From Cetorhinus maximus (lineage: Eukaryota), in the NCBI RefSeq assembly GCF_964194155.1, contig NC_135901.1:11408001-11472000 (forward strand): a DNA stretch of 64,000 nt. The letters run 5' to 3'. Shown here piece by piece: positions 1-64,000 of the stretch. The stretch's first letter is position 1, and every line of letters begins with the position of its first letter. A model generated the notes under the pieces. That model was given only the letters and a program-made list of their open reading frames with translations. It did not search any database and was not told where the DNA came from. The translations under genes and the position numbers were made by a program.

Positions 1-108
1 GTGACGGCAATTATGTTCTGACAGGTCAGATGATTGGCTGAAGCCTCGTCCACACACAGAACACGTGTACGGTTTCTCCTCACTGTGAACAGTGCTTTTT
101 CCTTCCAT
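1..108 (-). CDS. C2H2 zinc-finger gene (ZNF-A), 5' part; runs off window start
   Basis: Minus strand from ATG at 108 reads [36 protein letters not shown]. Splice acceptor ttcacag|ggtattagaag at ~217, same context as paralogs at 34260 and ~44570. Confidence 0.8.
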
Positions 109-387
109 GTTCAAAATCCAATGATATTCAGGTTATGATAAATTGGGCGACTCTGTCAGATTCTGATGTGATATTTGGTTTGAGTTTCCCGACTGCAAAT
201 CCTCTCCTTCTAATACCCTGTGAAATTGATTTAAAACAGAAAAAGTGAGAGAGAGAGAACCCACAAAAACAGGTTGTGAAATTGAGCTGAATGAATCTGG
301 TAATTTGTGGGGCCGCCACCAGGAAAAAGAGACCATGAAAACTGCTGGATTGTCCTAAAAACCCAACTGGTTCACTAATATCCTTCA

Positions 388-642
388 GAAACATAGAAAT
401 TAGGAGCAGGAGTAGGCCATTCAGCCCTTTGAGCCTGCTCCACCATTCAATATGATCATGGCTGTTTCTCTATCTCAACGCCATATTCTTGCTTTCTCTC
501 CAAACCCCCTGATGCCCCTAATATCCAAAAAATGATCAATTTCTTCCTTGGCTATACTCAGTGACCCGGCCTCCACAGGCTTCTGTGGTAGAGAATTCCA
601 CAGGTTGACCACCCTCCGAGTGAAGACATTTTTCCTCATCTC
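388..642 (-). mobile_element. CR1-clade LINE 3' end fragment
   Basis: agaaacatagaaattaggagcaggagtaggccattcagccc...: reverse complement of a CR1-type 3'UTR; same motif at ~28590, ~28725, ~53920. Confidence 0.7.
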
Positions 643-729
643 AGGGAAGGGAACCTGCTACGTGGTCTATGCCCACTCAAGACTCTGTCCACAAATTTCA
701 AAATTGTGCCTGAACACTGAGGTCTGGGT

Positions 730-1745
730 TATTTATATGTATCAGGAACAGCACGGGTCCGAACACTGACTCCTGGGGAACTCCGTTCTTAAACTTCCTC
801 CAGTCTGAAAAACATCCATTAACCATGACTCTCAGTTTCCTGTCACTCAGCCAATTTCGTATCCATGTTGCTGCTGTCCCTTTTATCCCATGAGCTATAA
901 TCTTTGCTCACAAGTTTGTTGCATGGTACTTTATCTAATGCCATTTGGAAGTCCATGTAACACAACATTAACAGCATTACCCTGAACAACACTTTCTGTT
1001 ACCTCATCAAAAACCTAAAGCAACTTAGTTAAACGTGATTTTCCCTTAACAAATCCATGCTGGCTTTCCTTAATTAACCCACATTTTCTCAAGTGACTAT
1101 TAAATATATCCTGAATGACCATTTCTGGAAGGTTCCCCAACACCGAGATTAAACTGACTGGTCTGTAGTTGCTGGGCTTCTCTTTACACCTTTTTTGAAC
1201 AAAGGTGTAACGTTTGCAATTCTCCAGTCCCTGTGTCAGCAACTCTGAATCTCAGGAAGACTGGAAAATTATGGCCAGCGCTTCCACAATTTCCACTCTC
1301 ATTTCCCCTCAGTATCCTTGGATGCATCTCATCCAGTCCTGGGGTTTTGGCAACTTTGTCAGACAGACTATCCAATATCTCCTCCTTATCAATTTTAAAC
1401 CCCACAAGGGTCTGAACTATCTCCTCTTTCACGATCACCTGTGCAGCAGGAAAAGGCAGATGCAAAATATTAATTTAATACTTCATCCATGCCCCCTGCC
1501 TCCATGCATAAATCACCTCTTTGGTTCCTAATTGCCTCCGCTCCTCCTTTTACCACCGTTTTACTATTTACATGCCCATGGAAGACTTCTTGATTGATTT
1601 CTATGTTTGCTTTCAGTCTCTTTTTATGCTCTCTTTGCTTTTCTTATTTGGTTTTCCAAATCCCTCTGAACCTTCTCTATTCATCCTGGTTCTTGGTTTT
1701 ATTATCCAGCTGACATGTGTCATAAGCACACTTTTTCTCCTTTAT
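730..1745 (-). mobile_element. CR1 LINE RT fragment, degenerate
   Basis: Broken ORFs with KTPGLDEMHPRIL, NYRPVSLISVLG, ESQHGFVKGKSRLT motifs. Confidence 0.85.
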
Positions 1746-1960
1746 CTCGATGCAAAGCATTTGGTGCTCATTTGAAATTGAACGCAGTTAGCTTTTAAAC
1801 AAAATCCAAGAATTTTACTGGGAACAGGCTTGAGAATGATGCGTTAATTAGATCTGATCACTCTTTGTCTGTCTTTGTGAGCACACGTTACAATGAGACA
1901 CCTTTGACATGGTGAGTAACTGTGTTAAGCTGCATCGAAAGATGTGCTGATTTTGCTGCA

Positions 1961-2213
1961 GATAAAAGCAAAAAAACTGCGGGTGCTGGAAAACTGAAAC
2001 AAAAATAAAAATACCTGGAAAAACTCAGCAGGTCTGGCAGCATCTGCGGAGAGGAACACAATTAACGTTTCGAGTCCGTATGACTCCTCAGCAGAACTAA
2101 GCAAAAATAGTAAAGAGGTGAAATATAAAGTCTTATCTATCACCTCTTTTCTATTTATTAACTGTGTTGCTCTCCGCAGATGCTGCCAGACCTGCTGAGT
2201 TTTTGCGGGTATT
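1961..2213. mobile_element. Miniature PLE insertion made of two inverted pLTR ends
   Basis: Matches termini of the PLE at 29984-34157; exact 14-bp TSD ctgattttgctgca at 1947-1960 and 2214-2227. Confidence 0.85.
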
Positions 2214-2339
2214 CTGATTTTGCTGCACGTGTATTATGACCTCGGTGACAGAAAATGCATTATGCCTACAATATTGGAGATTCAGGTAAGCTTCAACGAT
2301 GCAAATTATCCTCACAATTTAATGAGTAAGTTTTCATAA

Positions 2340-2413
2340 TGCTTCTGCCCGGTTTCCGAACCGGGGACTTTTCGCGTGTTAGGCGAACGTGATAACCACT
2401 ACACTACAGAAAC
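2340..2413 (-). tRNA. tRNA-Val(AAC), possibly pseudogene
   Basis: GTTTCTGTAGTGTAGTGGTTATCACGTTCGCCT-AAC-ACGCGAAAAGTCCCCGGTTCGGAAACCGGGCAGAAGCA; one extra G in the T-loop/B box relative to canonical vertebrate Val-AAC. Confidence 0.8.
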
Positions 2414-2633
2414 TGCTGTGATTTTACCGAGCCTGTCCGGAATGCTAAACTGCGTTGTAACGCAGCAGCAATCTGGATCTCGAGACTGATGTAGCAATGT
2501 AATCATAAAACAGCACCATGTATCTATTTGGCTCGACCATTTTGTGATTACATTGTTACATCAGCTTGCTGCAGCGTTCCTGAGAATTGCAGCTGTATTT
2601 CATTTCTCCGCAACAAAGACCCAGATTGCTGCA

Positions 2634-2677
2634 GCCTAACACGCGAAAGGTCACCGGTTCGAAACCGGGCAGAAACG
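2634..2677 (+). pseudogene. tRNA-Val(AAC) 3' half
   Basis: gcctaacacgcgaaaggtcaccggttcgaaaccgggcagaaacg; 5' half missing. Confidence 0.85.
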
Positions 2678-4526
2678 TTATGAAAACTTACTCATTAAAT
2701 AGTGAGGATAATTTGCATCGTTGAAGCTGACCTGAATCTGCAGGCATATTGCATTTGCTCTCACCGAAGTCACAAAATTAATGCAGCAAAATCAGCACTT
2801 GCTGAGATTCCATGACACACCTGAGTGGATAGTTGTTCGTATTTCATACTCACATACTCGCAGTTCGTTTCGTCAACAAGAGGAATCAATGGGTCTTTCG
2901 ATGCAGCTTAAGAAAGTTACTCACCATGTCAAAAGTGTCTCAGTGTAATGTGTGCTCATAAAGACAGACAAAGAGGGATCAGATCTAATTAACGCATCAT
3001 TCTCAAGCCTGTTCCCTGTAAAATTCTTTGATTTTGTTGAAATGCTAACTGTTATGCTACATCTCAAATCAGACCCATATCAAATGCATTACCTGGTGAC
3101 TTACATTCTTTTGTTTGCCAGTCAAGTTTGCAATTCGATGTTGTCTATTTCAGAGAGCCTCAAGTCAACCAAGGGCATCAATATCAAGTACAGTAATAGT
3201 GAATGTTAAATAAGGTAAAAAAAATTGCTGAGAAAAGTTTATTTAATTTCTTCTGCTGTGGAGAAATGTGTTCATAATGATTGAGCAGAAAGCATTGCTG
3301 CCTAAGACATATGCTGAATCGAGTCTTCTGCATTTTGAAATTCAAACAAACTGAGGCACCAGGTGGTAACAAGTAACAAGTGACATGACCTCTCAGTCTA
3401 ACCATTGGAATCCTCCAAACATTCTGGTAGATCAACACTTTTTCCTAAACAAATATGTATTCTGTAAGATTACCTTCCCAGAACAAATGCATTTTAAACC
3501 AAATGAATGAAACAAACTATGCCAGCCTTTGATCTTGGCAGGGTTCTGTTGAACTGTAACAATGATTTCCCACTGTGATATAACACCCTTGATTAGCGGT
3601 TTGTGTAGCAAATGTAATTAGATTGTGTAAATCAACTCAGAAATAATGAGATGTTTGATCAGAAAAATAAGCACTTTTGTCAATTCGATATGAAATCAAT
3701 AGAAAAAGTAAATAATATTCATATGTATAGCTATGTAAGAAGCACTAGTCTTGAAGATTTAGATCTTCATGGCATTGGGTGAGGGAAATAGTGTTAATTA
3801 AGGTAAACTAGGCATGGAATCTGCAGAATCTCCTTTTTCAAAAGGGAATTGTGCAATTAATTGATATTCAGAATAATAACAGGTTTACTAAAAGAGGGAA
3901 GGAAATGAGATTAATTCGTTTGCTCTTAAAAAAGCTGATCGAGACAGAATTATGGAAGGGCCCCTTATGCCACAGAATGGATACATGGTAATTTGCCGTT
4001 TTATGATTACATTGTTATAAGAGTCTGTCTGCAGCATCCCTGATAATACCAGCTGAATTCAATTTCACCGAAACAGAGACCCAGAGTGCTGCTGCATGAC
4101 AGCATGGCTTAACATTCCGGATAAGCCCTGATCAGTCGGACAGCTCACCCTTCATTCTCCCCTGATTCCACTTCCTAAAGAGTTTGTAAATATTCACAGA
4201 ACTGGAGACTGGGTTTCCTGTTTTGGTTCCTCCTCTATTTTTCCGCCTGCCAACGAACAACATTTTCCAAAATTTCGTCACAATGTTCCGCCTTGTACCA
4301 TGTTCAGGGGTGAACACATTCAGTTTTGTGTAGAGAATATAAAGGCCGGGATCGTTTTCTTTAGAGCAAAGCAGGTTAAACTGCGTTTTCATGGTGTTGT
4401 TTAAAATTATTGGGCTGAGGAAGGGATCGGCGGCGGGCGGTTTGATAGAGCAGTTAGCGAGAAGCTGTTTCCACTCTCGAGGGTCAGTCACCAGAGGACT
4501 GGGGTTTATGATAATTAAATAAAGAC

Positions 4527-4790
4527 AGGCTTGCATTTATATAGCACCTTTCCCGACCAGCGGACGTCTCAAATCGCTTTCCAGTCAATGAAGGACATTG
4601 TGAAGTGTCGGCATTGTGATGTAGGAAACACGGTAGCCAATCACCGCTCAGCAAACTCCCACAAACAGCAGCGTCCTAATGAGCGGATAATGTGTATATG
4701 TGACGTTGATTGAGGGATAAATTTGACCAGGAAGCGGGGAGAACTCCCCTGCTCTTCTTTCAAATAGGCTCATGGCAGCTTTTATATTCT
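4527..4790 (-). mobile_element. DeuSINE (SacSINE1-like) fragment
   Basis: Minus strand has gaagagcaggggagttctcccc...tttatccctcaatcaac (Deu-domain-like) and an L2-type tail gtgctatataaatgcaag; family recalled from memory. Confidence 0.65.
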
Positions 4791-5256
4791 GGCGCCTAAA
4801 TCCCGTTCGTGTCTCTTCTTTCCAGGCTGAATAAGAAAGGAGGGATTTCACCATGCCTGCACTGAGCCTCGGTTTCCTCGGACCTTTTATCGCACCCTGG
4901 CAGTTTTTCCTCTTCCTCTGCTGAAGACCGATACAAAGTGATGATGTAGCGTGTCTGCTATTTCCTCTGTTTCAATTACAGTATCGCTTTCGTCTGTCTT
5001 TCGGAGCACACATTATTACTGTTATTCATCTTTGAGACGACGAGTAAGTATGTTAACCTACAGCAATAAACAGATTCATTTATTTTGCTAACTGAATGAA
5101 CTGTTAATATGTCTGTCGAGTGACAGTGGAAAGTGTTTTACAACCTTTACTGCATCGGGTGCGATAAAATGTCACTTCTGTTTTATTTGTGGGATGTTCT
5201 TTAGTATTTCGAGAAGACCAATTGTCACGTGACTGTAATACGCAAGTGCACTTAAA

Positions 5257-5303
5257 CGAGCCGGGAGACTATTTGCGTGTTAGGGCCACGACGCTAGAGA
5301 AAC
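5257..5303 (-). pseudogene. Highly decayed tRNA-Val remnant
   Basis: gtttctctagcg...cctaacacgcaaa...cccggctcg, with upstream flank (5330-5470) homologous to the tRNA-Val unit flank at 19330-19460. Confidence 0.45.
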
Positions 5304-5545
5304 CCTGCACTGCCGAATCCTCAATGGACTTGGCTGAAACGGTAACCTGTGCGGCCATGCAGCAGCACTTTGGATTTTTGTGTTGAAGAAATGGAATTCA
5401 GCTGCTATCATTAGGAATGCTGGAGACAAGACTGATTTAACAATGTCGCCATAAAATGGTACAGCACACGAGGAGACAATTCGGCCCATCGTGTCTATGG
5501 CAGCTTTTTGCAAAGAGCATTCCAATCAGTCCCAATGGCTCTTCT

Positions 5546-5670
5546 TCATACGGACTCGAAACGTTAACTCTGTTTCTTTCTCCACAGCTGCTGACAGATC
5601 GGCTGAGTTTTTCCAGCATTTTCTGTTTTTGTTTCAGATTTGCAACATCCGCAGTATTTTGATTTATTTT
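5546..5670 (+). mobile_element. PLE pLTR 3' fragment (half hammerhead)
   Basis: catacggactcgaaacgttaactctg...ctgagtttttccagca. Confidence 0.75.
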
Positions 5671-6447
5671 GATCCTGGAGTCTCTTCACTCCGGGATGTA
5701 CAAAACCCGTCACTTCTCTTCTTTCATTCTCACGCTTCCATTTCCAGTTTGAGTTGGTTCCTCTTTCGGGCTCTTCAACAAATCCATTTGGACGGACAAG
5801 TGGCAGCTGAAATTTAATGTAAGGAAGTGTGAAGTGATTCATTTTGGTCGGAGAGGAGAGGCAACAGGAAATAAAGCGTACAAATTTATGTTACACAGCG
5901 AGTGGTTAGGATCCGGAATGTATCAATGCGGCTCAGTTCCACAAGCAGGTGAAAGAATTTTTACCATCGCATTCACTTCACGCTTTACAGCTACATTCAC
6001 TTTAGTTTTGTAGCTTCATATTAAAATGGTTCAGAGAGAAAAAGCAGATTGGAAAGATTCCTTTTGTATCTTTTTGCACTGGAAATGTCTGAGATGGAGA
6101 ATACGAGTTTAAAAATGTGACGTGAAAGTGAAGAATTTGATGTCTATCAGTTGCTTTTAGTGATGAATCTGCCGTGCGCTGCCTTGTCAGTTTCATAGGA
6201 GCCGCAGTGATTGGTGGGTTTTGGAAATTGAATTTTGCAATTCACAGCTTTGGTACTATTTCACCACGCTGTCGATTTCATGTTCCAGCCAATAGCAACG
6301 TTGGTTTTCATTGGCTGAAGAAATAATTTGTGTTCTATCTCAACATGACGTTTTGTCGGAGAAACTTCGCCCCCGTGAAAATGGTCCAGAATGAAGAAAA
6401 TGGCAAAAGCCGCGTGGATATCCGGAGATGCAAGCGCAGCAAGCAGC

Positions 6448-6520
6448 TCCCTTGGTAGTCCAGTGGTTAGGATTCGGCGATCTCACCGCTGCGGCCTGGG
6501 TTTGCATCCCGGTCAGAAGC
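6448..6520 (+). pseudogene. tRNA-Glu(CTC) pseudogene
   Basis: TCCCTTGGTAGTCCAGTGGTTAGGATTCGGCGATCTCACCGCTGCGGCCTGGGTTTGCATCCCGGTCAGAAGC; B box (GTTCGA to GTTTGC) and acceptor stem broken. Confidence 0.85.
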
Positions 6521-7234
6521 TAGCCGCTTAATTCTCTTGTTAAAACGACTTTATTAAGTTACTGATTGAAAACAGAAAATGCGTTACAGCTCTGCCCGAA
6601 TCAGTGGAATTGGAACTGTAGCTCCGCATCAGAAATGAAAATGTCACATGTGCGTCAGGTCGAGAACAAATGTCGTGTCGGGATGGAAAGTAAAAGAATA
6701 AAAGAGAAAGGCTGTGATCGGTTGCAAAGCACTGGCTACAACGATGTTGGTACAAGGCAGAATATGGATGGGAATGGGGCTGCTTTTACTGGAGCACTGT
6801 GTGTAGTTCTGAGGATGGCACCTGATAAGGGTCAGTATTGATCTTGGAAACACGGCAGCGCTGATCCACCAGGATGTGAGTTCTGGAATGTGAGTGGACA
6901 TTCTACCCTCTGTAAACTTGAGGTCATTCAAAACTCTGCTGCCCGTGTCTGAACTCGCAGCAAATCCCATTCCACTATCACCCCTGTGCTTTCTGACCTA
7001 CACTGGCTCCTGGACAAGTATTATCTTTCGTTTAAAATTCTCCTGCTTGTTTTCAAATCCCTCCATGTCCTTGCCCCTCTCTTTTTCTTTAGTCTCCCAG
7101 AACCCCAAAACCTTCCGAGATATCCACACTCCTTGAGATGTGGCAGATGAACGGAAATAGGAAAACGCGGGAGAGTTTATTTTCTACAATTTACCAATAA
7201 TTTTTTTTGGTTGAAATCGGGAATAATGAGGAAA

Positions 7235-7316
7235 CGTAGTCGGCAGGATTCGAACCTACGTGGGAAGATCCCAATGGATTTCGAATCCATCGCCTTAACC
7301 ACTCGGCCAAGACTAC
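7235..7316 (-). tRNA. tRNA-Ser(CGA)
   Basis: 82 nt GTAGTCTTGGCCGAGTGGTTAAGGCGATGGATT-CGA-AATCCATTGGGATCTTCCCACGTAGGTTCGAATCCTGCCGACTACG; intact A/B boxes, one acceptor-stem mismatch (T7:C66). Confidence 0.8.
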
Positions 7317-7565
7317 GGGTATGTTTACAACGTTCATATAAAATGATAGGTGGCTACAGCAGAACAGTAAGACATTCGCCCGGGCATGTTCGTGCCAGCT
7401 CTCTGGAAGAGCCAATCAGCTGGTTCCACACAAGCTCCTTTCCCCCCACAGGAATTCATATTTGTATTGTCTCTCCTTGTTCTTCCCATCAAAATAAAGC
7501 ACAGCACACTTCAACTGAAGCTTCCCCGTCTGAAGGTTTTGTGACACGGCGCGAATACCAGCCCA

Positions 7566-7647
7566 TTGTAACTCTGGGATTCGAACCCACGCCTCCAACG
7601 AAATGGTGCGTTTAATACAGCATTTTAGACCACTCGGCCACGACAAC
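7566..7647 (-). pseudogene. tRNA-Leu pseudogene
   Basis: GTTGTCGTGGCCGAGTGGTCTAAAATGCTGTATTAAACG...GGAGGCGTGGGTTCGAATCCCA; acceptor and anticodon stems broken. Confidence 0.8.
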
Positions 7648-7699
7648 ATAATGGACGCCTTTTACCTTACCTGGTATTTCCATTGAAATATAGACAGTA

Positions 7700-8050
7700 A
7701 GGAAAAGAGCAGGAAGCGGCCTTCAGATGCCTCGAACCTGCTCTGCCACTTGTTTGTATCATGGCGGATCCCCAGCTGTGACATCAATTTTCTAACCCAT
7801 CGCGCGAACCGTTTATTTCCTTAGAATCGAAAAATCTATCCATCTTAACCTTCAATGTACTCGCCGACTGAGGATCTGCAGATGTCTGGGCTACAGTACT
7901 CCAAAGATTCACAACCCTTTGCGTGAAGAAATGTCTCCTCATTTCAGTCCTAAATGGCTGACACATTATCTGCAGAATGTGAGCCCAGTTCTAGGCGCTC
8001 CAGCCAGAGGGAAAACATCCTCTCACCATGAACACTGTCAAATTGTCTCA
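7700..8050 (-). mobile_element. CR1 3' fragment
   Basis: ORF piece FRTEMRRHFFTQRVVNLW (CR1 ORF2 C-terminus). Confidence 0.75.
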
Positions 8051-9250
8051 GAATTTCACACTTTGCAAAGAGGTAAAGGAGACCGAGACAAAGACAGAGA
8101 GACTGTGAGGGCGAAAGCAGATATACGGAGACAGATAGAGACAGAGAGTTGGCTCGACACTGAAAGGAACAGATTCACGTCACCATTGATAACTTAGATT
8201 GAAAGACGGAAAAGAAGAAGAGAATAAAAGACTTACGTTTAAACAGAGCCTTTCACGAATTCAGGGCAACAGAAAGTGTTGTAGAACCGATGGAGTGCTT
8301 TTGAAGTGTAGTCAGTGTTGTAATTTAATGACAGAGAGACAGTTCGACAAAAATGCTGATCCAGCAAATGACAAAATGTGATCTTAAGAACTACACCTCA
8401 ATGTAAACATTTCATTCTACGTTTCTAAACTTTTCATTATTTGTTTGATCAGATTCTGCAGGTGGAATCCTTGACAAAACAGGGACAAAGCATTCCATTT
8501 CTATAAGGCCAGCGTTCAGCCTTCCCTTTTCTAGCGTAAAGAGCTTCAGGCTGTTCAGCCTTTCCAGGTGATTATAACATTTGGGATTGAACTTTAATTT
8601 TCCTGTTCCTTCTGAGGTATGACCACAGTAGAAACAGTTCCTAAGGTCTGAGGGATTTCAGTTTGGACTATTTGTATTTACAAATTCATTCTCTCGGTGT
8701 GTCCATTGCCTTAACTCCTCCACCACAAGGACTCGGTTTGTGTCTGTTTTAATGTTGCTCAGTGTAAATGTCAATCATCCCCCCACTTTGTAACATACGG
8801 GCACTTAGGCGCTGAGCAGTCTCCATTCAAAAACAAATAGAGCCGGAATTCCCCTCTTGCATGTTTTAAAGCTGCTCTTTTTTGTTTGTCCGATTTTAAT
8901 ATGAAGCTACCCAACTAATATAAATCGTTCGAATCCCACCACTGCCATAAATAAAGTTTTGATTGGTAAAAGTGGGGAACTGAAGCGCATTGACACACAC
9001 ACAGGAACACACACATACATATAAGTCCGAGAGTGACAGAGACCCAAGGACAGGCAAACACTCAGAAAACAAAGATTTCACAAATTGGCTAAGTTTTGTT
9101 TTCACAAATCCGACAGCAAATTCCGTAAATGCTTGTAGATGAACGCCAATAGGAAAAAACCAAAGTATTTGGCTGTGTTTTTTATTCCATTGAACAGATA
9201 ATTAGTCCTGTATCTGTAGACGCCAGGTTAAAATCAGGAATGAGGAGAAG

Positions 9251-9307
9251 TGTAGTCGGCTGGATGGGACACTGGATGGGGACAATCCATCACCTTAACC
9301 ACTCCGC
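9251..9307 (-). pseudogene. tRNA-Ser remnant
   Basis: Retains gagtggttaaggtgatggatt and gccgactac; central part lost. Flanks are homologous to the 7235 gene. Confidence 0.6.
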
Positions 9308-9594
9308 TTTCGCCTGCAGACCCTGTGCGCTCACCAATAGCGGTCATATAAAATCACAGAATGATTACAGAAGAGGAGGTCATTCGGCCCGTCATGTTCT
9401 TGTTGGCTCTTTGGAAGAGCAACTCAACTCTTCTCACAATGCCGGCCTTTTCCCAGTCGCCCTGTAATTAATATTCACATTTTCTCTCCTCGGGATTCCG
9501 ACCAATCGGAAACACCGCTCACTTTCCTGCTATAAATTTTAGCAGCCTCCCCTCCGCCGGAGGCGATTTGCACGAAGTCCCCAAAATGATCGGC

Positions 9595-9676
9595 TGGTAG
9601 TGGTGGGATTCGAACCCACGTCTCGTTAGAGACTGGAACTTAAGTCCAGCGCCTTAGACCGCTCGGCCACACTACC
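9595..9676 (-). tRNA. tRNA-Leu(TAA), intact
   Basis: 82 nt GGTAGTGTGGCCGAGCGGTCTAAGGCGCTGGACT-TAA-GTTCCAGTCTCTAACGAGACGTGGGTTCGAATCCCACCACTACCA; all stems pair; TTTT terminator at 9583-9586. Confidence 0.93.
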
Positions 9677-10512
9677 AAAATGCTTACAGCCAGTCATCGT
9701 CATGACTGGTATCGGCATTGAATGAGAACATAAGAAATCAGACCAGGAGTCTGCCAAAAGGCCCCTGGAGCTTGCTCAGCTACTTCATAAGATCACGGAG
9801 GATCCTGGGTCTCAACACCAATTTCCCAGCCCTTGATTCCTTTGCTGTACCTCGTCTTTGTGGCATAAGTAGTGAGTGTGTTCCGATATTAACTGAAAAC
9901 TTGGTGGTTTGACACCATCCGGCAATGATAAAAGTCTCTTCCTCACCCTCCTCCCTTCCTACTTCCATTGCCGTCACAGTTCCGGATTGTGCGCTTTGAT
10001 CTGATGAAAATATTCCCCAAACTTTGTCAGCCATCTGTTGTCCAGTATGTTCTCACACAAACAGGCGTTTAAATATTAATTTCAAACACAATGAGAATAA
10101 AAATAGTTCAACAGCGTACATACATCCAATTCATGAGAAATATAGGATTCAAAGCTGCGAATAGAAATTCATTCGCTGAATATATTAACAGAACTGGAGC
10201 ACACCATTGCACCGTGTGAAGTTCCATTTAATTTGTGGATGTTATACAACTGGTATCAAGATAACTGGTATTAAAATAATCTCAGAATCAATATAAAGAA
10301 ACGGTACAAAAAGGGAAACAGTTACAATAATAATGCAATCAACACAATAAAAACATATTAATTTGCCATAACGACAATCCAGAGATATTCGCGAATATTT
10401 TCATTTAGAGTCGATATTTCACAGACAGAATTCCACCTGGAGTCGCTCAATGGCTCCACCTTTGACCAAACCTACAGAGCAGACAGTTCAGCAGTGTCAC
10501 AGGTCAGAGCTG

Positions 10513-11383
10513 TGCCATGAAACTAACAGATCTTTTCATTATGTTATTGTGGTTTATTGTAAAGTAGGTTTATGGTGGTGAGTGTATGGTTCTGTCTGTG
10601 CGATTTAATTGCATTAGGGCCAGATAGGCTGCAAGCTTCAAATTATCAAAATAAATTAGGGGCAAAAGGTATTTTAAATGCTATTGAGTAAACATGGATG
10701 AGGCCTTAGCACGTATATTGTGAAGGAAATTCGCATTTTTAGATAAGTGAAGGAAGGTAAGAAAGGTCAAGTAGTGTATTTATTTTCCCAAAGGTACTGA
10801 CCATGTTAGCAACATGAAAATTTTTTGTATCATGGGAAAAGTAAATTTCCAAAGACACAAAGAACAACGGAATTTACAGATTAAAGAGAGAGAAACATAT
10901 ATGAAGAGGAATGGAAGGCTATGTTGGGGGGCCATGTAAGATCTAATAGGACCGTGCAAAACAACCTTGGGGAAGCCTCCAGCCTGCTGTGTCCAGTAAC
11001 CAAAGGTGGAGGATAGCCTTTGGAATTCCACTGTCAAGTAGGCGCTGTGGTAAATTTGCTTGCTTGCTACTTAAATTTTAAAGCTATTTTGGACTGCTGC
11101 CCTAAAGAGGGTGTATAGTTGGGAGTGAGGTTAATTAGGGATTTTGGGATTTGTTATAGTATTAAGTAACTGTAATCTTATGCATGTGCTTGAAATTATT
11201 CCTTTTGTCAATAAATGTTTTAACTTAGTTTTAAAATCTCTAAAGGTGTTAGTGGACTCATTACTTCTGAATTCGGTGCACAAATCTTCTCGTAATGAAT
11301 ACAAATTGTAAAACCGTTGTGATAGCGTGACCACGTTTCCTTTGTGGATTTGGTCCGCCTGGCCGACATCATCTGCTAGGACA
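10513..11383 (+). mobile_element. Solo LTR
   Basis: TG..CA ends, 871 bp, AATAAA ~11210, near-TSD gctg/gctc; homologous along its length to 37148-38022. Confidence 0.7.
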
Positions 11384-11499
11384 GCTCAGCTGGGGATGAA
11401 AGGAAACTTTACTCTGTCATGACAGTGCATCGCACATGATGCTACATTTATAACCAGCGTCATAAACTGACGCTGTCATGGAACAGAAGATTAAATAGT

Positions 11500-11900
11500 G
11501 GACTCTCGGAATCATTGCATTTCATGGTCCAATGAGCGATCAGGTTGAGCGATTGTTCTGAAAAGAACTGACGTCATTTTTCTTTTCAATTAACCGCAGA
11601 TCTGAGCAAGGTGCGACGTCACACAAACATGGCTGACGCCAATTGGCCCGGCAGTGGATGACGCCACAATGCTTTTCGCACGCCATTGGACCGTGATTGG
11701 TTATTACCCGCATTGATTCAGGTGCGGGAGATCACAGGCTGTCTCCAGTCTCTGCTGAGCGGTGAAGTTTGAGCCGCCTGTGATCCTGACTCAGGACTGT
11801 GACCCCTTGGCACCTTAATGGTGCCGTGCGCCCACTGAGAATATCCGAGACTGGAGAAAGATCGAGAAACTGGGAAGCGCAGCGGTGGAGGTTAATTATA
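11500..11900. promoter_or_regulatory. CpG-rich promoter-like segment
   Basis: TGACGTCA (CRE) at 11568-11575, further GACGTCA/TGACG sites, several CCAAT/ATTGG boxes, YY1-like aacatggc. Confidence 0.45.
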
Positions 11901-11924
11901 AATGCAGCATAGAGGGGAGAAATG

Positions 11925-14900
11925 GGTTTGGTAGGAGAATAAATGCTTTAATATGGGTTTAAAGATTGTATCCATAAATGTGCGTAGCATTAAATCTACT
12001 ACGCGATGTGTTGCGACCTTGGACTACCTAGCCAAGGTCAAAGCTGACCTGTTGTTTCTGCAGGAGTGTGCGATACCGCACCTCAGCTCCTACAGGCAAT
12101 GGTCACGATGGTGGTCCCACGGGCCATCGATCTGGTCGGGCGGAAACGACTCTCGTTCCTCCGGCCTGGGTATTCTGCTGCGGGGAGGCAACTTCACCGT
12201 CTCCGAGGTCAAGGAGGTGGTGGGCGGGCGACTCCTGGTAGCAGACGTAATGTACAAGAACGCTCCACTCCGGTTAATTAACGTGTACGGCCCGGCACAA
12301 GGGGCTGAGCGGCTGGAGGTTTTTCAGCAGCTCCCACTGCTGCTGGCGACCTCCAGGCCGGTCATTCTGGGCGGGGACTTCAACTGCATCATCGATGCGG
12401 CTGGACGATCCGGCAGGGCCGGAAGCAGATTGGACGCTACGTCCAGATCCCTGATGGAAACAGTTAAGGATGCCAAGCTGCACGACGTCTTCAGCAACCC
12501 TGCAGACGGAGCGCAGCGTAGATACACCTGGTCGCGGCCAGACGGGTCCATTCGTTCCAGGATAGACTTCCTGTTTGTGTCCCGTGCATTCACAGTCAGA
12601 TCCACCGACGTCAAGCCGGTGTTCTTCTCTGACCACTGCCTCCTACTGGCGGACTGCCACTTGGAGGAAGACCTGAGGGTGGGCAGGGGGGCATGGAAGC
12701 TAAATGTGCAACTGCTGACCCCAGAGAACATTGAGGAGCTCAAGAGGGATTACAAAGGTTGGAGAACCGTGAAACCCCTCTTTGAGTCCCTGACACACTG
12801 GTGGGAAGTGATCAAGGGAAGCATCAAGAGGTTTTTCATCCGCAAAGGCACCCAGAAAGCTAGAAAGGAACAGAGGGAAATGTCCCGACTCCAGAAAAAG
12901 ATGCAGAATCTGCTCCGGCTGCAGTCGATGGGGGTCGATGTCAAGGAGGAGCTCCAAGAGGTGAAGGGCCAGCAAGCCTCGCACTTTGCCTCGGAGGCCT
13001 CCAAGATCATCTTCCGTTCCAGAGTCCGCTCCGTGGAGCAGGACGAGACGTGCTCACGTTTCTTCTTCCAAAAGGTACACAGAGAGCGCTCTGTGATCAG
13101 CAGCCTGAAGGAAGAAGACGGCTCAGTAAAGTCATCACGGTCCGACATTCTGAGGATCAGCAAATCCTTTTATGCCGGACTGTATGACGTGAAGCCCACG
13201 GACAGCACGGCCTCCCAGTCCTTCCTGTCCTCTATCACGGAGGTCTTAGACCACAGTACGCGGGAGAGCCTAGACAAACCGCTAACTCCTGACGAACTGA
13301 CTAAGGCCCTCGAGTCCTTCGAGAAGAGTAAAACCCCCGGAAGCGACGGCCTGCCGGCGGAGTTGTATTCGGCTCTGTGGGACTTGATCGGCCCAGACCT
13401 GCTAGAAGTGTACGAGAGTATGCTCCTGGCCGGCAGCATGTCAGAATCCATGAGGAAAGGCATCATCACCCTCATCTACAAGCACAAGGGGGAAAGGGAG
13501 GAAATTAGAAATTGGCGACCCATTTCACTGTTGAATGTGGACTATAAGATTCTGTCCAAGGTCATCGCCAACCGGGTCAAATCCGCTCTGGAATTGGTGA
13601 TTCACCCTGACCAGACCTGCTCTGTGCCAGGCAGGAAGATCTCTGACAGCCTGGCGCTGCTCGGGGATACGATTGCCTATGTACAGGACAGGGGTGTGGA
13701 TACCTGCCTCATCAGCTTGGATCAGGAGAAGGCCTTTGACAGAATATCGCACACCTACATGGGGGATGTGCTCTCCAAAATGGGCTTTGGGGAGGGAATT
13801 CGAAATTGGATCCAACTGCTCTACACTAACATCAGTAGCGCAGTCTCAATCAATGGGTGGGAAACAGATAGCTTTCCGATTAAATCTGGAGTCAGGCAGG
13901 GCTGTCCTCTCTCGCCTGTCCTTTTCGTGTGCTGCATAGAACCCTTTGCCGAGTCCATCAGGAAGGATCCGGGCATAAGAGGAGTGATGATCCCAGGCAG
14001 TGGAGGCACTCAGGTAAAAGCCTCCCTGTACATGGACGACGTCGCCGTTTTCTGCTCGGATCCGCTGTCGGTGCGCAGACTGATGCACGTCTGCGACCAG
14101 TTCGAACTGGCCTCGGGAGCCAAGGTAAATCGTGGGAAGAGCGAGGCCATGTTCTTTGGGAACTGGGCTGACCGATCCTTTGTCCCCTTCACTGTCAGGG
14201 CTGACGGCCTGAAGGTGCTGGGGATATGGTTCGGAGGGACCGGGGCATGCGTTAGAAACTGGAAGGAGCGAGTGGCTATGGTGAAAAGGAAACTGGGCAT
14301 GTGGGAGCGACGCTCCCTCTCCATTGCGGGTAAGAACCTGGTCATCAGGTGTGAGGTACTCTCGCTGTTGCTGTACGTGGCGCAGGTCTGGCCCATTCCA
14401 CACTCCTGCGCGATGGCGATCACTCGAGCCATCTTCCGCTTTATCTGGAGGTCGAAAATGGATCGTGTCTGCAGGGACGCGATGTACAAGCCTCTAGATA
14501 AAGGGGGAAAAAACGTGCCCAACATCGCCCTCATACTGATGGCCACCTTTGTGTGTGGCTGCATCAAGCGGTGCGTAGACCCTCAGTACGCAAACACCAA
14601 GTGTCACTACGTGCTGAGGTTCTACCTGTCCCCGGTGTTGCGAAGGATGGGTCTGGCCACGCTGCCGCGGAACGCTCCAAGTAGTTGGACCGTGCCGTAC
14701 CACCTGTCCCTGGTGGAAAAATTTATGCAGAAAAACACCTTTGACCACAAGTCCATCAGGCAGTGGTCAGCACGTAACGTCCTAGAGGCCCTGAGGGATA
14801 AGGAGAGGGTGGACCCTGTGGGATGGTTCCCCGAGCAGACTGTCAAAGTCATTTGGCAGAATGCCTCATCGCCAGAACTTTCCAACAAGCACCAAGACGT

Positions 14901-15596
14901 AGCTTGGCTGGTGGTGAGAAAGGCCCTCCCCGTCAGATCCTTCCTACACGCCAGGAGTCTCACCCCCTCTGCACGTTGCCCTCGAGGTGGCTGTGGTGGG
15001 GAAGAGACCGTTGTTCACCTCCTTGTGGATTGTGCCTTTGCAAAGAAAGTCTGGAGAGAGATGCAGTGGTTGCTGTCGAGGTTCATCCCGAGCAGTTCTG
15101 TGACACAGGACTCTGTGCTCTACGGGCTGTTCCCAGGGACACACACCGAGACAAACATCGACTGCAGCTGGAGGATCATCAACTCGGTGAAAGACGCGCT
15201 TTGGTCTGCCCGAAACTTGTTGGTCTTCCAGCACAAAGAGTTGTCCCCGACCGATTGTTGCGGACTGGCACAATCCAAAGTCCAGGACTACGTGCTGAGG
15301 GACGCACTAAAGCTTGGGGCAGCTGCCGCAAAGGCGCAATGGGGAAGGGTCGCTGTGTAAGACCTTTCTACCACAGCGCACCGAGAGACTGGGAACTGTT
15401 TAGAGCCCCTCGGGCTGTACAGATCAAAATGAAAGGCTGTAAATGATTGTAATATTGTTTGTACTGATGCACCTGGTGATACATTTTGTAAAAGTTTAAC
15501 CTGGATTGTACCCTTGTAATGTTGTTTTTGAAATGGTTTTGAATGTGATTGAAGATTTTTTATGAATAAAGTATATTTTTACAATAAAAAAAAAAA
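11925..15596 (+). mobile_element. Tx1/L1-clade non-LTR retrotransposon, 5'-truncated just before ORF2
   Basis: Perfect 15-bp TSD tagaggggagaaatg (11910-11924, 15597-15611), AATAAA at 15565, poly(A) tail, intact ORF2. Confidence 0.95.
11953..15360 (+). CDS. Tx1-type ORF2p: APE endonuclease + reverse transcriptase + C-terminal CCHC
   Basis: 1135 aa. EN motifs SINVRS, LQEC, NVYGP, GGDFN, RIDF, SDH; RT motifs DQEKAFD, GVRQGCPLSP, YMDD; CPRGGC...HLLVDC. Confidence 0.95.
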   Translation: MGLKIVSINVRSIKSTTRCVATLDYLAKVKADLLFLQECAIPHLSSYRQWSRWWSHGPSIWSGGNDSRSSGLGILLRGGNFTVSEVKEVVGGRLLVADVMYKNAPLRLINVYGPAQGAERLEVFQQLPLLLATSRPVILGGDFNCIIDAAGRSGRAGSRLDATSRSLMETVKDAKLHDVFSNPADGAQRRYTWSRPDGSIRSRIDFLFVSRAFTVRSTDVKPVFFSDHCLLLADCHLEEDLRVGRGAWKLNVQLLTPENIEELKRDYKGWRTVKPLFESLTHWWEVIKGSIKRFFIRKGTQKARKEQREMSRLQKKMQNLLRLQSMGVDVKEELQEVKGQQASHFASEASKIIFRSRVRSVEQDETCSRFFFQKVHRERSVISSLKEEDGSVKSSRSDILRISKSFYAGLYDVKPTDSTASQSFLSSITEVLDHSTRESLDKPLTPDELTKALESFEKSKTPGSDGLPAELYSALWDLIGPDLLEVYESMLLAGSMSESMRKGIITLIYKHKGEREEIRNWRPISLLNVDYKILSKVIANRVKSALELVIHPDQTCSVPGRKISDSLALLGDTIAYVQDRGVDTCLISLDQEKAFDRISHTYMGDVLSKMGFGEGIRNWIQLLYTNISSAVSINGWETDSFPIKSGVRQGCPLSPVLFVCCIEPFAESIRKDPGIRGVMIPGSGGTQVKASLYMDDVAVFCSDPLSVRRLMHVCDQFELASGAKVNRGKSEAMFFGNWADRSFVPFTVRADGLKVLGIWFGGTGACVRNWKERVAMVKRKLGMWERRSLSIAGKNLVIRCEVLSLLLYVAQVWPIPHSCAMAITRAIFRFIWRSKMDRVCRDAMYKPLDKGGKNVPNIALILMATFVCGCIKRCVDPQYANTKCHYVLRFYLSPVLRRMGLATLPRNAPSSWTVPYHLSLVEKFMQKNTFDHKSIRQWSARNVLEALRDKERVDPVGWFPEQTVKVIWQNASSPELSNKHQDVAWLVVRKALPVRSFLHARSLTPSARCPRGGCGGEETVVHLLVDCAFAKKVWREMQWLLSRFIPSSSVTQDSVLYGLFPGTHTETNIDCSWRIINSVKDALWSARNLLVFQHKELSPTDCCGLAQSKVQDYVLRDALKLGAAAAKAQWGRVAV

Positions 15597-15954
15597 TAGA
15601 GGGGAGAAATGTGGTAGAGATTGGGATAGAGACTGAGACAGAGCAACAGATTAAACACTAACACTACCCTTTCTTAAATATCATTCCGAACCCTTCAGGT
15701 GGGCCAGCAATTTTTCCCTCCCTTAATCTTATAATGTTCAACAACGAGCGCCTGAACTCCAGGATTTTAAAGGAACAACGGCTCTGCATCAGAAGGAAAA
15801 TGTTGGAAGATATTGGGGTCTGACCAGAAATCTCTGTTGATATTCCCGTGACAGGGGGTGGGGGGTGCGGGGGGTGGGGGTGGGGTGGGGGGGGGGGGTG
15901 GGGGGGTGGTGGTGGGGGGATGGTATGAAGGGCTCTCTGAGGAGATGCAGCGAA

Positions 15955-16312
15955 ATCCCTGGGATGAAGTTCAGTGAGTTCAGGAGGATGGTCACAGAGG
16001 GAATGGAGTAGGGAGAGATGATCCCTGGGGTGATGTTCAGTGAGTTCAGGAGGATGGTATCAGAGGGAATGGAGCAGTGAGAGAGGATCCCTGGGGTGAT
16101 ACTCAGTGAGTTCAGGAGGATGGTATCAGAGGGAATGGAGCAGGGAGAGAGGATCCCTAGGGTGATGGTCAGTGAGTTCAGGAAGATGGTATCAGAAGGA
16201 ATGGAGCAGGGAGAGAGGATCCCTGGGGTGATGGTCAGTGAGTTCAGGAGGATGGTATCAGAGGGAATGGAGCAAGGAGAGAGGATCCCTGGGGTGATGT
16301 TCTGTGAGTTCA
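15955..16312. repeat. 66-bp minisatellite, ~5.4 copies
   Basis: gagaggatcc-like unit starts at 16015, 16081, 16147, 16213, 16279; preceded by a G tract at 15855-15920. Confidence 0.9.
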
Positions 16313-16619
16313 GTTGTTTGTTGCATCAGGCAGGCCGCAACGCTGGGAATTTCCACGATTGTGCTACCTGGTGTTCTTATTAAACCCCAAACTGTGGTAA
16401 TAACTTGCAGGATTACTGCTTGAAAACGTGTCTGTGTCAGATCGGCCCCGGTCTCTCGGAATCATCCCTGGGTTTGTACCAAATGTTCTGTGTGCGGTAT
16501 ATGTGTATTCCTTGTTATTTATTTATGCGATATGGGAGTGGCTGTCTGGGTCAGCATTTATTGCCCATCCCTAATTGGCTTGAGAAGATGGACTGTGACG
16601 TCTCTGCCTTGTGAGTGTT

Positions 16620-16975
16620 TAAGTGGACAAGATACAGAGAGTCCAGGTGAATGCTCTGGGGGCTTCGGTTCAAATCCCAACATGGCAGCTGCTGGTATGT
16701 GAATTCAATTAATAAAATCTGGAATTGAAAACTGGACTCAGTAATGGTGACCATGGCAACTAACACCGATTGTCGTAAAAACCCAGCTGATTCACTACTG
16801 TCCTTTAGAGAGGGAAATCTGCCACTTTTACCCAGCCTGGCCGACATGTGATTCCAGGTCCACAGCAATGTGACTGACACTTAACTGCCCTCTGAAATGG
16901 CCTCGGAAGCCGGGCTGTTCGGGGCGGCCTTGCCAGTGACACCCACATTTCATTAAAGGATAAAGAGAAAAAAAC
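16620..16975 (+). mobile_element. tRNA-derived SINE
   Basis: B-box-like ggttcaaatccc, body ...cttaactgccctctgaaatggcc..., A-rich tail; second copy inverted at 58180-58545. Confidence 0.7.
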
Positions 16976-19245
16976 TTTTATTCTCTATCTAACCCCTGCT
17001 GCACAGACCCTGGGAGTGCTTGATGGGACAGTGTAAAGGAAGCTTTCTTTCTCCACGCACTGCCCTACATCGGCCTCTGATGAAGCAGAGTCCTGCTGTT
17101 TACAATTAGCTGACAGACCAGAATATGACTGAGGCTCCCCTCGCTCAGAGGGAAAGATGTATTAACACGAATGAGTGACTCTTTCACTGACGGGTCTTCG
17201 ATTCAAGCACATCCCCACATCCCAGACAGGACTGGTGAAAAATACCTGTCTGGAAATGGTGGTGGTGGTGGTGGTGGTGGTGGGGTGGGGTGGGGTGGGG
17301 GAGAGGGGGAAACCGTGTAATAGAGAAGGTGGAGTGGTGTCAATGGGCCTTGGAGAAAGGATTTCGTCAGAACCATAGTTCGTTTCACATTAATGATTTA
17401 TTAACAATTTCAGAGAACATTTTACAGAACAGTTTATTTTAAAGTTAACCAAAGTGAATAGGAGCGTCACATTCAGAACAGAACACATTCCCTCTGAACT
17501 GCCAACTGTATGTATAATAGTAACAGACACCAGAAAGAGAAAACAGGAGCTCAACATAAAGGGAAGGGGATAATTGTGAATGAGGAATGAGAAAAGTTAT
17601 TTATTTACACGGAGAATTCAAACTACAGGGGAATTATAAGCTACAATTAGAATACAGCCATAGTTATCTCGAAAATTTCAAACAGGAAACCAGAAATACC
17701 ATCCATGTTTGTCTCAGTTACAAATTCGGAAACAAACTGAAGGTATTTCATTTTTAGAGTCACCAAGAGGGCACATTTTAAATCCGGAATACAGAGATTT
17801 CAATAAAGAGCTGATGAAAATCTACGGTGCCCAAAATTCAACCGATCACTTGGTCTGTAAAATAGGATAAAATAATGAAACAGATGTTTAAGAGCTGGGA
17901 CATTTATATTCGAGTTTTAATCAATGAAACATTGAGAGGTTTTTCATACCACTTCTGTCAGTTTGAAGTGTGACTGCTTAAACTGTGCTGTCACTCAGCA
18001 GTTCTCTGGATCTTTGGGAGAATTGGAACTCCGCTGCTTTAATTTGGAATGCTGCAAATTCATATAACAAATTCATATAAACTCATATAACAAGGTCATC
18101 ATAAAATGGCATAACACCATGCATCCATACCATGGCCCTTCCATCATCCTGTCTCTGTCAGCTTTTTAAAAGTGCAAACGAATTAATCTCAGTTTCCTTC
18201 TCTCTTTTAGTAAACCTGTTATTCTTCTGAATATCAATTAATTGCACAATTCTCTTTGGAAGGAGTTTCTGCAGATTCCATGCCCAGTTTGCCTTAATTA
18301 ACACTGTTCCCCTCACCCAATTTAGACTAAAAGATTTAGACTTGTGTTCCTTACCTAGCTATGCATATGAACATTATTTACTTATCTCTTGATTTCATGT
18401 TGAATTGACAAAAGTGCTCATTTTGGTTTGAAATAATTTTGTCCTGGGAATGAAATCTTTACAGAATACATATTTGTTTAGGAAAAAGGGCAGTGTTGAT
18501 CTACCAGAATGCTTGGAAGACTCCAATGGTTAGGCTGAGAGGTCATGACTCTTGTTACAGGAAGACAACTGTTGGTTTCCACCCGGTGCCTCAGTTTGTT
18601 TTGAGTGTCATAATGCAGAAGGCTCAGTCCAGCAAATGTCTCAGGCAGCAATCCTTTCTGCTCAATCATTAGGAACACCTTTCTCCTCCTCAGAAGACGA
18701 AATTCAACAAACTTTACTCAGCAGCATTTTTTACGTTATTCAAGATTCAGTATTAATATTTTTGTTGATATTTATTCCCTCGCTTGACTTGAGACTCTCT
18801 GGAGTATACAACAACATCGAATTGCAAACGTGACTAGCAAACAAAAGAATGCCAGACACCAGGTAATGCACTTGATATTTGTCTGATTTGAGATTTAGCA
18901 CAACAGTCAGTATTTCAACAAAATCAAAGAATTTTACAGGAAACAGATTTGAGAGTTATATCTGATCCCTCTTTGTCTGTCGTTCTGAACACACATTACT
19001 ATGAGACATCTTTGACATGGTGAGTTACTGTGTTAATCTGTATTGAAAGACGCATTCATTTCTGTTGTTGACTGAACAAACTGCTAATATGTGAGCGCAG
19101 TGAAATACGATCATTTATTTCTACTCAACTGTGTCATGAAATCGCACCACGTCTGATTTTGCTGTATTCATTTTATGATCTCGGGGTGAGAGCAACTGCA
19201 ACATAGGAGATTCAAGTAAGCTTACAAATCACCCTCACTATTGAC

Positions 19246-19302
19246 TGAACCAGGGTCCTTTCGTGTGTTGGGCGAACGTGATAACCACTTTACTACAGAA
19301 AC
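19246..19302 (-). pseudogene. tRNA-Val(AAC) pseudogene, 3' truncated
   Basis: GTTTCTGTAGTAAAGTGGTTATCACGTTCGCCCAACACACGAAAGGACCCTGGTTCA. Confidence 0.8.
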
Positions 19303-20673
19303 TGTCATGTTTCCATTGAGCCTGTCTGGAATGTTAAACTGCGCTGCAACACAGCAGCACTCTGGGTGTCTGTTGCAGAGAAATGGAATTCAGCTGCAAT
19401 CAGCAGGAATGCTGCAGCAAGACTGACATAACCGTCTAATCATAAAGTGGCCGAGCACCGTGTATTCATACAATCACACAAGAGGCCCTTCCACTATGCG
19501 ACCGCTGTCCCCTTTTTAAACGAGCAAACTAATTAATCACAATTTGCTTCTCTCTTTTAATAAACCTGTTTTTTCCTCCCTTTCATTAAATTGCTCAATA
19601 CCCTTTTGAAAAAGTAGTTTCTGCAGAATCCATGCCTAGTTTGCCTTAATCACAAGGTTCACATGACGATTTGGACTTGGGTTCCTAATATACTTTACCA
19701 TATGAACATGATGTATTTATGCAATTGATTCTCATATCGAATTTACGAAAGTGTCATTTTTTCAATTTTACTATTTTTACAACCTTATTACTTTTACTCC
19801 ATACCCCTTCAATCGAGGGTGCGATATTAGAGAGGAAAATGCTTGTTCCGGAGTTTAACAGAGCCCTGCCAAGAGCACGTGCTTCACTAGTTCGTTTACT
19901 TCATTTGGTTTGAAATAATTTTTGTTCATGGACCGGAATCTTACAGAGGATAAATATTTGTGCAGCAAATAGGGCAGTGCTGAGCTACCAGAATGTTTGA
20001 AGGTTTCTAATGGTTGGACTGAGAGGCCATGTCATTTGTTGCAGGGAGACAACTGTTGGTTTCACCCTGGTGTCTCAGCTTGTTTTGAATTTCTCAATGT
20101 AGACGTGTGCGTCCAACAAATGTCTCCAGGTGCAATGCTTTTTGCTCAATCATTAGGAACATCCATCTAATCCTTGGAAGACGAAATTGAACAAACTTTA
20201 CTTAGTATTTGTTCCGCTATTCTATATTTAATATTAATATTTTATCTGTTATTGGTGCCTTCATTTGAATTGAGACTCTCTGAAATATACAGCAAACTCG
20301 AATTTCAAATATGACTGAGAGATTGCCAGTTAGCAGGGAATGCAATTCATATGGTGCTCATTTGAAATTGAGCACAGTTAGCTTTGAAACAAAATCCAAT
20401 AATTTTACTGGGAACAGTTTTGAGAATGATTCGTTCATGATATTTGATCCCTCTTTGTTCCAGCTGAGAAGCTTTCTGGCGTATAAATCGCGTCCATGTA
20501 GAAGACAGGAGGGAAGCCAGCAGATCTGCACTGCACCTCGGTTTCCACATCTCGCCGGGTCGTTTTTCCTGATACTCTATTCTGAAGACCAATTGTTTAA
20601 AGGAGTGATTATGTCATTTCCTCTGGTTCAATTACAGCATCGCTTGTGCCAGTCCTTATGAGCGCACTTTAGT

Positions 20674-21496
20674 ATGAAACACTCCTTTCAAGTGAAACAG
20701 CATTTCACTTGCACTTCCCTCAATTTAGTCTACTGCATTCGCTGCTCCCAATGTGGTTTCCTCTACATTGGAGAGACCAAACGCAGACTGGGTGGCCGCT
20801 TTGCAGAACACCTTTGGTCGATCCGCAATCATAACCCAGAGCTCCCTGTCGCTTGCCATTTTGATACACCACGCTGCTCTCATGCCCACGTGTCCGTCCT
20901 TGGCCTGCTGCAATGTTCCAGTGAAACTCAACGCAAACTGGAGGAACAGCGCCTCATCTTCCGACTAGGCACTTTACAGCCTTCTGGACTGAATATTGAG
21001 TTCAACAATTTTAGATCATGAACTCGCTCCTCCATCCCACCCCCTTTCCGATACGCCTTTTTCCATTAATTTATATAGATTTTTCTTTTCCCACCTATCT
21101 CCATTGTTTTTAAATGTATTTCCATCCATTGTTCTATCTCTACCTTTTAGTCTTTTTCGATCACCCCCACCACCCCCACCCCCACTAGGGCTATATGTAC
21201 CTTGCTCGTCCTGCTTTCTACCCTTAATGTCCCCATCATCACATTTCTTTGCTAATATCACCACCGTCAACACCTCTTTGTACTTTTCTCTATGACATCT
21301 TTTGGCTATCTCCACCTATCACTGGCCCTCTATCCAGCTCAACCTTTCCCACCCCCCACCCCCTTAAACCAGCTTATATTTCACCTCTTTTTATTTTTCC
21401 TTAGTTCTGTTGAAGAGTCATACGGAATCGAAACGTTAACTGTATCCCTCTCCGCAGGTGCTGTCAGACCTGCTGAGTTTTTCCAGGTATTTTTGT
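20674..21496 (+). mobile_element. 5'-truncated Neptune-type PLE (GIY-YIG end + pLTR)
   Basis: ORF 20674-21021 FTCTSLNLVYCIRCSQCGFLYIGETKRRLG...GLNIEF; pLTR with mutated hammerhead at ~21403-21441. Confidence 0.9.
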
Positions 21497-22854
21497 CCAA
21501 TGGTTAGGCTGAGACGTCATGACTCTTGTTACAGGAAGAGAACTGTTGGTTTCCACCTGGTGCCTCAGTTTGTTTTGAATTTCAAAATGCAGGAGGCTCG
21601 GTCCAGCAAATGTCTCAGGCAGCAATCCTTTCTGCTCAATTATTAGGAACGCCCTTCTCCTCCTCAGAAGACGAAATTCAACAAACTTTTCTCAGCAATT
21701 TTTTACGTTATTCAACATTCAGTATTAATATATTTCTATTTGATATTAATGCCCTTGGTTGACTTGAGACTCTCTGAAATATACAACATTGAATTGCAAA
21801 CGTGGCTGGCAAACAAAAGATTGCCAGACACCAGGTAATGCACTTGATATGGGACTGATTTGAAATTTAGCACAACAGTCAGCATTTCAACAAAATCATC
21901 GAAGAATTTTACAGGGAACCAATTTGAGAATGATGCGGTAATATCTGATCCTTCTTTGTTGTTCTGAGCACACATTACTATGAGACATCTTTGACATGGT
22001 GAGTAACTGTGTTAATCTGTATCGAAAGACGCATTCATTTCTGTTGTTGACTGAACGAACTGCTAATATGTGAGCGCAGTGAAATAAGAACATCTATTTC
22101 CACTCAAGTGCGTCATGAAATCTCAGAATGTCTGATTTTGCTGCATTCATTTTATGACCTCGGTGAGAACAAATGCAAGATGCCTGCAAATGGGAGACTC
22201 AAGTAAGTGTCAATGGTGCAAATCACCCTCACGATTGAATGAGTAAGTTTTAATAAAGTTTTTAATGCATTAAAGGTGTTGTATAAATGCAAGCTATTGT
22301 TGTCTACTTTGAGGAGCGATTTCATTACCAGTCTCAGTTGAAAAACCATGGGCGCTGTGGCACCAGGGAGAGGATTTGTACTGGTTGAGAGTGAAATGGG
22401 ATTCACTCAGTCATCCCATTTACTGACACAGCAGCACAGTCACTCTAGAGAGAGACCATCCAGGTAATTCACGAGTACGGGAGGGTTTACTCAGTTTTCC
22501 CGCCAACTTTGAAAGTTCAAAGCATTTGATGCATGTTCAGCACATTCACACAGTAGTGAGGCTGTTTAAATGTTGTGTGCGTGGGCAGTGATTCACCTGT
22601 TCTTCCCACCCGCTGTGATGCTAGTGAGTTCACATGTGACTGTAGGGGTTGGAATTCTGTTTTTCTGCTGTTTTGGGGATTCTCGATTCGCCATTAATTC
22701 CCATTCTCCTTTCTTCTGGTGGGTAATGGAGGGTCCATGCAGTTGGCTTTCGGTATAATTTGTTTCTTAACTTTAGTATTGGACCCTCCGACCCAGCTTC
22801 CACTCCGCAACAGGAAAACAAATCAGGATATCCTAATTTGGACTTTCAATGGGG

Positions 22855-23110
22855 GAAGGGGTTACCCAGCATTCCCCGCGGTAGAGAATATCCCCTATCC
22901 ACACAACAGGAAGTCAGCGCGCAGGCGCAGTGTCGAACAGTGTTTGAGCTTGCGCGGAGTGAGCAATGTCGATGGAGAGAAGCTTCTTTCTCTGATCCGC
23001 AATCGGTGAGGGAGGGATGAAGGGTCTGAGGGAGCGAACGATCCGGTGGGTGGACGGGAGGGCTTCGTAAACATGTTGTGTAAGATGCAGTCTCCCGAAT
23101 GAGAAGCTAC
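22855..23110 (+). promoter_or_regulatory. Promoter/first exon of ZNF-B
   Basis: ZNF143-type site ttacccagcattccccgcg (22862-22880), ETS caggaagt, NRF1-like gcgcaggcgca; CpG-rich. Confidence 0.6.
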
Positions 23111-23219
23111 CGGTCCCCGTTTACAAGAGCAGGGGGACAGCTGAGGGGCTCCTGCTGCTGCAGAGCGGGGTGAACGGAGGAGGAATTTCCAAAGCTTGTG
23201 GTCTTGGTAACGGAAAGAT

Positions 23220-23995
23220 CGGCACCAATGGTGGGGTGATTAATATGGGGAATGTTCAAGAGGCCGGTGGGAGATGAACACATGTTTCAGAGGGTTGTGT
23301 GGGTGGAGGAGATAACAGAGATAGGGATGATCGCAGCCAGAGGGGAAATCCATTGATTGGAGGGTTGTGTGGGGGAGGAGATTACAGAGATAGTGATGAT
23401 CGCAGGCAGAGAGGAAATCCATTGAGTGGAGGGTTGTGTGGGTGGAGGAGATTACAGAGATAAGGATGATCGCAGCCAGAGAGGAAAACAAGGATGAAAA
23501 TTTTTAAATTTTGCTGCTTCTTAACTGGGAACCTTTGTAGGTCAGTGAACACAGGGGTGAAGGATGAACAAGACTTGGTGCGAGTAAACACACGGGCAGC
23601 AGAGTTTTGGATGACCTCAACATTACAGAGAGGCTGAAGGTGGGAGATTGGCTGGGATTGTGTTAGGATAGTTAAGTCTAGAGGTAACAAAGGAATGGAT
23701 GATGGTTACAGCAGGGGCTGAGCTGAGATGAGGGTGGAGTCGGCGACGTTACTGGGGTGGGAATTGATGGTCTTGGTGATGATGCGGATATGTGTTTGGA
23801 AGCTCATCTTCAGGTGAAATATTTTTTCATGGTTGTGAACAGCCTGGTTCAGCCTCAGACAGTTACCAGGGAGAGGGATGGAGTCGGTGGCTGGCAGTGG
23901 AGTTTGTAGTGGGGACTGAAGAGAACAGCTTCTGTTTTCCCAATATTTAAATAGAGGAAATTTCTGCTCATCCAGGACTGGATGTCAAACAAGTC
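23220..23995 (-). mobile_element. L2 LINE fragment containing a 3-copy ~70-bp tandem (23285-23485)
   Basis: QNSAARVFTRTK motif; agggttgtgt at 23291, 23361, 23430. Confidence 0.75.
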
Positions 23996-24334
23996 AGGAC
24001 GTTGTGTGACTTGGAGGGGAATTTGGAGGTGATGCTACCCTGGTCCTAGGTGGTGGAAGTTGAGGGTTTTGGGGATTCCTTCACAGTTCTGGTCAAGCTG
24101 TAGATATATAAAACATATAAAATCTCTCTCTACCCCCGTTTTTTTTCTCTCTCTCTCTCTTCATTCAGTTCAATTTCACAACCTGCCTTTGTCTTTTTCT
24201 GTGTTCTCTCCACCCCCTTTTTCTGTTTTAAATCAGCTTCACAGGATATTAGAAGGGGAGGATCTGCAGTCAGAAAACAGCATCTGAAGGAGTTGCCCAA
24301 TACATCGTAACCTGAATAGCATAGCATCTTGAAC

Positions 24335-25546
24335 ATGGAAAGAAAAAACACTGTTCAAAGTGTAGAGAAACCGTGGAAATGTGGGGACTGAGGAGAGATT
24401 CCGTTACCCATGTGAGCTGGAAACTCATCGGCGTAGTCATACTGGGGAGCGACCGTTCGCCTGCTCCGTGTGTGGGAAGGGATTCTCTCGATCATCCCAG
24501 CTGATTACACACCAACGAGTTCACACCGGGGAGAAACCATTCACCTGCTCCGAGTGTGAGAAGGGATTCACTCAGTCATCCAACCTGCTCAGACACTGAT
24601 GAGTTCACACTGGGGAGAGACCTTTTAAGTGCCCAGATTGTGGGAAGTGCTATAAAAGTTCATGGGAACTGCTGCTCCATCAACGTGTTCACACTGACGA
24701 GAGACCGTTCAGGTGCTCTCACTGTGGGACTGGGTTCAAGCGATCATCTCAACTCACGGTACACCAGCGAATTCACACTGGGGAGATGCCGTTCACCTGC
24801 CCCATGTGTAGGAAGGGATTCTCTCGATCATCCCAGCTGATTGCACACCAACGAGTTCACAATGGGGTGAAAACATTCACCTGCTCCGAGTGTGGGAAGG
24901 GATTCACTCAGTCATCCCACCTGCTGAGACACCAGCGAATTCACACTGCTGAGAGACCTTTTAAATGTTCAGACTGCGGGAAGTGCTATAGAAGTTCTGG
25001 GGAACTGATGTCCCCTCAACGTGTTCACACTGAGGAGAGACCATTCAGGTGGTCTCACTGTGGAACTGGGTTCAAGGCATCATTTCAACTCACTGCACAC
25101 CAACGAGTTCACACTGGGGAGAAACTGTTCACCTGCTCTGAGTGTGGGAAGGGATTTACTTGGTTATCCAACCTGCTGAGACACCAGCGAGTTCACACTG
25201 GGGAGAAACCTTTCAAATGCTCAGACTGTGGGAAGTGATATAAAAGCTCCGGGGGACTGATATCCCATAAACGTTTTCACATTGATGAAATCCAGTTCAG
25301 GTGCTCTCACTGTGGCACGGGGTTCAAGCGATCATCTCAACTCACTGTACACCAGCGAGTTCACACCAGGAGAGGCCATTCACCTGCTACTTGTGTGGGT
25401 AGGGATTCGCTCAGTTATCCCACATGTTGAGGTCCGAGAGAGTTCACACTGGGGCGAGGCCGTTCACCTGCTCTGAGTGTGGGAAGAAATTCACTCAGTC
25501 ATTCACTCTGCTGAGTCACCAGCGAGTTTACAAGTCACAACAGTGA
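24335..25546 (+). pseudogene. C2H2 ZNF pseudogene (ZNF-B), ~13-14 fingers
   Basis: Acceptor at 24244/5, ATG 24335 (MERKNTVQ); frameshift ~24388, stops at 24597 and 25236, further frameshift ~25370. Confidence 0.88.
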
Positions 25547-26249
25547 TTGTATTTTTCTGCCAATCACATCCAGGACTGAACCATGTTCATTGGGGTCTGT
25601 TTCTGCTGATGTTAATAAACTCCAGCCCAGTTGTAGGTGCTAATATTCTGGATATAATTAAAATAAATCAGCTTTGTGTTAAATGCACAGTGTGCCGAGT
25701 CTTTTTAATATCTATAACACAAGATAATTCCTTTGAAGTGCTCTCCCTCACCTGTTTCCATACTCACTGAGGCTCCTTAGACAGCACCTTCCAAACCCAC
25801 GACCACTACCATCTAGAAGGACAAGGGCAGCAGACACCATTGACCAATCCATCCTCCGCCAATGCCCCTCCACTGGTGTCCAGCTGGGTGAGACTGCATG
25901 CTCCTGATTCCTTTCTTACCAGCTTATAGCCAGAGAATCACCTGCAGTAGTTGTGATCATTTGAGTTACATTGTTACAAACTCACTCACTCGATAGGTGA
26001 TCAGGTATCATTGCCCTTTGATATACAAATGTTCCATTATCACGTTCATAGTGACTGTAATTTACAGACCAAGCCTTCTTACCACACCAGCCCTCCTGGA
26101 TAGATCAACAGAGAAATGCGAGGACATTATAGTCCACCAGCCAAGATCATAGTGGTAAAAACATTTGATAATTCCCATTAAAATATAAAGCACAGCAGAA
26201 CAACTGTGCATTGGCCTGTTACAAACTTATTGAAACAGATTCATTGCCA

Positions 26250-27090
26250 CCTCCTCCCTTTCCACGTTCCAGGTCCCCAAACACACTTTCTCAGTGACAC
26301 ATTGTTCTATTTGTACTTCTTTCAATTTACAATGTGGTCTCCTCTACGCTGTGGATATTAAATCCAGATTGGGTGACTGCTTCATGTAAAATCACCATTC
26401 TCTTTGCAAGTGTGATCCTGAGCTTCTTCTCATTTACTATTTTAATTCTCAGCCTCACTTCAAGTCTGGCCTCTTAGCCCTCGGCCTCCTGTACTGCCGC
26501 ATGAAGTCCAACAGAAGCTCAAGGAACAGCAGCTCGTCTCGTCAGACTCATCGGTAATTTTAATAATTTCATATCATAATCATCACTCCCATTTTTAGGA
26601 CAGTAGATGCTGGTAATGATTCTGCTGTTACCATTTATCCCTCCTCTGAACCTGTCTTATATGTTTACTTGTCCCATTAGTTTCTTTAATTGTCTCATTG
26701 TCACCCAATGTTGCCTTGCACCATTGTCCCTTTTATCATTTACTCTCACCAGCCTTCCATTCTGTCACAAGACCGTTTGTTGTTTCCTTCTGTCTGTCCA
26801 TTTTCTCTGACTCTGGACTTGTTTATAAACTGTTAAATCTGGGAAATTTTTCCAATTTGGATAAAAGTTCAACGACCTGAAACATTCACTGTGAATGATG
26901 CTGTTTGACCTGCTGAGTGTTTCCAACATTTTCTGTTTTGAGGTCGGATTTGCAGCATCTGCAGTATCTTGTTTTTGGGGTCAGAGTGGATCAGTTTTCT
27001 CTCACTTATTGTTACCTGTTTAAAGGTGAAGAAGGAGCTTTTAAAGAATGAGACAACAGTAACTGTCACCCTGTTGAACATGAAACTAAA
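26250..27090 (+). repeat. Old PLE remnant plus flank, duplicated at 57365-58150
   Basis: Decayed GIY-YIG/pLTR sequence and shared flank aagaaggagc..ttaaagaatgagacaacagt in both places. Confidence 0.7.
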
Positions 27091-27131
27091 CTCACTGCTA
27101 ATTCCTCATCAGTAGCAATTTTAAACACAAA

Positions 27132-27201
27132 GTTTCCAGCCGGGATTGAACCGGGGACTTTCTCATGTAAAGTAAACATGATAATTACTGCACTGGGGAA
27201 A
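27132..27201 (-). pseudogene. tRNA-Val(TAC)-like pseudogene
   Basis: TTTCCCCAGTGCAGTAATTATCATGTTTACTT-TAC-ATGAGAAAGTCCCCGGTTCAATCCCGGCTGGAAAC; A box degenerate. Confidence 0.6.
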
Positions 27202-27329
27202 TGAGTGCGAATTCCACCCCCCGGACAGAGGGGAACTGACCATCCATCTCTAGCTCTAATTCCCAAACAGAAAATGCTGCCAAGAATCAGCAAGTCAGGC
27301 TGAGTCTGTGGCTGCTCTCAGCGTCTGCA

Positions 27330-27660
27330 ATCGTCACAATGCCCGGGTGATTGACGGCAGCTCCGGACCAATAGGAAGAGGGGGCACGACTGGAGGACCG
27401 AGCGGATGCGGCTGGTCCTCCAACCAATCGGAGTGAATGAAGGGGCGGGGCCTGGCAATGACTGGAGCATGCGCAGTGCAGGTAATGGCGATGGGGTGAC
27501 GGGTCCACAATGGGTAAAGGGGGGGATGGCGGGGCGGAGGGAGCGATGGATCCGGCGGGTGGACGGAGAGGCTCCGGAAACATGTTGTGTAAACCGCAAA
27601 CCCCGGAAATAAACTGACCGGTCCCCCTCCCCCGTTTACACCGAGCGGGGCCGCAGCTCC
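27330..27660 (+). promoter_or_regulatory. CpG-island promoter/first exon of ZNF-C
   Basis: Two CCAAT boxes, GGGGCGG GC boxes, gcatgcgcagtg (NRF1-like); 27540-27600 homologous to 23030-23090. Confidence 0.65.
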
Positions 27661-28019
27661 CAGATCAATGAAGAGCCGGTTTGTATCAGGCTGGGCATTG
27701 GTTCCAGAGGCTGGTCCCTGGTCTCCAGAGTCGGTTTTTCGTCATTGAATGGTTACAATGCAGACGGAGGCCATTCAGCCCGTCCTGTCTGTGCTGGCTC
27801 TCTGCAAGCGCAAATCAGCTAGTCCCACTCCTCTGCCCTTTCACTAACAAGACCAGCAGCAGATATTACTCATCCCCAGTTACCTGTGGAGAAGATGATG
27901 TTTGACCTTTCTGAACCACTGCAGTCCGTGTGGTGAAGGTGCTCCCACAATGATGTGAGGTAAGGAGTTACAGGTTATTCACCCAACAATGATGAAGGAA
28001 CGGTGATATATGTCCAAAT

Positions 28020-29400
28020 CAACAACAACAATGTGTATTTATATCATGTCTTTCATGTAATAGACCTTTCCAGGGTATTTCACAGGAATGTTATAGAGCA
28101 ACACTAGACACAGTCATGTAAGGAGATATGAGAGCAGATGGCCAAAGGTTTGGTCAAAGAGGTAGGTTTTAAGGATAATCTTAAAGGTAGAAAGAACAAT
28201 AGAGAGGGGCAGAGGTTTATGGAGGAAATTCAACAGTTTATGGCCTTGGCAGCTCAGGGCGTGGACACCAAGGATGGAGGAATTAAAATTGGGAATGCTC
28301 AGGAAGACGGAATGAGAGGAGTGCAGAGAGCTTGGAGGGTTATGAGGCTGGAGGAGATTACAGAGATAGTGGGGGTGAGACCATGGAGAGATTTAAAAAC
28401 AAGGATGAGAAATTTAAAATTTTGGTGGTGCTTACCTGGAGCCTTTGTTGGTCAGTGAGCACAGGGGTGATGGGTAAACAAGATTCAGTGTGAGTCAGCA
28501 CACGGGCAGCAGAGTTTTGGATCACCTCAAGATTAGAGGGAAGTTGAATGTGGGAGGCTGGCCGGGAGTGCATTAGGAGAGAATATAAGAAATAGGAGTG
28601 GAATAGGCCATTCAGCCCTTAAAGCCTGCTCCGTCATTCAATGAGATCTTCTATTTCAACAACATTTTCCTGCACTATCCCCATGTACTTTGATGTTTTT
28701 AATATGAGAAATCCAGCAAACATACAAATTAGGAGCAGAAGTAGGCCACTCGGCCCCTTGAGCCTGCTCTGCTATTCAATATGATCATGGCTGATCATCA
28801 GCACCACATTCCTGCATACTCCCAATTACTTTCCACCCTCTTGCTTATCAAGAATCTATCTACCTCTGCCTTAAAGATATTCAAAGACTCTGCTGCCACT
28901 ACTTTTTGAATCAATCTCAAAAATATCGATTTCAGTCTTGAATTTGTTCAATGACTGAGCCTCCGCAGCTCTCTGAGGCAGAGAATTCCAAAGGTTTGCC
29001 ACCCTCTGAGAGAAGAACCTCCTCCTCATCTCAGTCCCAAATGGCCGGCCCCCTATTCTGAGACTGTGGCCCTTAGTTCTAGAACCTCCAGCCAGAGTTA
29101 AGTCCAGAGATAACAAAGGAATGGATGACAGTTTCAGCAGCAGATGAGCTGAGCCTTGGGTGGATTCGGGCAATGAGGTCTTGGTGATGATGTGGATATG
29201 TGTTTGGAAGTTCATCTTGGGGTGAAATATTTCACCATGGTTGTGAACAGTCTGGTTCAGCGTTAGATAGTTGTTGGGGAGAGGGATGGAGTTGGTGGCC
29301 AGGGAATGGAGTTTGTATTAGGGACTGATGACAATGGCTTTCATCTTTCCAATATTTAAGTGAAGGAAATTTCTGCTCATCCAGTACTGGATGTCAGACG
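28020..29400 (-). mobile_element. L2 fragment with nested CR1 3' ends (28585-29095)
   Basis: EVIQNSAARVLTHT (L2) interrupted by EMRRRFFSQRVANLWNSLPQ (CR1). Confidence 0.75.
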
Positions 29401-30030
29401 TCAGAATATGTATGGCTTGGAGGGGAACCTGGAGGTGATGGTGTTCACATACACCTGCTACCCTGGTCCTTCAAGGTTGAGGACTTGGGAGATTTTGTCA
29501 AATTGTGGTTCAAGTTGTAGGTCTATAAAATGCCTTCCCATTGCCTCCTGTCTCTCGCACATCCCTCTCTCTCTCTCCCACTTGTCTCATGCCCTCTCTC
29601 TGTCTCTCCCACTTCTCTCTCTTTTTCTCTCTCTCCATCTCTCTTGTCAAAATAGAATTCTCTACCCCAGAGGGTTGTGGATGCTCCATCATTGAATATA
29701 TTTAACGCTGAGATGCGGAGATTTTTGGTCTCTCAGGGAGTCGAGAGATATGGGGTGCAGGCAGGAAAGTGGAGCGAATACCAAGATCAGCCACGATCAT
29801 GTTGAATCGTGGAGCAGGCTCAACAGGCCATATTTCTTGTGTTCTTATAGAAGCCAGAGTCTTGTGTAGCCCAGATTGGGTGTCAGGTTCCCTTCCCTGA
29901 AGGACATTAGTGAACCAGTTGGGTTTTTTTGACAATCCAGCAGTTTTCATGGTCACTTTTTCCTAGTGTCAGCCCCACAAAATGCCAGGAAAAACTCAGC
30001 ATGTCTGACAGCATCTGCGGAGAGGAACAC

Positions 30031-30069
30031 AGTTAACGTTTCAAGTCCGAATAACTCTTCATCAGAACT
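30031..30069 (-). ncRNA. Minimal type I hammerhead ribozyme
   Basis: AGUU-CUGAUGA-A-GAGUU(AUUCG)GACUU-GAAACGUU-AACU: core intact, stem II with G-U pairs, palindromic stem III, 4-bp stem I. Confidence 0.75.
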
Positions 30070-33000
30070 AAGGAACAATAGAAAAGAGGTGAAATATAAG
30101 CTGGTTTAAGGCGGGGGGGGGGTGGGACAGGTAGAGCTGGATAGAGGGCCATTGATAGGTGGAGATTGCCAAAAGATGTCATAGACAAAAGGACAAAGAG
30201 GTGTTGACGGTGGTGATGTTAGTTAAGAAATGTGCTAATGGTGACATTAAGGGTAGAAAGCAGGACGAGCAAGGTACAGATGGCCCTAGTGGGGGTGGGG
30301 TGGGGTGGGGGAAAGGATCGAAATAGGCTAAAAGGTAGAGATAAAACAATGGATGGAAATACGTTTAAAAATAATGGAAATAGGTGGGAAAAGAAAAATA
30401 TATATAAATTATTGGAAAAAGGGGGATTGGAAAGGGGGTGGGGATGGAGGAGAGAGTTCATGATCTAAAGTTGTTGAACTCAATATTCAGTCCGGAAGGC
30501 TGTAAAGTGCCTAGTCGGAAGATGAGGCGCTGTTCCTCCAGTTTGTGTTGAGCTTCACTGGAACATTACAGCAGGCCAAGGACGGACATGTGGGCTTGAC
30601 AGCAATGTGGTGTGTTGAAATGGCAAGCGACAGGGAGGTCTGGGTCATGCTTGCGGACAGACCGAAGGTGTTCCGCAAAGCGGTCACCCAGTCTGCATTT
30701 GGTCTCTCCAATGTAGAGGAAACCGCATTGGGAGCAGCGAATGCAGTAGACTAAATGGAGGGAAGTGCAAGTGAAATGCTGCTTCACTTGAAAGGAGTGT
30801 TTAGGCCCTTGGACGGTGAGGAGGAGTGAAGTAAAGGGGCAGGTGTTGCACCTTCTGCGGTTGCATGGGAAGGTACCTTGGGAGGGGGTTGAGGTGTAGT
30901 GGGTGATGGAGGAGTGGACCAGGGTGTCCCGGGGGGACCGATCCCTGCGGAATGCTGCCGGGGGGGTGAAGGGAAGATGTGTTTGGTGGTGGCATCATGC
31001 TGGAGTTGGCGGAAATGGCGGAGGATGATCCTTTGAATGTGGAGGCTGTTGGGGTGATAAGTGAGGAGAAGAGGGACCCTATCATGGTTCTGGGAGGGAG
31101 AGGAAGGTGTGAGGGCGGATGCGCAGGAGATGGGCCGGACACGGTTGAGGACCCTGTCAACCACCGTGGGTGGAAAACCTCGGTTAAGGAAGAAGGAGGA
31201 CATGTCAGAGGAGCTGTTTTTGAAAGTGGCATCATCAGAACAGGTGCAATGGAGGTGAAGGAACTGAGAGAATGGGATGGAGTCCTTAAAGGAAGTGGGG
31301 TGTGAGGAGCTGTCATCAAGGTAGCTGTGGGAGTCGGTAGGCTTGTAATGAATATTAGTGGACAGTCTATCACCAGAAATTGAGACAGAGAAGTCAAGGA
31401 AGGGAAGGGGAATGTCAGAGATGAACCATGTGAAAATGATGGAGGGGTGAAAATTGGAAGCAAAATTAATAAATTTTTCCAGGTCCAGACGAGAGCATGA
31501 AGCAACACTGAAGCAGTCATCGTTGTACCAGAGAAAGAGTTGTGGGAGGGGGCAGGAGTAGGACTGGAACAAGGAATGTTCCACATACCCCATAAAGAGA
31601 CAGGCATAACTGGGGCCCATGCGGGTACCCATAGCCACACCTTTTATTTAGAGGAAATGAGAGGAGTTTAAGGAGAAATTGTTCAGTGAGAGAACAAGTT
31701 CAGCCAGACGGAGGAGAGTAGTGGTGGATGGGGATTGTTCGGGCCTCTGTTCGAGGAAGAAGCAAAGCTCCGACCATCCTGGTGGGGGATGGAGGTGTAG
31801 AGGGATTGGATGTCCATGGTGAAGAGGAGGCAGTTGGGGCCAGGGAACTGGAAATGGTTGATATGATGTAGGGTGTCAGAGGAATTGCATAGGTGGGAAG
31901 AGACTGGACAGGGGGAGAGAGAATGGGGTCAAGATAGCAAGAAATGAGTTCAGTGGGCTAGGAACAGGCTGACACGATTGGTCTGCCGGGACAGTCCTGT
32001 TTGTGGATTTTGGGTAGGAGGTAGAAGCGGTCCATCCAAGGTTGGGAGACTATGAGGTTGTAAGCTGTGGAAGGAAGATCTCCAGAGGAGATGAGGTCAT
32101 TGACGGTCCTAGAAACAATGGCTTGATGTTCAATGGTGGGGTCATGGTCCAGGGGGAGGAAGGAGGACGTGTCTACGAGTTGATGCTCAGCCTCTGCGAG
32201 GTAGAGCTCAGTGCGCCAGGCAACAACAGCACTACCCTGATGACAATGTCAGGGTTGGACCTGAGAGAACGGAGTGCAGCAAGTTCAGAGAGAGACAGGT
32301 TAGAGTGGGTGAGAGGAGCAGAGAAATTGAGACGACTGATGTCACGCCAACAGTTCTCAATGAAAAGATCAAGAGAAGGTAAGAATCCAGAGGGAGGGGT
32401 CCAGGTGGAGGGAGAATATTGGAGGCGGGTAAAAGGATCTGTTGAATGTGGAGAGGACTCCTGGCCAAAGAAGTGAGCACGGAGACGAAGGCGGCGGAAG
32501 AAGAGTTCAGCATCGTGCCGAGCCCGAAATTCATTGAGATGAGGGCGTAAGGGTATGAACCTAGGCCTTTGCTGAGCACTGAACGTTCAGCATCAGAGAG
32601 GGGAAGGTCAGGGGGTATGGTGAATACACGGCCGGGGCTGGGATTGGAAGACAGGATGGGGACAGAGGGACGGGCAGGGGTGGAGGGTCCTGGATGGGCG
32701 TTGGTGTCGTTGAGTTGTTGGAGCTTGCATTCCTTTGCACCTGAAAGAAAGAGACAAAGTTTCTTGTTGAGGCGTCGGATGAAACGAAGAATAAAATGAA
32801 ACTGGGGGCAAGGGCAGCTTAGAAATAGGGTGCGTCGGTGCTGCTGGAGGGGGAGGTCGAGTGTGTACATATGGCGGTGCATGGCACTGAGTGTGGATCT
32901 CGGAATGCGACAAGAACAGCAGTCCAAGGAGCGTTGTATGTCCCAGAGATACCTGCAATCCTGGGTGGGATCGAAACATGAGGGATGGAATTTCAGTTGA

Positions 33001-33321
33001 AATCCACGTGGGGTAAGTCGGAGATGGAGACAGTCACTGAGGAAGGAAATATGGCTGTGAAAGCGAGTTTTAGTAAACACCTTGTCAAACACCGGGAGAG
33101 AAATGGAAAGCAATGAAGGTGAACAAGGCAAAAGAGAGAAGCGGAAATCCTATCGGAGAGAAGAGCAATACTTCTTCAAGGTAGGCATTCCTTGAAGAGA
33201 AGAGGCAGTCAAATAAACACTAAGATTATAGCAAAAAACTACGGATGCTGGAAATCCAGAACAAAAACAAAAATACCTGGAAAAACTCAGCAGGTCTGAC
33301 AGCATCTGTGGACAGGAACAC

Positions 33322-33360
33322 AGTTAACGTTTCGAGTCCAAACGACTCTTCATCAGAATT
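33322..33360 (-). ncRNA. Minimal type I hammerhead ribozyme
   Basis: AAUU-CUGAUGA-A-GAGUC(GUUUG)GACUC-GAAACGUU-AACU: core intact, perfect 5-bp stem II, one mismatch in stem I. Confidence 0.78.
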
Positions 33361-34022
33361 AAGGAAAAATACAAAAGAGGTGAAATATAAGTTGGTTTAA
33401 GGGGGGTGGGACTGGTAGAGCTGGATAGAGGGCCATTGATAGGTGGAGATTGCCAAAAGATGTCAAAGACAAAAGGACAAAGAGGTGTTGACGGTGGTGA
33501 TATTAGCTAAGAAATGTGCTAATGGTGACATTAAGGGTAGAAAGCAGGACGAGCAAGGTACAGATAGCCCTAGTGGGGGTGGGGTGGGAGGAAGGGATAC
33601 AGCCTTCGGGACTCAATATTGAGTTCAACAACTTTAGATCATGAACTCTCTCCTCCATCCCCAACCCCTTTCCAATCCCCCTTTTTCCAATAATTTATAT
33701 ATATTTTTCTTTTCCCACCTATTTCCATTATTTTTAAATGTATTTCCATCCATTGTTTTATCTATACCTTTTAACCTATTTCGATCCTTTCCCCCCACCC
33801 CACCCCCACTAGGGCCATCTGTACCTTGCTTGTCCTGCTTTCTACCCTTAACGTCACCATTAGCACATTTCTTAGCTAACATCACCACCGTCAATACCTC
33901 TTTATCCTTTTGTTTATGACATCTTTTGGCAATCTCCACCTATCGCTGGCCCTCCATCCAGCTCTACCTGTCCCACCCCACCTTAAACCAGCTTATATTT
34001 CACCTCTTTTCTATTTTTCCTT

Positions 34023-34061
34023 AGTTCTGATGAAGAGTCATTCGGACTCAAAAGGTTAACT
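34023..34061 (+). ncRNA. Hammerhead motif, core mutated
   Basis: AGUU-CUGAUGA-A-GAGUC(AUUCG)GACUC-AAAAGGUU-AACU: G12>A at 34050 and palindrome broken at 34054. Confidence 0.65.
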
Positions 34062-34368
34062 GTGTTCCTCTCCGCAGATGCTGTCAGACCTGCTGAGTTT
34101 TTCCAGGTATTTTTGTTTTTGTTTTGGATTTCCAGCATCCACAGTTTTTTGCTTGTACCACAAAATAACAGATTCATTCAGCTCAATTTCACAAACTGCC
34201 TTTGTGTTTTTGTGGGTTCTCTCTCACTCCCTTTTCTCTGTTTTAAATCAATTTCACAGGGTATTAGAAGGGGAGGATTTACAGTCGGAAAACTGAAACA
34301 TAACATTAAATCAGGATCTGATGGAGTTGTCCGATTTATTGTAACCTGAATATCATCAGATTTTGAAC

Positions 34369-35574
34369 ATGGAAGGAAAAAGCACCGTTCACAGAGGGGA
34401 GAAACTATGGAAATGTGGAGACTGTGAGGAGGGATTCAAATCCTCATCTGAATTGGAAACTCATCGGCCCAGTCACACTGGGGAGAAGCTATTCATCTGC
34501 TCCGAGTGTGGGAAGGGATTCATTCGGTCATCCAACCTGCTGCAACACCAGCGAGTTCACAGAGGAGAGAGGGCATTTACCTGCTCCAAATGTGGGAAAG
34601 GATTCACTCAGTCATCAACCCTGCTGGCACACCAACGAGTTCACACTGGGGAGAGACCATTCACTTGCTGTGTGTGTTGGAAGGGATTCACCACCTCATC
34701 CACGCTAATGACACACCAGCGTTTTCACACTGGGGAGAGGCCGTTCACTTGCTCAGAGTGTGGGAAGGGATTCGCTCAGTCATCTGACTTGCTGGCACAC
34801 CAGCGAGTTCACACTGATGAGAGACCTTTTAAATGCCTAGACTGTGGGAAGTGCTATAAAAGTTCCCGGGACCTGATGCTCCATCAACGTGTTCACACTG
34901 ATGACAGACCATTCAGGTGCTCTCACTGTGGCACTGGGTTCAAGCAATCATCTCAACTCACTGAACATCAGCGAGTTCACACTAGGGAGAGGCCGTTCAT
35001 CTGCTCTGTGTGTGGGAGTGGATTCACTCGGTCATCTAACCTGCTGACACACCAGCGAATTCACACTGGGGAGAGACCTTTCACCTGCTCTGAGTGTGGG
35101 AAGGGTTTCACTCAGTTGTCCACCCTGCTGAATCACCAGCAAGTTCACACCGACAAGAGACCTTTTAAATGCCCAGACTGCAGTAAATGCTATAAAAGTT
35201 CCAGGGAACTGATGTCCCATCAACGTATTCACACTGATGAGAGACCATTTAAATGTCCAGACTGCGGTAACTGCTTTAAAAGTTCCGGGGTTCTGATGCG
35301 CCATCAACGTGTTCACACTGACGAGAGACCGTTCAAGTGCTCTCACTGTGGGACTGGGTTCAAGACATCATCTGACCTCGGTGTACACCATCGTATTCAC
35401 AGCAGGGAGCGGCCATTCACCTGTCCGGACTGTGGGAAGGGATTCACTCAGTCATCCACCTTGCTGACACATCAGCGAGTTCACACTGGGGAGAGGCCAT
35501 TTACCTGCCCGAAGTGTGGGAAGAGATTTACACAGTCATCCAACCTGATGAGACACCAGCGAATTCACAGGTAA
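34369..35574 (+). CDS. C2H2 zinc-finger protein (ZNF-C), 14 fingers, 401 aa
   Basis: Open ORF from ATG 34369; CxxC..HxxxH repeats with TGERP-type linkers; acceptor at 34259/60; AATAAA ~35699. Confidence 0.93.
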
Positions 35575-35774
35575 ATAGAGTGATTGGATTTTGTCATTAA
35601 TCATATCCAGGACAGAACCATGTTCATTGGGGTCTGTTTCTGCTGATGTTAATTAACCCCAGGCCAGTTAAAAGGGCTAACATTCTGAATAGAAGTCAAA
35701 TAAATCAGCTTTGTGTTAAATACAGTGTTTAATCCTTTTAATATCTCTAACACAAGTCAATTCCTTTTGAAGTG

Positions 35775-38130
35775 CTCTCCCTCTCCCCGTCTCCTCCATC
35801 CTCACCTCCAACAAGTGTGAGGAGCTCATGGAGCTTCTTTGTCACTAAGATTGAGACAATCCGATCAGTTGCCTCTGCTGCATCCCTCCCTTCCACTAGC
35901 CCACCGGGCCAAACCATCTCCAAAGTTCCCCCTTGTCTCAGCCCTGAACTCACATCTTTCTCCAGTTTCTCTCCTATCTCCCGTCATGCCCTGTCAGAGT
36001 CCCTCAATCCTATTCCCACTAAACTGCTGACCATCTAACTTTCCCATGTTAGCTGATATTGCTCATGGTTCTCTCTCTCTTCTGGTTTTGCCCTTCTCAC
36101 CTTTAAATAAACCAATCTTACCCTTCCTGAAAAAAAAACCCTTGACACCACGGTTTTGGCAAATTACCACCCCATCTCCAACCCTCCTTTCCTCTCCAAA
36201 GTCCTTGAACTTGGTGTCACCCAAGGATCTATCCTTGGCCTCTCCTATTTCTCATCCACATGCTGCCATTAGGTGACATCATCCAAAAGCAACATATTAG
36301 TTTTCACATGTACACTGACTACTCCCAGCTCTACCTCACCACCATCCCTCTCCATTCCTCCACTGTTACTAACTTATCAAACTTCTTATCCGACATCCAG
36401 TACTGGATGAGCAGAAATTTCCTCCAATTAAAAATTGGAAAGACCAAAGCCATTGTCTTCAATCACGACTACAAATTCTGTTCCCTAACTACCGAGTCTA
36501 TCCCTCTCCCTGGGAACTGTCTGAGGTTGAACCACACTGTTCATAATCTTGGTGTCAGATCTGACCCCAAGATGAGCTTCTAATCACATATCCACACCAT
36601 CACTATACCAGATATTTCAATCTCCATAACGTCGCCTGTCTCCATTCCACCCCAGCTCATCTGCTGCTGAAACCCTCATCCACGCCCGTATTACCTTTAG
36701 ACTTGACAATTCCAATACATTCCTGACCAGCCTCTCACATTCACCCCACCCCACATGTGGAAATGTGAGATCACCTTAAACTCTGCTGCCCGTGTGCTTT
36801 CTCACACCAAGTTCCATTCAACCATCACCCCTGAGCTCGCTGACCTATGTCGGCTCCAGGTCAAGTAATGCCTGAATTTGAAAATTCAGCTCCTTGTTTT
36901 CGAATTCCTCCATGGCCTCATCTCTCCCTATCTCTCTAACCTGTAGTTTCACAACCTTCTGAAATATCTGTGCTTCTCATTCTGGTCTCTTTAGCATCCC
37001 TGATTTTAATTACTCCACCATTGGTGGCAGGGCTGAGGCATGAAACTCTGAAATTCCCTCCCTAAACTCTCCATCTCTCTCCTGATTAAAAATCTTGTTA
37101 AAATCTGCCTCTCCAGTCAAGGTTTTTTCTATTTACCCTAATATCACTGTCAGGAAGATATAATAATGTCCAAAATGTTATTGGAATTTATTGTAAAATA
37201 GAGTCCGTGTCTGTGTGTGAGAGAGACTTATATGAATTAGAGGTGGCAGCTAGTCTGGGTGCTTTGATGTAAGAGAAGTTAGGTTTGAAATGTGAATTAG
37301 GTAAACATGGGGAAGTTTTAGAATGTGAAGTGTAAAGGGGGAAATTTGCATTTTTAAATAAATCAGACTAGATTGCTTTCAAAGGAGGAGAGAAATGTGT
37401 CACCTAGCCAGGTGAAGTTAAGGAACAGTGTGTTTATTTTTCCCAAAGATTACTGGTAAAACTTTATGCTATGAGAGACTTTTATTATCAGAAAAATAAA
37501 GTGCAAAGACATAGTGAAACAATGGGAATTTGCATTCAAAGGGGAAAATATGTACAAAGGAGCGAAGGCTGTGTCTAAGGGTAGACATTTTTAAGATCTA
37601 ACAAGGGTGAAACGCCTTCAGCCTGTATGTACCAAACTGCTGCCTCTAGGGACTGAAGTTAAGATAACTCACTTTGAATTCAACTGTTCAGGGTATTGTT
37701 TGCTTTGCCTGAGCCTTTTAAAACCTGTGTGTCTTACTGTTGCCTTATGGAGGTGTAACTGGGAGTTAAATTAATTAGGGGGTTTAGAAGTTATTATAGT
37801 GATAATTTGTAGACATATGTGTGTGCTTAAAAATCATTTTTCTTGTTAATAAATGTTTAATTTAGTTTTATAAAAACCTCTTAAGACTCGGTGGTCCTGT
37901 TATTACTGAATTCAAAGCCTGCATCTCGAAACATACAAATTGTAAATTAGTTGTGACAGTTGTTTCAAGTTTCCCTCTGGGATTTGAACAGCTCAGCATT
38001 TACCACATGCTATGTCATAACATCACTCTATGTGACTCAGTGTCCAATTTTTACTTTATGAAACTCCTCTGAAGTGCCTTGGGACGTTTTATTATAATAA
38101 TCCTGTTATATAACTACAAGTTATTACTGT
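35775..38130 (+). mobile_element. L2 LINE 3' portion (split by solo LTR)
   Basis: MLPLGDII..FHMYTDYSQLYL..WMSRNFLQLKIGKTK (L2 RT); tail resumes after 38026. Confidence 0.85.
37148..38022 (+). mobile_element. Solo LTR
   Basis: TG..CA ends, 875 bp, exact 4-bp TSD tcac (37144-37147, 38023-38026), AATAAA ~37848. Confidence 0.85.
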
Positions 38131-38334
38131 TTCATAACAGCCAGTTTGTACACAGCAAGGTTCCACAAACAGCAATCAGAAGAGTGACCGATTAATCCAG
38201 TTTTTTTTGGTGGTGTTAGTTAAAACACGAATGTTGGTCCCACTGCACCAGGAGAACTCCCCTGTGGACAGGATGTGGAGGATAAAGATCTTGTGTTCAT
38301 TTCAAATCTTTCACACCCTCAGAACATCCCAAAG

Positions 38335-39300
38335 TGACTCACAGTCAATGATACATTTTGGAAGGAAGAATGAGAGGCAGTATAAACTAAATGGTACAAT
38401 TTTAAACAGAGTGCAGGAACGGAGTGACCTGGGAGTGTATGGACACAAATCTTTGAAGGTAACAGGAAAAGTTGATCAAATTGTTTAAGAAAAGCTAATG
38501 GGGGCCCTCCATGTATTAATGGAGACATGAAGTACAAAAGCAAGGAAGTCACACTGAAACTTTATAAATCACTTTTTAATCCTCAGCTCAAATATTGTGT
38601 TCAGTTCTGAGCACCACACTTCAGGAAATATGTCAAGGCCTTGGACAGAGTACATGGAAAATTGACCAAAATAGTATCAGGGATGAGGGGTTTCCGTTAT
38701 GTGGAGAGACTGGAGAAGCTGGGATTGTTCTCTTTAGAGCAGAGAAGATTAAGGAGTGATTTAACAGAGGTGTGGACATTTTTGAGGAGTTTTTATCTAC
38801 ATAGAGAGAAATTGTTTCCATTGATAGGATGGTTGGTAACCACAGAAAACAGATTTAAAATAATTGGCAAAAAATCCAGGGTGAAGATGAGGAGAGATTA
38901 TTTTACTCAGTGAGTTCTGATGATTTGGAACACATTAATATAAAAGCAAAATACTGTGGGTGCTGGAAATCTGAAACAAAAACAAAAATTGCTGGAAAAA
39001 CTGATGAAGATTCATACAGACTCAAAACGCTAACTCTGTCTTTCTCTCCACAGATGCTCTCAGACCTGCTGAGTTTTTCCAGCAATTTTTGTTTTTGATC
39101 TGGAACATATTGTCTGAATGACTGGTGGAAGCAGATCCAATAGTAACTTTCAAAAGTGATTTGGATTTTTACTTCATAAGGAAAGATTTTCAAGGCTTGG
39201 AAGAAAGATCAGGAGAGTGGGACAGAATGGCAACATTTTCAGAGAGACAGTACAGACACAATGGGCTGAATGGCCACCTTCTGAGCTCTATGGTTCAATC
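38335..39300 (+). mobile_element. CR1 3' fragment with nested mini-PLE (38937-39095)
   Basis: ERLEKLGLFSLEQRRLR; insert flanked by tgat(t/c)tggaaca(c/t)att at 38921-38936 and 39096-39111. Confidence 0.8.
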
Positions 39301-39459
39301 GTATGGTATTTATTATGAATCATTATCCTGTTATAGAATCATAGGATCTCATCAGAGTACAGCACAGAAGCTCATTGAATCTGCACTGGCTCTTTCAAAG
39401 AGTGATCCAGTTTATCCCACTACCCCCCCCCACCTCCCCCCAATCTTTCCCCACATCAC

Positions 39460-39725
39460 TGAAGGAGGTTTCAGCCGAACATCTGGCCTGTTAAGACACA
39501 AGCACGGTCAACTAGGGAGAAACTGTGTTAATGTGGGGACAGTGGGAAGGGATTCAATTTGAGTTGGAAAGTCATCAGGGCATGCACACCAGGGAGAGGT
39601 CGTTCACCTGCTCCATGTGTGGGAAGGGATTCACTCGGTCATCCAGCCTCCAAACACATCAATGAGTTCGTACTGGAGGGAGAGAGGGTTTAAATGCTTA
39701 GGACTGTAACAAGTGCTTTCAAAGC
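39460..39725 (+). pseudogene. ZNF remnant (~3 degenerate fingers)
   Basis: ttcacctgctccatgtgtgggaagggattcactcggtcatcc with stops and indels. Confidence 0.75.
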
Positions 39726-40024
39726 CAGTTCCCATTTTATAGTCCCAGTGAAAGTCAGGGCTTCCCAAACTGAAGGTCGTGACCCCAGTGGGGTGTGAGA
39801 CAAGATTTTGGGCTCGCTAGCTCCGAGGCAGCAATGGCTGCCGTGGAGCTCCAACTGTTTCCTGACAGCTGTGAGGCCCCTTTAAATCCTCACGGTTTTT
39901 TTGTTGGTGGGCGTGGCCTAATGGCCTCCTCTCTCAGGCGCAATTGCTGCTGCAAATAAAATTTGTGGAAAAGGTTGTGCACATTGTACAGGTGTTCGTT
40001 TTTTCTGGAAAGCCGACTTCTTCA

Positions 40025-41445
40025 ATAACAGGGATCATAATGTATTAATAATCAGGATAATAGTATATTAATAATCAGGATTGTAATGCATTAATGTTCA
40101 GGATCATATTGCATCAATAACCAGGACACTGTTACAATAATGATCAGAATCCTATTGCATTAATAATAAGGATCCTATTACATCAATGTTCAGGTTCCTA
40201 TTACATTAATGATCAGAGTCCAATTACTTTAAGATTCAGGATCCCAACTCATTAATAATCAAGATATTATTACATTAATAGTCTGGTGCCGATTGCATCA
40301 ACAATCAGGATCTTATTGTATAAATAATCAGCGTCCTATTACATTAATCACAGTCTAATTACATTAATAATCAGGATCAAATTACATAATTCCAGTTGTA
40401 TTAATGTGACAGATAAAGTTCAATGCAAAGAAATGTGAGGTGATTGGTTTTGGCAGGAAAGATATGGAGAGGCAGTATAAAATAAAGGGAGAGCCTCTAA
40501 CAGTGGTGCAGGACAGAGGGACCTCACTGTATATGTACATAGGTCATTGAAGATGGCAGGGCATGTTGAGAGAGCAGTTAATAAAGCATATAGTATATTA
40601 GGCTTTATTAATAGAGGCATTGAGTACAAGAGTAAAGAGGTCATGTTGAACTTGTCTAAGACACTAGTTAGGCCTCATCTGGCGGACTACGTCCAGTTCT
40701 GGGCACCATACTTAAGGAGGGATAGGAAGGCATTGGAGAGAGCACAGAGGAGATTCACAAGAGTGATTCCTGGGATGAAGAACTGTAGCTGTGAGGATAG
40801 AGTGGAGAGATTGGGACTGTTTTCCTTGGAGAAAAGAAGGCTGAGAGGAGACTTGATAGAGGTATTCAAGATCCTGAGGGGTATGGACAGGATAAATAAT
40901 GAAACTGTTCCCACTCAGGAGAACATCAAGAACTAGAGGGCACAGATTCAAAATAATTGGCAAGAGATGATATGAGGAAATTATTTTTCACCCAGAAGGT
41001 GGTTGGAGTGTGGAACAAACTTCCTGAAAGGGTGGAGGATGCAGGTTTGATCGAGGTATTCAAAAGGAAATTGGATTGCTGCCTGAAAAGAGAGAATGTG
41101 CAAGGTTAGGGGGATGAGTGCGACTGTGTGGAATGCTGTTTCAGAGAGCCAGTGCACACTCAATGGGCCGAATAGCCTCCTTCTGCACTGTAAAGATACT
41201 GTGAAACCGTGTTTAATCATCAGCTGCCTATTGCTTCAATAATCAGGAAATTATTGCAATTATCAGGATACTAATACATTAATAATCAGAGTTATTTCAA
41301 TTCATAATCAGAGTCCAATGGCATCAACTATCAGAATCCTGTCACATTTAAGTTATTTGCCATTGTGTCAATAATCAGCATCCTATAAATAAATGAATAA
41401 TCAGGACGCTATTACATTAATAATGAGTTCAAATACATTAATAAT
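40025..41445. repeat. Degenerate 23-bp tandem array, split by CR1
   Basis: Consensus ~cattaataatcaggatcctatta at 40025-40400 and 41215-41445. Confidence 0.85.
40405..41195 (+). mobile_element. CR1 3' fragment
   Basis: KAYSILGFINRGIEYKSKEVML..LERAQRRFTR..LFSLEKRRLRGDLIEVFK. Confidence 0.88.
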
Positions 41446-41759
41446 CCCCCCCAAACCCGCTCAACAGCTGAAGCACCCCCACCCCCCACCCCCTCCCCTG
41501 TCACAATTCTCATCCCTTCAAATTTTCACTCTGGGGTCACACGAAGTCTGAGGCATTAAACTGTGGTCACACTGGGAAAAAGTTTGGGATGCACTGATTT
41601 AAACAACACCTTTCTGGACTTTAAATGTACTTATCTCATGACTCATTTCACCATTCAACGTCACATCTCCCTGTTCTATCTCCCTGATAGAAGTTATTAT
41701 TAGTCATGGTGATCAGCTGTCATTGTGGGTTGTTGTTTTCAGTGTAGGCGTCTGTTTCA

Positions 41760-42170
41760 TTCCATTCTTCACCCTGAAACTGTCGGAAGTGGTGCCGTCA
41801 AACTGTACAGTCACTGCACGTTGTCATGAAAGGAGCAGATCAGACTGAGCAGCTTTGGGGGACAGTCAATTTTCTCCAAAATCTTGGAGAGTCCTGCCCT
41901 GCTGATGGTGTTGAATGCTTTACTGAGATCTATAATAGTCAGGTAAAGAGGTATATCCTGTTCACTACACTTCTCTTATAGCAGGTGTATGGAGAAGATC
42001 ATGTTCACTGTAGATCTGCCAGCACAGGAACCGCACTGTGCTTCTGGATACACTCAGTCTGCAAGCAGATGGAGTCTTTAAGCATGACTCCAGCGAAGGC
42101 CTTCCCAGTGACTCTAAGGAATGAGATGTCCCTGTAGTTGTTGCAATCTCCTCTGTCACCTTTGTTTTTC
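41760..42170 (-). mobile_element. RTE (BovB-like) LINE RT fragment
   Basis: Minus strand reads EKCSEQDIPLYLTIIDLSKAFNTISRAGLSKILEKIDCPPKLLSLICSFHD. Confidence 0.75.
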
Positions 42171-42562
42171 TATAATGTGATGATTTTTATATCACACGTA
42201 TCCTGTGGATCCTGATTAATCCTTGCCAACAATCAGCACTTTCTAATTGGAGATGTTAATCAGTGGACCCTTTCAGACACTGAATTTTAGATTTTGCAAA
42301 GGCCGATTTAGGATTGAAGTAAAAGTTCATAATTTTATTGTAAATGAGTTCTTGTTGAGAATTCTTGAATTAAGGGGAAAGATCAGAGATGGTGTTATTA
42401 AAAAAGGATACTGCAGTCCCAAAAATCAGTACCATCTCCAGAATATTAAACTCCAGCTAGTTATAGGGCTGTTAAATCAGCGGAAACAAACCTAATATTG
42501 TCAGACTATCAGTCCTGGATGTGATTAACAGCAGCAAAAACAGGAGAATCCAACTTCTGGAA

Positions 42563-43456
42563 TCACTTATGAACTCACTGGTGTGGCAGCAGATACCATG
42601 ACTGAATGAATCCCTTCCCAAATACAGAGCAGGTGAATGGCTTCTCCCCAGTGTCAGTGCGTTCATGTGAATGCAGGCTGCCAGACTGAGCGAATCCCTT
42701 CCTACACACGGAGCAGGTGAATGGCTTCTTCCCAGTGTGCGTGCGTTGCTGAGCAGTGAGGGTGGATGATTGCCTGAAACCCTTTCCACATGAAGTGCAG
42801 CTGAATAGCTTCTTCTCAGTATGAGTCTGATGGTGTGTCAGCAGGGTGGATGACTGAGTGAATCCCTTCCCACACTCAGAGCAGGTTAACGGCCTCTCCC
42901 CAGTGTTAATTCACTGGTGTGCCTTGAGGTCAGGTGACTGGCTGAACCTTTTTCTACAGGAAATACAGCTGAAAGGCTTCTCCGCAGTGTGAATTCACTG
43001 GTGTGACCACAGAATGGATGAATGAGTGAATTCTTTTTCACATGCAGAGGTGATCGGCCTCTCCCCATTGTGAACTCGCTGGTGTGAGGTGAGGGTGGAT
43101 GACTGCCTGTGTCTCTCCAGGTTGGATAATCTGTTGAAGCCTCGTCCACACAGGGAACACGTGTATGTTTTCTCCCTATTGTGAACAATGCAATGTATTT
43201 TCAGGCTGTGTAACCGGTTAAAGCTCTTTCCGCAGTCAGTTCACTGGAACACTCTCACTCAGGTGTGTGTGTCTTGGTGCTTTTCCAGTCACCCTGATGC
43301 TTGAAATCTTTTCCCACAGACAGAACAGACAAACATTTCTCTTTCCACATTCAAAGTCCAATGGTATTCAGGTCCTGATGCATCAAGTGAGTCAACCAGA
43401 AAGTGATGTGACATTTGGCTTGAGTTTCACATCTGCAAATCCTTCCTTTTAATATT
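42563..43456 (-). pseudogene. ZNF pseudogene exon (ZNF-E)
   Basis: Acceptor ttttgcag at 43457; fragmented fingers with deletions and frameshifts; ends cataagtga with the family 3'UTR. Confidence 0.8.
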
Positions 43457-43590
43457 CTGCAAAAGGAGTTTACAAAATTCATCACTGTCAGTCCAGGATA
43501 GAAATTCAGAACAGATTATTCTAGTTTCTATGGAACCTTTTTTCCTCTCTTTTCCACTCCCAAAGCTGTAAATCCCCGTAAATCCAGAAT

Positions 43591-44460
43591 TCACTTGTGA
43601 ACTTGTTGGTGTGTCAGCAGGTGGGATGTACGAGTGAATTTCTTCCCACACTCAGTGCAGGTGAACGGCCTCTCCCTGGTGTGAATTCGCTGGTGTTTCA
43701 TGAGGTGAGATGTCTGAGTGAATCCCTTACCACACACAGTGCAGGTGAACGGCCTCTCCCCAGTGTGAATTCGCTGGTGTACAATGAGTTGAGACGATTG
43801 CCTGAACCCAGTCCCACAGTGAGAGCACCTGAACGGTCTCTCCTGAGTGTGAACACGTTGATGTCGCATCAATTCCCCAGAGCTTTTATAGCACTTCCTG
43901 CAGTCTGGGCATTTAAAAGGTCTCTCCTTCGTGTGAACACGTTGATGGGACATCAGTTCCCTGGAACTTTTAAAGCACTTTCCACAGTCTGGACATTTAA
44001 AAGGTCTCTCCTCAGTGTGAACACTTTGATGGGAAATCAGTTCCCAGGAACTTTTAAAGCACTTCCCGCAGTCTGGGCATTTAAAAGGTCTTTCCTCACT
44101 GTGAACCCTCTGGTGTGTTACCAGGATGGATAACTGAGTGAATCCCTTTCCACATTCAGAGCAGGCGAATGGCCTCTCCCCAGTGTGAGCTCGATGGTGT
44201 CTCAGCAGAATTGATGACTGAGTGAATCCCTTCCCACACACCAAGCAGGTGAACGGACTCTCCCCAGTGTGACTGTGTTGATGAGTTTTCAGCTTTGACA
44301 GGTTATAGAATTCCTTCCCACAGTCCCCACATTTCCAAGGTGTCTGTCCAGTGTGACTGCATTTATGGTTTGTGAGCCCAGATGATCTGCTGAAGCCTCG
44401 TCCACACACAGAGCACGTGTACGGTTTGTCCCCACTGTGAACGGTGCTTTTTCTTTCCAT
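43591..44460 (-). CDS. C2H2 zinc-finger protein (ZNF-F), 10 fingers, 289 aa
   Basis: Open [19 protein letters not shown]...HQQVHK; acceptor at ~44570. Confidence 0.92.
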
Positions 44461-44944
44461 GTTCAGAATCTGATGATATTCAGGTTACAATAAATTGGGC
44501 GACTCTGTCAGATCCTGATGTGATGTTTGGGCTGAGTTTCCCAAATTCAGATCCTCCACTTCTAATACCCTGTGAAATTGATTTCAAACAGAAAAAAAGG
44601 ATTCTGAAAGTAAGGCAGGATGTGAAACTGAACTGAATGAATCGGATAATTCGTGGGTCCTGAGACTAGGAAAAAGTGAAAGCTGCCAGATGGTCACTAA
44701 TGTGCTTCATTGAAGGGACCCTGCTACCCAGCCTGGACCTACACAAGACATTGCCTCTATGGGATGATAGAAATACATGGAAGAGGCAGGAGCGAAGGAG
44801 AGGGATGTTATACATCTACAACTCGGCCAAAACTTTGACAGAATTTCCCAAACCCTGTACCTCCATCAGCTAAAGGACCAGGGTAGCAGGTGTAAGCGAA
44901 CACCATTGCCTCCAAGTTCCTCTCCAAGTCTCACACCATCCTGA

Positions 44945-45450
44945 CTTGTTTGACATCTAGTTCTGGGTGAACAGAAATTTCCTCCAATTAAATGTTGGGA
45001 AGATGAAAACCATTGTCTTCAGTCCCCGCTACGAACTCCACTCTCTGACCACTGACTCCATCCCTCTCCTCGGCAACTATCTGAGGCTGAACCACACTGT
45101 TCACAATCTCAGATTCACTCCAAACAGAGCTTCTGACCACATACCTGCATAAACACCAAGACCACTTTCATCTCAGTAACATCACCTGACTCTGTCCTTG
45201 TCTCTGCTCATCTGCTTCTGAAACACTCATCCATTCCTTTATTGCTTCTGGGCTTAACTATTCTAAGGCACTCTTAGCCAGCCTCCCACATTTCGCTTCC
45301 TTGTAACTTTGAGGTCATGTAAATCAATGCTGCCTGTATCCTTACTCGCACCAAATATTGTTCACCCATCATGCCTGGGCTCACTGACCTACAAAGGTTC
45401 CTGTTTAAGCACAAAAATTTGAAAATTCACATCCTTGTTTTCAAATCCCT
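44945..45450 (+). mobile_element. L2 fragment
   Basis: NRNFLQLNVGKMKTIVF; homologous to 36390-36910. Confidence 0.75.
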
Positions 45451-46119
45451 ACACCAGAAGGACTGTAGTGGTTCAAGAAGGTAGCTCGCCCCCACCTTCT
45501 AAGGGCAATTAGGGATGGGAAATAAATGCTGGCCTAGCCAGCGATGCCCACATCCCGTGAATGAATAAAAAAAACCTGGGGGGTGGTGGGCAACACTGGG
45601 AACCTGATTTGGCAGAAATAACAGTAAATTACCAAACATGGTTAAAATAAACCCACTATTTGAGACAGAGGAAGTTAGACAATGACAGAGAGGTGATCAG
45701 GGAAGGCAGAGGTGAAGCAGAGCAATAGATAGACATGGATTCAGATCCACAGTAAAGGACCCACACCAGTCCGAGAGTCTTGGAACCACAGCACAGCACT
45801 AAAAGCTCTAAAGTGTACATGAATGTTCAATAATACTCACTTCTGAACCTGTTGAAGCCTGAAGCTGAAAAGATATCAGAAGCACTGGAGTAAGAGAAAA
45901 ATCTCACAATCTTCATATCTTCTAACTCCTCATAAAAGGAGATTACAAAAGTCATAAGTGTCAGTTGAGATTACAAATTCAGAAAGACAAACATTTCACT
46001 TGGTTTGAGTTTGCTGTGTGTAAACTCTCCCCTTTTAACCCCCTGTAAAAGGAGTTTCCAAAATCCATCCCTCTCAGTCCAGGATAAAAATTCACAATGT
46101 CTCTCCTTCTGCTCTTGGC

Positions 46120-46690
46120 CCAGGATTACTTAAGCAGGGACATATTTGCAATGAAAGCAGTTCAGAGAAGGTTCACTTGGCTGATTCCTGGGGAAAGGTT
46201 GAACAGGTTGGGTCTATACTTATAAGAGTTTAAAAGAATGAGAGGTGATCTCATTGAAACATGTAAGATTCTGAGGGTGCTTGTCATGGTAGAGGCTGAG
46301 AGGATGTTTCCCCTCATGGAGGAATCTAGAACTAGGGAACACAGTTTAAAAACAAGGCATCTCCCATGTAAAACTGAGATGAAGAGAAATTTATTCTCTT
46401 CACAAGGATGTGAATTTTCAAATTTTGGTGCTTAAACAGTAATCTTAAGAATTTTATGTCTTTGGAATTCTCTTCCCCAGTGAGCAGTGCAGACTGGGTC
46501 ATTGGATATATTCAAGGCTGTGTCAAAGAGAGTTTTGAGCTACAAGGAAATCAAGTGTTATGGAGGTAGGGGGACGGCGGCAGGAATGTGGAGTTAAGGC
46601 CACAATCAGATCAGCCATGATCTTATTGAATGGAGAAGGCTTGATGGGCCAAATGCTTACTGCTTATTCTGCTGCTTTTGTTCTCATGTT
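46120..46690 (+). mobile_element. CR1 3' fragment
   Basis: MRGDLIETCKILR..ESRTREHSLK plus 3'UTR tcagatcagccatgatc. Confidence 0.8.
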
Positions 46691-46849
46691 CTTCAGACGA
46701 CCGTGCAGGCTCCCTGCAACACCTTGCCGCTCTAAAGTTGACTGCCATTAACCCAAGCCTGTCACCAGCTCCTGTGTGCAGAATGAGAATGAAATCAATG
46801 AGTGAATGTTTTCTCTCCTGGTCACCGGGACCCTGAAGACGGCTCTGTT

Positions 46850-47240
46850 GCGTCACTAAGTTATTCGCGCATGCGCAATCCTACCCGCAGAACCAAGATG
46901 TCGACGGTTAACCTGGGCCTGTTCCCGGTAATAAGCCCCGGTGCTGCATACACGAGACTTGCAGCGTCTTTTTCGGGATTTGGAGCCGACATCAGCTATT
47001 TATGAAGCCTCCTCTCCCTCCCCATTGCCCCATCCAATTCCCGGCTCCCTTTGTCCCTCCGTCCCGCTGACTTTCACCCGTTGCAAGAAGCGTCTCCAGC
47101 ACTCGCAGGGTTCTTATCAAACTGACACTGCGCATGCTTTAGATACTGTCCAGTGCTGCGGCTGCGCAATGGACTCCTATAGAGGGAATAGGGCACGTTC
47201 GCTTCCGCAGGGAATGTTGGGTAAGAGAAGCGCCATTGCT
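46850..47240 (-). promoter_or_regulatory. CpG-rich promoter/first exon of ZNF-F
   Basis: ZNF143-type site 47206-47224 (minus ttacccaacattccctgcg); NRF1 gcgcatgcgc ~46867 and tgcgcatgc ~47129. Confidence 0.65.
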
Positions 47241-47534
47241 GCTCCAAATAGGAACTGGAAAAAAATGCGACCAAATTGAGATAGATTAAAAGAAAGCACA
47301 CCCACAAATCTTAGTGAATTGATGCTCTGCCATGCTCAATTTTTCGAATTGATTTAAGCTGCTGCTCTCCCCTGGAAATACACAGAAATTTTAAGGATTT
47401 TCCCACTGTTTTCTCTCTCCCCTTTCCTGAAGGTGCTGCTGATTCTGCTGAGTTCAATCCCACAGTCACTGGTTCCCCCCTCTCTCTATCCCCGATGCTG
47501 AAAATTCACAATCATTGGCACCGGTACGACAAAC

Positions 47535-47900
47535 TCCAGTTAAAACTGATTTTAAAAATTGTCAGGACCCTAACCCTGATGTGACTAAGGCCAAAGAGGC
47601 CGTACACTACAGGGAAGAATTCCCCTCATCCCTCACAGCAAATAAGGACTCACTCGTCCTACATGATGAGATTTTTTATCACAAGGATAGCTTTAATTTG
47701 ACTTGGGTGACACCTTGATGCCTGCAAAAAGAATTATTTTTGTTTCGGGATCCAATTGGGGAGTGTTTCTCGTTCGAGCCCTCCATCTGTTCATAATTGC
47801 TATTGATGGCTGAGAATGCACCAGGATGTTCGTCACTAGCCTTTTGAAATGAAAGATCCCAATGTACATGTCCCATCTGAATGATGCCCCTGTGAAATAT
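47535..47900 (+). mobile_element. Second copy of ERV-like pol fragment
   Basis: Aligns with 50420-50830 (cagttaaa.ctgattt..aaa.ttgtcaggaccct.accctgatgtgact). Confidence 0.7.
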
Positions 47901-47951
47901 TGAAGATTGATTCTGTACTTTCCTGACTTTCACCAGAGTGGACATGGACAC

Positions 47952-48847
47952 TGTAAGGAACATAGCTTTTTATTTTCTGTTGGACTGTTGTAAATAACAT
48001 ATCATTTATTTTCTTGGATTGTGGCTTTAAAACTACCGGTGCTGCAGGATGTAAAATATACAATGTTGCGATTCCCAGGAACAGAGTGCCAGATTGGACA
48101 GAATGTAGCTGGAAAGGGGAACTGCCTGGCAACAATGTTTTAATTGGCTCCTGATCAGGTGATCAAGGTTTTGTATGAAAGCACAGTGAGCAGAGAGAAC
48201 AGCTCCTAGCCTGCTAAGAGGAGACGCCTGAAACCTCTCTCCTGTATTTGAAAGATTTCAGTAATTCTGCCATAACAGATAGCTGGCTTTTCTTAATATC
48301 CCTGTGACCTGATTGCTTTGAAAACCCCAAGCCAGATGGAAAGGAGGAAAATCACCAGTAGAGACATTGAAAAGCAAGTTTTCAACCAGTGAACGACAGT
48401 CAGAAAGTGATGGAAGATCATCTCGTGTCATTAACAATGAGCTGCAAGGAATTTCGGAAGACATCAATCAAAATCAACCCATCTAATCCCATAGTCTGGA
48501 TTGGTGCCATTGAACTGTTTTTACCTCAACCTTAAAACCCATGTTTTGTATGCGTGCATGTGTGTGTGTGTATAAGGGTTAAGAAGGGGTCGAGTTTAAG
48601 TTATAGAGTTAAAAGTTAGCAGTTCATTTTTCTTCCGATTGCCACTGGTCACAGATAATTTGTTTAATAAACAGTTATTTACTTGTTAACTTTACAAACT
48701 TGGTGCTCGTATTGTTAGTCTAATTTAAATTACAGTTAGGTAAAATTTGGGCAATTTGGTGGTCTAATCAAACTTCTCACATTTGTCTCAGCTCAGGGAC
48801 CAGTGGGGCTTGCTATTACAGTGCACTATCCCCAGTGAGTCGTGACA
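47952..48847 (+). mobile_element. Solo LTR (second family)
   Basis: tgtaagg...cgtgaca, 896 bp, AATAAA ~48666, near-TSD acac/atac. Confidence 0.6.
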
Positions 48848-49299
48848 ATACCAGGCTGATCTTTTCTACTGAACTGTACTCAGAGTGAGTCATTCCAATT
48901 CCCATTTGGTGTTGTGATTTTTCTCTTTTATTCTAAGTGCAGCATCCCATTAATTACCATTCTATCTCATTCAAGAGTAGTGGAGGAATGTTACTGTCCA
49001 ATGTGACATTCACATAATATGATGTTTTTATATCAGACACAGAAGCATTTGCAATCAGGTTGGAGATAACTCTCATATCTCCCGTTCTGAAGCACTTTGT
49101 CTCGAAAGATACAAATGGGAATTAGCCAAATCTTTAAAAGGCAAAATCTTTAGCTCAAATCGTCATGATGCTGTCAGTGGAAAGGGGTAACTTCTCTGAT
49201 TGTTTGCAAATGGGTGGAGAAAACAGTCACAAATGCACACAATTGTGTCAAATTTACATAACTTCATATTCAGATTGAAGATAAATCAAACACATTTTG

Positions 49300-49635
49300 A
49301 ATTTTGCTTTTCCAATTAATTTACTTTTTCATTCAGCTACTGTTTTGTTTATTTTGTTACAGCCTTTACCACTCTTTTTGCCTTTAATTCAATTATATCT
49401 TTGTTATTTAATTTCTCCCACCCTCTAACCTATCCCCGACCTTCACCATCGTTCTACCTGACCGTTCCCCCCTTTTTCAACAGCATAAAACCCATCCTAT
49501 TTCTACCTCTCTTCACTTCTGAAGAAGAGTCATACTGTACTTGAAACATTAACTCTGTTTCTCTCTTCACAGCTGCTGCCAGACCTGCTGAGTTTTTCCA
49601 GAATCTTCTGTTTTTATTTCAGATCTCCAGCATCC
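49300..49635 (+). mobile_element. PLE pLTR fragment with degenerate hammerhead
   Basis: ctgaagaagagtcatactgtacttgaaacattaactc at ~49519-49555. Confidence 0.7.
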
Positions 49636-49639
49636 TTAA

Positions 49640-51720
49640 GTACATTGCTTAAGCGTTAAGGACATAGAGTACCTGGTGGAGTTTAATTGAATAATTCTAC
49701 ACACCCCAGATACCACAGTGGTATTATTAAGAAAGGGCCAAACTAAGGGAGTATCCCCAGTGTGATAGAGTAGATTAATTATGGAGTTACAAAGCATGGT
49801 ATTAATATCCTGTAACCTCACAAATATCAATTGGCTGGGATGTTGCAGTATGAAAGAATACTATATGCTTGTCAGATGAAAGAGGCCGTGTCCAATGGGC
49901 CTATCAAGGCCACACAACTGTTAAACTCCACTCGGGTTTATGTGGATGAGTCTCGGTTTTATAAAGAAGGACTGTATCAGACTCGTGCTGTGATTTTGCT
50001 TCATGATAGCTGTAGTACCTTTATTCAATACCCACTACAATATTTAGCCCAGAAGTCTGCTGTTATTGTGATCACAGCCCTTCAAACTGTTACTGATGGA
50101 ATCTCCAACTATCCTGAAACTATCCTTTGGTTGTAACTCCCTCAGGGAAAACTTACCTCTCTGGAAAAAAAAAACATAGCTTCTCCACAGCAGAAAGGAA
50201 ACCACTCACCCACCAATCCAAACTCTGAATGATTTGGGATATTGCTGATAAGTGTCCAGTACAAATTGTGATTTGTAATGTGAAGGTACATCAGCAGCAG
50301 GAGTTAGTGCAGAGGGTGATGGTAATAACCAGGCAGACTGACTCACCAGGAAAGCTGCTCCAGAGGGGATTCCATGGAATCCACTCAAAACACAATGAGT
50401 TGCACCAGTACGACAGACTGCAGTTAAACCTGATTTGAAAACTTGTCAGGACCCTGACCCTGATGTGACTATGGTCAAAGAGGCAGTACAGCATTGGAAA
50501 GATTTTCCCTCATCCCTCACAGCAAGTAAGGATTCACTCATCCTACATGATGAGGTTTTCTATTACGAGGATGGCTCTAATTTTGATTTGGTTCATATCT
50601 TCATGGCTTAGAAAAGAATGAATTTTGTTTATGAAGCAAATTAGGGGAGTGTTTCTCTGTTTCCAGTCCTCGATATGTTACATAATTACTCTTGGTGGCT
50701 GAGGATGCACCAGGCTGCCCATTATCACCTGAACCTGTGTCTCATCTGTGTCCAGATGAATCTGGCCCTGCAAAATGTAAGATGCCAATGGGATGTCCCA
50801 TCTGAATTCTGTCCCTGGGAAACTTACACAGGCCCACAACCCACAGTAAAGGAGGGGACCACTCTATCCTGGTAGTTATAGATATGTTTACCTGGTGGAC
50901 TGAAGCTTTCCCTGTCTGTAAAAATGCAGTCACTACAGCTAAAATCTTGTGGGAACAGATCTTTACCAGATGGGACTTTCTGAAAAGGATAGAAGTGACA
51001 ATGGTTCTAATTTCACAGCAGTAGTAATACAGCAGCTCTGTCATCTTGTGGTTGTGGAATAACATTTCCAAACCCACAACCACCCAGAGTCCAGTGGGAT
51101 GATCGAGAGCTTTATTCACTCCGGAGAAACAACACTGAAAAAAGCTGTCACGAAGGGAGCTGATGATCTGGTCAAGGCCAATGACTGGGTCACTGCCTTG
51201 TCTGGTGTCTTAATGACCATTCACTCCCCTCCTGTTCACTCCCCGGTCGCAGCCCATTTCAGCTCACGACAGGTCACCCACTCCAGATTGTGAATCCCCC
51301 CCCGGGTCACACTCCCCATGGCTACTTGACAGACTCATGACCAGTTTCTCCAGAACCTTCAACAAACCTCAGCATTCTCCCTGCTACAGGCAGTGAAGAA
51401 GATGGTGCTGCCCATCTCAACACCTCCCGGGAAAAGCACCCCACCCGTTAAATTAACTGTCCGATGGGAGATGAAGTAATGTTAAAAACATTGTTAAAGG
51501 GGGTCAGTCTGGGGGGCTACTTGGGAAGGTTCATATGATGATCTGGATAAATTGGGAGAAACAAATCTTAGATTGAGTATTCAGTAACAAGAGAAGGAAA
51601 CACAATATCTGTGTTACCATGGAAATCAGTGTAAACTCGACAAACTGAAAAGGTCAGATAACTAGATGGAAAATAAACTGTGTTTGATTTTATCCAACAG
51701 GGACACGATGGTCATCGTGC
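49640..51720 (+). mobile_element. Degenerate endogenous retrovirus-like pol (RNase H + integrase)
   Basis: VYVDESRF and VKVH..GNNQAD (RNase H); WWLRM..CLICVQMN (IN zinc domain); LVVIDMFTWWTEAFP..SDNGSNFT..HPESSGMIE (IN core); many stops. Confidence 0.8.
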
Positions 51721-52005
51721 TCCTGGACAGTGTCCAGGCTGAAGTTCTGTTCCTGCCGAATGATCCTCCCCCAGATTGTCCTTTCTGAGCTCCAGCCAGG
51801 TGATGTTAAACACTCAGGTGGGAAAGACAAAACCGTACAACAATATGTTTAAAACAAAGGGAGTTTATTTGATGTATAATCAGAATACTAAACTTCAGTT
51901 CAATTATTAACATCAGCAGAAAGAAACACTGACTTTCAGAATAAACATGGTTCAATCCTGAGCATGATTAACAGCAGCAAGAACAGCAGAATCCAACCCC
52001 TGCAG

Positions 52006-52932
52006 TCACTTGTGAACTCGCTGGTGTCTCACCAGGTGGGATGACTGAGTGAATCCTTTCCCACACTCGGAGCAGGTAAACAGCCTCTCCCCAGTGTGAA
52101 CTCGCTGGTGTCTCAGCAGGTTGGATGCATGGACGAATCCCTTCCCACACTTGGAGCAGGTGAACGGCCTCTCCCCAGTGTGTGTACGTTGGTGTACTAG
52201 CAATTCACGTCTGCTTTTAAAGCTCTTCTCACAGTCAGAACATTTAAAAGGTCTCTGATCAGTGTGAACAAGTTGGTGTGCAGTGAGGCGGGATAATCGG
52301 GAGAATTTCTTCCCACACATAGAGCAGGTGAATGGCCTCTCCCCAGTGTGAATTCGCTGGTGTATCAGAAAGTCAGATGAATGAATGAATCCCTTCCCAC
52401 ACTCGGAGCAGGTGAACAGCCTCTCCCCAGTGTGAATGTGTTGGTGTGTCAGCAACTGGTACTTGCGTTTAAAGCTCTTCTCACAGTCAGAACATTTAAA
52501 AGGTCTCTCATCTGTGTGAACCTGTTGGTGTGCAGTGAGGTGGGATGACCGAGAGAATCCCTTCCCACACTCAGAGCAGGTGAATGGCCTCTCCCCAGTG
52601 TGAACTCTCTGGTGGGCCAGCAGGTGGGCTGACTGGGTGTATCCCTTCCCACAGGCAGAGCAGGTGAATGGCCTCTCTCCAGTATGAACTCGCTGGTGTG
52701 TCCGAAGATCTGATGAATTAATGAATCCCTTCCCACACATGGAGCAGGTGAACGGCCTCTCCTCAGTGTGAGTGAGTTGGTGTCTCAGAAGGTCAGATGA
52801 CCGAGTGAATCCCTTCCCACACAAGGAGCAGGTGAACGGTCTCTCCCCAGTGTGAGTGCGTCGATGAGTTTCCAGCTGCGACTGGTATTTGAATCCCTTC
52901 CCACAGTCCCCACATTTCCATGGTTTCTCCAT
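52006..52932 (-). CDS. C2H2 zinc-finger protein (ZNF-G), 11 fingers, 308 aa
   Basis: accATGgag at 52932 gives [10 protein letters not shown]...HQRVHK; acceptor at 53247; degenerate fingers upstream in the UTR. Confidence 0.92.
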
Positions 52933-53914
52933 GGTGCTGGTGCCCTTCTGTCTCTCCAACTTGGAAGATCAGTTGAAGCTTCGTCCACATACAGAACACA
53001 TGTACATTTTCTCCTCGCTGTGAATGGTGTGATTTCTTTTCAGGCTGTGGAACACTCACACACAGGTGTGTGTGTCTCGGTGCTTTCCCAGTCACACTGA
53101 TGTTTGAAATCTCTTCCCACGGACAAACATATTTCCTTCCGTGTTCAGAGGCCGATGATATTCAGGCCCTGATGAATCGAGTGACTCTGTCAGATCTTGA
53201 TAATTGGTTTTAGTTTCCCATCTGTAAATCTTCCCCTCCTAATGCCCTGTAAAAAAAGTTTACAGAGAATTACACAGAATATACGGAATAGACACAGGCC
53301 ATTCAGCCCAACTAGTCTCTGCAGGTCTTTATATTTCACATGCTTCTCATTCCATCCCATCTACCTCAGCTCAGTCTTTCACTTTATCTTTCTATTCCTT
53401 TTTCTCTCACGCACTTGCCTAGTTTCCTTTTGAAATTATCTCAGCTTTTTGCCACAACCACTTCCTGTGGTCGTGAGTTCCACTTTCTAACCGCTCTGAG
53501 TAAACACATTTCTCCTTATTTCCCTACTGGATTTATCAGTAACTATCTTATATTTCTGGCCCCTAGTTTTGGATTCTCCCACATCTCCACATCTACAAGG
53601 TCTCACATGGCAGACTGGGCAGAAAAATAAAACCTCATGAGATCCCAGAACAAGTTACAAGTTGGATCAAAAATAGGCTCAATGGCAGGAAGTGATGAAT
53701 GTCAGTCGATAGGTGTTTTTTTGTGATTGGAAGGCTGTTTCCAATGGGTTTTCACAGAGCTCAGTACTGGCTCCTTTATTCATGGTTTATATTATCGATT
53801 CAGACTTAAATGTCAGAACATGGATAACAATACAAAAATTGCTCTACGTTTTGTCATGAGATAGAAAGCTGGAGACTGCAGGGAGATAACAATGTACTGC
53901 TCAGGTAGGCAAGA

Positions 53915-55150
53915 TCATAAGAGATAGGAGCCAGAGTAGGCCATTCACCCTTTGAGGCTGCACCTCCCGTTAATAAGACCATGGCTGATCTGATTGTGGT
54001 CTTAACTCCATTTTCCTGTCTGTCCCCAATCCCATTAGCCTTTGATTCTTTTGTAGGTCAAACATCTGTCTAACTCAGCCTTGAAATATTCAATGACACA
54101 GCCTCCACACTTTCTGTGGAAGAGAATTCCAAAGACTAATGCCCCTCTGAGAGAAAAATATTCCTCCTCATCACCATCTTAAATGGGAGACTCCTCACTT
54201 TTAAACAGTATCCCTTAATTTTCAATCCCCCCACGAGAAGAAACATAGTCTCAGCATCTACCCTGTCAAGACTCCTCAGAATCCTGTATGTTTCAATAAG
54301 ATCACCTCTCATTCTTCTGAACTCCAATAGATACAGGCCCATCCTTTCCTCATAAGACAACACCTTCATCCCTGGAATCAGCCAAGTAAACCTTCTCTGA
54401 ACTGCTTCCAGTGCAAGTATATCCCTCCTTAAGTAAGGAGGCCAAAACTGTACACAGTATTCCAGGTATGGTCTTACCAATGCCCTGTACAGTTGTACTT
54501 TTATACTTCATCCTCTTTGCAATAAAGGCCAACACTCCATTTGCCTTCCTAATCACTTGCAGTACCTGAATGCTAACTTTTCACAATTCACGTACAAGGA
54601 CACCCAGATCCCTCTATGCTGCAGCATTCTGCAGTCTCTCTCTCTCTCCCTATTTCAATAATATTCTGCTTTTCTATTCTTCCTGCCAAAGTGGACATCC
54701 TCACATTTACCACATTATACTCCATCTGCTATTTTTTTACCTACTCACTTAACCGATCTATATCCCTTTGCAGACTTTTTGTATCCTCCTCACAATTTGA
54801 TTTTGTACCTATCTTTGTATCATTAGCAAATTTTGCTACAATGCTATGGTCCCTTCAGCCAAGACATCAGTATAGATCGTCAATAGTTGAGGCCCCAACA
54901 CTGATCCCTGTGGCAGTCCACTAGTTCAGTTTGCCAGCCTGAAAATGACCCATTTATCCCAACTCACTCTTTCCTGTTAGTTAGCCAGTTCTCTATCCAT
55001 ACTAATATATCACCCCCAACACCATGAGCTCTTATCTTGTGCAGTAACCTTTAATGTGACTGTTCATTGAATGCCTTTTGTGAATCCAAACACACTCCAT
55101 CTACTGGTTCCCCTTTATCCATTCTGCTTATTACATCTGCAAAGAACTCA
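53915..55150 (-). mobile_element. CR1 3' fragment in ZNF-G intron
   Basis: VRPYLEYCVQFWPPYLRRDILALEAVQRRFT; more CR1 pieces at 53270-53900. Confidence 0.85.
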
Positions 55151-55459
55151 AGGCTCCTCGATCATTTTGAAGGAGAGCCCTTCAAAAGAAAAAAGGGAGT
55201 GAGAAGGAACCCACAAAGGCAGGTTATGAAATTGAGCTGAATGAATCTGGTATTTTTGGGGCTGGCTCTTGGAAAAAGTGACCATGAAAACTGCTGGATT
55301 GTCATAAAAATCCAAAAGGTTCACTAATGTCCTTCAGGGAATGGAGCCTGCCACCGAGTCACTCTACACAAGACTCTGGCCTCTAGGGGAAGATTGAGAG
55401 AAAAAGAGGGAAAGGAAGTTGCGAAGGAGAGGGATTTCATATTTCTACAACTAAGCCAG

Positions 55460-55640
55460 ATGTTTCCCACAGTCACCACACTGAGACAGTTTCTCCCCGG
55501 TATTAATGTGCTTGTGTCTCGACAGGCTAGGTGATTGGCTGAATTCTCATCCACACACAGCACACATGTACGGTTTCTCCCTGTTGTAAACACTGCTTTT
55601 TCCTTCCACGTTCACAATTCTATGATATTCAGGTTAGGAT
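55460..55640 (-). pseudogene. ZNF exon-start remnant
   Basis: taacctgaatatcatagaattgtgaacgtggaaggaaaaagc.. plus one finger; ATG changed to GTG. Confidence 0.7.
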
Positions 55641-55899
55641 AACCTGCCAGTCAGTCTGGACCTACAAGACCCTGGCCTCTATGGGAGGAAGGAGACAGAG
55701 AGAGGGGGGGCAGAAGGGGCGAAGGACAGAGGTTTTATGTATCTTCAACCTGATCACAACTTTGACGAAATCTTAAAAACCCTCACCCACCACCACCTAA
55801 AAGTAAATGCTCCCCTTCTCCCCCCTGTAAAAGGAGTTTCCAAAATCCATCCCTGTCAGTCCAGGATAGAAATGCACAATATTCTCTTCTCCTGCTGAC

Positions 55900-56345
55900 A
55901 GGGATATCGGCGCATGCGCCCTGCTGCACATTGACACCGAAAAGATTGCGGCCGTTAACCCGGGCCTGTCATCAGGATCAGTCCTGCGGCTGCTGCCCCG
56001 CTTGGACTAAATGCGAGACTGGTACATTCTTACTTTTGTTCCCAGGCCTCCACTGGGTGTACATTCTTACTTTTGTTCCCAGGCCTCCACTGGGTGTTTA
56101 TGAGGCCTCCCCGCCCATTCCGCCGCCTCCATTACCGTCCAAAAATCAGCCGTTGTTCACCGGTTGCGAAGTCGAGACGACCGCCTCACTGTCGCTACAG
56201 CAACCAAGTTGCGCATGCGCCAGTTGGAACAATGCGCACGCGCCATTCACAACCCGCCACTACGCCTGTGCCAGGGTTTCCTTTAATGCGTATAGGGCAC
56301 ATTCTGTATCGTCGCGGATGCTGGGTAAGAGCCGCGCCATTGAAA
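55900..56345 (-). promoter_or_regulatory. CpG-rich promoter/first exon of ZNF-G
   Basis: ZNF143-type site 56310-56328; NRF1 gcgcatgcgc ~55910 and ~56211; 37-bp tandem duplication at ~56023-56097. Confidence 0.65.
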
Positions 56346-56885
56346 CATGACATTGTTGAATAGAAAACTATGATTTGTGATCGGATTACGATGGAGCCAT
56401 GGGGCCAAGCTAGAAAACTATTAAATTAATTTATACAGCAAATAATGTGGCCCTCCACCATAATTCTGTCATCGGTGTAATTAACAACAGAACAAACCAC
56501 TACAGTTAAGTGTGAACTCACTGGGGCCTCAGCAGCTTGGAAGGTGAACAAGTGATTTTTCTTCCCCATGCATGGAACATTTAAACCATGTCTTGCCTGG
56601 AAGAGTGCACCCATTGTGGATAAAGTCCTTTGAACTTTTAAAGCTGCAGTGTGAACAGGTGGAAAAACTGAATAAATCCCATTGAACGCTTGTAGCATCT
56701 GAGTGGTCTCTCTCTGGAGTGACTGTGCTGCTGTGTCAGTAAATGGAATAACTGAGTGAATCCATTTCCACGTTCAGCTGGTGAATGATCTATTCATGGG
56801 TGTGAATTGACCCATCAGTTTCCAGCTCAGATGGGGATCTCAAACCCTTCTGATGATGAATTCCAGATTCTCAACATGTTCCCAG

Positions 56886-57116
56886 TAAAAAAAAAATACT
56901 GCAGATGCTGTAAATCTGAAATTTAAACAGACAATTCTGGAATTTTCTGCAGATCTGATAGCATCTGCAGAGGGGAGATATAATTTACATTTCAGATCTG
57001 CAACCTTTCATCAGAACTGCACTGTGTCAGTGCACAGAGCTGAAATGTTAATTATCTTTCCCAATCCACAGATGCTGTCAGACATGGTGAGGATTTGAAG
57101 CATTTTCTGTTTTTAT
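56886..57116. mobile_element. Old inverted-pLTR mini-PLE
   Basis: Minus: gttctgatgaaaggttgcagatctgaaatgtaa (hammerhead-like); plus-strand pLTR end follows. Confidence 0.6.
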
Positions 57117-58179
57117 ATCCTGATGAAGACATTTCTCCGGAATTGCACATTAGTTTTAGTGATGATGAACTCACATTTATTCTCAGCCATCTGCAACTGG
57201 AAACATCTTCCACTTGTCTTCCCTGTCAACCTCTTTTATAATCTGAAAAGCTCGATCAGGTCATCTCTCACTCTCTCTTTACCAGAGAAAACATCTCCAG
57301 CTTGTTCAGTCTTTCTTGATAGGTATAACCTTGCTGTTTTGGCATTATTCCAGTGCAGTTGCAGCAACTACCCTTTCACCTCCTCGGTTCCCACGTTCTG
57401 AGGCCCCAAATACACTTTCCAAGTGATACAGCAAATTACTTGTACTTCTTTCAATTTAGGATCGTGTATTCACTGCTTATGATGTGATCCCCTCCACACT
57501 AAGGTGACTAAATCAAGATTGGGCAACTGCTTTGTGGAACATCACCATTCAATCTTCAAATATATTCCTGAGCATCTGGTCATTTGCTATATTAATTCTC
57601 TGCCCCACACCCAGTCTGAATTCTCTGTCCTCAGCCTCCTACACTGATCATAATCACCACTCCCATTATTTCAGACAGTATGTGCTGGTAATGGTTCTGT
57701 TATTATTATTTATGCCTACTCTGGACCTGTCTTTTACTTGTTCACTTGTCCCATTAGTTTATTGTCTCATCACAAAAGTTTGTCTTGCATTATCCTCCTC
57801 TTTATCATTTAATAACTCCTGCCTTCCATCAACAATGTTCATTCCTCCTCTTCACCTCTTATCCTTGACTCTGTACTTGTTTTTGAACTGTTATATCTCT
57901 AAATTCTTCAACTTTTGATGAAGGTTCACTCACCTTAAGCATTGATGCTATTGCCCTCTCCATAGAGGCTGTTTGACCTGCTGAGTGTTTCCAACAATAT
58001 CTGTTTTGAGTACAAATTTGCAGCTTCTGCAGTATTTTGTTTTTGGGTCACTGTGGATCAGTTTTCTCTCACTTAACGTGACCTGTTTAAAGAAGTTAAA
58101 GAAGGAGCCATTAAAGAATGAGACAACAGTTATTGTCACCCTGTTCGAAAACAAATGGAACAAAATGTTAATTGATCAT

Positions 58180-58545
58180 TTTTTTAATATACCTTGATGG
58201 GATGTGGAGTCGCTGTCAAGACTAGCAGTTATGACCAAAACCTAATTTCCATTGACCTTAGTGGCTTGATCGGCCATTTTCGAAGGCAGTTAAAAGTCAA
58301 CCACATCACCGTGGGCCGGGAGTCACATGTAGGTCAGACCAGGTAAGGACAGCAGATTTCATCCCCAAAAGGAAATTAGAGAACCAGGTGCGTTTTTATG
58401 ACAATCAACGATAGCTTCATGGTCACAGTTACTGAGACCAGTTTTCAATTTCAGACTTATTGATTAATTGAATTTAAACTCCACCCACTGCCACGGTGGG
58501 ATTTGAACCTATGTCCACACTTCTGGATTCTTTGTCCAGTGACCC
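58180..58545 (-). mobile_element. tRNA-derived SINE
   Basis: Reverse complement of 16620-16975. Confidence 0.7.
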
Positions 58546-59344
58546 GATCGTCTGCCCTTAGCAATTGAAACGCTAAGTTTCCACATTGGCTCAAAGCAGG
58601 AATAACCAGAGGTCTTCAATAGAAGATAGTGTAAAATTATTAACACTGAACTCTGTTAAAACCTCTTTTGTGGTATAGTGAGGTCGGAAAATGGAGAAAT
58701 AGGGCTTAATATAAATTAATGCCAAGGGAGAAAGATTCTGGGAAATAATGACAAACTCTAAAACACTTACTGCAGCTAAAAGCTAAAATTCTTGAAGATT
58801 GTTTGTGTGAGCTAAAGGCCAGAATGTAGGGGCCTCTCTGAGATAAATGGCAACAGGGTGTAGCAGCCTGCAGACATGGGGAAATAGAACCAGGGTGAAT
58901 ACACGGAACATTACATGATTAAATAAGGCTAACATTGCTGTCACGAACTGTGAATATGATAAACTTAGGTGATTAAGTAAGGCTAACAATGCTGCCATGA
59001 GCTATACCTGATTGGTTAAGAGAAACATTCTCAGGGCATGATCACCACAGGGATTAGCATTGATTGGGGACAGGCAGAGGTTAATTGGATAAGAGGCAAC
59101 ATGAAAGAGATCCTCCTGAGCAAGGCTGTGTGGAGGAGAAGGAGCAGCCAAGAGAAGGAGAAACAGAGAATAGATTTGATACGAGTGGAATAACCCACAT
59201 TAAACTGTAAATCACTGCCAGAGTTTTTCACTGTCGTTTACATGAACTTGATAAACATTGTCCTGACTTTGTCTCAATAAAGTTGTTTCACAACTGATCT
59301 TTGTTACCATGCCTGTTTCTGCTGATAAAAGAGAAATTAAAACT

Positions 59345-62315
59345 TCAGACTGTGTCCCTGTTTATATTAAAACAGACTGTATCAGTGTTTCTATTAAAGT
59401 AGAATGTATCTCTGCTTATATTACAGAAGGCACCATCTCAGATTACTGCACTAGACAATGTCACTGTTTCAATTATACCAGGCCCTATCTCAGTTATTAC
59501 TGCGCTAGTCTCTGACTCTGTGTATATTAAATTAGACACTTATTAGACAGTTATTATTACAATTGAGCCTGAATATATTTAAATTAACGAGGTCATCTCT
59601 CTGTTTGTATTACAATAGCCCTTTCCTCAGTTATTAATGCATTAGACCATGTTTCTAATTAGAACAAACCAGGATCTGTCTCAGTTATTACCGCATTGTA
59701 TCATATCTCTCATTATTTAACAATAGGCTATATTCAAGACATTACCGCAATGGATCCCCTCTGATTATCACCAGACTCGACCATGTCTCTATTTATATTA
59801 CACATGACTGTCATTCATGCCCTTGGTGCTGTCTCAGTTGTTACAAACTAGACCATGTTTCTGTTTATATTTGATTAGGCCCCGTCTCAGTTATTTGACC
59901 ATGTCTCTAATTATATCTACCTATATTACACGAGGCCCTGTGTTAGTAACAACATTATTAACAATTCAAAAGGACTTAATTGGTTGTAAAGTGCTTTGAC
60001 ACGTTTGGTGATCATGAAATAAGCTATATAAATGTAAATATTTCTTAATATTATTTTGAACTGTACTAGACCCTGTCCAGGTTTATAGTACACTAGACCC
60101 AGTGCACAGATTACTGCACTAGACCCTGTCCCTGTTTATAATGCACTCGGCCTTGTTTTGCTTTTTACTGATCTTGACCATGGCTCAGTTATTGCTATAT
60201 GAGACGAGCTCACTATTTGCACTACACTAGTCAAAGTAGCTACTGCAGTCGACTGTACCACTGTAATTTGGGCCCTTTGCCTGTTACATTACAGTGGGCC
60301 ATATCACAATATATATTAGTTATTAGAACAAAGAACAAAGAAAAGTACAGCACAGGAACAGGCCCTTCGGCCCTCCAAGCCTGCACCGATCATATTGCCC
60401 GTCAACTAAAACATTTTGCACTTCTGGGGCCCATATCCCTCTATTCCCAACCTATTCATGTATTTGTCAAGCTGCCTTTTAAACACCATTATCGTACCTG
60501 CTTCCACCACCTCCTCTGGCAGCGAATTCCAGACACTCACTAACCTCTGTGTAAAAAACTTGCCCCGCACATCACCTTTATAGTTTTCTTCTCTCACTTT
60601 AAATCTATGTCCCCTAGTAATTGACTCTTCCACCCTGAGAAAAAGCTTCTGACTATCTACTCTGTCCATGCCACTCATAATTTTGTAAACTTCTATCAAG
60701 GTGCCCCTCAATCTCCGTCACTCTAGTGAGAACAATCCGAGTTTCTCCAACCTTTCCTCATAGCTAAAAACCTCCAGACCAGCCAGCATTCCTGGTAAAC
60801 CTCCTCTGCACCCTCTCCAACGCCTCCATATCCTTCTGGTAATGTGGTGACCAGAATTGCACGCAATATTCCAAGTGTGACCTAACCAAGGTTCTATACA
60901 GCTGCAGCATGACTTCCCAGCTTTTATACTCAATATCCCTGCCAATGAAGGCAAGCATGCCATATGTCTTCCTGACTACCTTATCCACCTTCATTGCCAC
61001 TTTCAGTGACCTGTGGACCTGTACACCCAGATCCCTCTGCCCGTCGATGTACTTAAGGGTTCTGCCATTTACTGTGTAATTCCTGCCTGTATGAGACCTT
61101 CCAAAATGCATTACCTCGGATTTGTCCGGATTAAACTCCATCTGCCACTTCTCTATATCCCGTTGTATCCTTTGACAATCTTCTTCACTATCTGGAACTC
61201 CTCCAACCTTAGTGTCGTCTGCAGACTTACTAATTAGCCCAGTTACATTTTCCTCCAAATCATTTATGTATACCACAAACAGCAAAGGTCCCAGCACTGA
61301 TCCCTGCAGAACTCCACTAGTCACAGCTCTCCATTCAGAAAAGCACCCTTCCACTGCTACCTTCTGTCTTCTATGATGAAGCCAATTCTGTATCCATCCT
61401 GCCAGCTCACGTCTGATCCCATGCAACTTTACCTTCTGTACCAGTCTGCCATGAGGGACCTTGTCAAAGGCCTTACTGAAATCCATGTATATAACATCTG
61501 CTGCCCTTCCATCGTCGATCATCTTTGTCACTTTCTCGAAAAATTCGATCAAGTTAGTGAGACACGACCTCCCCTTCACAAAGCCATGTTGCCTCTCACT
61601 AATATGCCCATTTTCTTCCAAATGGTAGTCAATCCTGTCACGAAGAATCTTCTCCAATAATTTCCCTACCACTGACGTAAGGTTCACCGGCCTGTAATTT
61701 CCTGGATTATCCCTGCTACCCTTCTTAAACAATGGAACAACATTGGCCATTCTCCAGTCCTCTGGGACCTCACCCGTAGCCAGTGAGGATACAAAGATTT
61801 CTGTCAAGGTCCCAGCAATCTCCTCCCTTGCCTCCCTCAGCACTCTGGGGTAGATCCCATCTGGCTCTGGGGACTTATCCACCTTAATATTCGTCAAGAC
61901 GCCTAACACCTCCTCTTTTTTGATCTCAACATGATCCAGGCTATCTACACACTCTTCCCTAGACAAATCGACCGCTAAGTCCTTCTCTTTGGTGAATACT
62001 GATGAGAAGTATTCATTTAGTATCTCTCCCATTACTTCTGGCTCCACACACAGATTTCCACCTCTGTCCCTAAGTGGGCCTACCCTTTCCCTGGCTACCC
62101 TTATTGTACTAGAGTCAGACCATGTCTTGTTTAATATTCCATTAGGCACCATCCTTTTCATTACTGCACGAGATCAGGTCTTGGATTATTTTATTCCTCC
62201 TGCTGCATCAGTAATCACTGCACTCGACCCTGTCTCAGTTGAGATTAATCTGGGCCCTGTCGCAGTCATCCCAACACTAGACCCTGTTTCAGTTTATATT
62301 AATCTAAGCTCTGTA
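59345..62315. repeat. Degenerate ~27-bp tandem array split by CR1
   Basis: tagacc-like units at 60067, 60094, 60120, 60147; alternating tagaccctgtctcagttattactgcac / tagaccatgtctctgtttatattacac; resumes at 62105-62315. Confidence 0.75.
60325..62100 (-). mobile_element. Relatively young CR1 (HER1-like) LINE, 5'-truncated
   Basis: Long RT reading frame (in ORF 60764-62161) with NYRPVNLTS, YMDFSKAFDKV, QGSVLGPLLF, SADD; 3' (ttctttg)n tail; frameshift ~60790. Confidence 0.92.
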
Positions 62316-62429
62316 TCGATAATCAATTGCAGGGTTATGGAGAAAAGGCGGGACAGTGTGATTAGCTGAGTGATTCTCGCAGATAAGACACGCCAGTTGT
62401 CCTCCTTCTCTGGTGGAACCATTGTTTGA

Positions 62430-62780
62430 TTCTTACGCTAATGGCGGCCGAAATTCCCACAATCCCCATGCGCCCCAGAAACCGCTCTATCCAACTCGCT
62501 CCTTTCCCCAGGCGCTGAGAGTGCGCATGCTCCCCAGGGCCCGCCGCGGGGCATTCTGGGAGGCTCGTTTGTTGTGAGTCGGACTCGGTGGAAACGGGAG
62601 AAGAAACCTGGAAGCGGCGGCGAGGATGGGGGAGGCGCTGCAGCATTGCTTTAATGGGCAGCCTCGACCCCCAGCCCGGGGAGATCACCGCACGGCCGCC
62701 GGGCCCGGCCGCTCTCATTCGGCCTCTGAGAGCCGCACTCGCTGCTCCTGAGGCTGCGCTCGCCCCCCGCTCAGTTTCTC
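62430..62780 (+). promoter_or_regulatory. CpG-island promoter/first exon of ZNF-H
   Basis: YY1-like aatggcggc, two ZNF143-type sites (62454-62471, 62545-62562), NRF1-like tgcgcatgc. Confidence 0.65.
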
Positions 62781-63551
62781 CATTGAATCCTGTTTCTCCC
62801 AACTCAGATTCACCGCCTCATTTTCTTTTCTTCCTCTGAGCCCCTGAACTCCATCTGACAGGGTCATGTTGGAGAGCGGGCATTGACTGTCCTGGGAAAC
62901 AACAGCAAGAGGAGCTCAGAGGCCGGAGGGGCAAAGGAGCAGCGAGTTCAGTCACCAATCGGGGGGGATTGAGGACTGGACCCTGAGTCAGTCAGTCAGG
63001 GGAGTCAGAGTGAACCCCTGGGGAATCAGTCATTTCTGAAAAATTAAATGGGTATCTCTTTTATCAACAACACAATTTAACATTTGTCAGTTTAATTTTT
63101 TTATATTCTTTGTTATCTCAATCCTAGGACATCGCTGCAGGAATTCCTCAAGACAGTATCCTAGGCCCAACCATCTTCAGCTGCTTTATCAATAACCTTT
63201 TTTCCATCATAAGTCAGACTTGGGAATATATTGCCGTTCCTTCATTGTCGCTGGGTCGAAATCCTGGAACTCCCTTCCTAACAGCGCCGACACCACATGG
63301 ACTACAGCAGTTCAAGGAAGTGAACAGGAAGATTTGCTGACAGGAAACTCAAACCAAAAATCACGTCAAAATCTGACAGATTCACTCAATACATCAGGTG
63401 CTGGATATCATTGAACCTTTAATGTAGAAGGAGAAATGTTTTAACCAATTGCACAGCGTGAAAAAACATCTAATCATTCACAGCGGGGATAAACTGTGTA
63501 AGAGGTTTGGTCTGACCATCCAACATGGACAGCCACGAGGACACCGGCACC

Positions 63552-64000
63552 ATGGAGAAACCGTGGAAATGTGGGGACTGTGGGAAGGGATTTGGCTCCC
63601 CGTCAAAGCTGGAAATTCATCAACGCAGTCACACTGGGGAGAGGCCGTTCACCTGCTCCGTGTGTGGGAAGGGATTCACTAGTTCATCCAACCTTCTGAG
63701 ACACCAGCACATTCACACTGAGCAGAGTTCAGTCATCTGCTCCGTGTGTGGGAAGGCAATCGGTCATTCATCAAACTTTCTGAGGCACCAGCAAACTCAC
63801 AGTGGAGAGAGGCCATTCACCTGCTCTGTGTGCGGGAAGGGATTCACTCAGTCATCCTACCTGCTGACACACCAGCGCATTCACACGAGGGAGAGACCGT
63901 TCATCTGCTCCTTGTGTGGAGAGGGATTTAACCAATTATCCAGGCTTCTGAATCACCAGAGAATTCACACTGGGGAGAGCCCATACACCTGCTTTATCTG
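63552..64000 (+). CDS. C2H2 zinc-finger gene (ZNF-H), runs off window end
   Basis: accATGgag at 63552; open frame [27 protein letters not shown]... with 5+ fingers to the window end. Absent from the ORF track because there is no stop. Confidence 0.88.
   Translation, partial: MEKPWKCGDCGKGFGSPSKLEIHQRSHTGERPFTCSVCGKGFTSSSNLLRHQHIHTEQSSVICSVCGKAIGHSSNFLRHQQTHSGERPFTCSVCGKGFTQSSYLLTHQRIHTRERPFICSLCGEGFNQLSRLLNHQRIHTGESPYTCFI

What the first reader, a model, noticed from the sequence alone, without database searches (positions are those of the whole stretch)
1..64000. Effector-less tandem C2H2 ZNF cluster undergoing birth and death among TEs and tRNA genes
Seen: at least 7 full-size loci (5 open, 2 pseudogenes) plus remnants, each with a non-coding CpG first exon and one finger-only coding exon. 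No KRAB/SCAN/BTB is visible, and DNA-contact residues vary. Known: KRAB-ZFP clusters in tetrapods and FiNZ-ZNFs in cyprinids repress TEs through an N-terminal domain. Inference: a chondrichthyan counterpart that may act without a fused repressor (steric blocking, finger-mediated cofactor recruitment or RNA binding); a candidate under-described TE-control system.
Basis: partly seen in the sequence, partly recalled or inferred. Interest (0 to 1): 0.7.

Follow-up and report, generated by a model that had tools for sequence, protein, structure and literature searches.

The report
Shark chromosome of finger-only genes
This window is a small slice of one chromosome, likely of a shark, carrying an estimated 2,000-5,000 duplicating and dying zinc-finger reading frames whose intact copies encode DNA-binding-type fingers and no known silencing domain, and which likely form an untested repeat-recognition repertoire comparable to the zinc-finger defence of mammals and carp-like fishes.

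Summary
Observation largely confirmed. Seven C2H2 arrays: C, E, F, G intact (10-14 fingers), A open but frameshifted at its end, B and D dead, plus remnants. Each intact protein starts at a strong-context ATG and ends right after its last finger. In-frame stops sit between the splice acceptor and the fingers (37 of 38 testable arrays), so an upstream effector exon cannot fuse. That 5' UTR is a fossil coding leader; one of its stops also ends gene models of two other sharks. The 'cluster' is the whole 65-Mb chromosome C24: fingers in 21 of 40 even samples versus 0 of 19 elsewhere, about 3,700 ORFs (2,300-5,400). Birth and death is shown: a 27-kb block recurs at about 96% identity with different gene fates. 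Corrections: only five loci have a visible CpG exon; a neighbouring gene has an extra non-coding exon; C24 is no richer in repeats than control chromosomes; contact residues show no positive selection among recent duplicates (dN/dS 0.42). Transposon control is untested. The scan has reported this family on other windows of this genome many times. New variant of a known kind; interest 0.55.

The parts
1..217 (-). Gene A: start of finger exon (acceptor 217, ATG 108); ORF continues left of the window, 10 fingers then a frameshift
2340..2413 (-). tRNA-Val(AAC)
6449..6520 (+). tRNA-Glu(CTC), ARAGORN only
   Evidence: not at Rfam threshold
7234..7317 (-). tRNA-Ser(CGA)
9592..9677 (-). tRNA-Leu(TAA)
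11935..15357 (+). Open 1141-aa non-LTR retrotransposon ORF (endonuclease, RT, zf-RVT); Tx1/L1-like label is recalled
   Evidence: 98.5% copy on C22
21496..49350 (.). About 27-kb block (genes B-E) duplicated at C24 3.5, 6.4 and 8.3 Mb, 92-96% identical by piece
22880..23280 (+). CpG-rich promoter/first-exon-like element of B, donor-like GT at 23006
   Evidence: inferred; no RNA joint
24245..25560 (+). Gene B finger exon, pseudogene (frameshift near start, internal stops)
27300..27720 (+). CpG-rich promoter/first-exon-like element of C, donor-like GT at 27514; best 40 genome matches all on C24 or unplaced-size contigs
29979..33150 (-). Broken RT/GIY-YIG-type element fragments in the intron of C (Penelope-like label is recalled)
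   Evidence: weak GIY-YIG match on the homologous piece at 20662-21018
34260..35574 (+). Gene C finger exon: acceptor 34260, 109-nt fossil leader with two in-frame stops, ATG 34369, 14 fingers, stop; polyA-like signal 125 nt later
39470..39732 (+). Finger remnant
42560..43456 (-). Gene D, pseudogene with long fossil leader, directly behind E
43591..44569 (-). Gene E finger exon: acceptor 44569, in-frame TAA, ATG 44460, 10 fingers
45997..46113 (-). Orphan copy of the acceptor cassette (acceptor-like at 46042), possible extra non-coding exon
46800..47260 (-). CpG-rich promoter/first-exon-like element of E, donor-like GT at 47077
52006..53246 (-). Gene F finger exon: acceptor 53246, 314-nt fossil leader (linker plus dead fingers), ATG 52932, 11 fingers
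55464..55824 (-). Remnant leader and finger behind an orphan acceptor cassette
55850..56350 (-). CpG-rich promoter/first-exon-like element of F, donor-like GT at 56160
62420..62900 (+). CpG-rich promoter-like element of G
63323..64000 (+). Gene G: fossil leader (usual acceptor replaced by a repeat fragment), ATG 63552, 10 fingers, stop at 64394 outside the window

Best explanation
These are members of a chromosome-wide family of tandem C2H2 genes, likely shark-specific, whose intact copies encode only fingers, and which likely act as a large repertoire of sequence-specific DNA binders aimed at repeats, repressing or stabilising them by occupancy or through a partner that would dock on the fingers rather than through a fused domain. 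Shown: one coding exon; a start ATG in strong context; a stop directly after the last finger; a 5' leader that is a decayed coding sequence (an acidic linker of about 42 codons and up to three dead fingers) with inherited stops that block fusion to upstream exons; spread over the whole of C24; segmental duplication with copy-specific loss; purifying selection on the finger frame; high variety at helix positions -1, +3, +6. Inferred: a founder lost its N-terminal part, a new start arose (in the long-leader type at the Gly position of a TGEKP-like linker), and copies multiplied on one chromosome. Untested: DNA binding itself, the targets, and any repressive effect.
For: Architecture: 37 of 37 intact non-redundant ORFs start with A at -3 and G at +4 (the set was picked by a start-motif pattern). 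37 of 38 arrays with a detectable acceptor have in-frame stops before the array (34 of 72 ORFs had no acceptor match and were left out; in broken genes some stops lie in the array). The leader now behaves as non-coding: divergence 0.123/0.136/0.147 at codon positions 1/2/3 against 0.107 in the adjacent intron, and 63 of 81 indels shift the frame, 46 copies. The first leader stop: 558 genome matches with a T-starting codon (93 TGA, 6 TAA, 1 TGG among the 100 listed) against 47 with other codons. None of 17 inspected loci (12 C24 copies without that stop, 5 copies off C24) had a leader open from acceptor into the array. Gene models of Pristiophorus and Heterodontus end at the same residue. KRAB: 1 match genome-wide, on C34. 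SCAN: 0 of 150 scored matches on C24. zf-AD: 3 matches, none on C24. Scale: 21 of 40 C24 samples against 0 of 19 controls, p=3e-5; 3,700 ORFs, 2,300-5,400; 99 of the first 100 of 197 exact start-motif matches on C24 (listing is in contig order). Function of the frame: dN/dS 0.17 at structural and 0.42 at contact codons. Analogy: FiNZ-ZNFs on zebrafish 4q repress young TEs, and ZNF number tracks retroelement number across animals independent of accessory domain (PMC10547256).
Against: No binding or knock-down data. No positive selection at contact codons in 8 small families (22.5 nonsynonymous changes); in the largest family contact and other sites have the same dN/dS, 0.47. C24 is not richer in repeats than controls. 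Most copies are broken (4 of 26 F-family copies full length), which also fits largely neutral churn. A minority keep an open leader: one C24 copy at 44.2 Mb and shark gene models P0001, P0012, P0024, P0036, so a fused N-terminus in some copies is not excluded. No known mechanism for silencing by bare fingers was found's listing. No run on record as RNA was available, and first-exon joints were not seen.
Confidence: 0.5

Rival explanations
1. Mostly drift: an unstable, duplication-prone chromosome amplifies a finger cassette; a subset of copies is kept as ordinary, partly redundant transcription factors or chromatin binders with no special relation to transposons.
For: 27-kb blocks including introns and dead genes are copied whole. 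22 of 26 F-family copies are not full length. Contact sites evolve like other non-structural sites. Repeat cover on C24 equals controls. tRNA genes are copied along (same Glu-Ser-Leu trio at C24 1.0 Mb).
Against: Overall dN/dS about 0.4-0.5 even in families that include dying copies. Strong start context in 37 of 37 intact ORFs. Highest variety exactly at -1, +3, +6. The family is kept in many sharks.
Confidence: 0.3
2. The proteins work through RNA or protein binding, or the transcripts themselves matter (finger mRNAs as regulated or small-RNA substrates), not through DNA recognition.
For: No effector domain. Finger mRNAs stall ribosomes and are degraded by Znf598 in zebrafish (PMC11620358, abstract only). 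C2H2 fingers can bind RNA and protein (recalled).
Against: Canonical TGERP-type linkers and variation concentrated at base-contact positions are the signature of DNA-binding arrays (established knowledge).
Confidence: 0.1
3. A short unannotated coding exon supplies a FiNZ- or KRAB-like effector, as in cyprinids.
For: FiNZ is only 28 aa and has no similarity to known domains (PMC10547256). The acidic leader reads like the remnant of a linker behind such an exon. A few copies keep it open. One first-exon-like element near window-relative 149.5 kb has ATGs open to its donor in the matching phase (read's sequence), though its own gene has stops in the leader.
Against: In-frame stops between acceptor and array in 37 of 38, including A, C, E and F in this window. 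The 39 leader homologues among 1.84 billion proteins carry no shared upstream domain in the 30 read. The one RNA-contig-supported upstream exon has stops in all three frames. My Pfam scan used frames of 40 aa or more, so a 28-aa exon could be missed, but it could not be read through the stops.
Confidence: 0.07
4. The shared UGA stops are recoded (readthrough or selenocysteine), giving a longer N-terminus.
For: The first stop is UGA in 93 of 100 listed copies and is followed by C. Sharks have many tRNA-Sec loci (bioRxiv 2025.06.08.657570, passage); ARAGORN called one on C24.
Against: Frameshifts dominate the leader (63 of 81 indels); further TAA and TAG stops; UGA replaced by UAA in 6 of 100; some copies have CGA or AGA at that place, which fits CpG decay.
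Confidence: 0.02
5. The arrays are cargo of a transposon.
For: Shared front-end cassette including intron sequence; a few copies on C22 and C32.
Against: Confinement to one chromosome; spread by long segmental blocks; introns and polyA-like signals. Terminal repeats were not searched for.
Confidence: 0.01

Closest known systems
Cyprinid FiNZ-ZNF family on zebrafish chromosome 4q (Wells et al. 2023, PMC10547256)
   Same: Hundreds to thousands of lineage-specific tandem C2H2 genes concentrated on one chromosome with RNA genes; upstream exon plus one finger exon; rapid turnover; variable contact residues.
   Different: FiNZ-ZNFs carry a 28-aa acidic domain on a coding exon, show positive selection in 4 of 7 clades and repress TEs on knock-down. 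Here upstream fusion is blocked by stops, no positive selection was found in recent duplicates, and function is untested.
KRAB zinc-finger clusters of lobe-finned fish and tetrapods
   Same: Clustered birth-and-death poly-finger genes, single finger exon, CpG promoters, many pseudogenes.
   Different: No KRAB exon: the one KRAB match in the genome is on C34 and reads like PRDM9/SSX KRAB (label recalled). KRAB families are reported lost or absent in cartilaginous fishes (PMC8455134, PMC11603059 passages).
'ZNF-only' polydactyl gene models of tetrapods (Liu et al. 2014, PMC3971581)
   Same: Finger arrays without BTB, SCAN or KRAB; hundreds of models per genome (1026 in zebra finch, 473 in frog).
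   Different: The human ones are mostly old and conserved (136 of 212 tetrapod-wide). Here one young-looking family with a common fossil leader fills a chromosome.
Shark zinc-finger clusters noted in passing (S. canicula chr 13 and 17, PMC11979771; ORF counts in the PMC10547256 supplement)
   Same: Many recent duplicates; 3,586 ORFs with five or more fingers in S. canicula, 1,851 in C. carcharias, 1,223 in A. radiata, 475 in C. milii; histone genes beside them on chr 13.
   Different: The passages seen give no gene structure, no statement on effector domains, no fossil leader and no function. That they are the same family is likely but not tested.

Membership tests
KRAB-ZFP | N-terminal KRAB-A domain on an upstream coding exon | tested here: not met
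   PF01352: 1 match in the genome, on C34, 150 of 152 candidates scored; none upstream of B, C, E, F, G
KRAB-ZFP | Upstream exon in frame with the finger exon | tested here: not met
   in-frame stops in 37 of 38 arrays with a detectable acceptor
KRAB-ZFP | Tandem C2H2 array with canonical linkers in a single exon | tested here: met
KRAB-ZFP | TRIM28 recruitment and H3K9me3 at targets and own 3' exons | not testable with these tools
   no chromatin data
FiNZ-ZNF | 28-aa acidic FiNZ domain on its own coding exon | tested here: not met
   No FiNZ profile was searched; the test is structural: stops block any upstream coding exon and the leader evolves as non-coding DNA
FiNZ-ZNF | Concentration on one chromosome with RNA genes | tested here: met
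   21 of 40 against 0 of 19 samples; tRNA calls in 5 of 40 C24 samples against 1 call in 19 controls
FiNZ-ZNF | Positive selection at base-contacting residues among recent paralogues | tested here: inconclusive
   class-wide dN/dS 0.42 (0.26-0.63) in 8 small families, 0.47 in the F family, p=0.12 against 1; no site models, low power; entropy highest at -1, +3, +6
FiNZ-ZNF | Expression at zygotic genome activation and TE derepression on knock-down | not testable with these tools
   no run on record as RNA, contigs only
SCAN-ZNF | N-terminal SCAN domain | tested here: not met
   none upstream of B, C, E, F, G; 0 of 150 scored genome matches on C24, 4987 candidates
ZAD-ZNF | N-terminal zf-AD domain | tested here: not met
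   3 genome matches, none on C24
BTB-ZNF | N-terminal BTB domain | tested here: not met
   no Pfam match over cut-off in 115 upstream frames; no genome-wide BTB search was run
Transposon-borne finger array | Dispersal over all chromosomes | tested here: not met
Transposon-borne finger array | Terminal repeats and target-site duplications | not tested
   cassette ends not examined

The most novel reading that the evidence does not exclude
Sharks run a third vertebrate zinc-finger repeat-control system with split parts: thousands of bare finger arrays on one dedicated chromosome, all descended from a founder that lost its N-terminal part before the main shark lineages split, supply target specificity, while silencing comes from a common partner that docks on the fingers or linkers, with no KRAB or FiNZ needed.
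Probability: 0.25. Interest if true: 0.8.

Novelty: new variant of a known kind. Interest (0 to 1): 0.55.

Why it matters
Every well-studied large zinc-finger family that controls transposons carries a repressor-like domain (KRAB, FiNZ). Wells et al. leave open how FiNZ proteins repress and whether the accessory domain matters. A jawed-vertebrate lineage with thousands of effector-less copies on one chromosome is a natural test: either bare fingers can police repeats, or very large ZNF expansions can persist without doing so. The shared start and leader sequence would let one antisense reagent address hundreds of copies, as was done for FiNZ genes. The fossil leader also marks what the ancestral gene looked like and explains junk N-terminal extensions in shark gene annotations.

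Tried and rejected
RNA: no RNA holder listed; all runs are contigs and only guessed to be RNA. The first laying (window 22500-36200) was swamped by repeats and fingers and showed no usable joint. The second showed one GT-bounded joint in two studies and no first-exon joint, which is no evidence either way. A homologue search with the first 60 residues of E returned 2 weak hits among 4 candidates and was uninformative. The protein atlas could not take the leader peptide, so no language-model look-alikes were seen. I looked for an intact ancestral-type gene: none of 12 C24 copies lacking the first stop and none of 5 copies on C22 and C32 had a leader open into the array. Selenocysteine or readthrough was rejected on frameshifts and UAA variants. 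Transposon cargo was rejected on confinement to one chromosome. Two sub-cut-off Pfam hits in upstream frames (Met_synt_B12, ABM-like, E about 0.007) were treated as chance. Motif prediction against TEs was not done: no recognition-code model or TE library was available. No structure or complex was predicted, as C2H2 arrays are textbook folds and no partner is in hand. PMC5363842 passages did not bear on the question.
Full report
1. The observation. Six-frame translation finds seven large C2H2 arrays. C (401 aa, 14 fingers), E (289 aa, 10), F (308 aa, 11) and G (280 aa, 10, ending 394 bases past the window) are intact. A has 10 fingers and then a frameshift. B and D carry stops and frameshifts. 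Remnants lie at 39.5 and 55.5 kb. Pfam sees finger-type families and weak Cys-rich cross-hits in C, E and F, and no KRAB, SCAN or BTB. Four tRNA genes are called, three confirmed by Rfam. CpG-rich elements with a donor-like GT exist for B, C, E, F and G (CpG o/e 0.75-0.90 against 0.43 for the window).

2. Gene anatomy. Every finger exon except G's opens at a homologous acceptor. Between acceptor and ATG lies a leader that translates into an acidic stretch of about 42 codons followed, in the long type (D, F), by up to three dead fingers. Two start types recur, MEKPWKC and [13 protein letters not shown]. All 37 intact non-redundant ORFs have A at -3 and G at +4 (chosen by a start-motif pattern, 37 of 99 ORFs). 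The proteins stop directly after the last finger, with a polyA-like signal 125-141 nt later in C, E and F. In about 1.06 Mb of C24, 72 ORFs had five or more fingers. 38 had a detectable acceptor, and 37 of these have in-frame stops before the array; the 38th reads its leader in another frame. The other 34 were not testable by that pattern. One of them, at 44.2 Mb, has an open leader.

The leader is no longer coding: no codon periodicity, divergence close to that of the adjacent intron, and 63 of 81 indels shift the frame in 46 copies. Its first stop is nearly fixed: 558 genome matches with a T-starting codon (93 TGA, 6 TAA, 1 TGG of 100 listed) against 47 others. All 17 loci inspected for an open ancestral form had lesions. 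Gene models from Pristiophorus and Heterodontus end at the same residue, so the lesion is likely old. A leader profile finds 39 proteins among 1.84 billion. The eight named of ten looked up are shark proteins. The N-terminal parts of the 30 read show no shared domain, only intron read-through, promoter-element and repeat-like pieces. Four shark models do have an open leader fused to fingers, so the block is general, not absolute.

3. Effector domains. KRAB: one match in the 3.99-Gb genome, on C34. zf-AD: three matches, none on C24. SCAN: none of the 150 best of 4,987 candidates on C24. No Pfam family reached its cut-off in 115 frames upstream of B, C, E, F and G; the 149 frames upstream of A were not scanned. 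No BTB or FiNZ profile was run genome-wide.

4. RNA. No run is on record as RNA. In contigs guessed to be RNA, two studies join base 7495 of L011, followed by a GTGAGT donor, to the finger-exon acceptor region of the next gene right of the window (joint reported at 8348, acceptor at 8355). The exon has stops in all three frames. This supports use of the acceptor and shows extra non-coding exons. First-exon joints were not seen; these contigs come from related copies or species and cannot show starts.

5. Scale. The window is C24:11.41-11.47 Mb. The 40 best matches to F's leader run from 0.4 to 61.6 Mb of C24 plus small contigs. Fingers occur in 21 of 40 evenly spaced 10-kb samples of C24 and 0 of 19 samples of other chromosomes (p=3e-5). 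23 ORFs with five or more fingers in 400 kb give about 3,700 for the chromosome (bootstrap 2,300-5,400). Split pseudogenes inflate this as a gene count, and the first 14 Mb had none in nine samples although this window lies there. An exact 32-base start motif has 197 matches, 99 of the first 100 listed on C24. Repeat cover, measured as hits to control stretches, is 30% on C24 and 28% elsewhere: the transposon-rich setting is the genome's background.

6. Birth and death. Window 21.5-49.3 kb recurs at 3.5, 6.4 and 8.3 Mb at about 96%. C is intact here and split by a stop in those three copies. B's array is broken here and open over 10-12 fingers there, without its start. E is open in all four. 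Of 26 F-family copies, 4 are full length.

7. Selection. Parsimony counts over eight small families give dN/dS 0.17 at structural, 0.42 (0.26-0.63) at contact, 0.55 at linker and 0.71 at C-terminal helix codons (fixed transition and CpG weights; families include partly broken copies). A codon model on seven F genes gives 0.40 overall, 0.47 for contact and 0.47 for other sites; contact sites do not differ significantly from 1 (p=0.12), other sites do (p=2e-5). So the frame is under purifying selection and recent duplicates show no diversifying signal, while across the family -1, +3 and +6 are the most variable positions. Site models were not run.

8. Mechanism. I commit to a repertoire of bare DNA-binding arrays, likely aimed at repeats and acting by occupancy or through a finger-docking partner (0.5). 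The architecture, scale and turnover are shown; binding, targets and repression are inferred by analogy. The main rival is drift on a duplication-prone chromosome with a retained subset of ordinary regulators (0.3).

9. Literature. PMC10547256: I read parts 1-3 of 9 and the Discussion, and searched seven supplement files; files 3-5 were not searched and may hold shark details. Its main text has no occurrence of 'cartilaginous', 'chondrichth' or 'shark'; its table gives shark ORF counts. PMC11979771: one passage notes zinc-finger clusters of recent duplicates on catshark chr 13 and 17. PMC8455134, PMC11603059, PMC3971581, PMC5363842 and bioRxiv 2025.06.08.657570: passages only; the bioRxiv supplements were not seen. 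PMC11620358: abstract. Eight searches listed no paper describing the effector-less structure, the fossil leader or a function; most subscription journals are outside the library. NRF1, YY1, Tx1, Penelope, PRDM9/SSX and LTR-gag labels are recalled. 'Shark' is inferred from named homologues.

10. Earlier scan notes. 75 notes on this genome fit the same words; the eight shown describe the same family. They agree with what I had found by then. One gave the lead on the start replacing a linker glycine, which the sequences show. Its claim of intact relatives elsewhere was not reproduced in the 17 loci I inspected. The claims of shared two-way promoters and gene conversion were not tested.

11. Verdict. 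Real, large and under-described; a new variant of the known kind 'lineage-specific clustered C2H2 expansion'. Not a KRAB-, FiNZ-, SCAN- or ZAD-ZNF. Interest 0.55; 0.8 if bare fingers prove to silence repeats (probability 0.25).

Noticed in passing
window 11917-15592: Open 1141-aa non-LTR ORF; similarity to a 98.5% identical copy on C22 begins at the same base, about 35 nt before the first ATG, so the element may be ORF2-only or both copies are cut alike.
   Followed up: partly
window 2213-4121 and 17978-22261: Several diverged copies (70-86%) of a roughly 1.5-kb unit near the tRNA-Val gene; three more tRNA-Val genes lie 5-8 kb left of the window.
   Followed up: no
window 22880-23280, 27300-27720, 46800-47260, 55850-56350, 62420-62900: The CpG elements of C, E, F and G hold a GCGCATGC/GCATGCGC core (B has a variant), and E, F and a neighbour hold a GCCGCCATCTT-like motif; NRF1 and YY1 are recalled labels.
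   Followed up: partly
L011:7409-7495 (about 7.4 kb right of the window): 87-nt exon-like piece with stops in all three frames, joined in contigs of two studies to the finger-exon acceptor region; its 5' edge is inferred.
   Followed up: yes
L031 (C34:9123034-9123144): The only KRAB match in the genome; reads like the KRAB exon of PRDM9 or SSX (label recalled).
   Followed up: partly
L209-L211 and 147 more places: Thousands of SCAN-like candidates dispersed over most chromosomes, none of the 150 scored on C24; likely LTR-element gag (recalled, not checked).
   Followed up: no
L097 (C24:50.60 Mb): ARAGORN calls a tRNA-Sec(TCA) beside a tRNA-Ser.
   Followed up: no
L161 about 1470 (C24:44.21 Mb, - strand): Rare copy whose leader is open and in frame from the acceptor into seven fingers; CpG-type elements lie 1.5-3 kb upstream.
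   Followed up: partly
P0002 (Pristiophorus model): A RefSeq-type model fuses a histone H2A-like frame to the fossil leader, suggesting histone genes next to this family or a chimeric annotation.
   Followed up: no
C22 10.58, 29.1, 38.0 Mb; C32 9.65, 15.67 Mb: Outlying family members off C24, some intact, with the same fossil leader.
   Followed up: partly
window 15955-16313, 23290-23487, 40024-40387: Minisatellites of period 66, 69 and 23.
   Followed up: no
window 22393-22670 and 56483-56790: Two homologous, heavily decayed finger-like remnants just upstream of, and opposite to, the CpG elements of B and F, hinting at old head-to-head pairs.
   Followed up: partly
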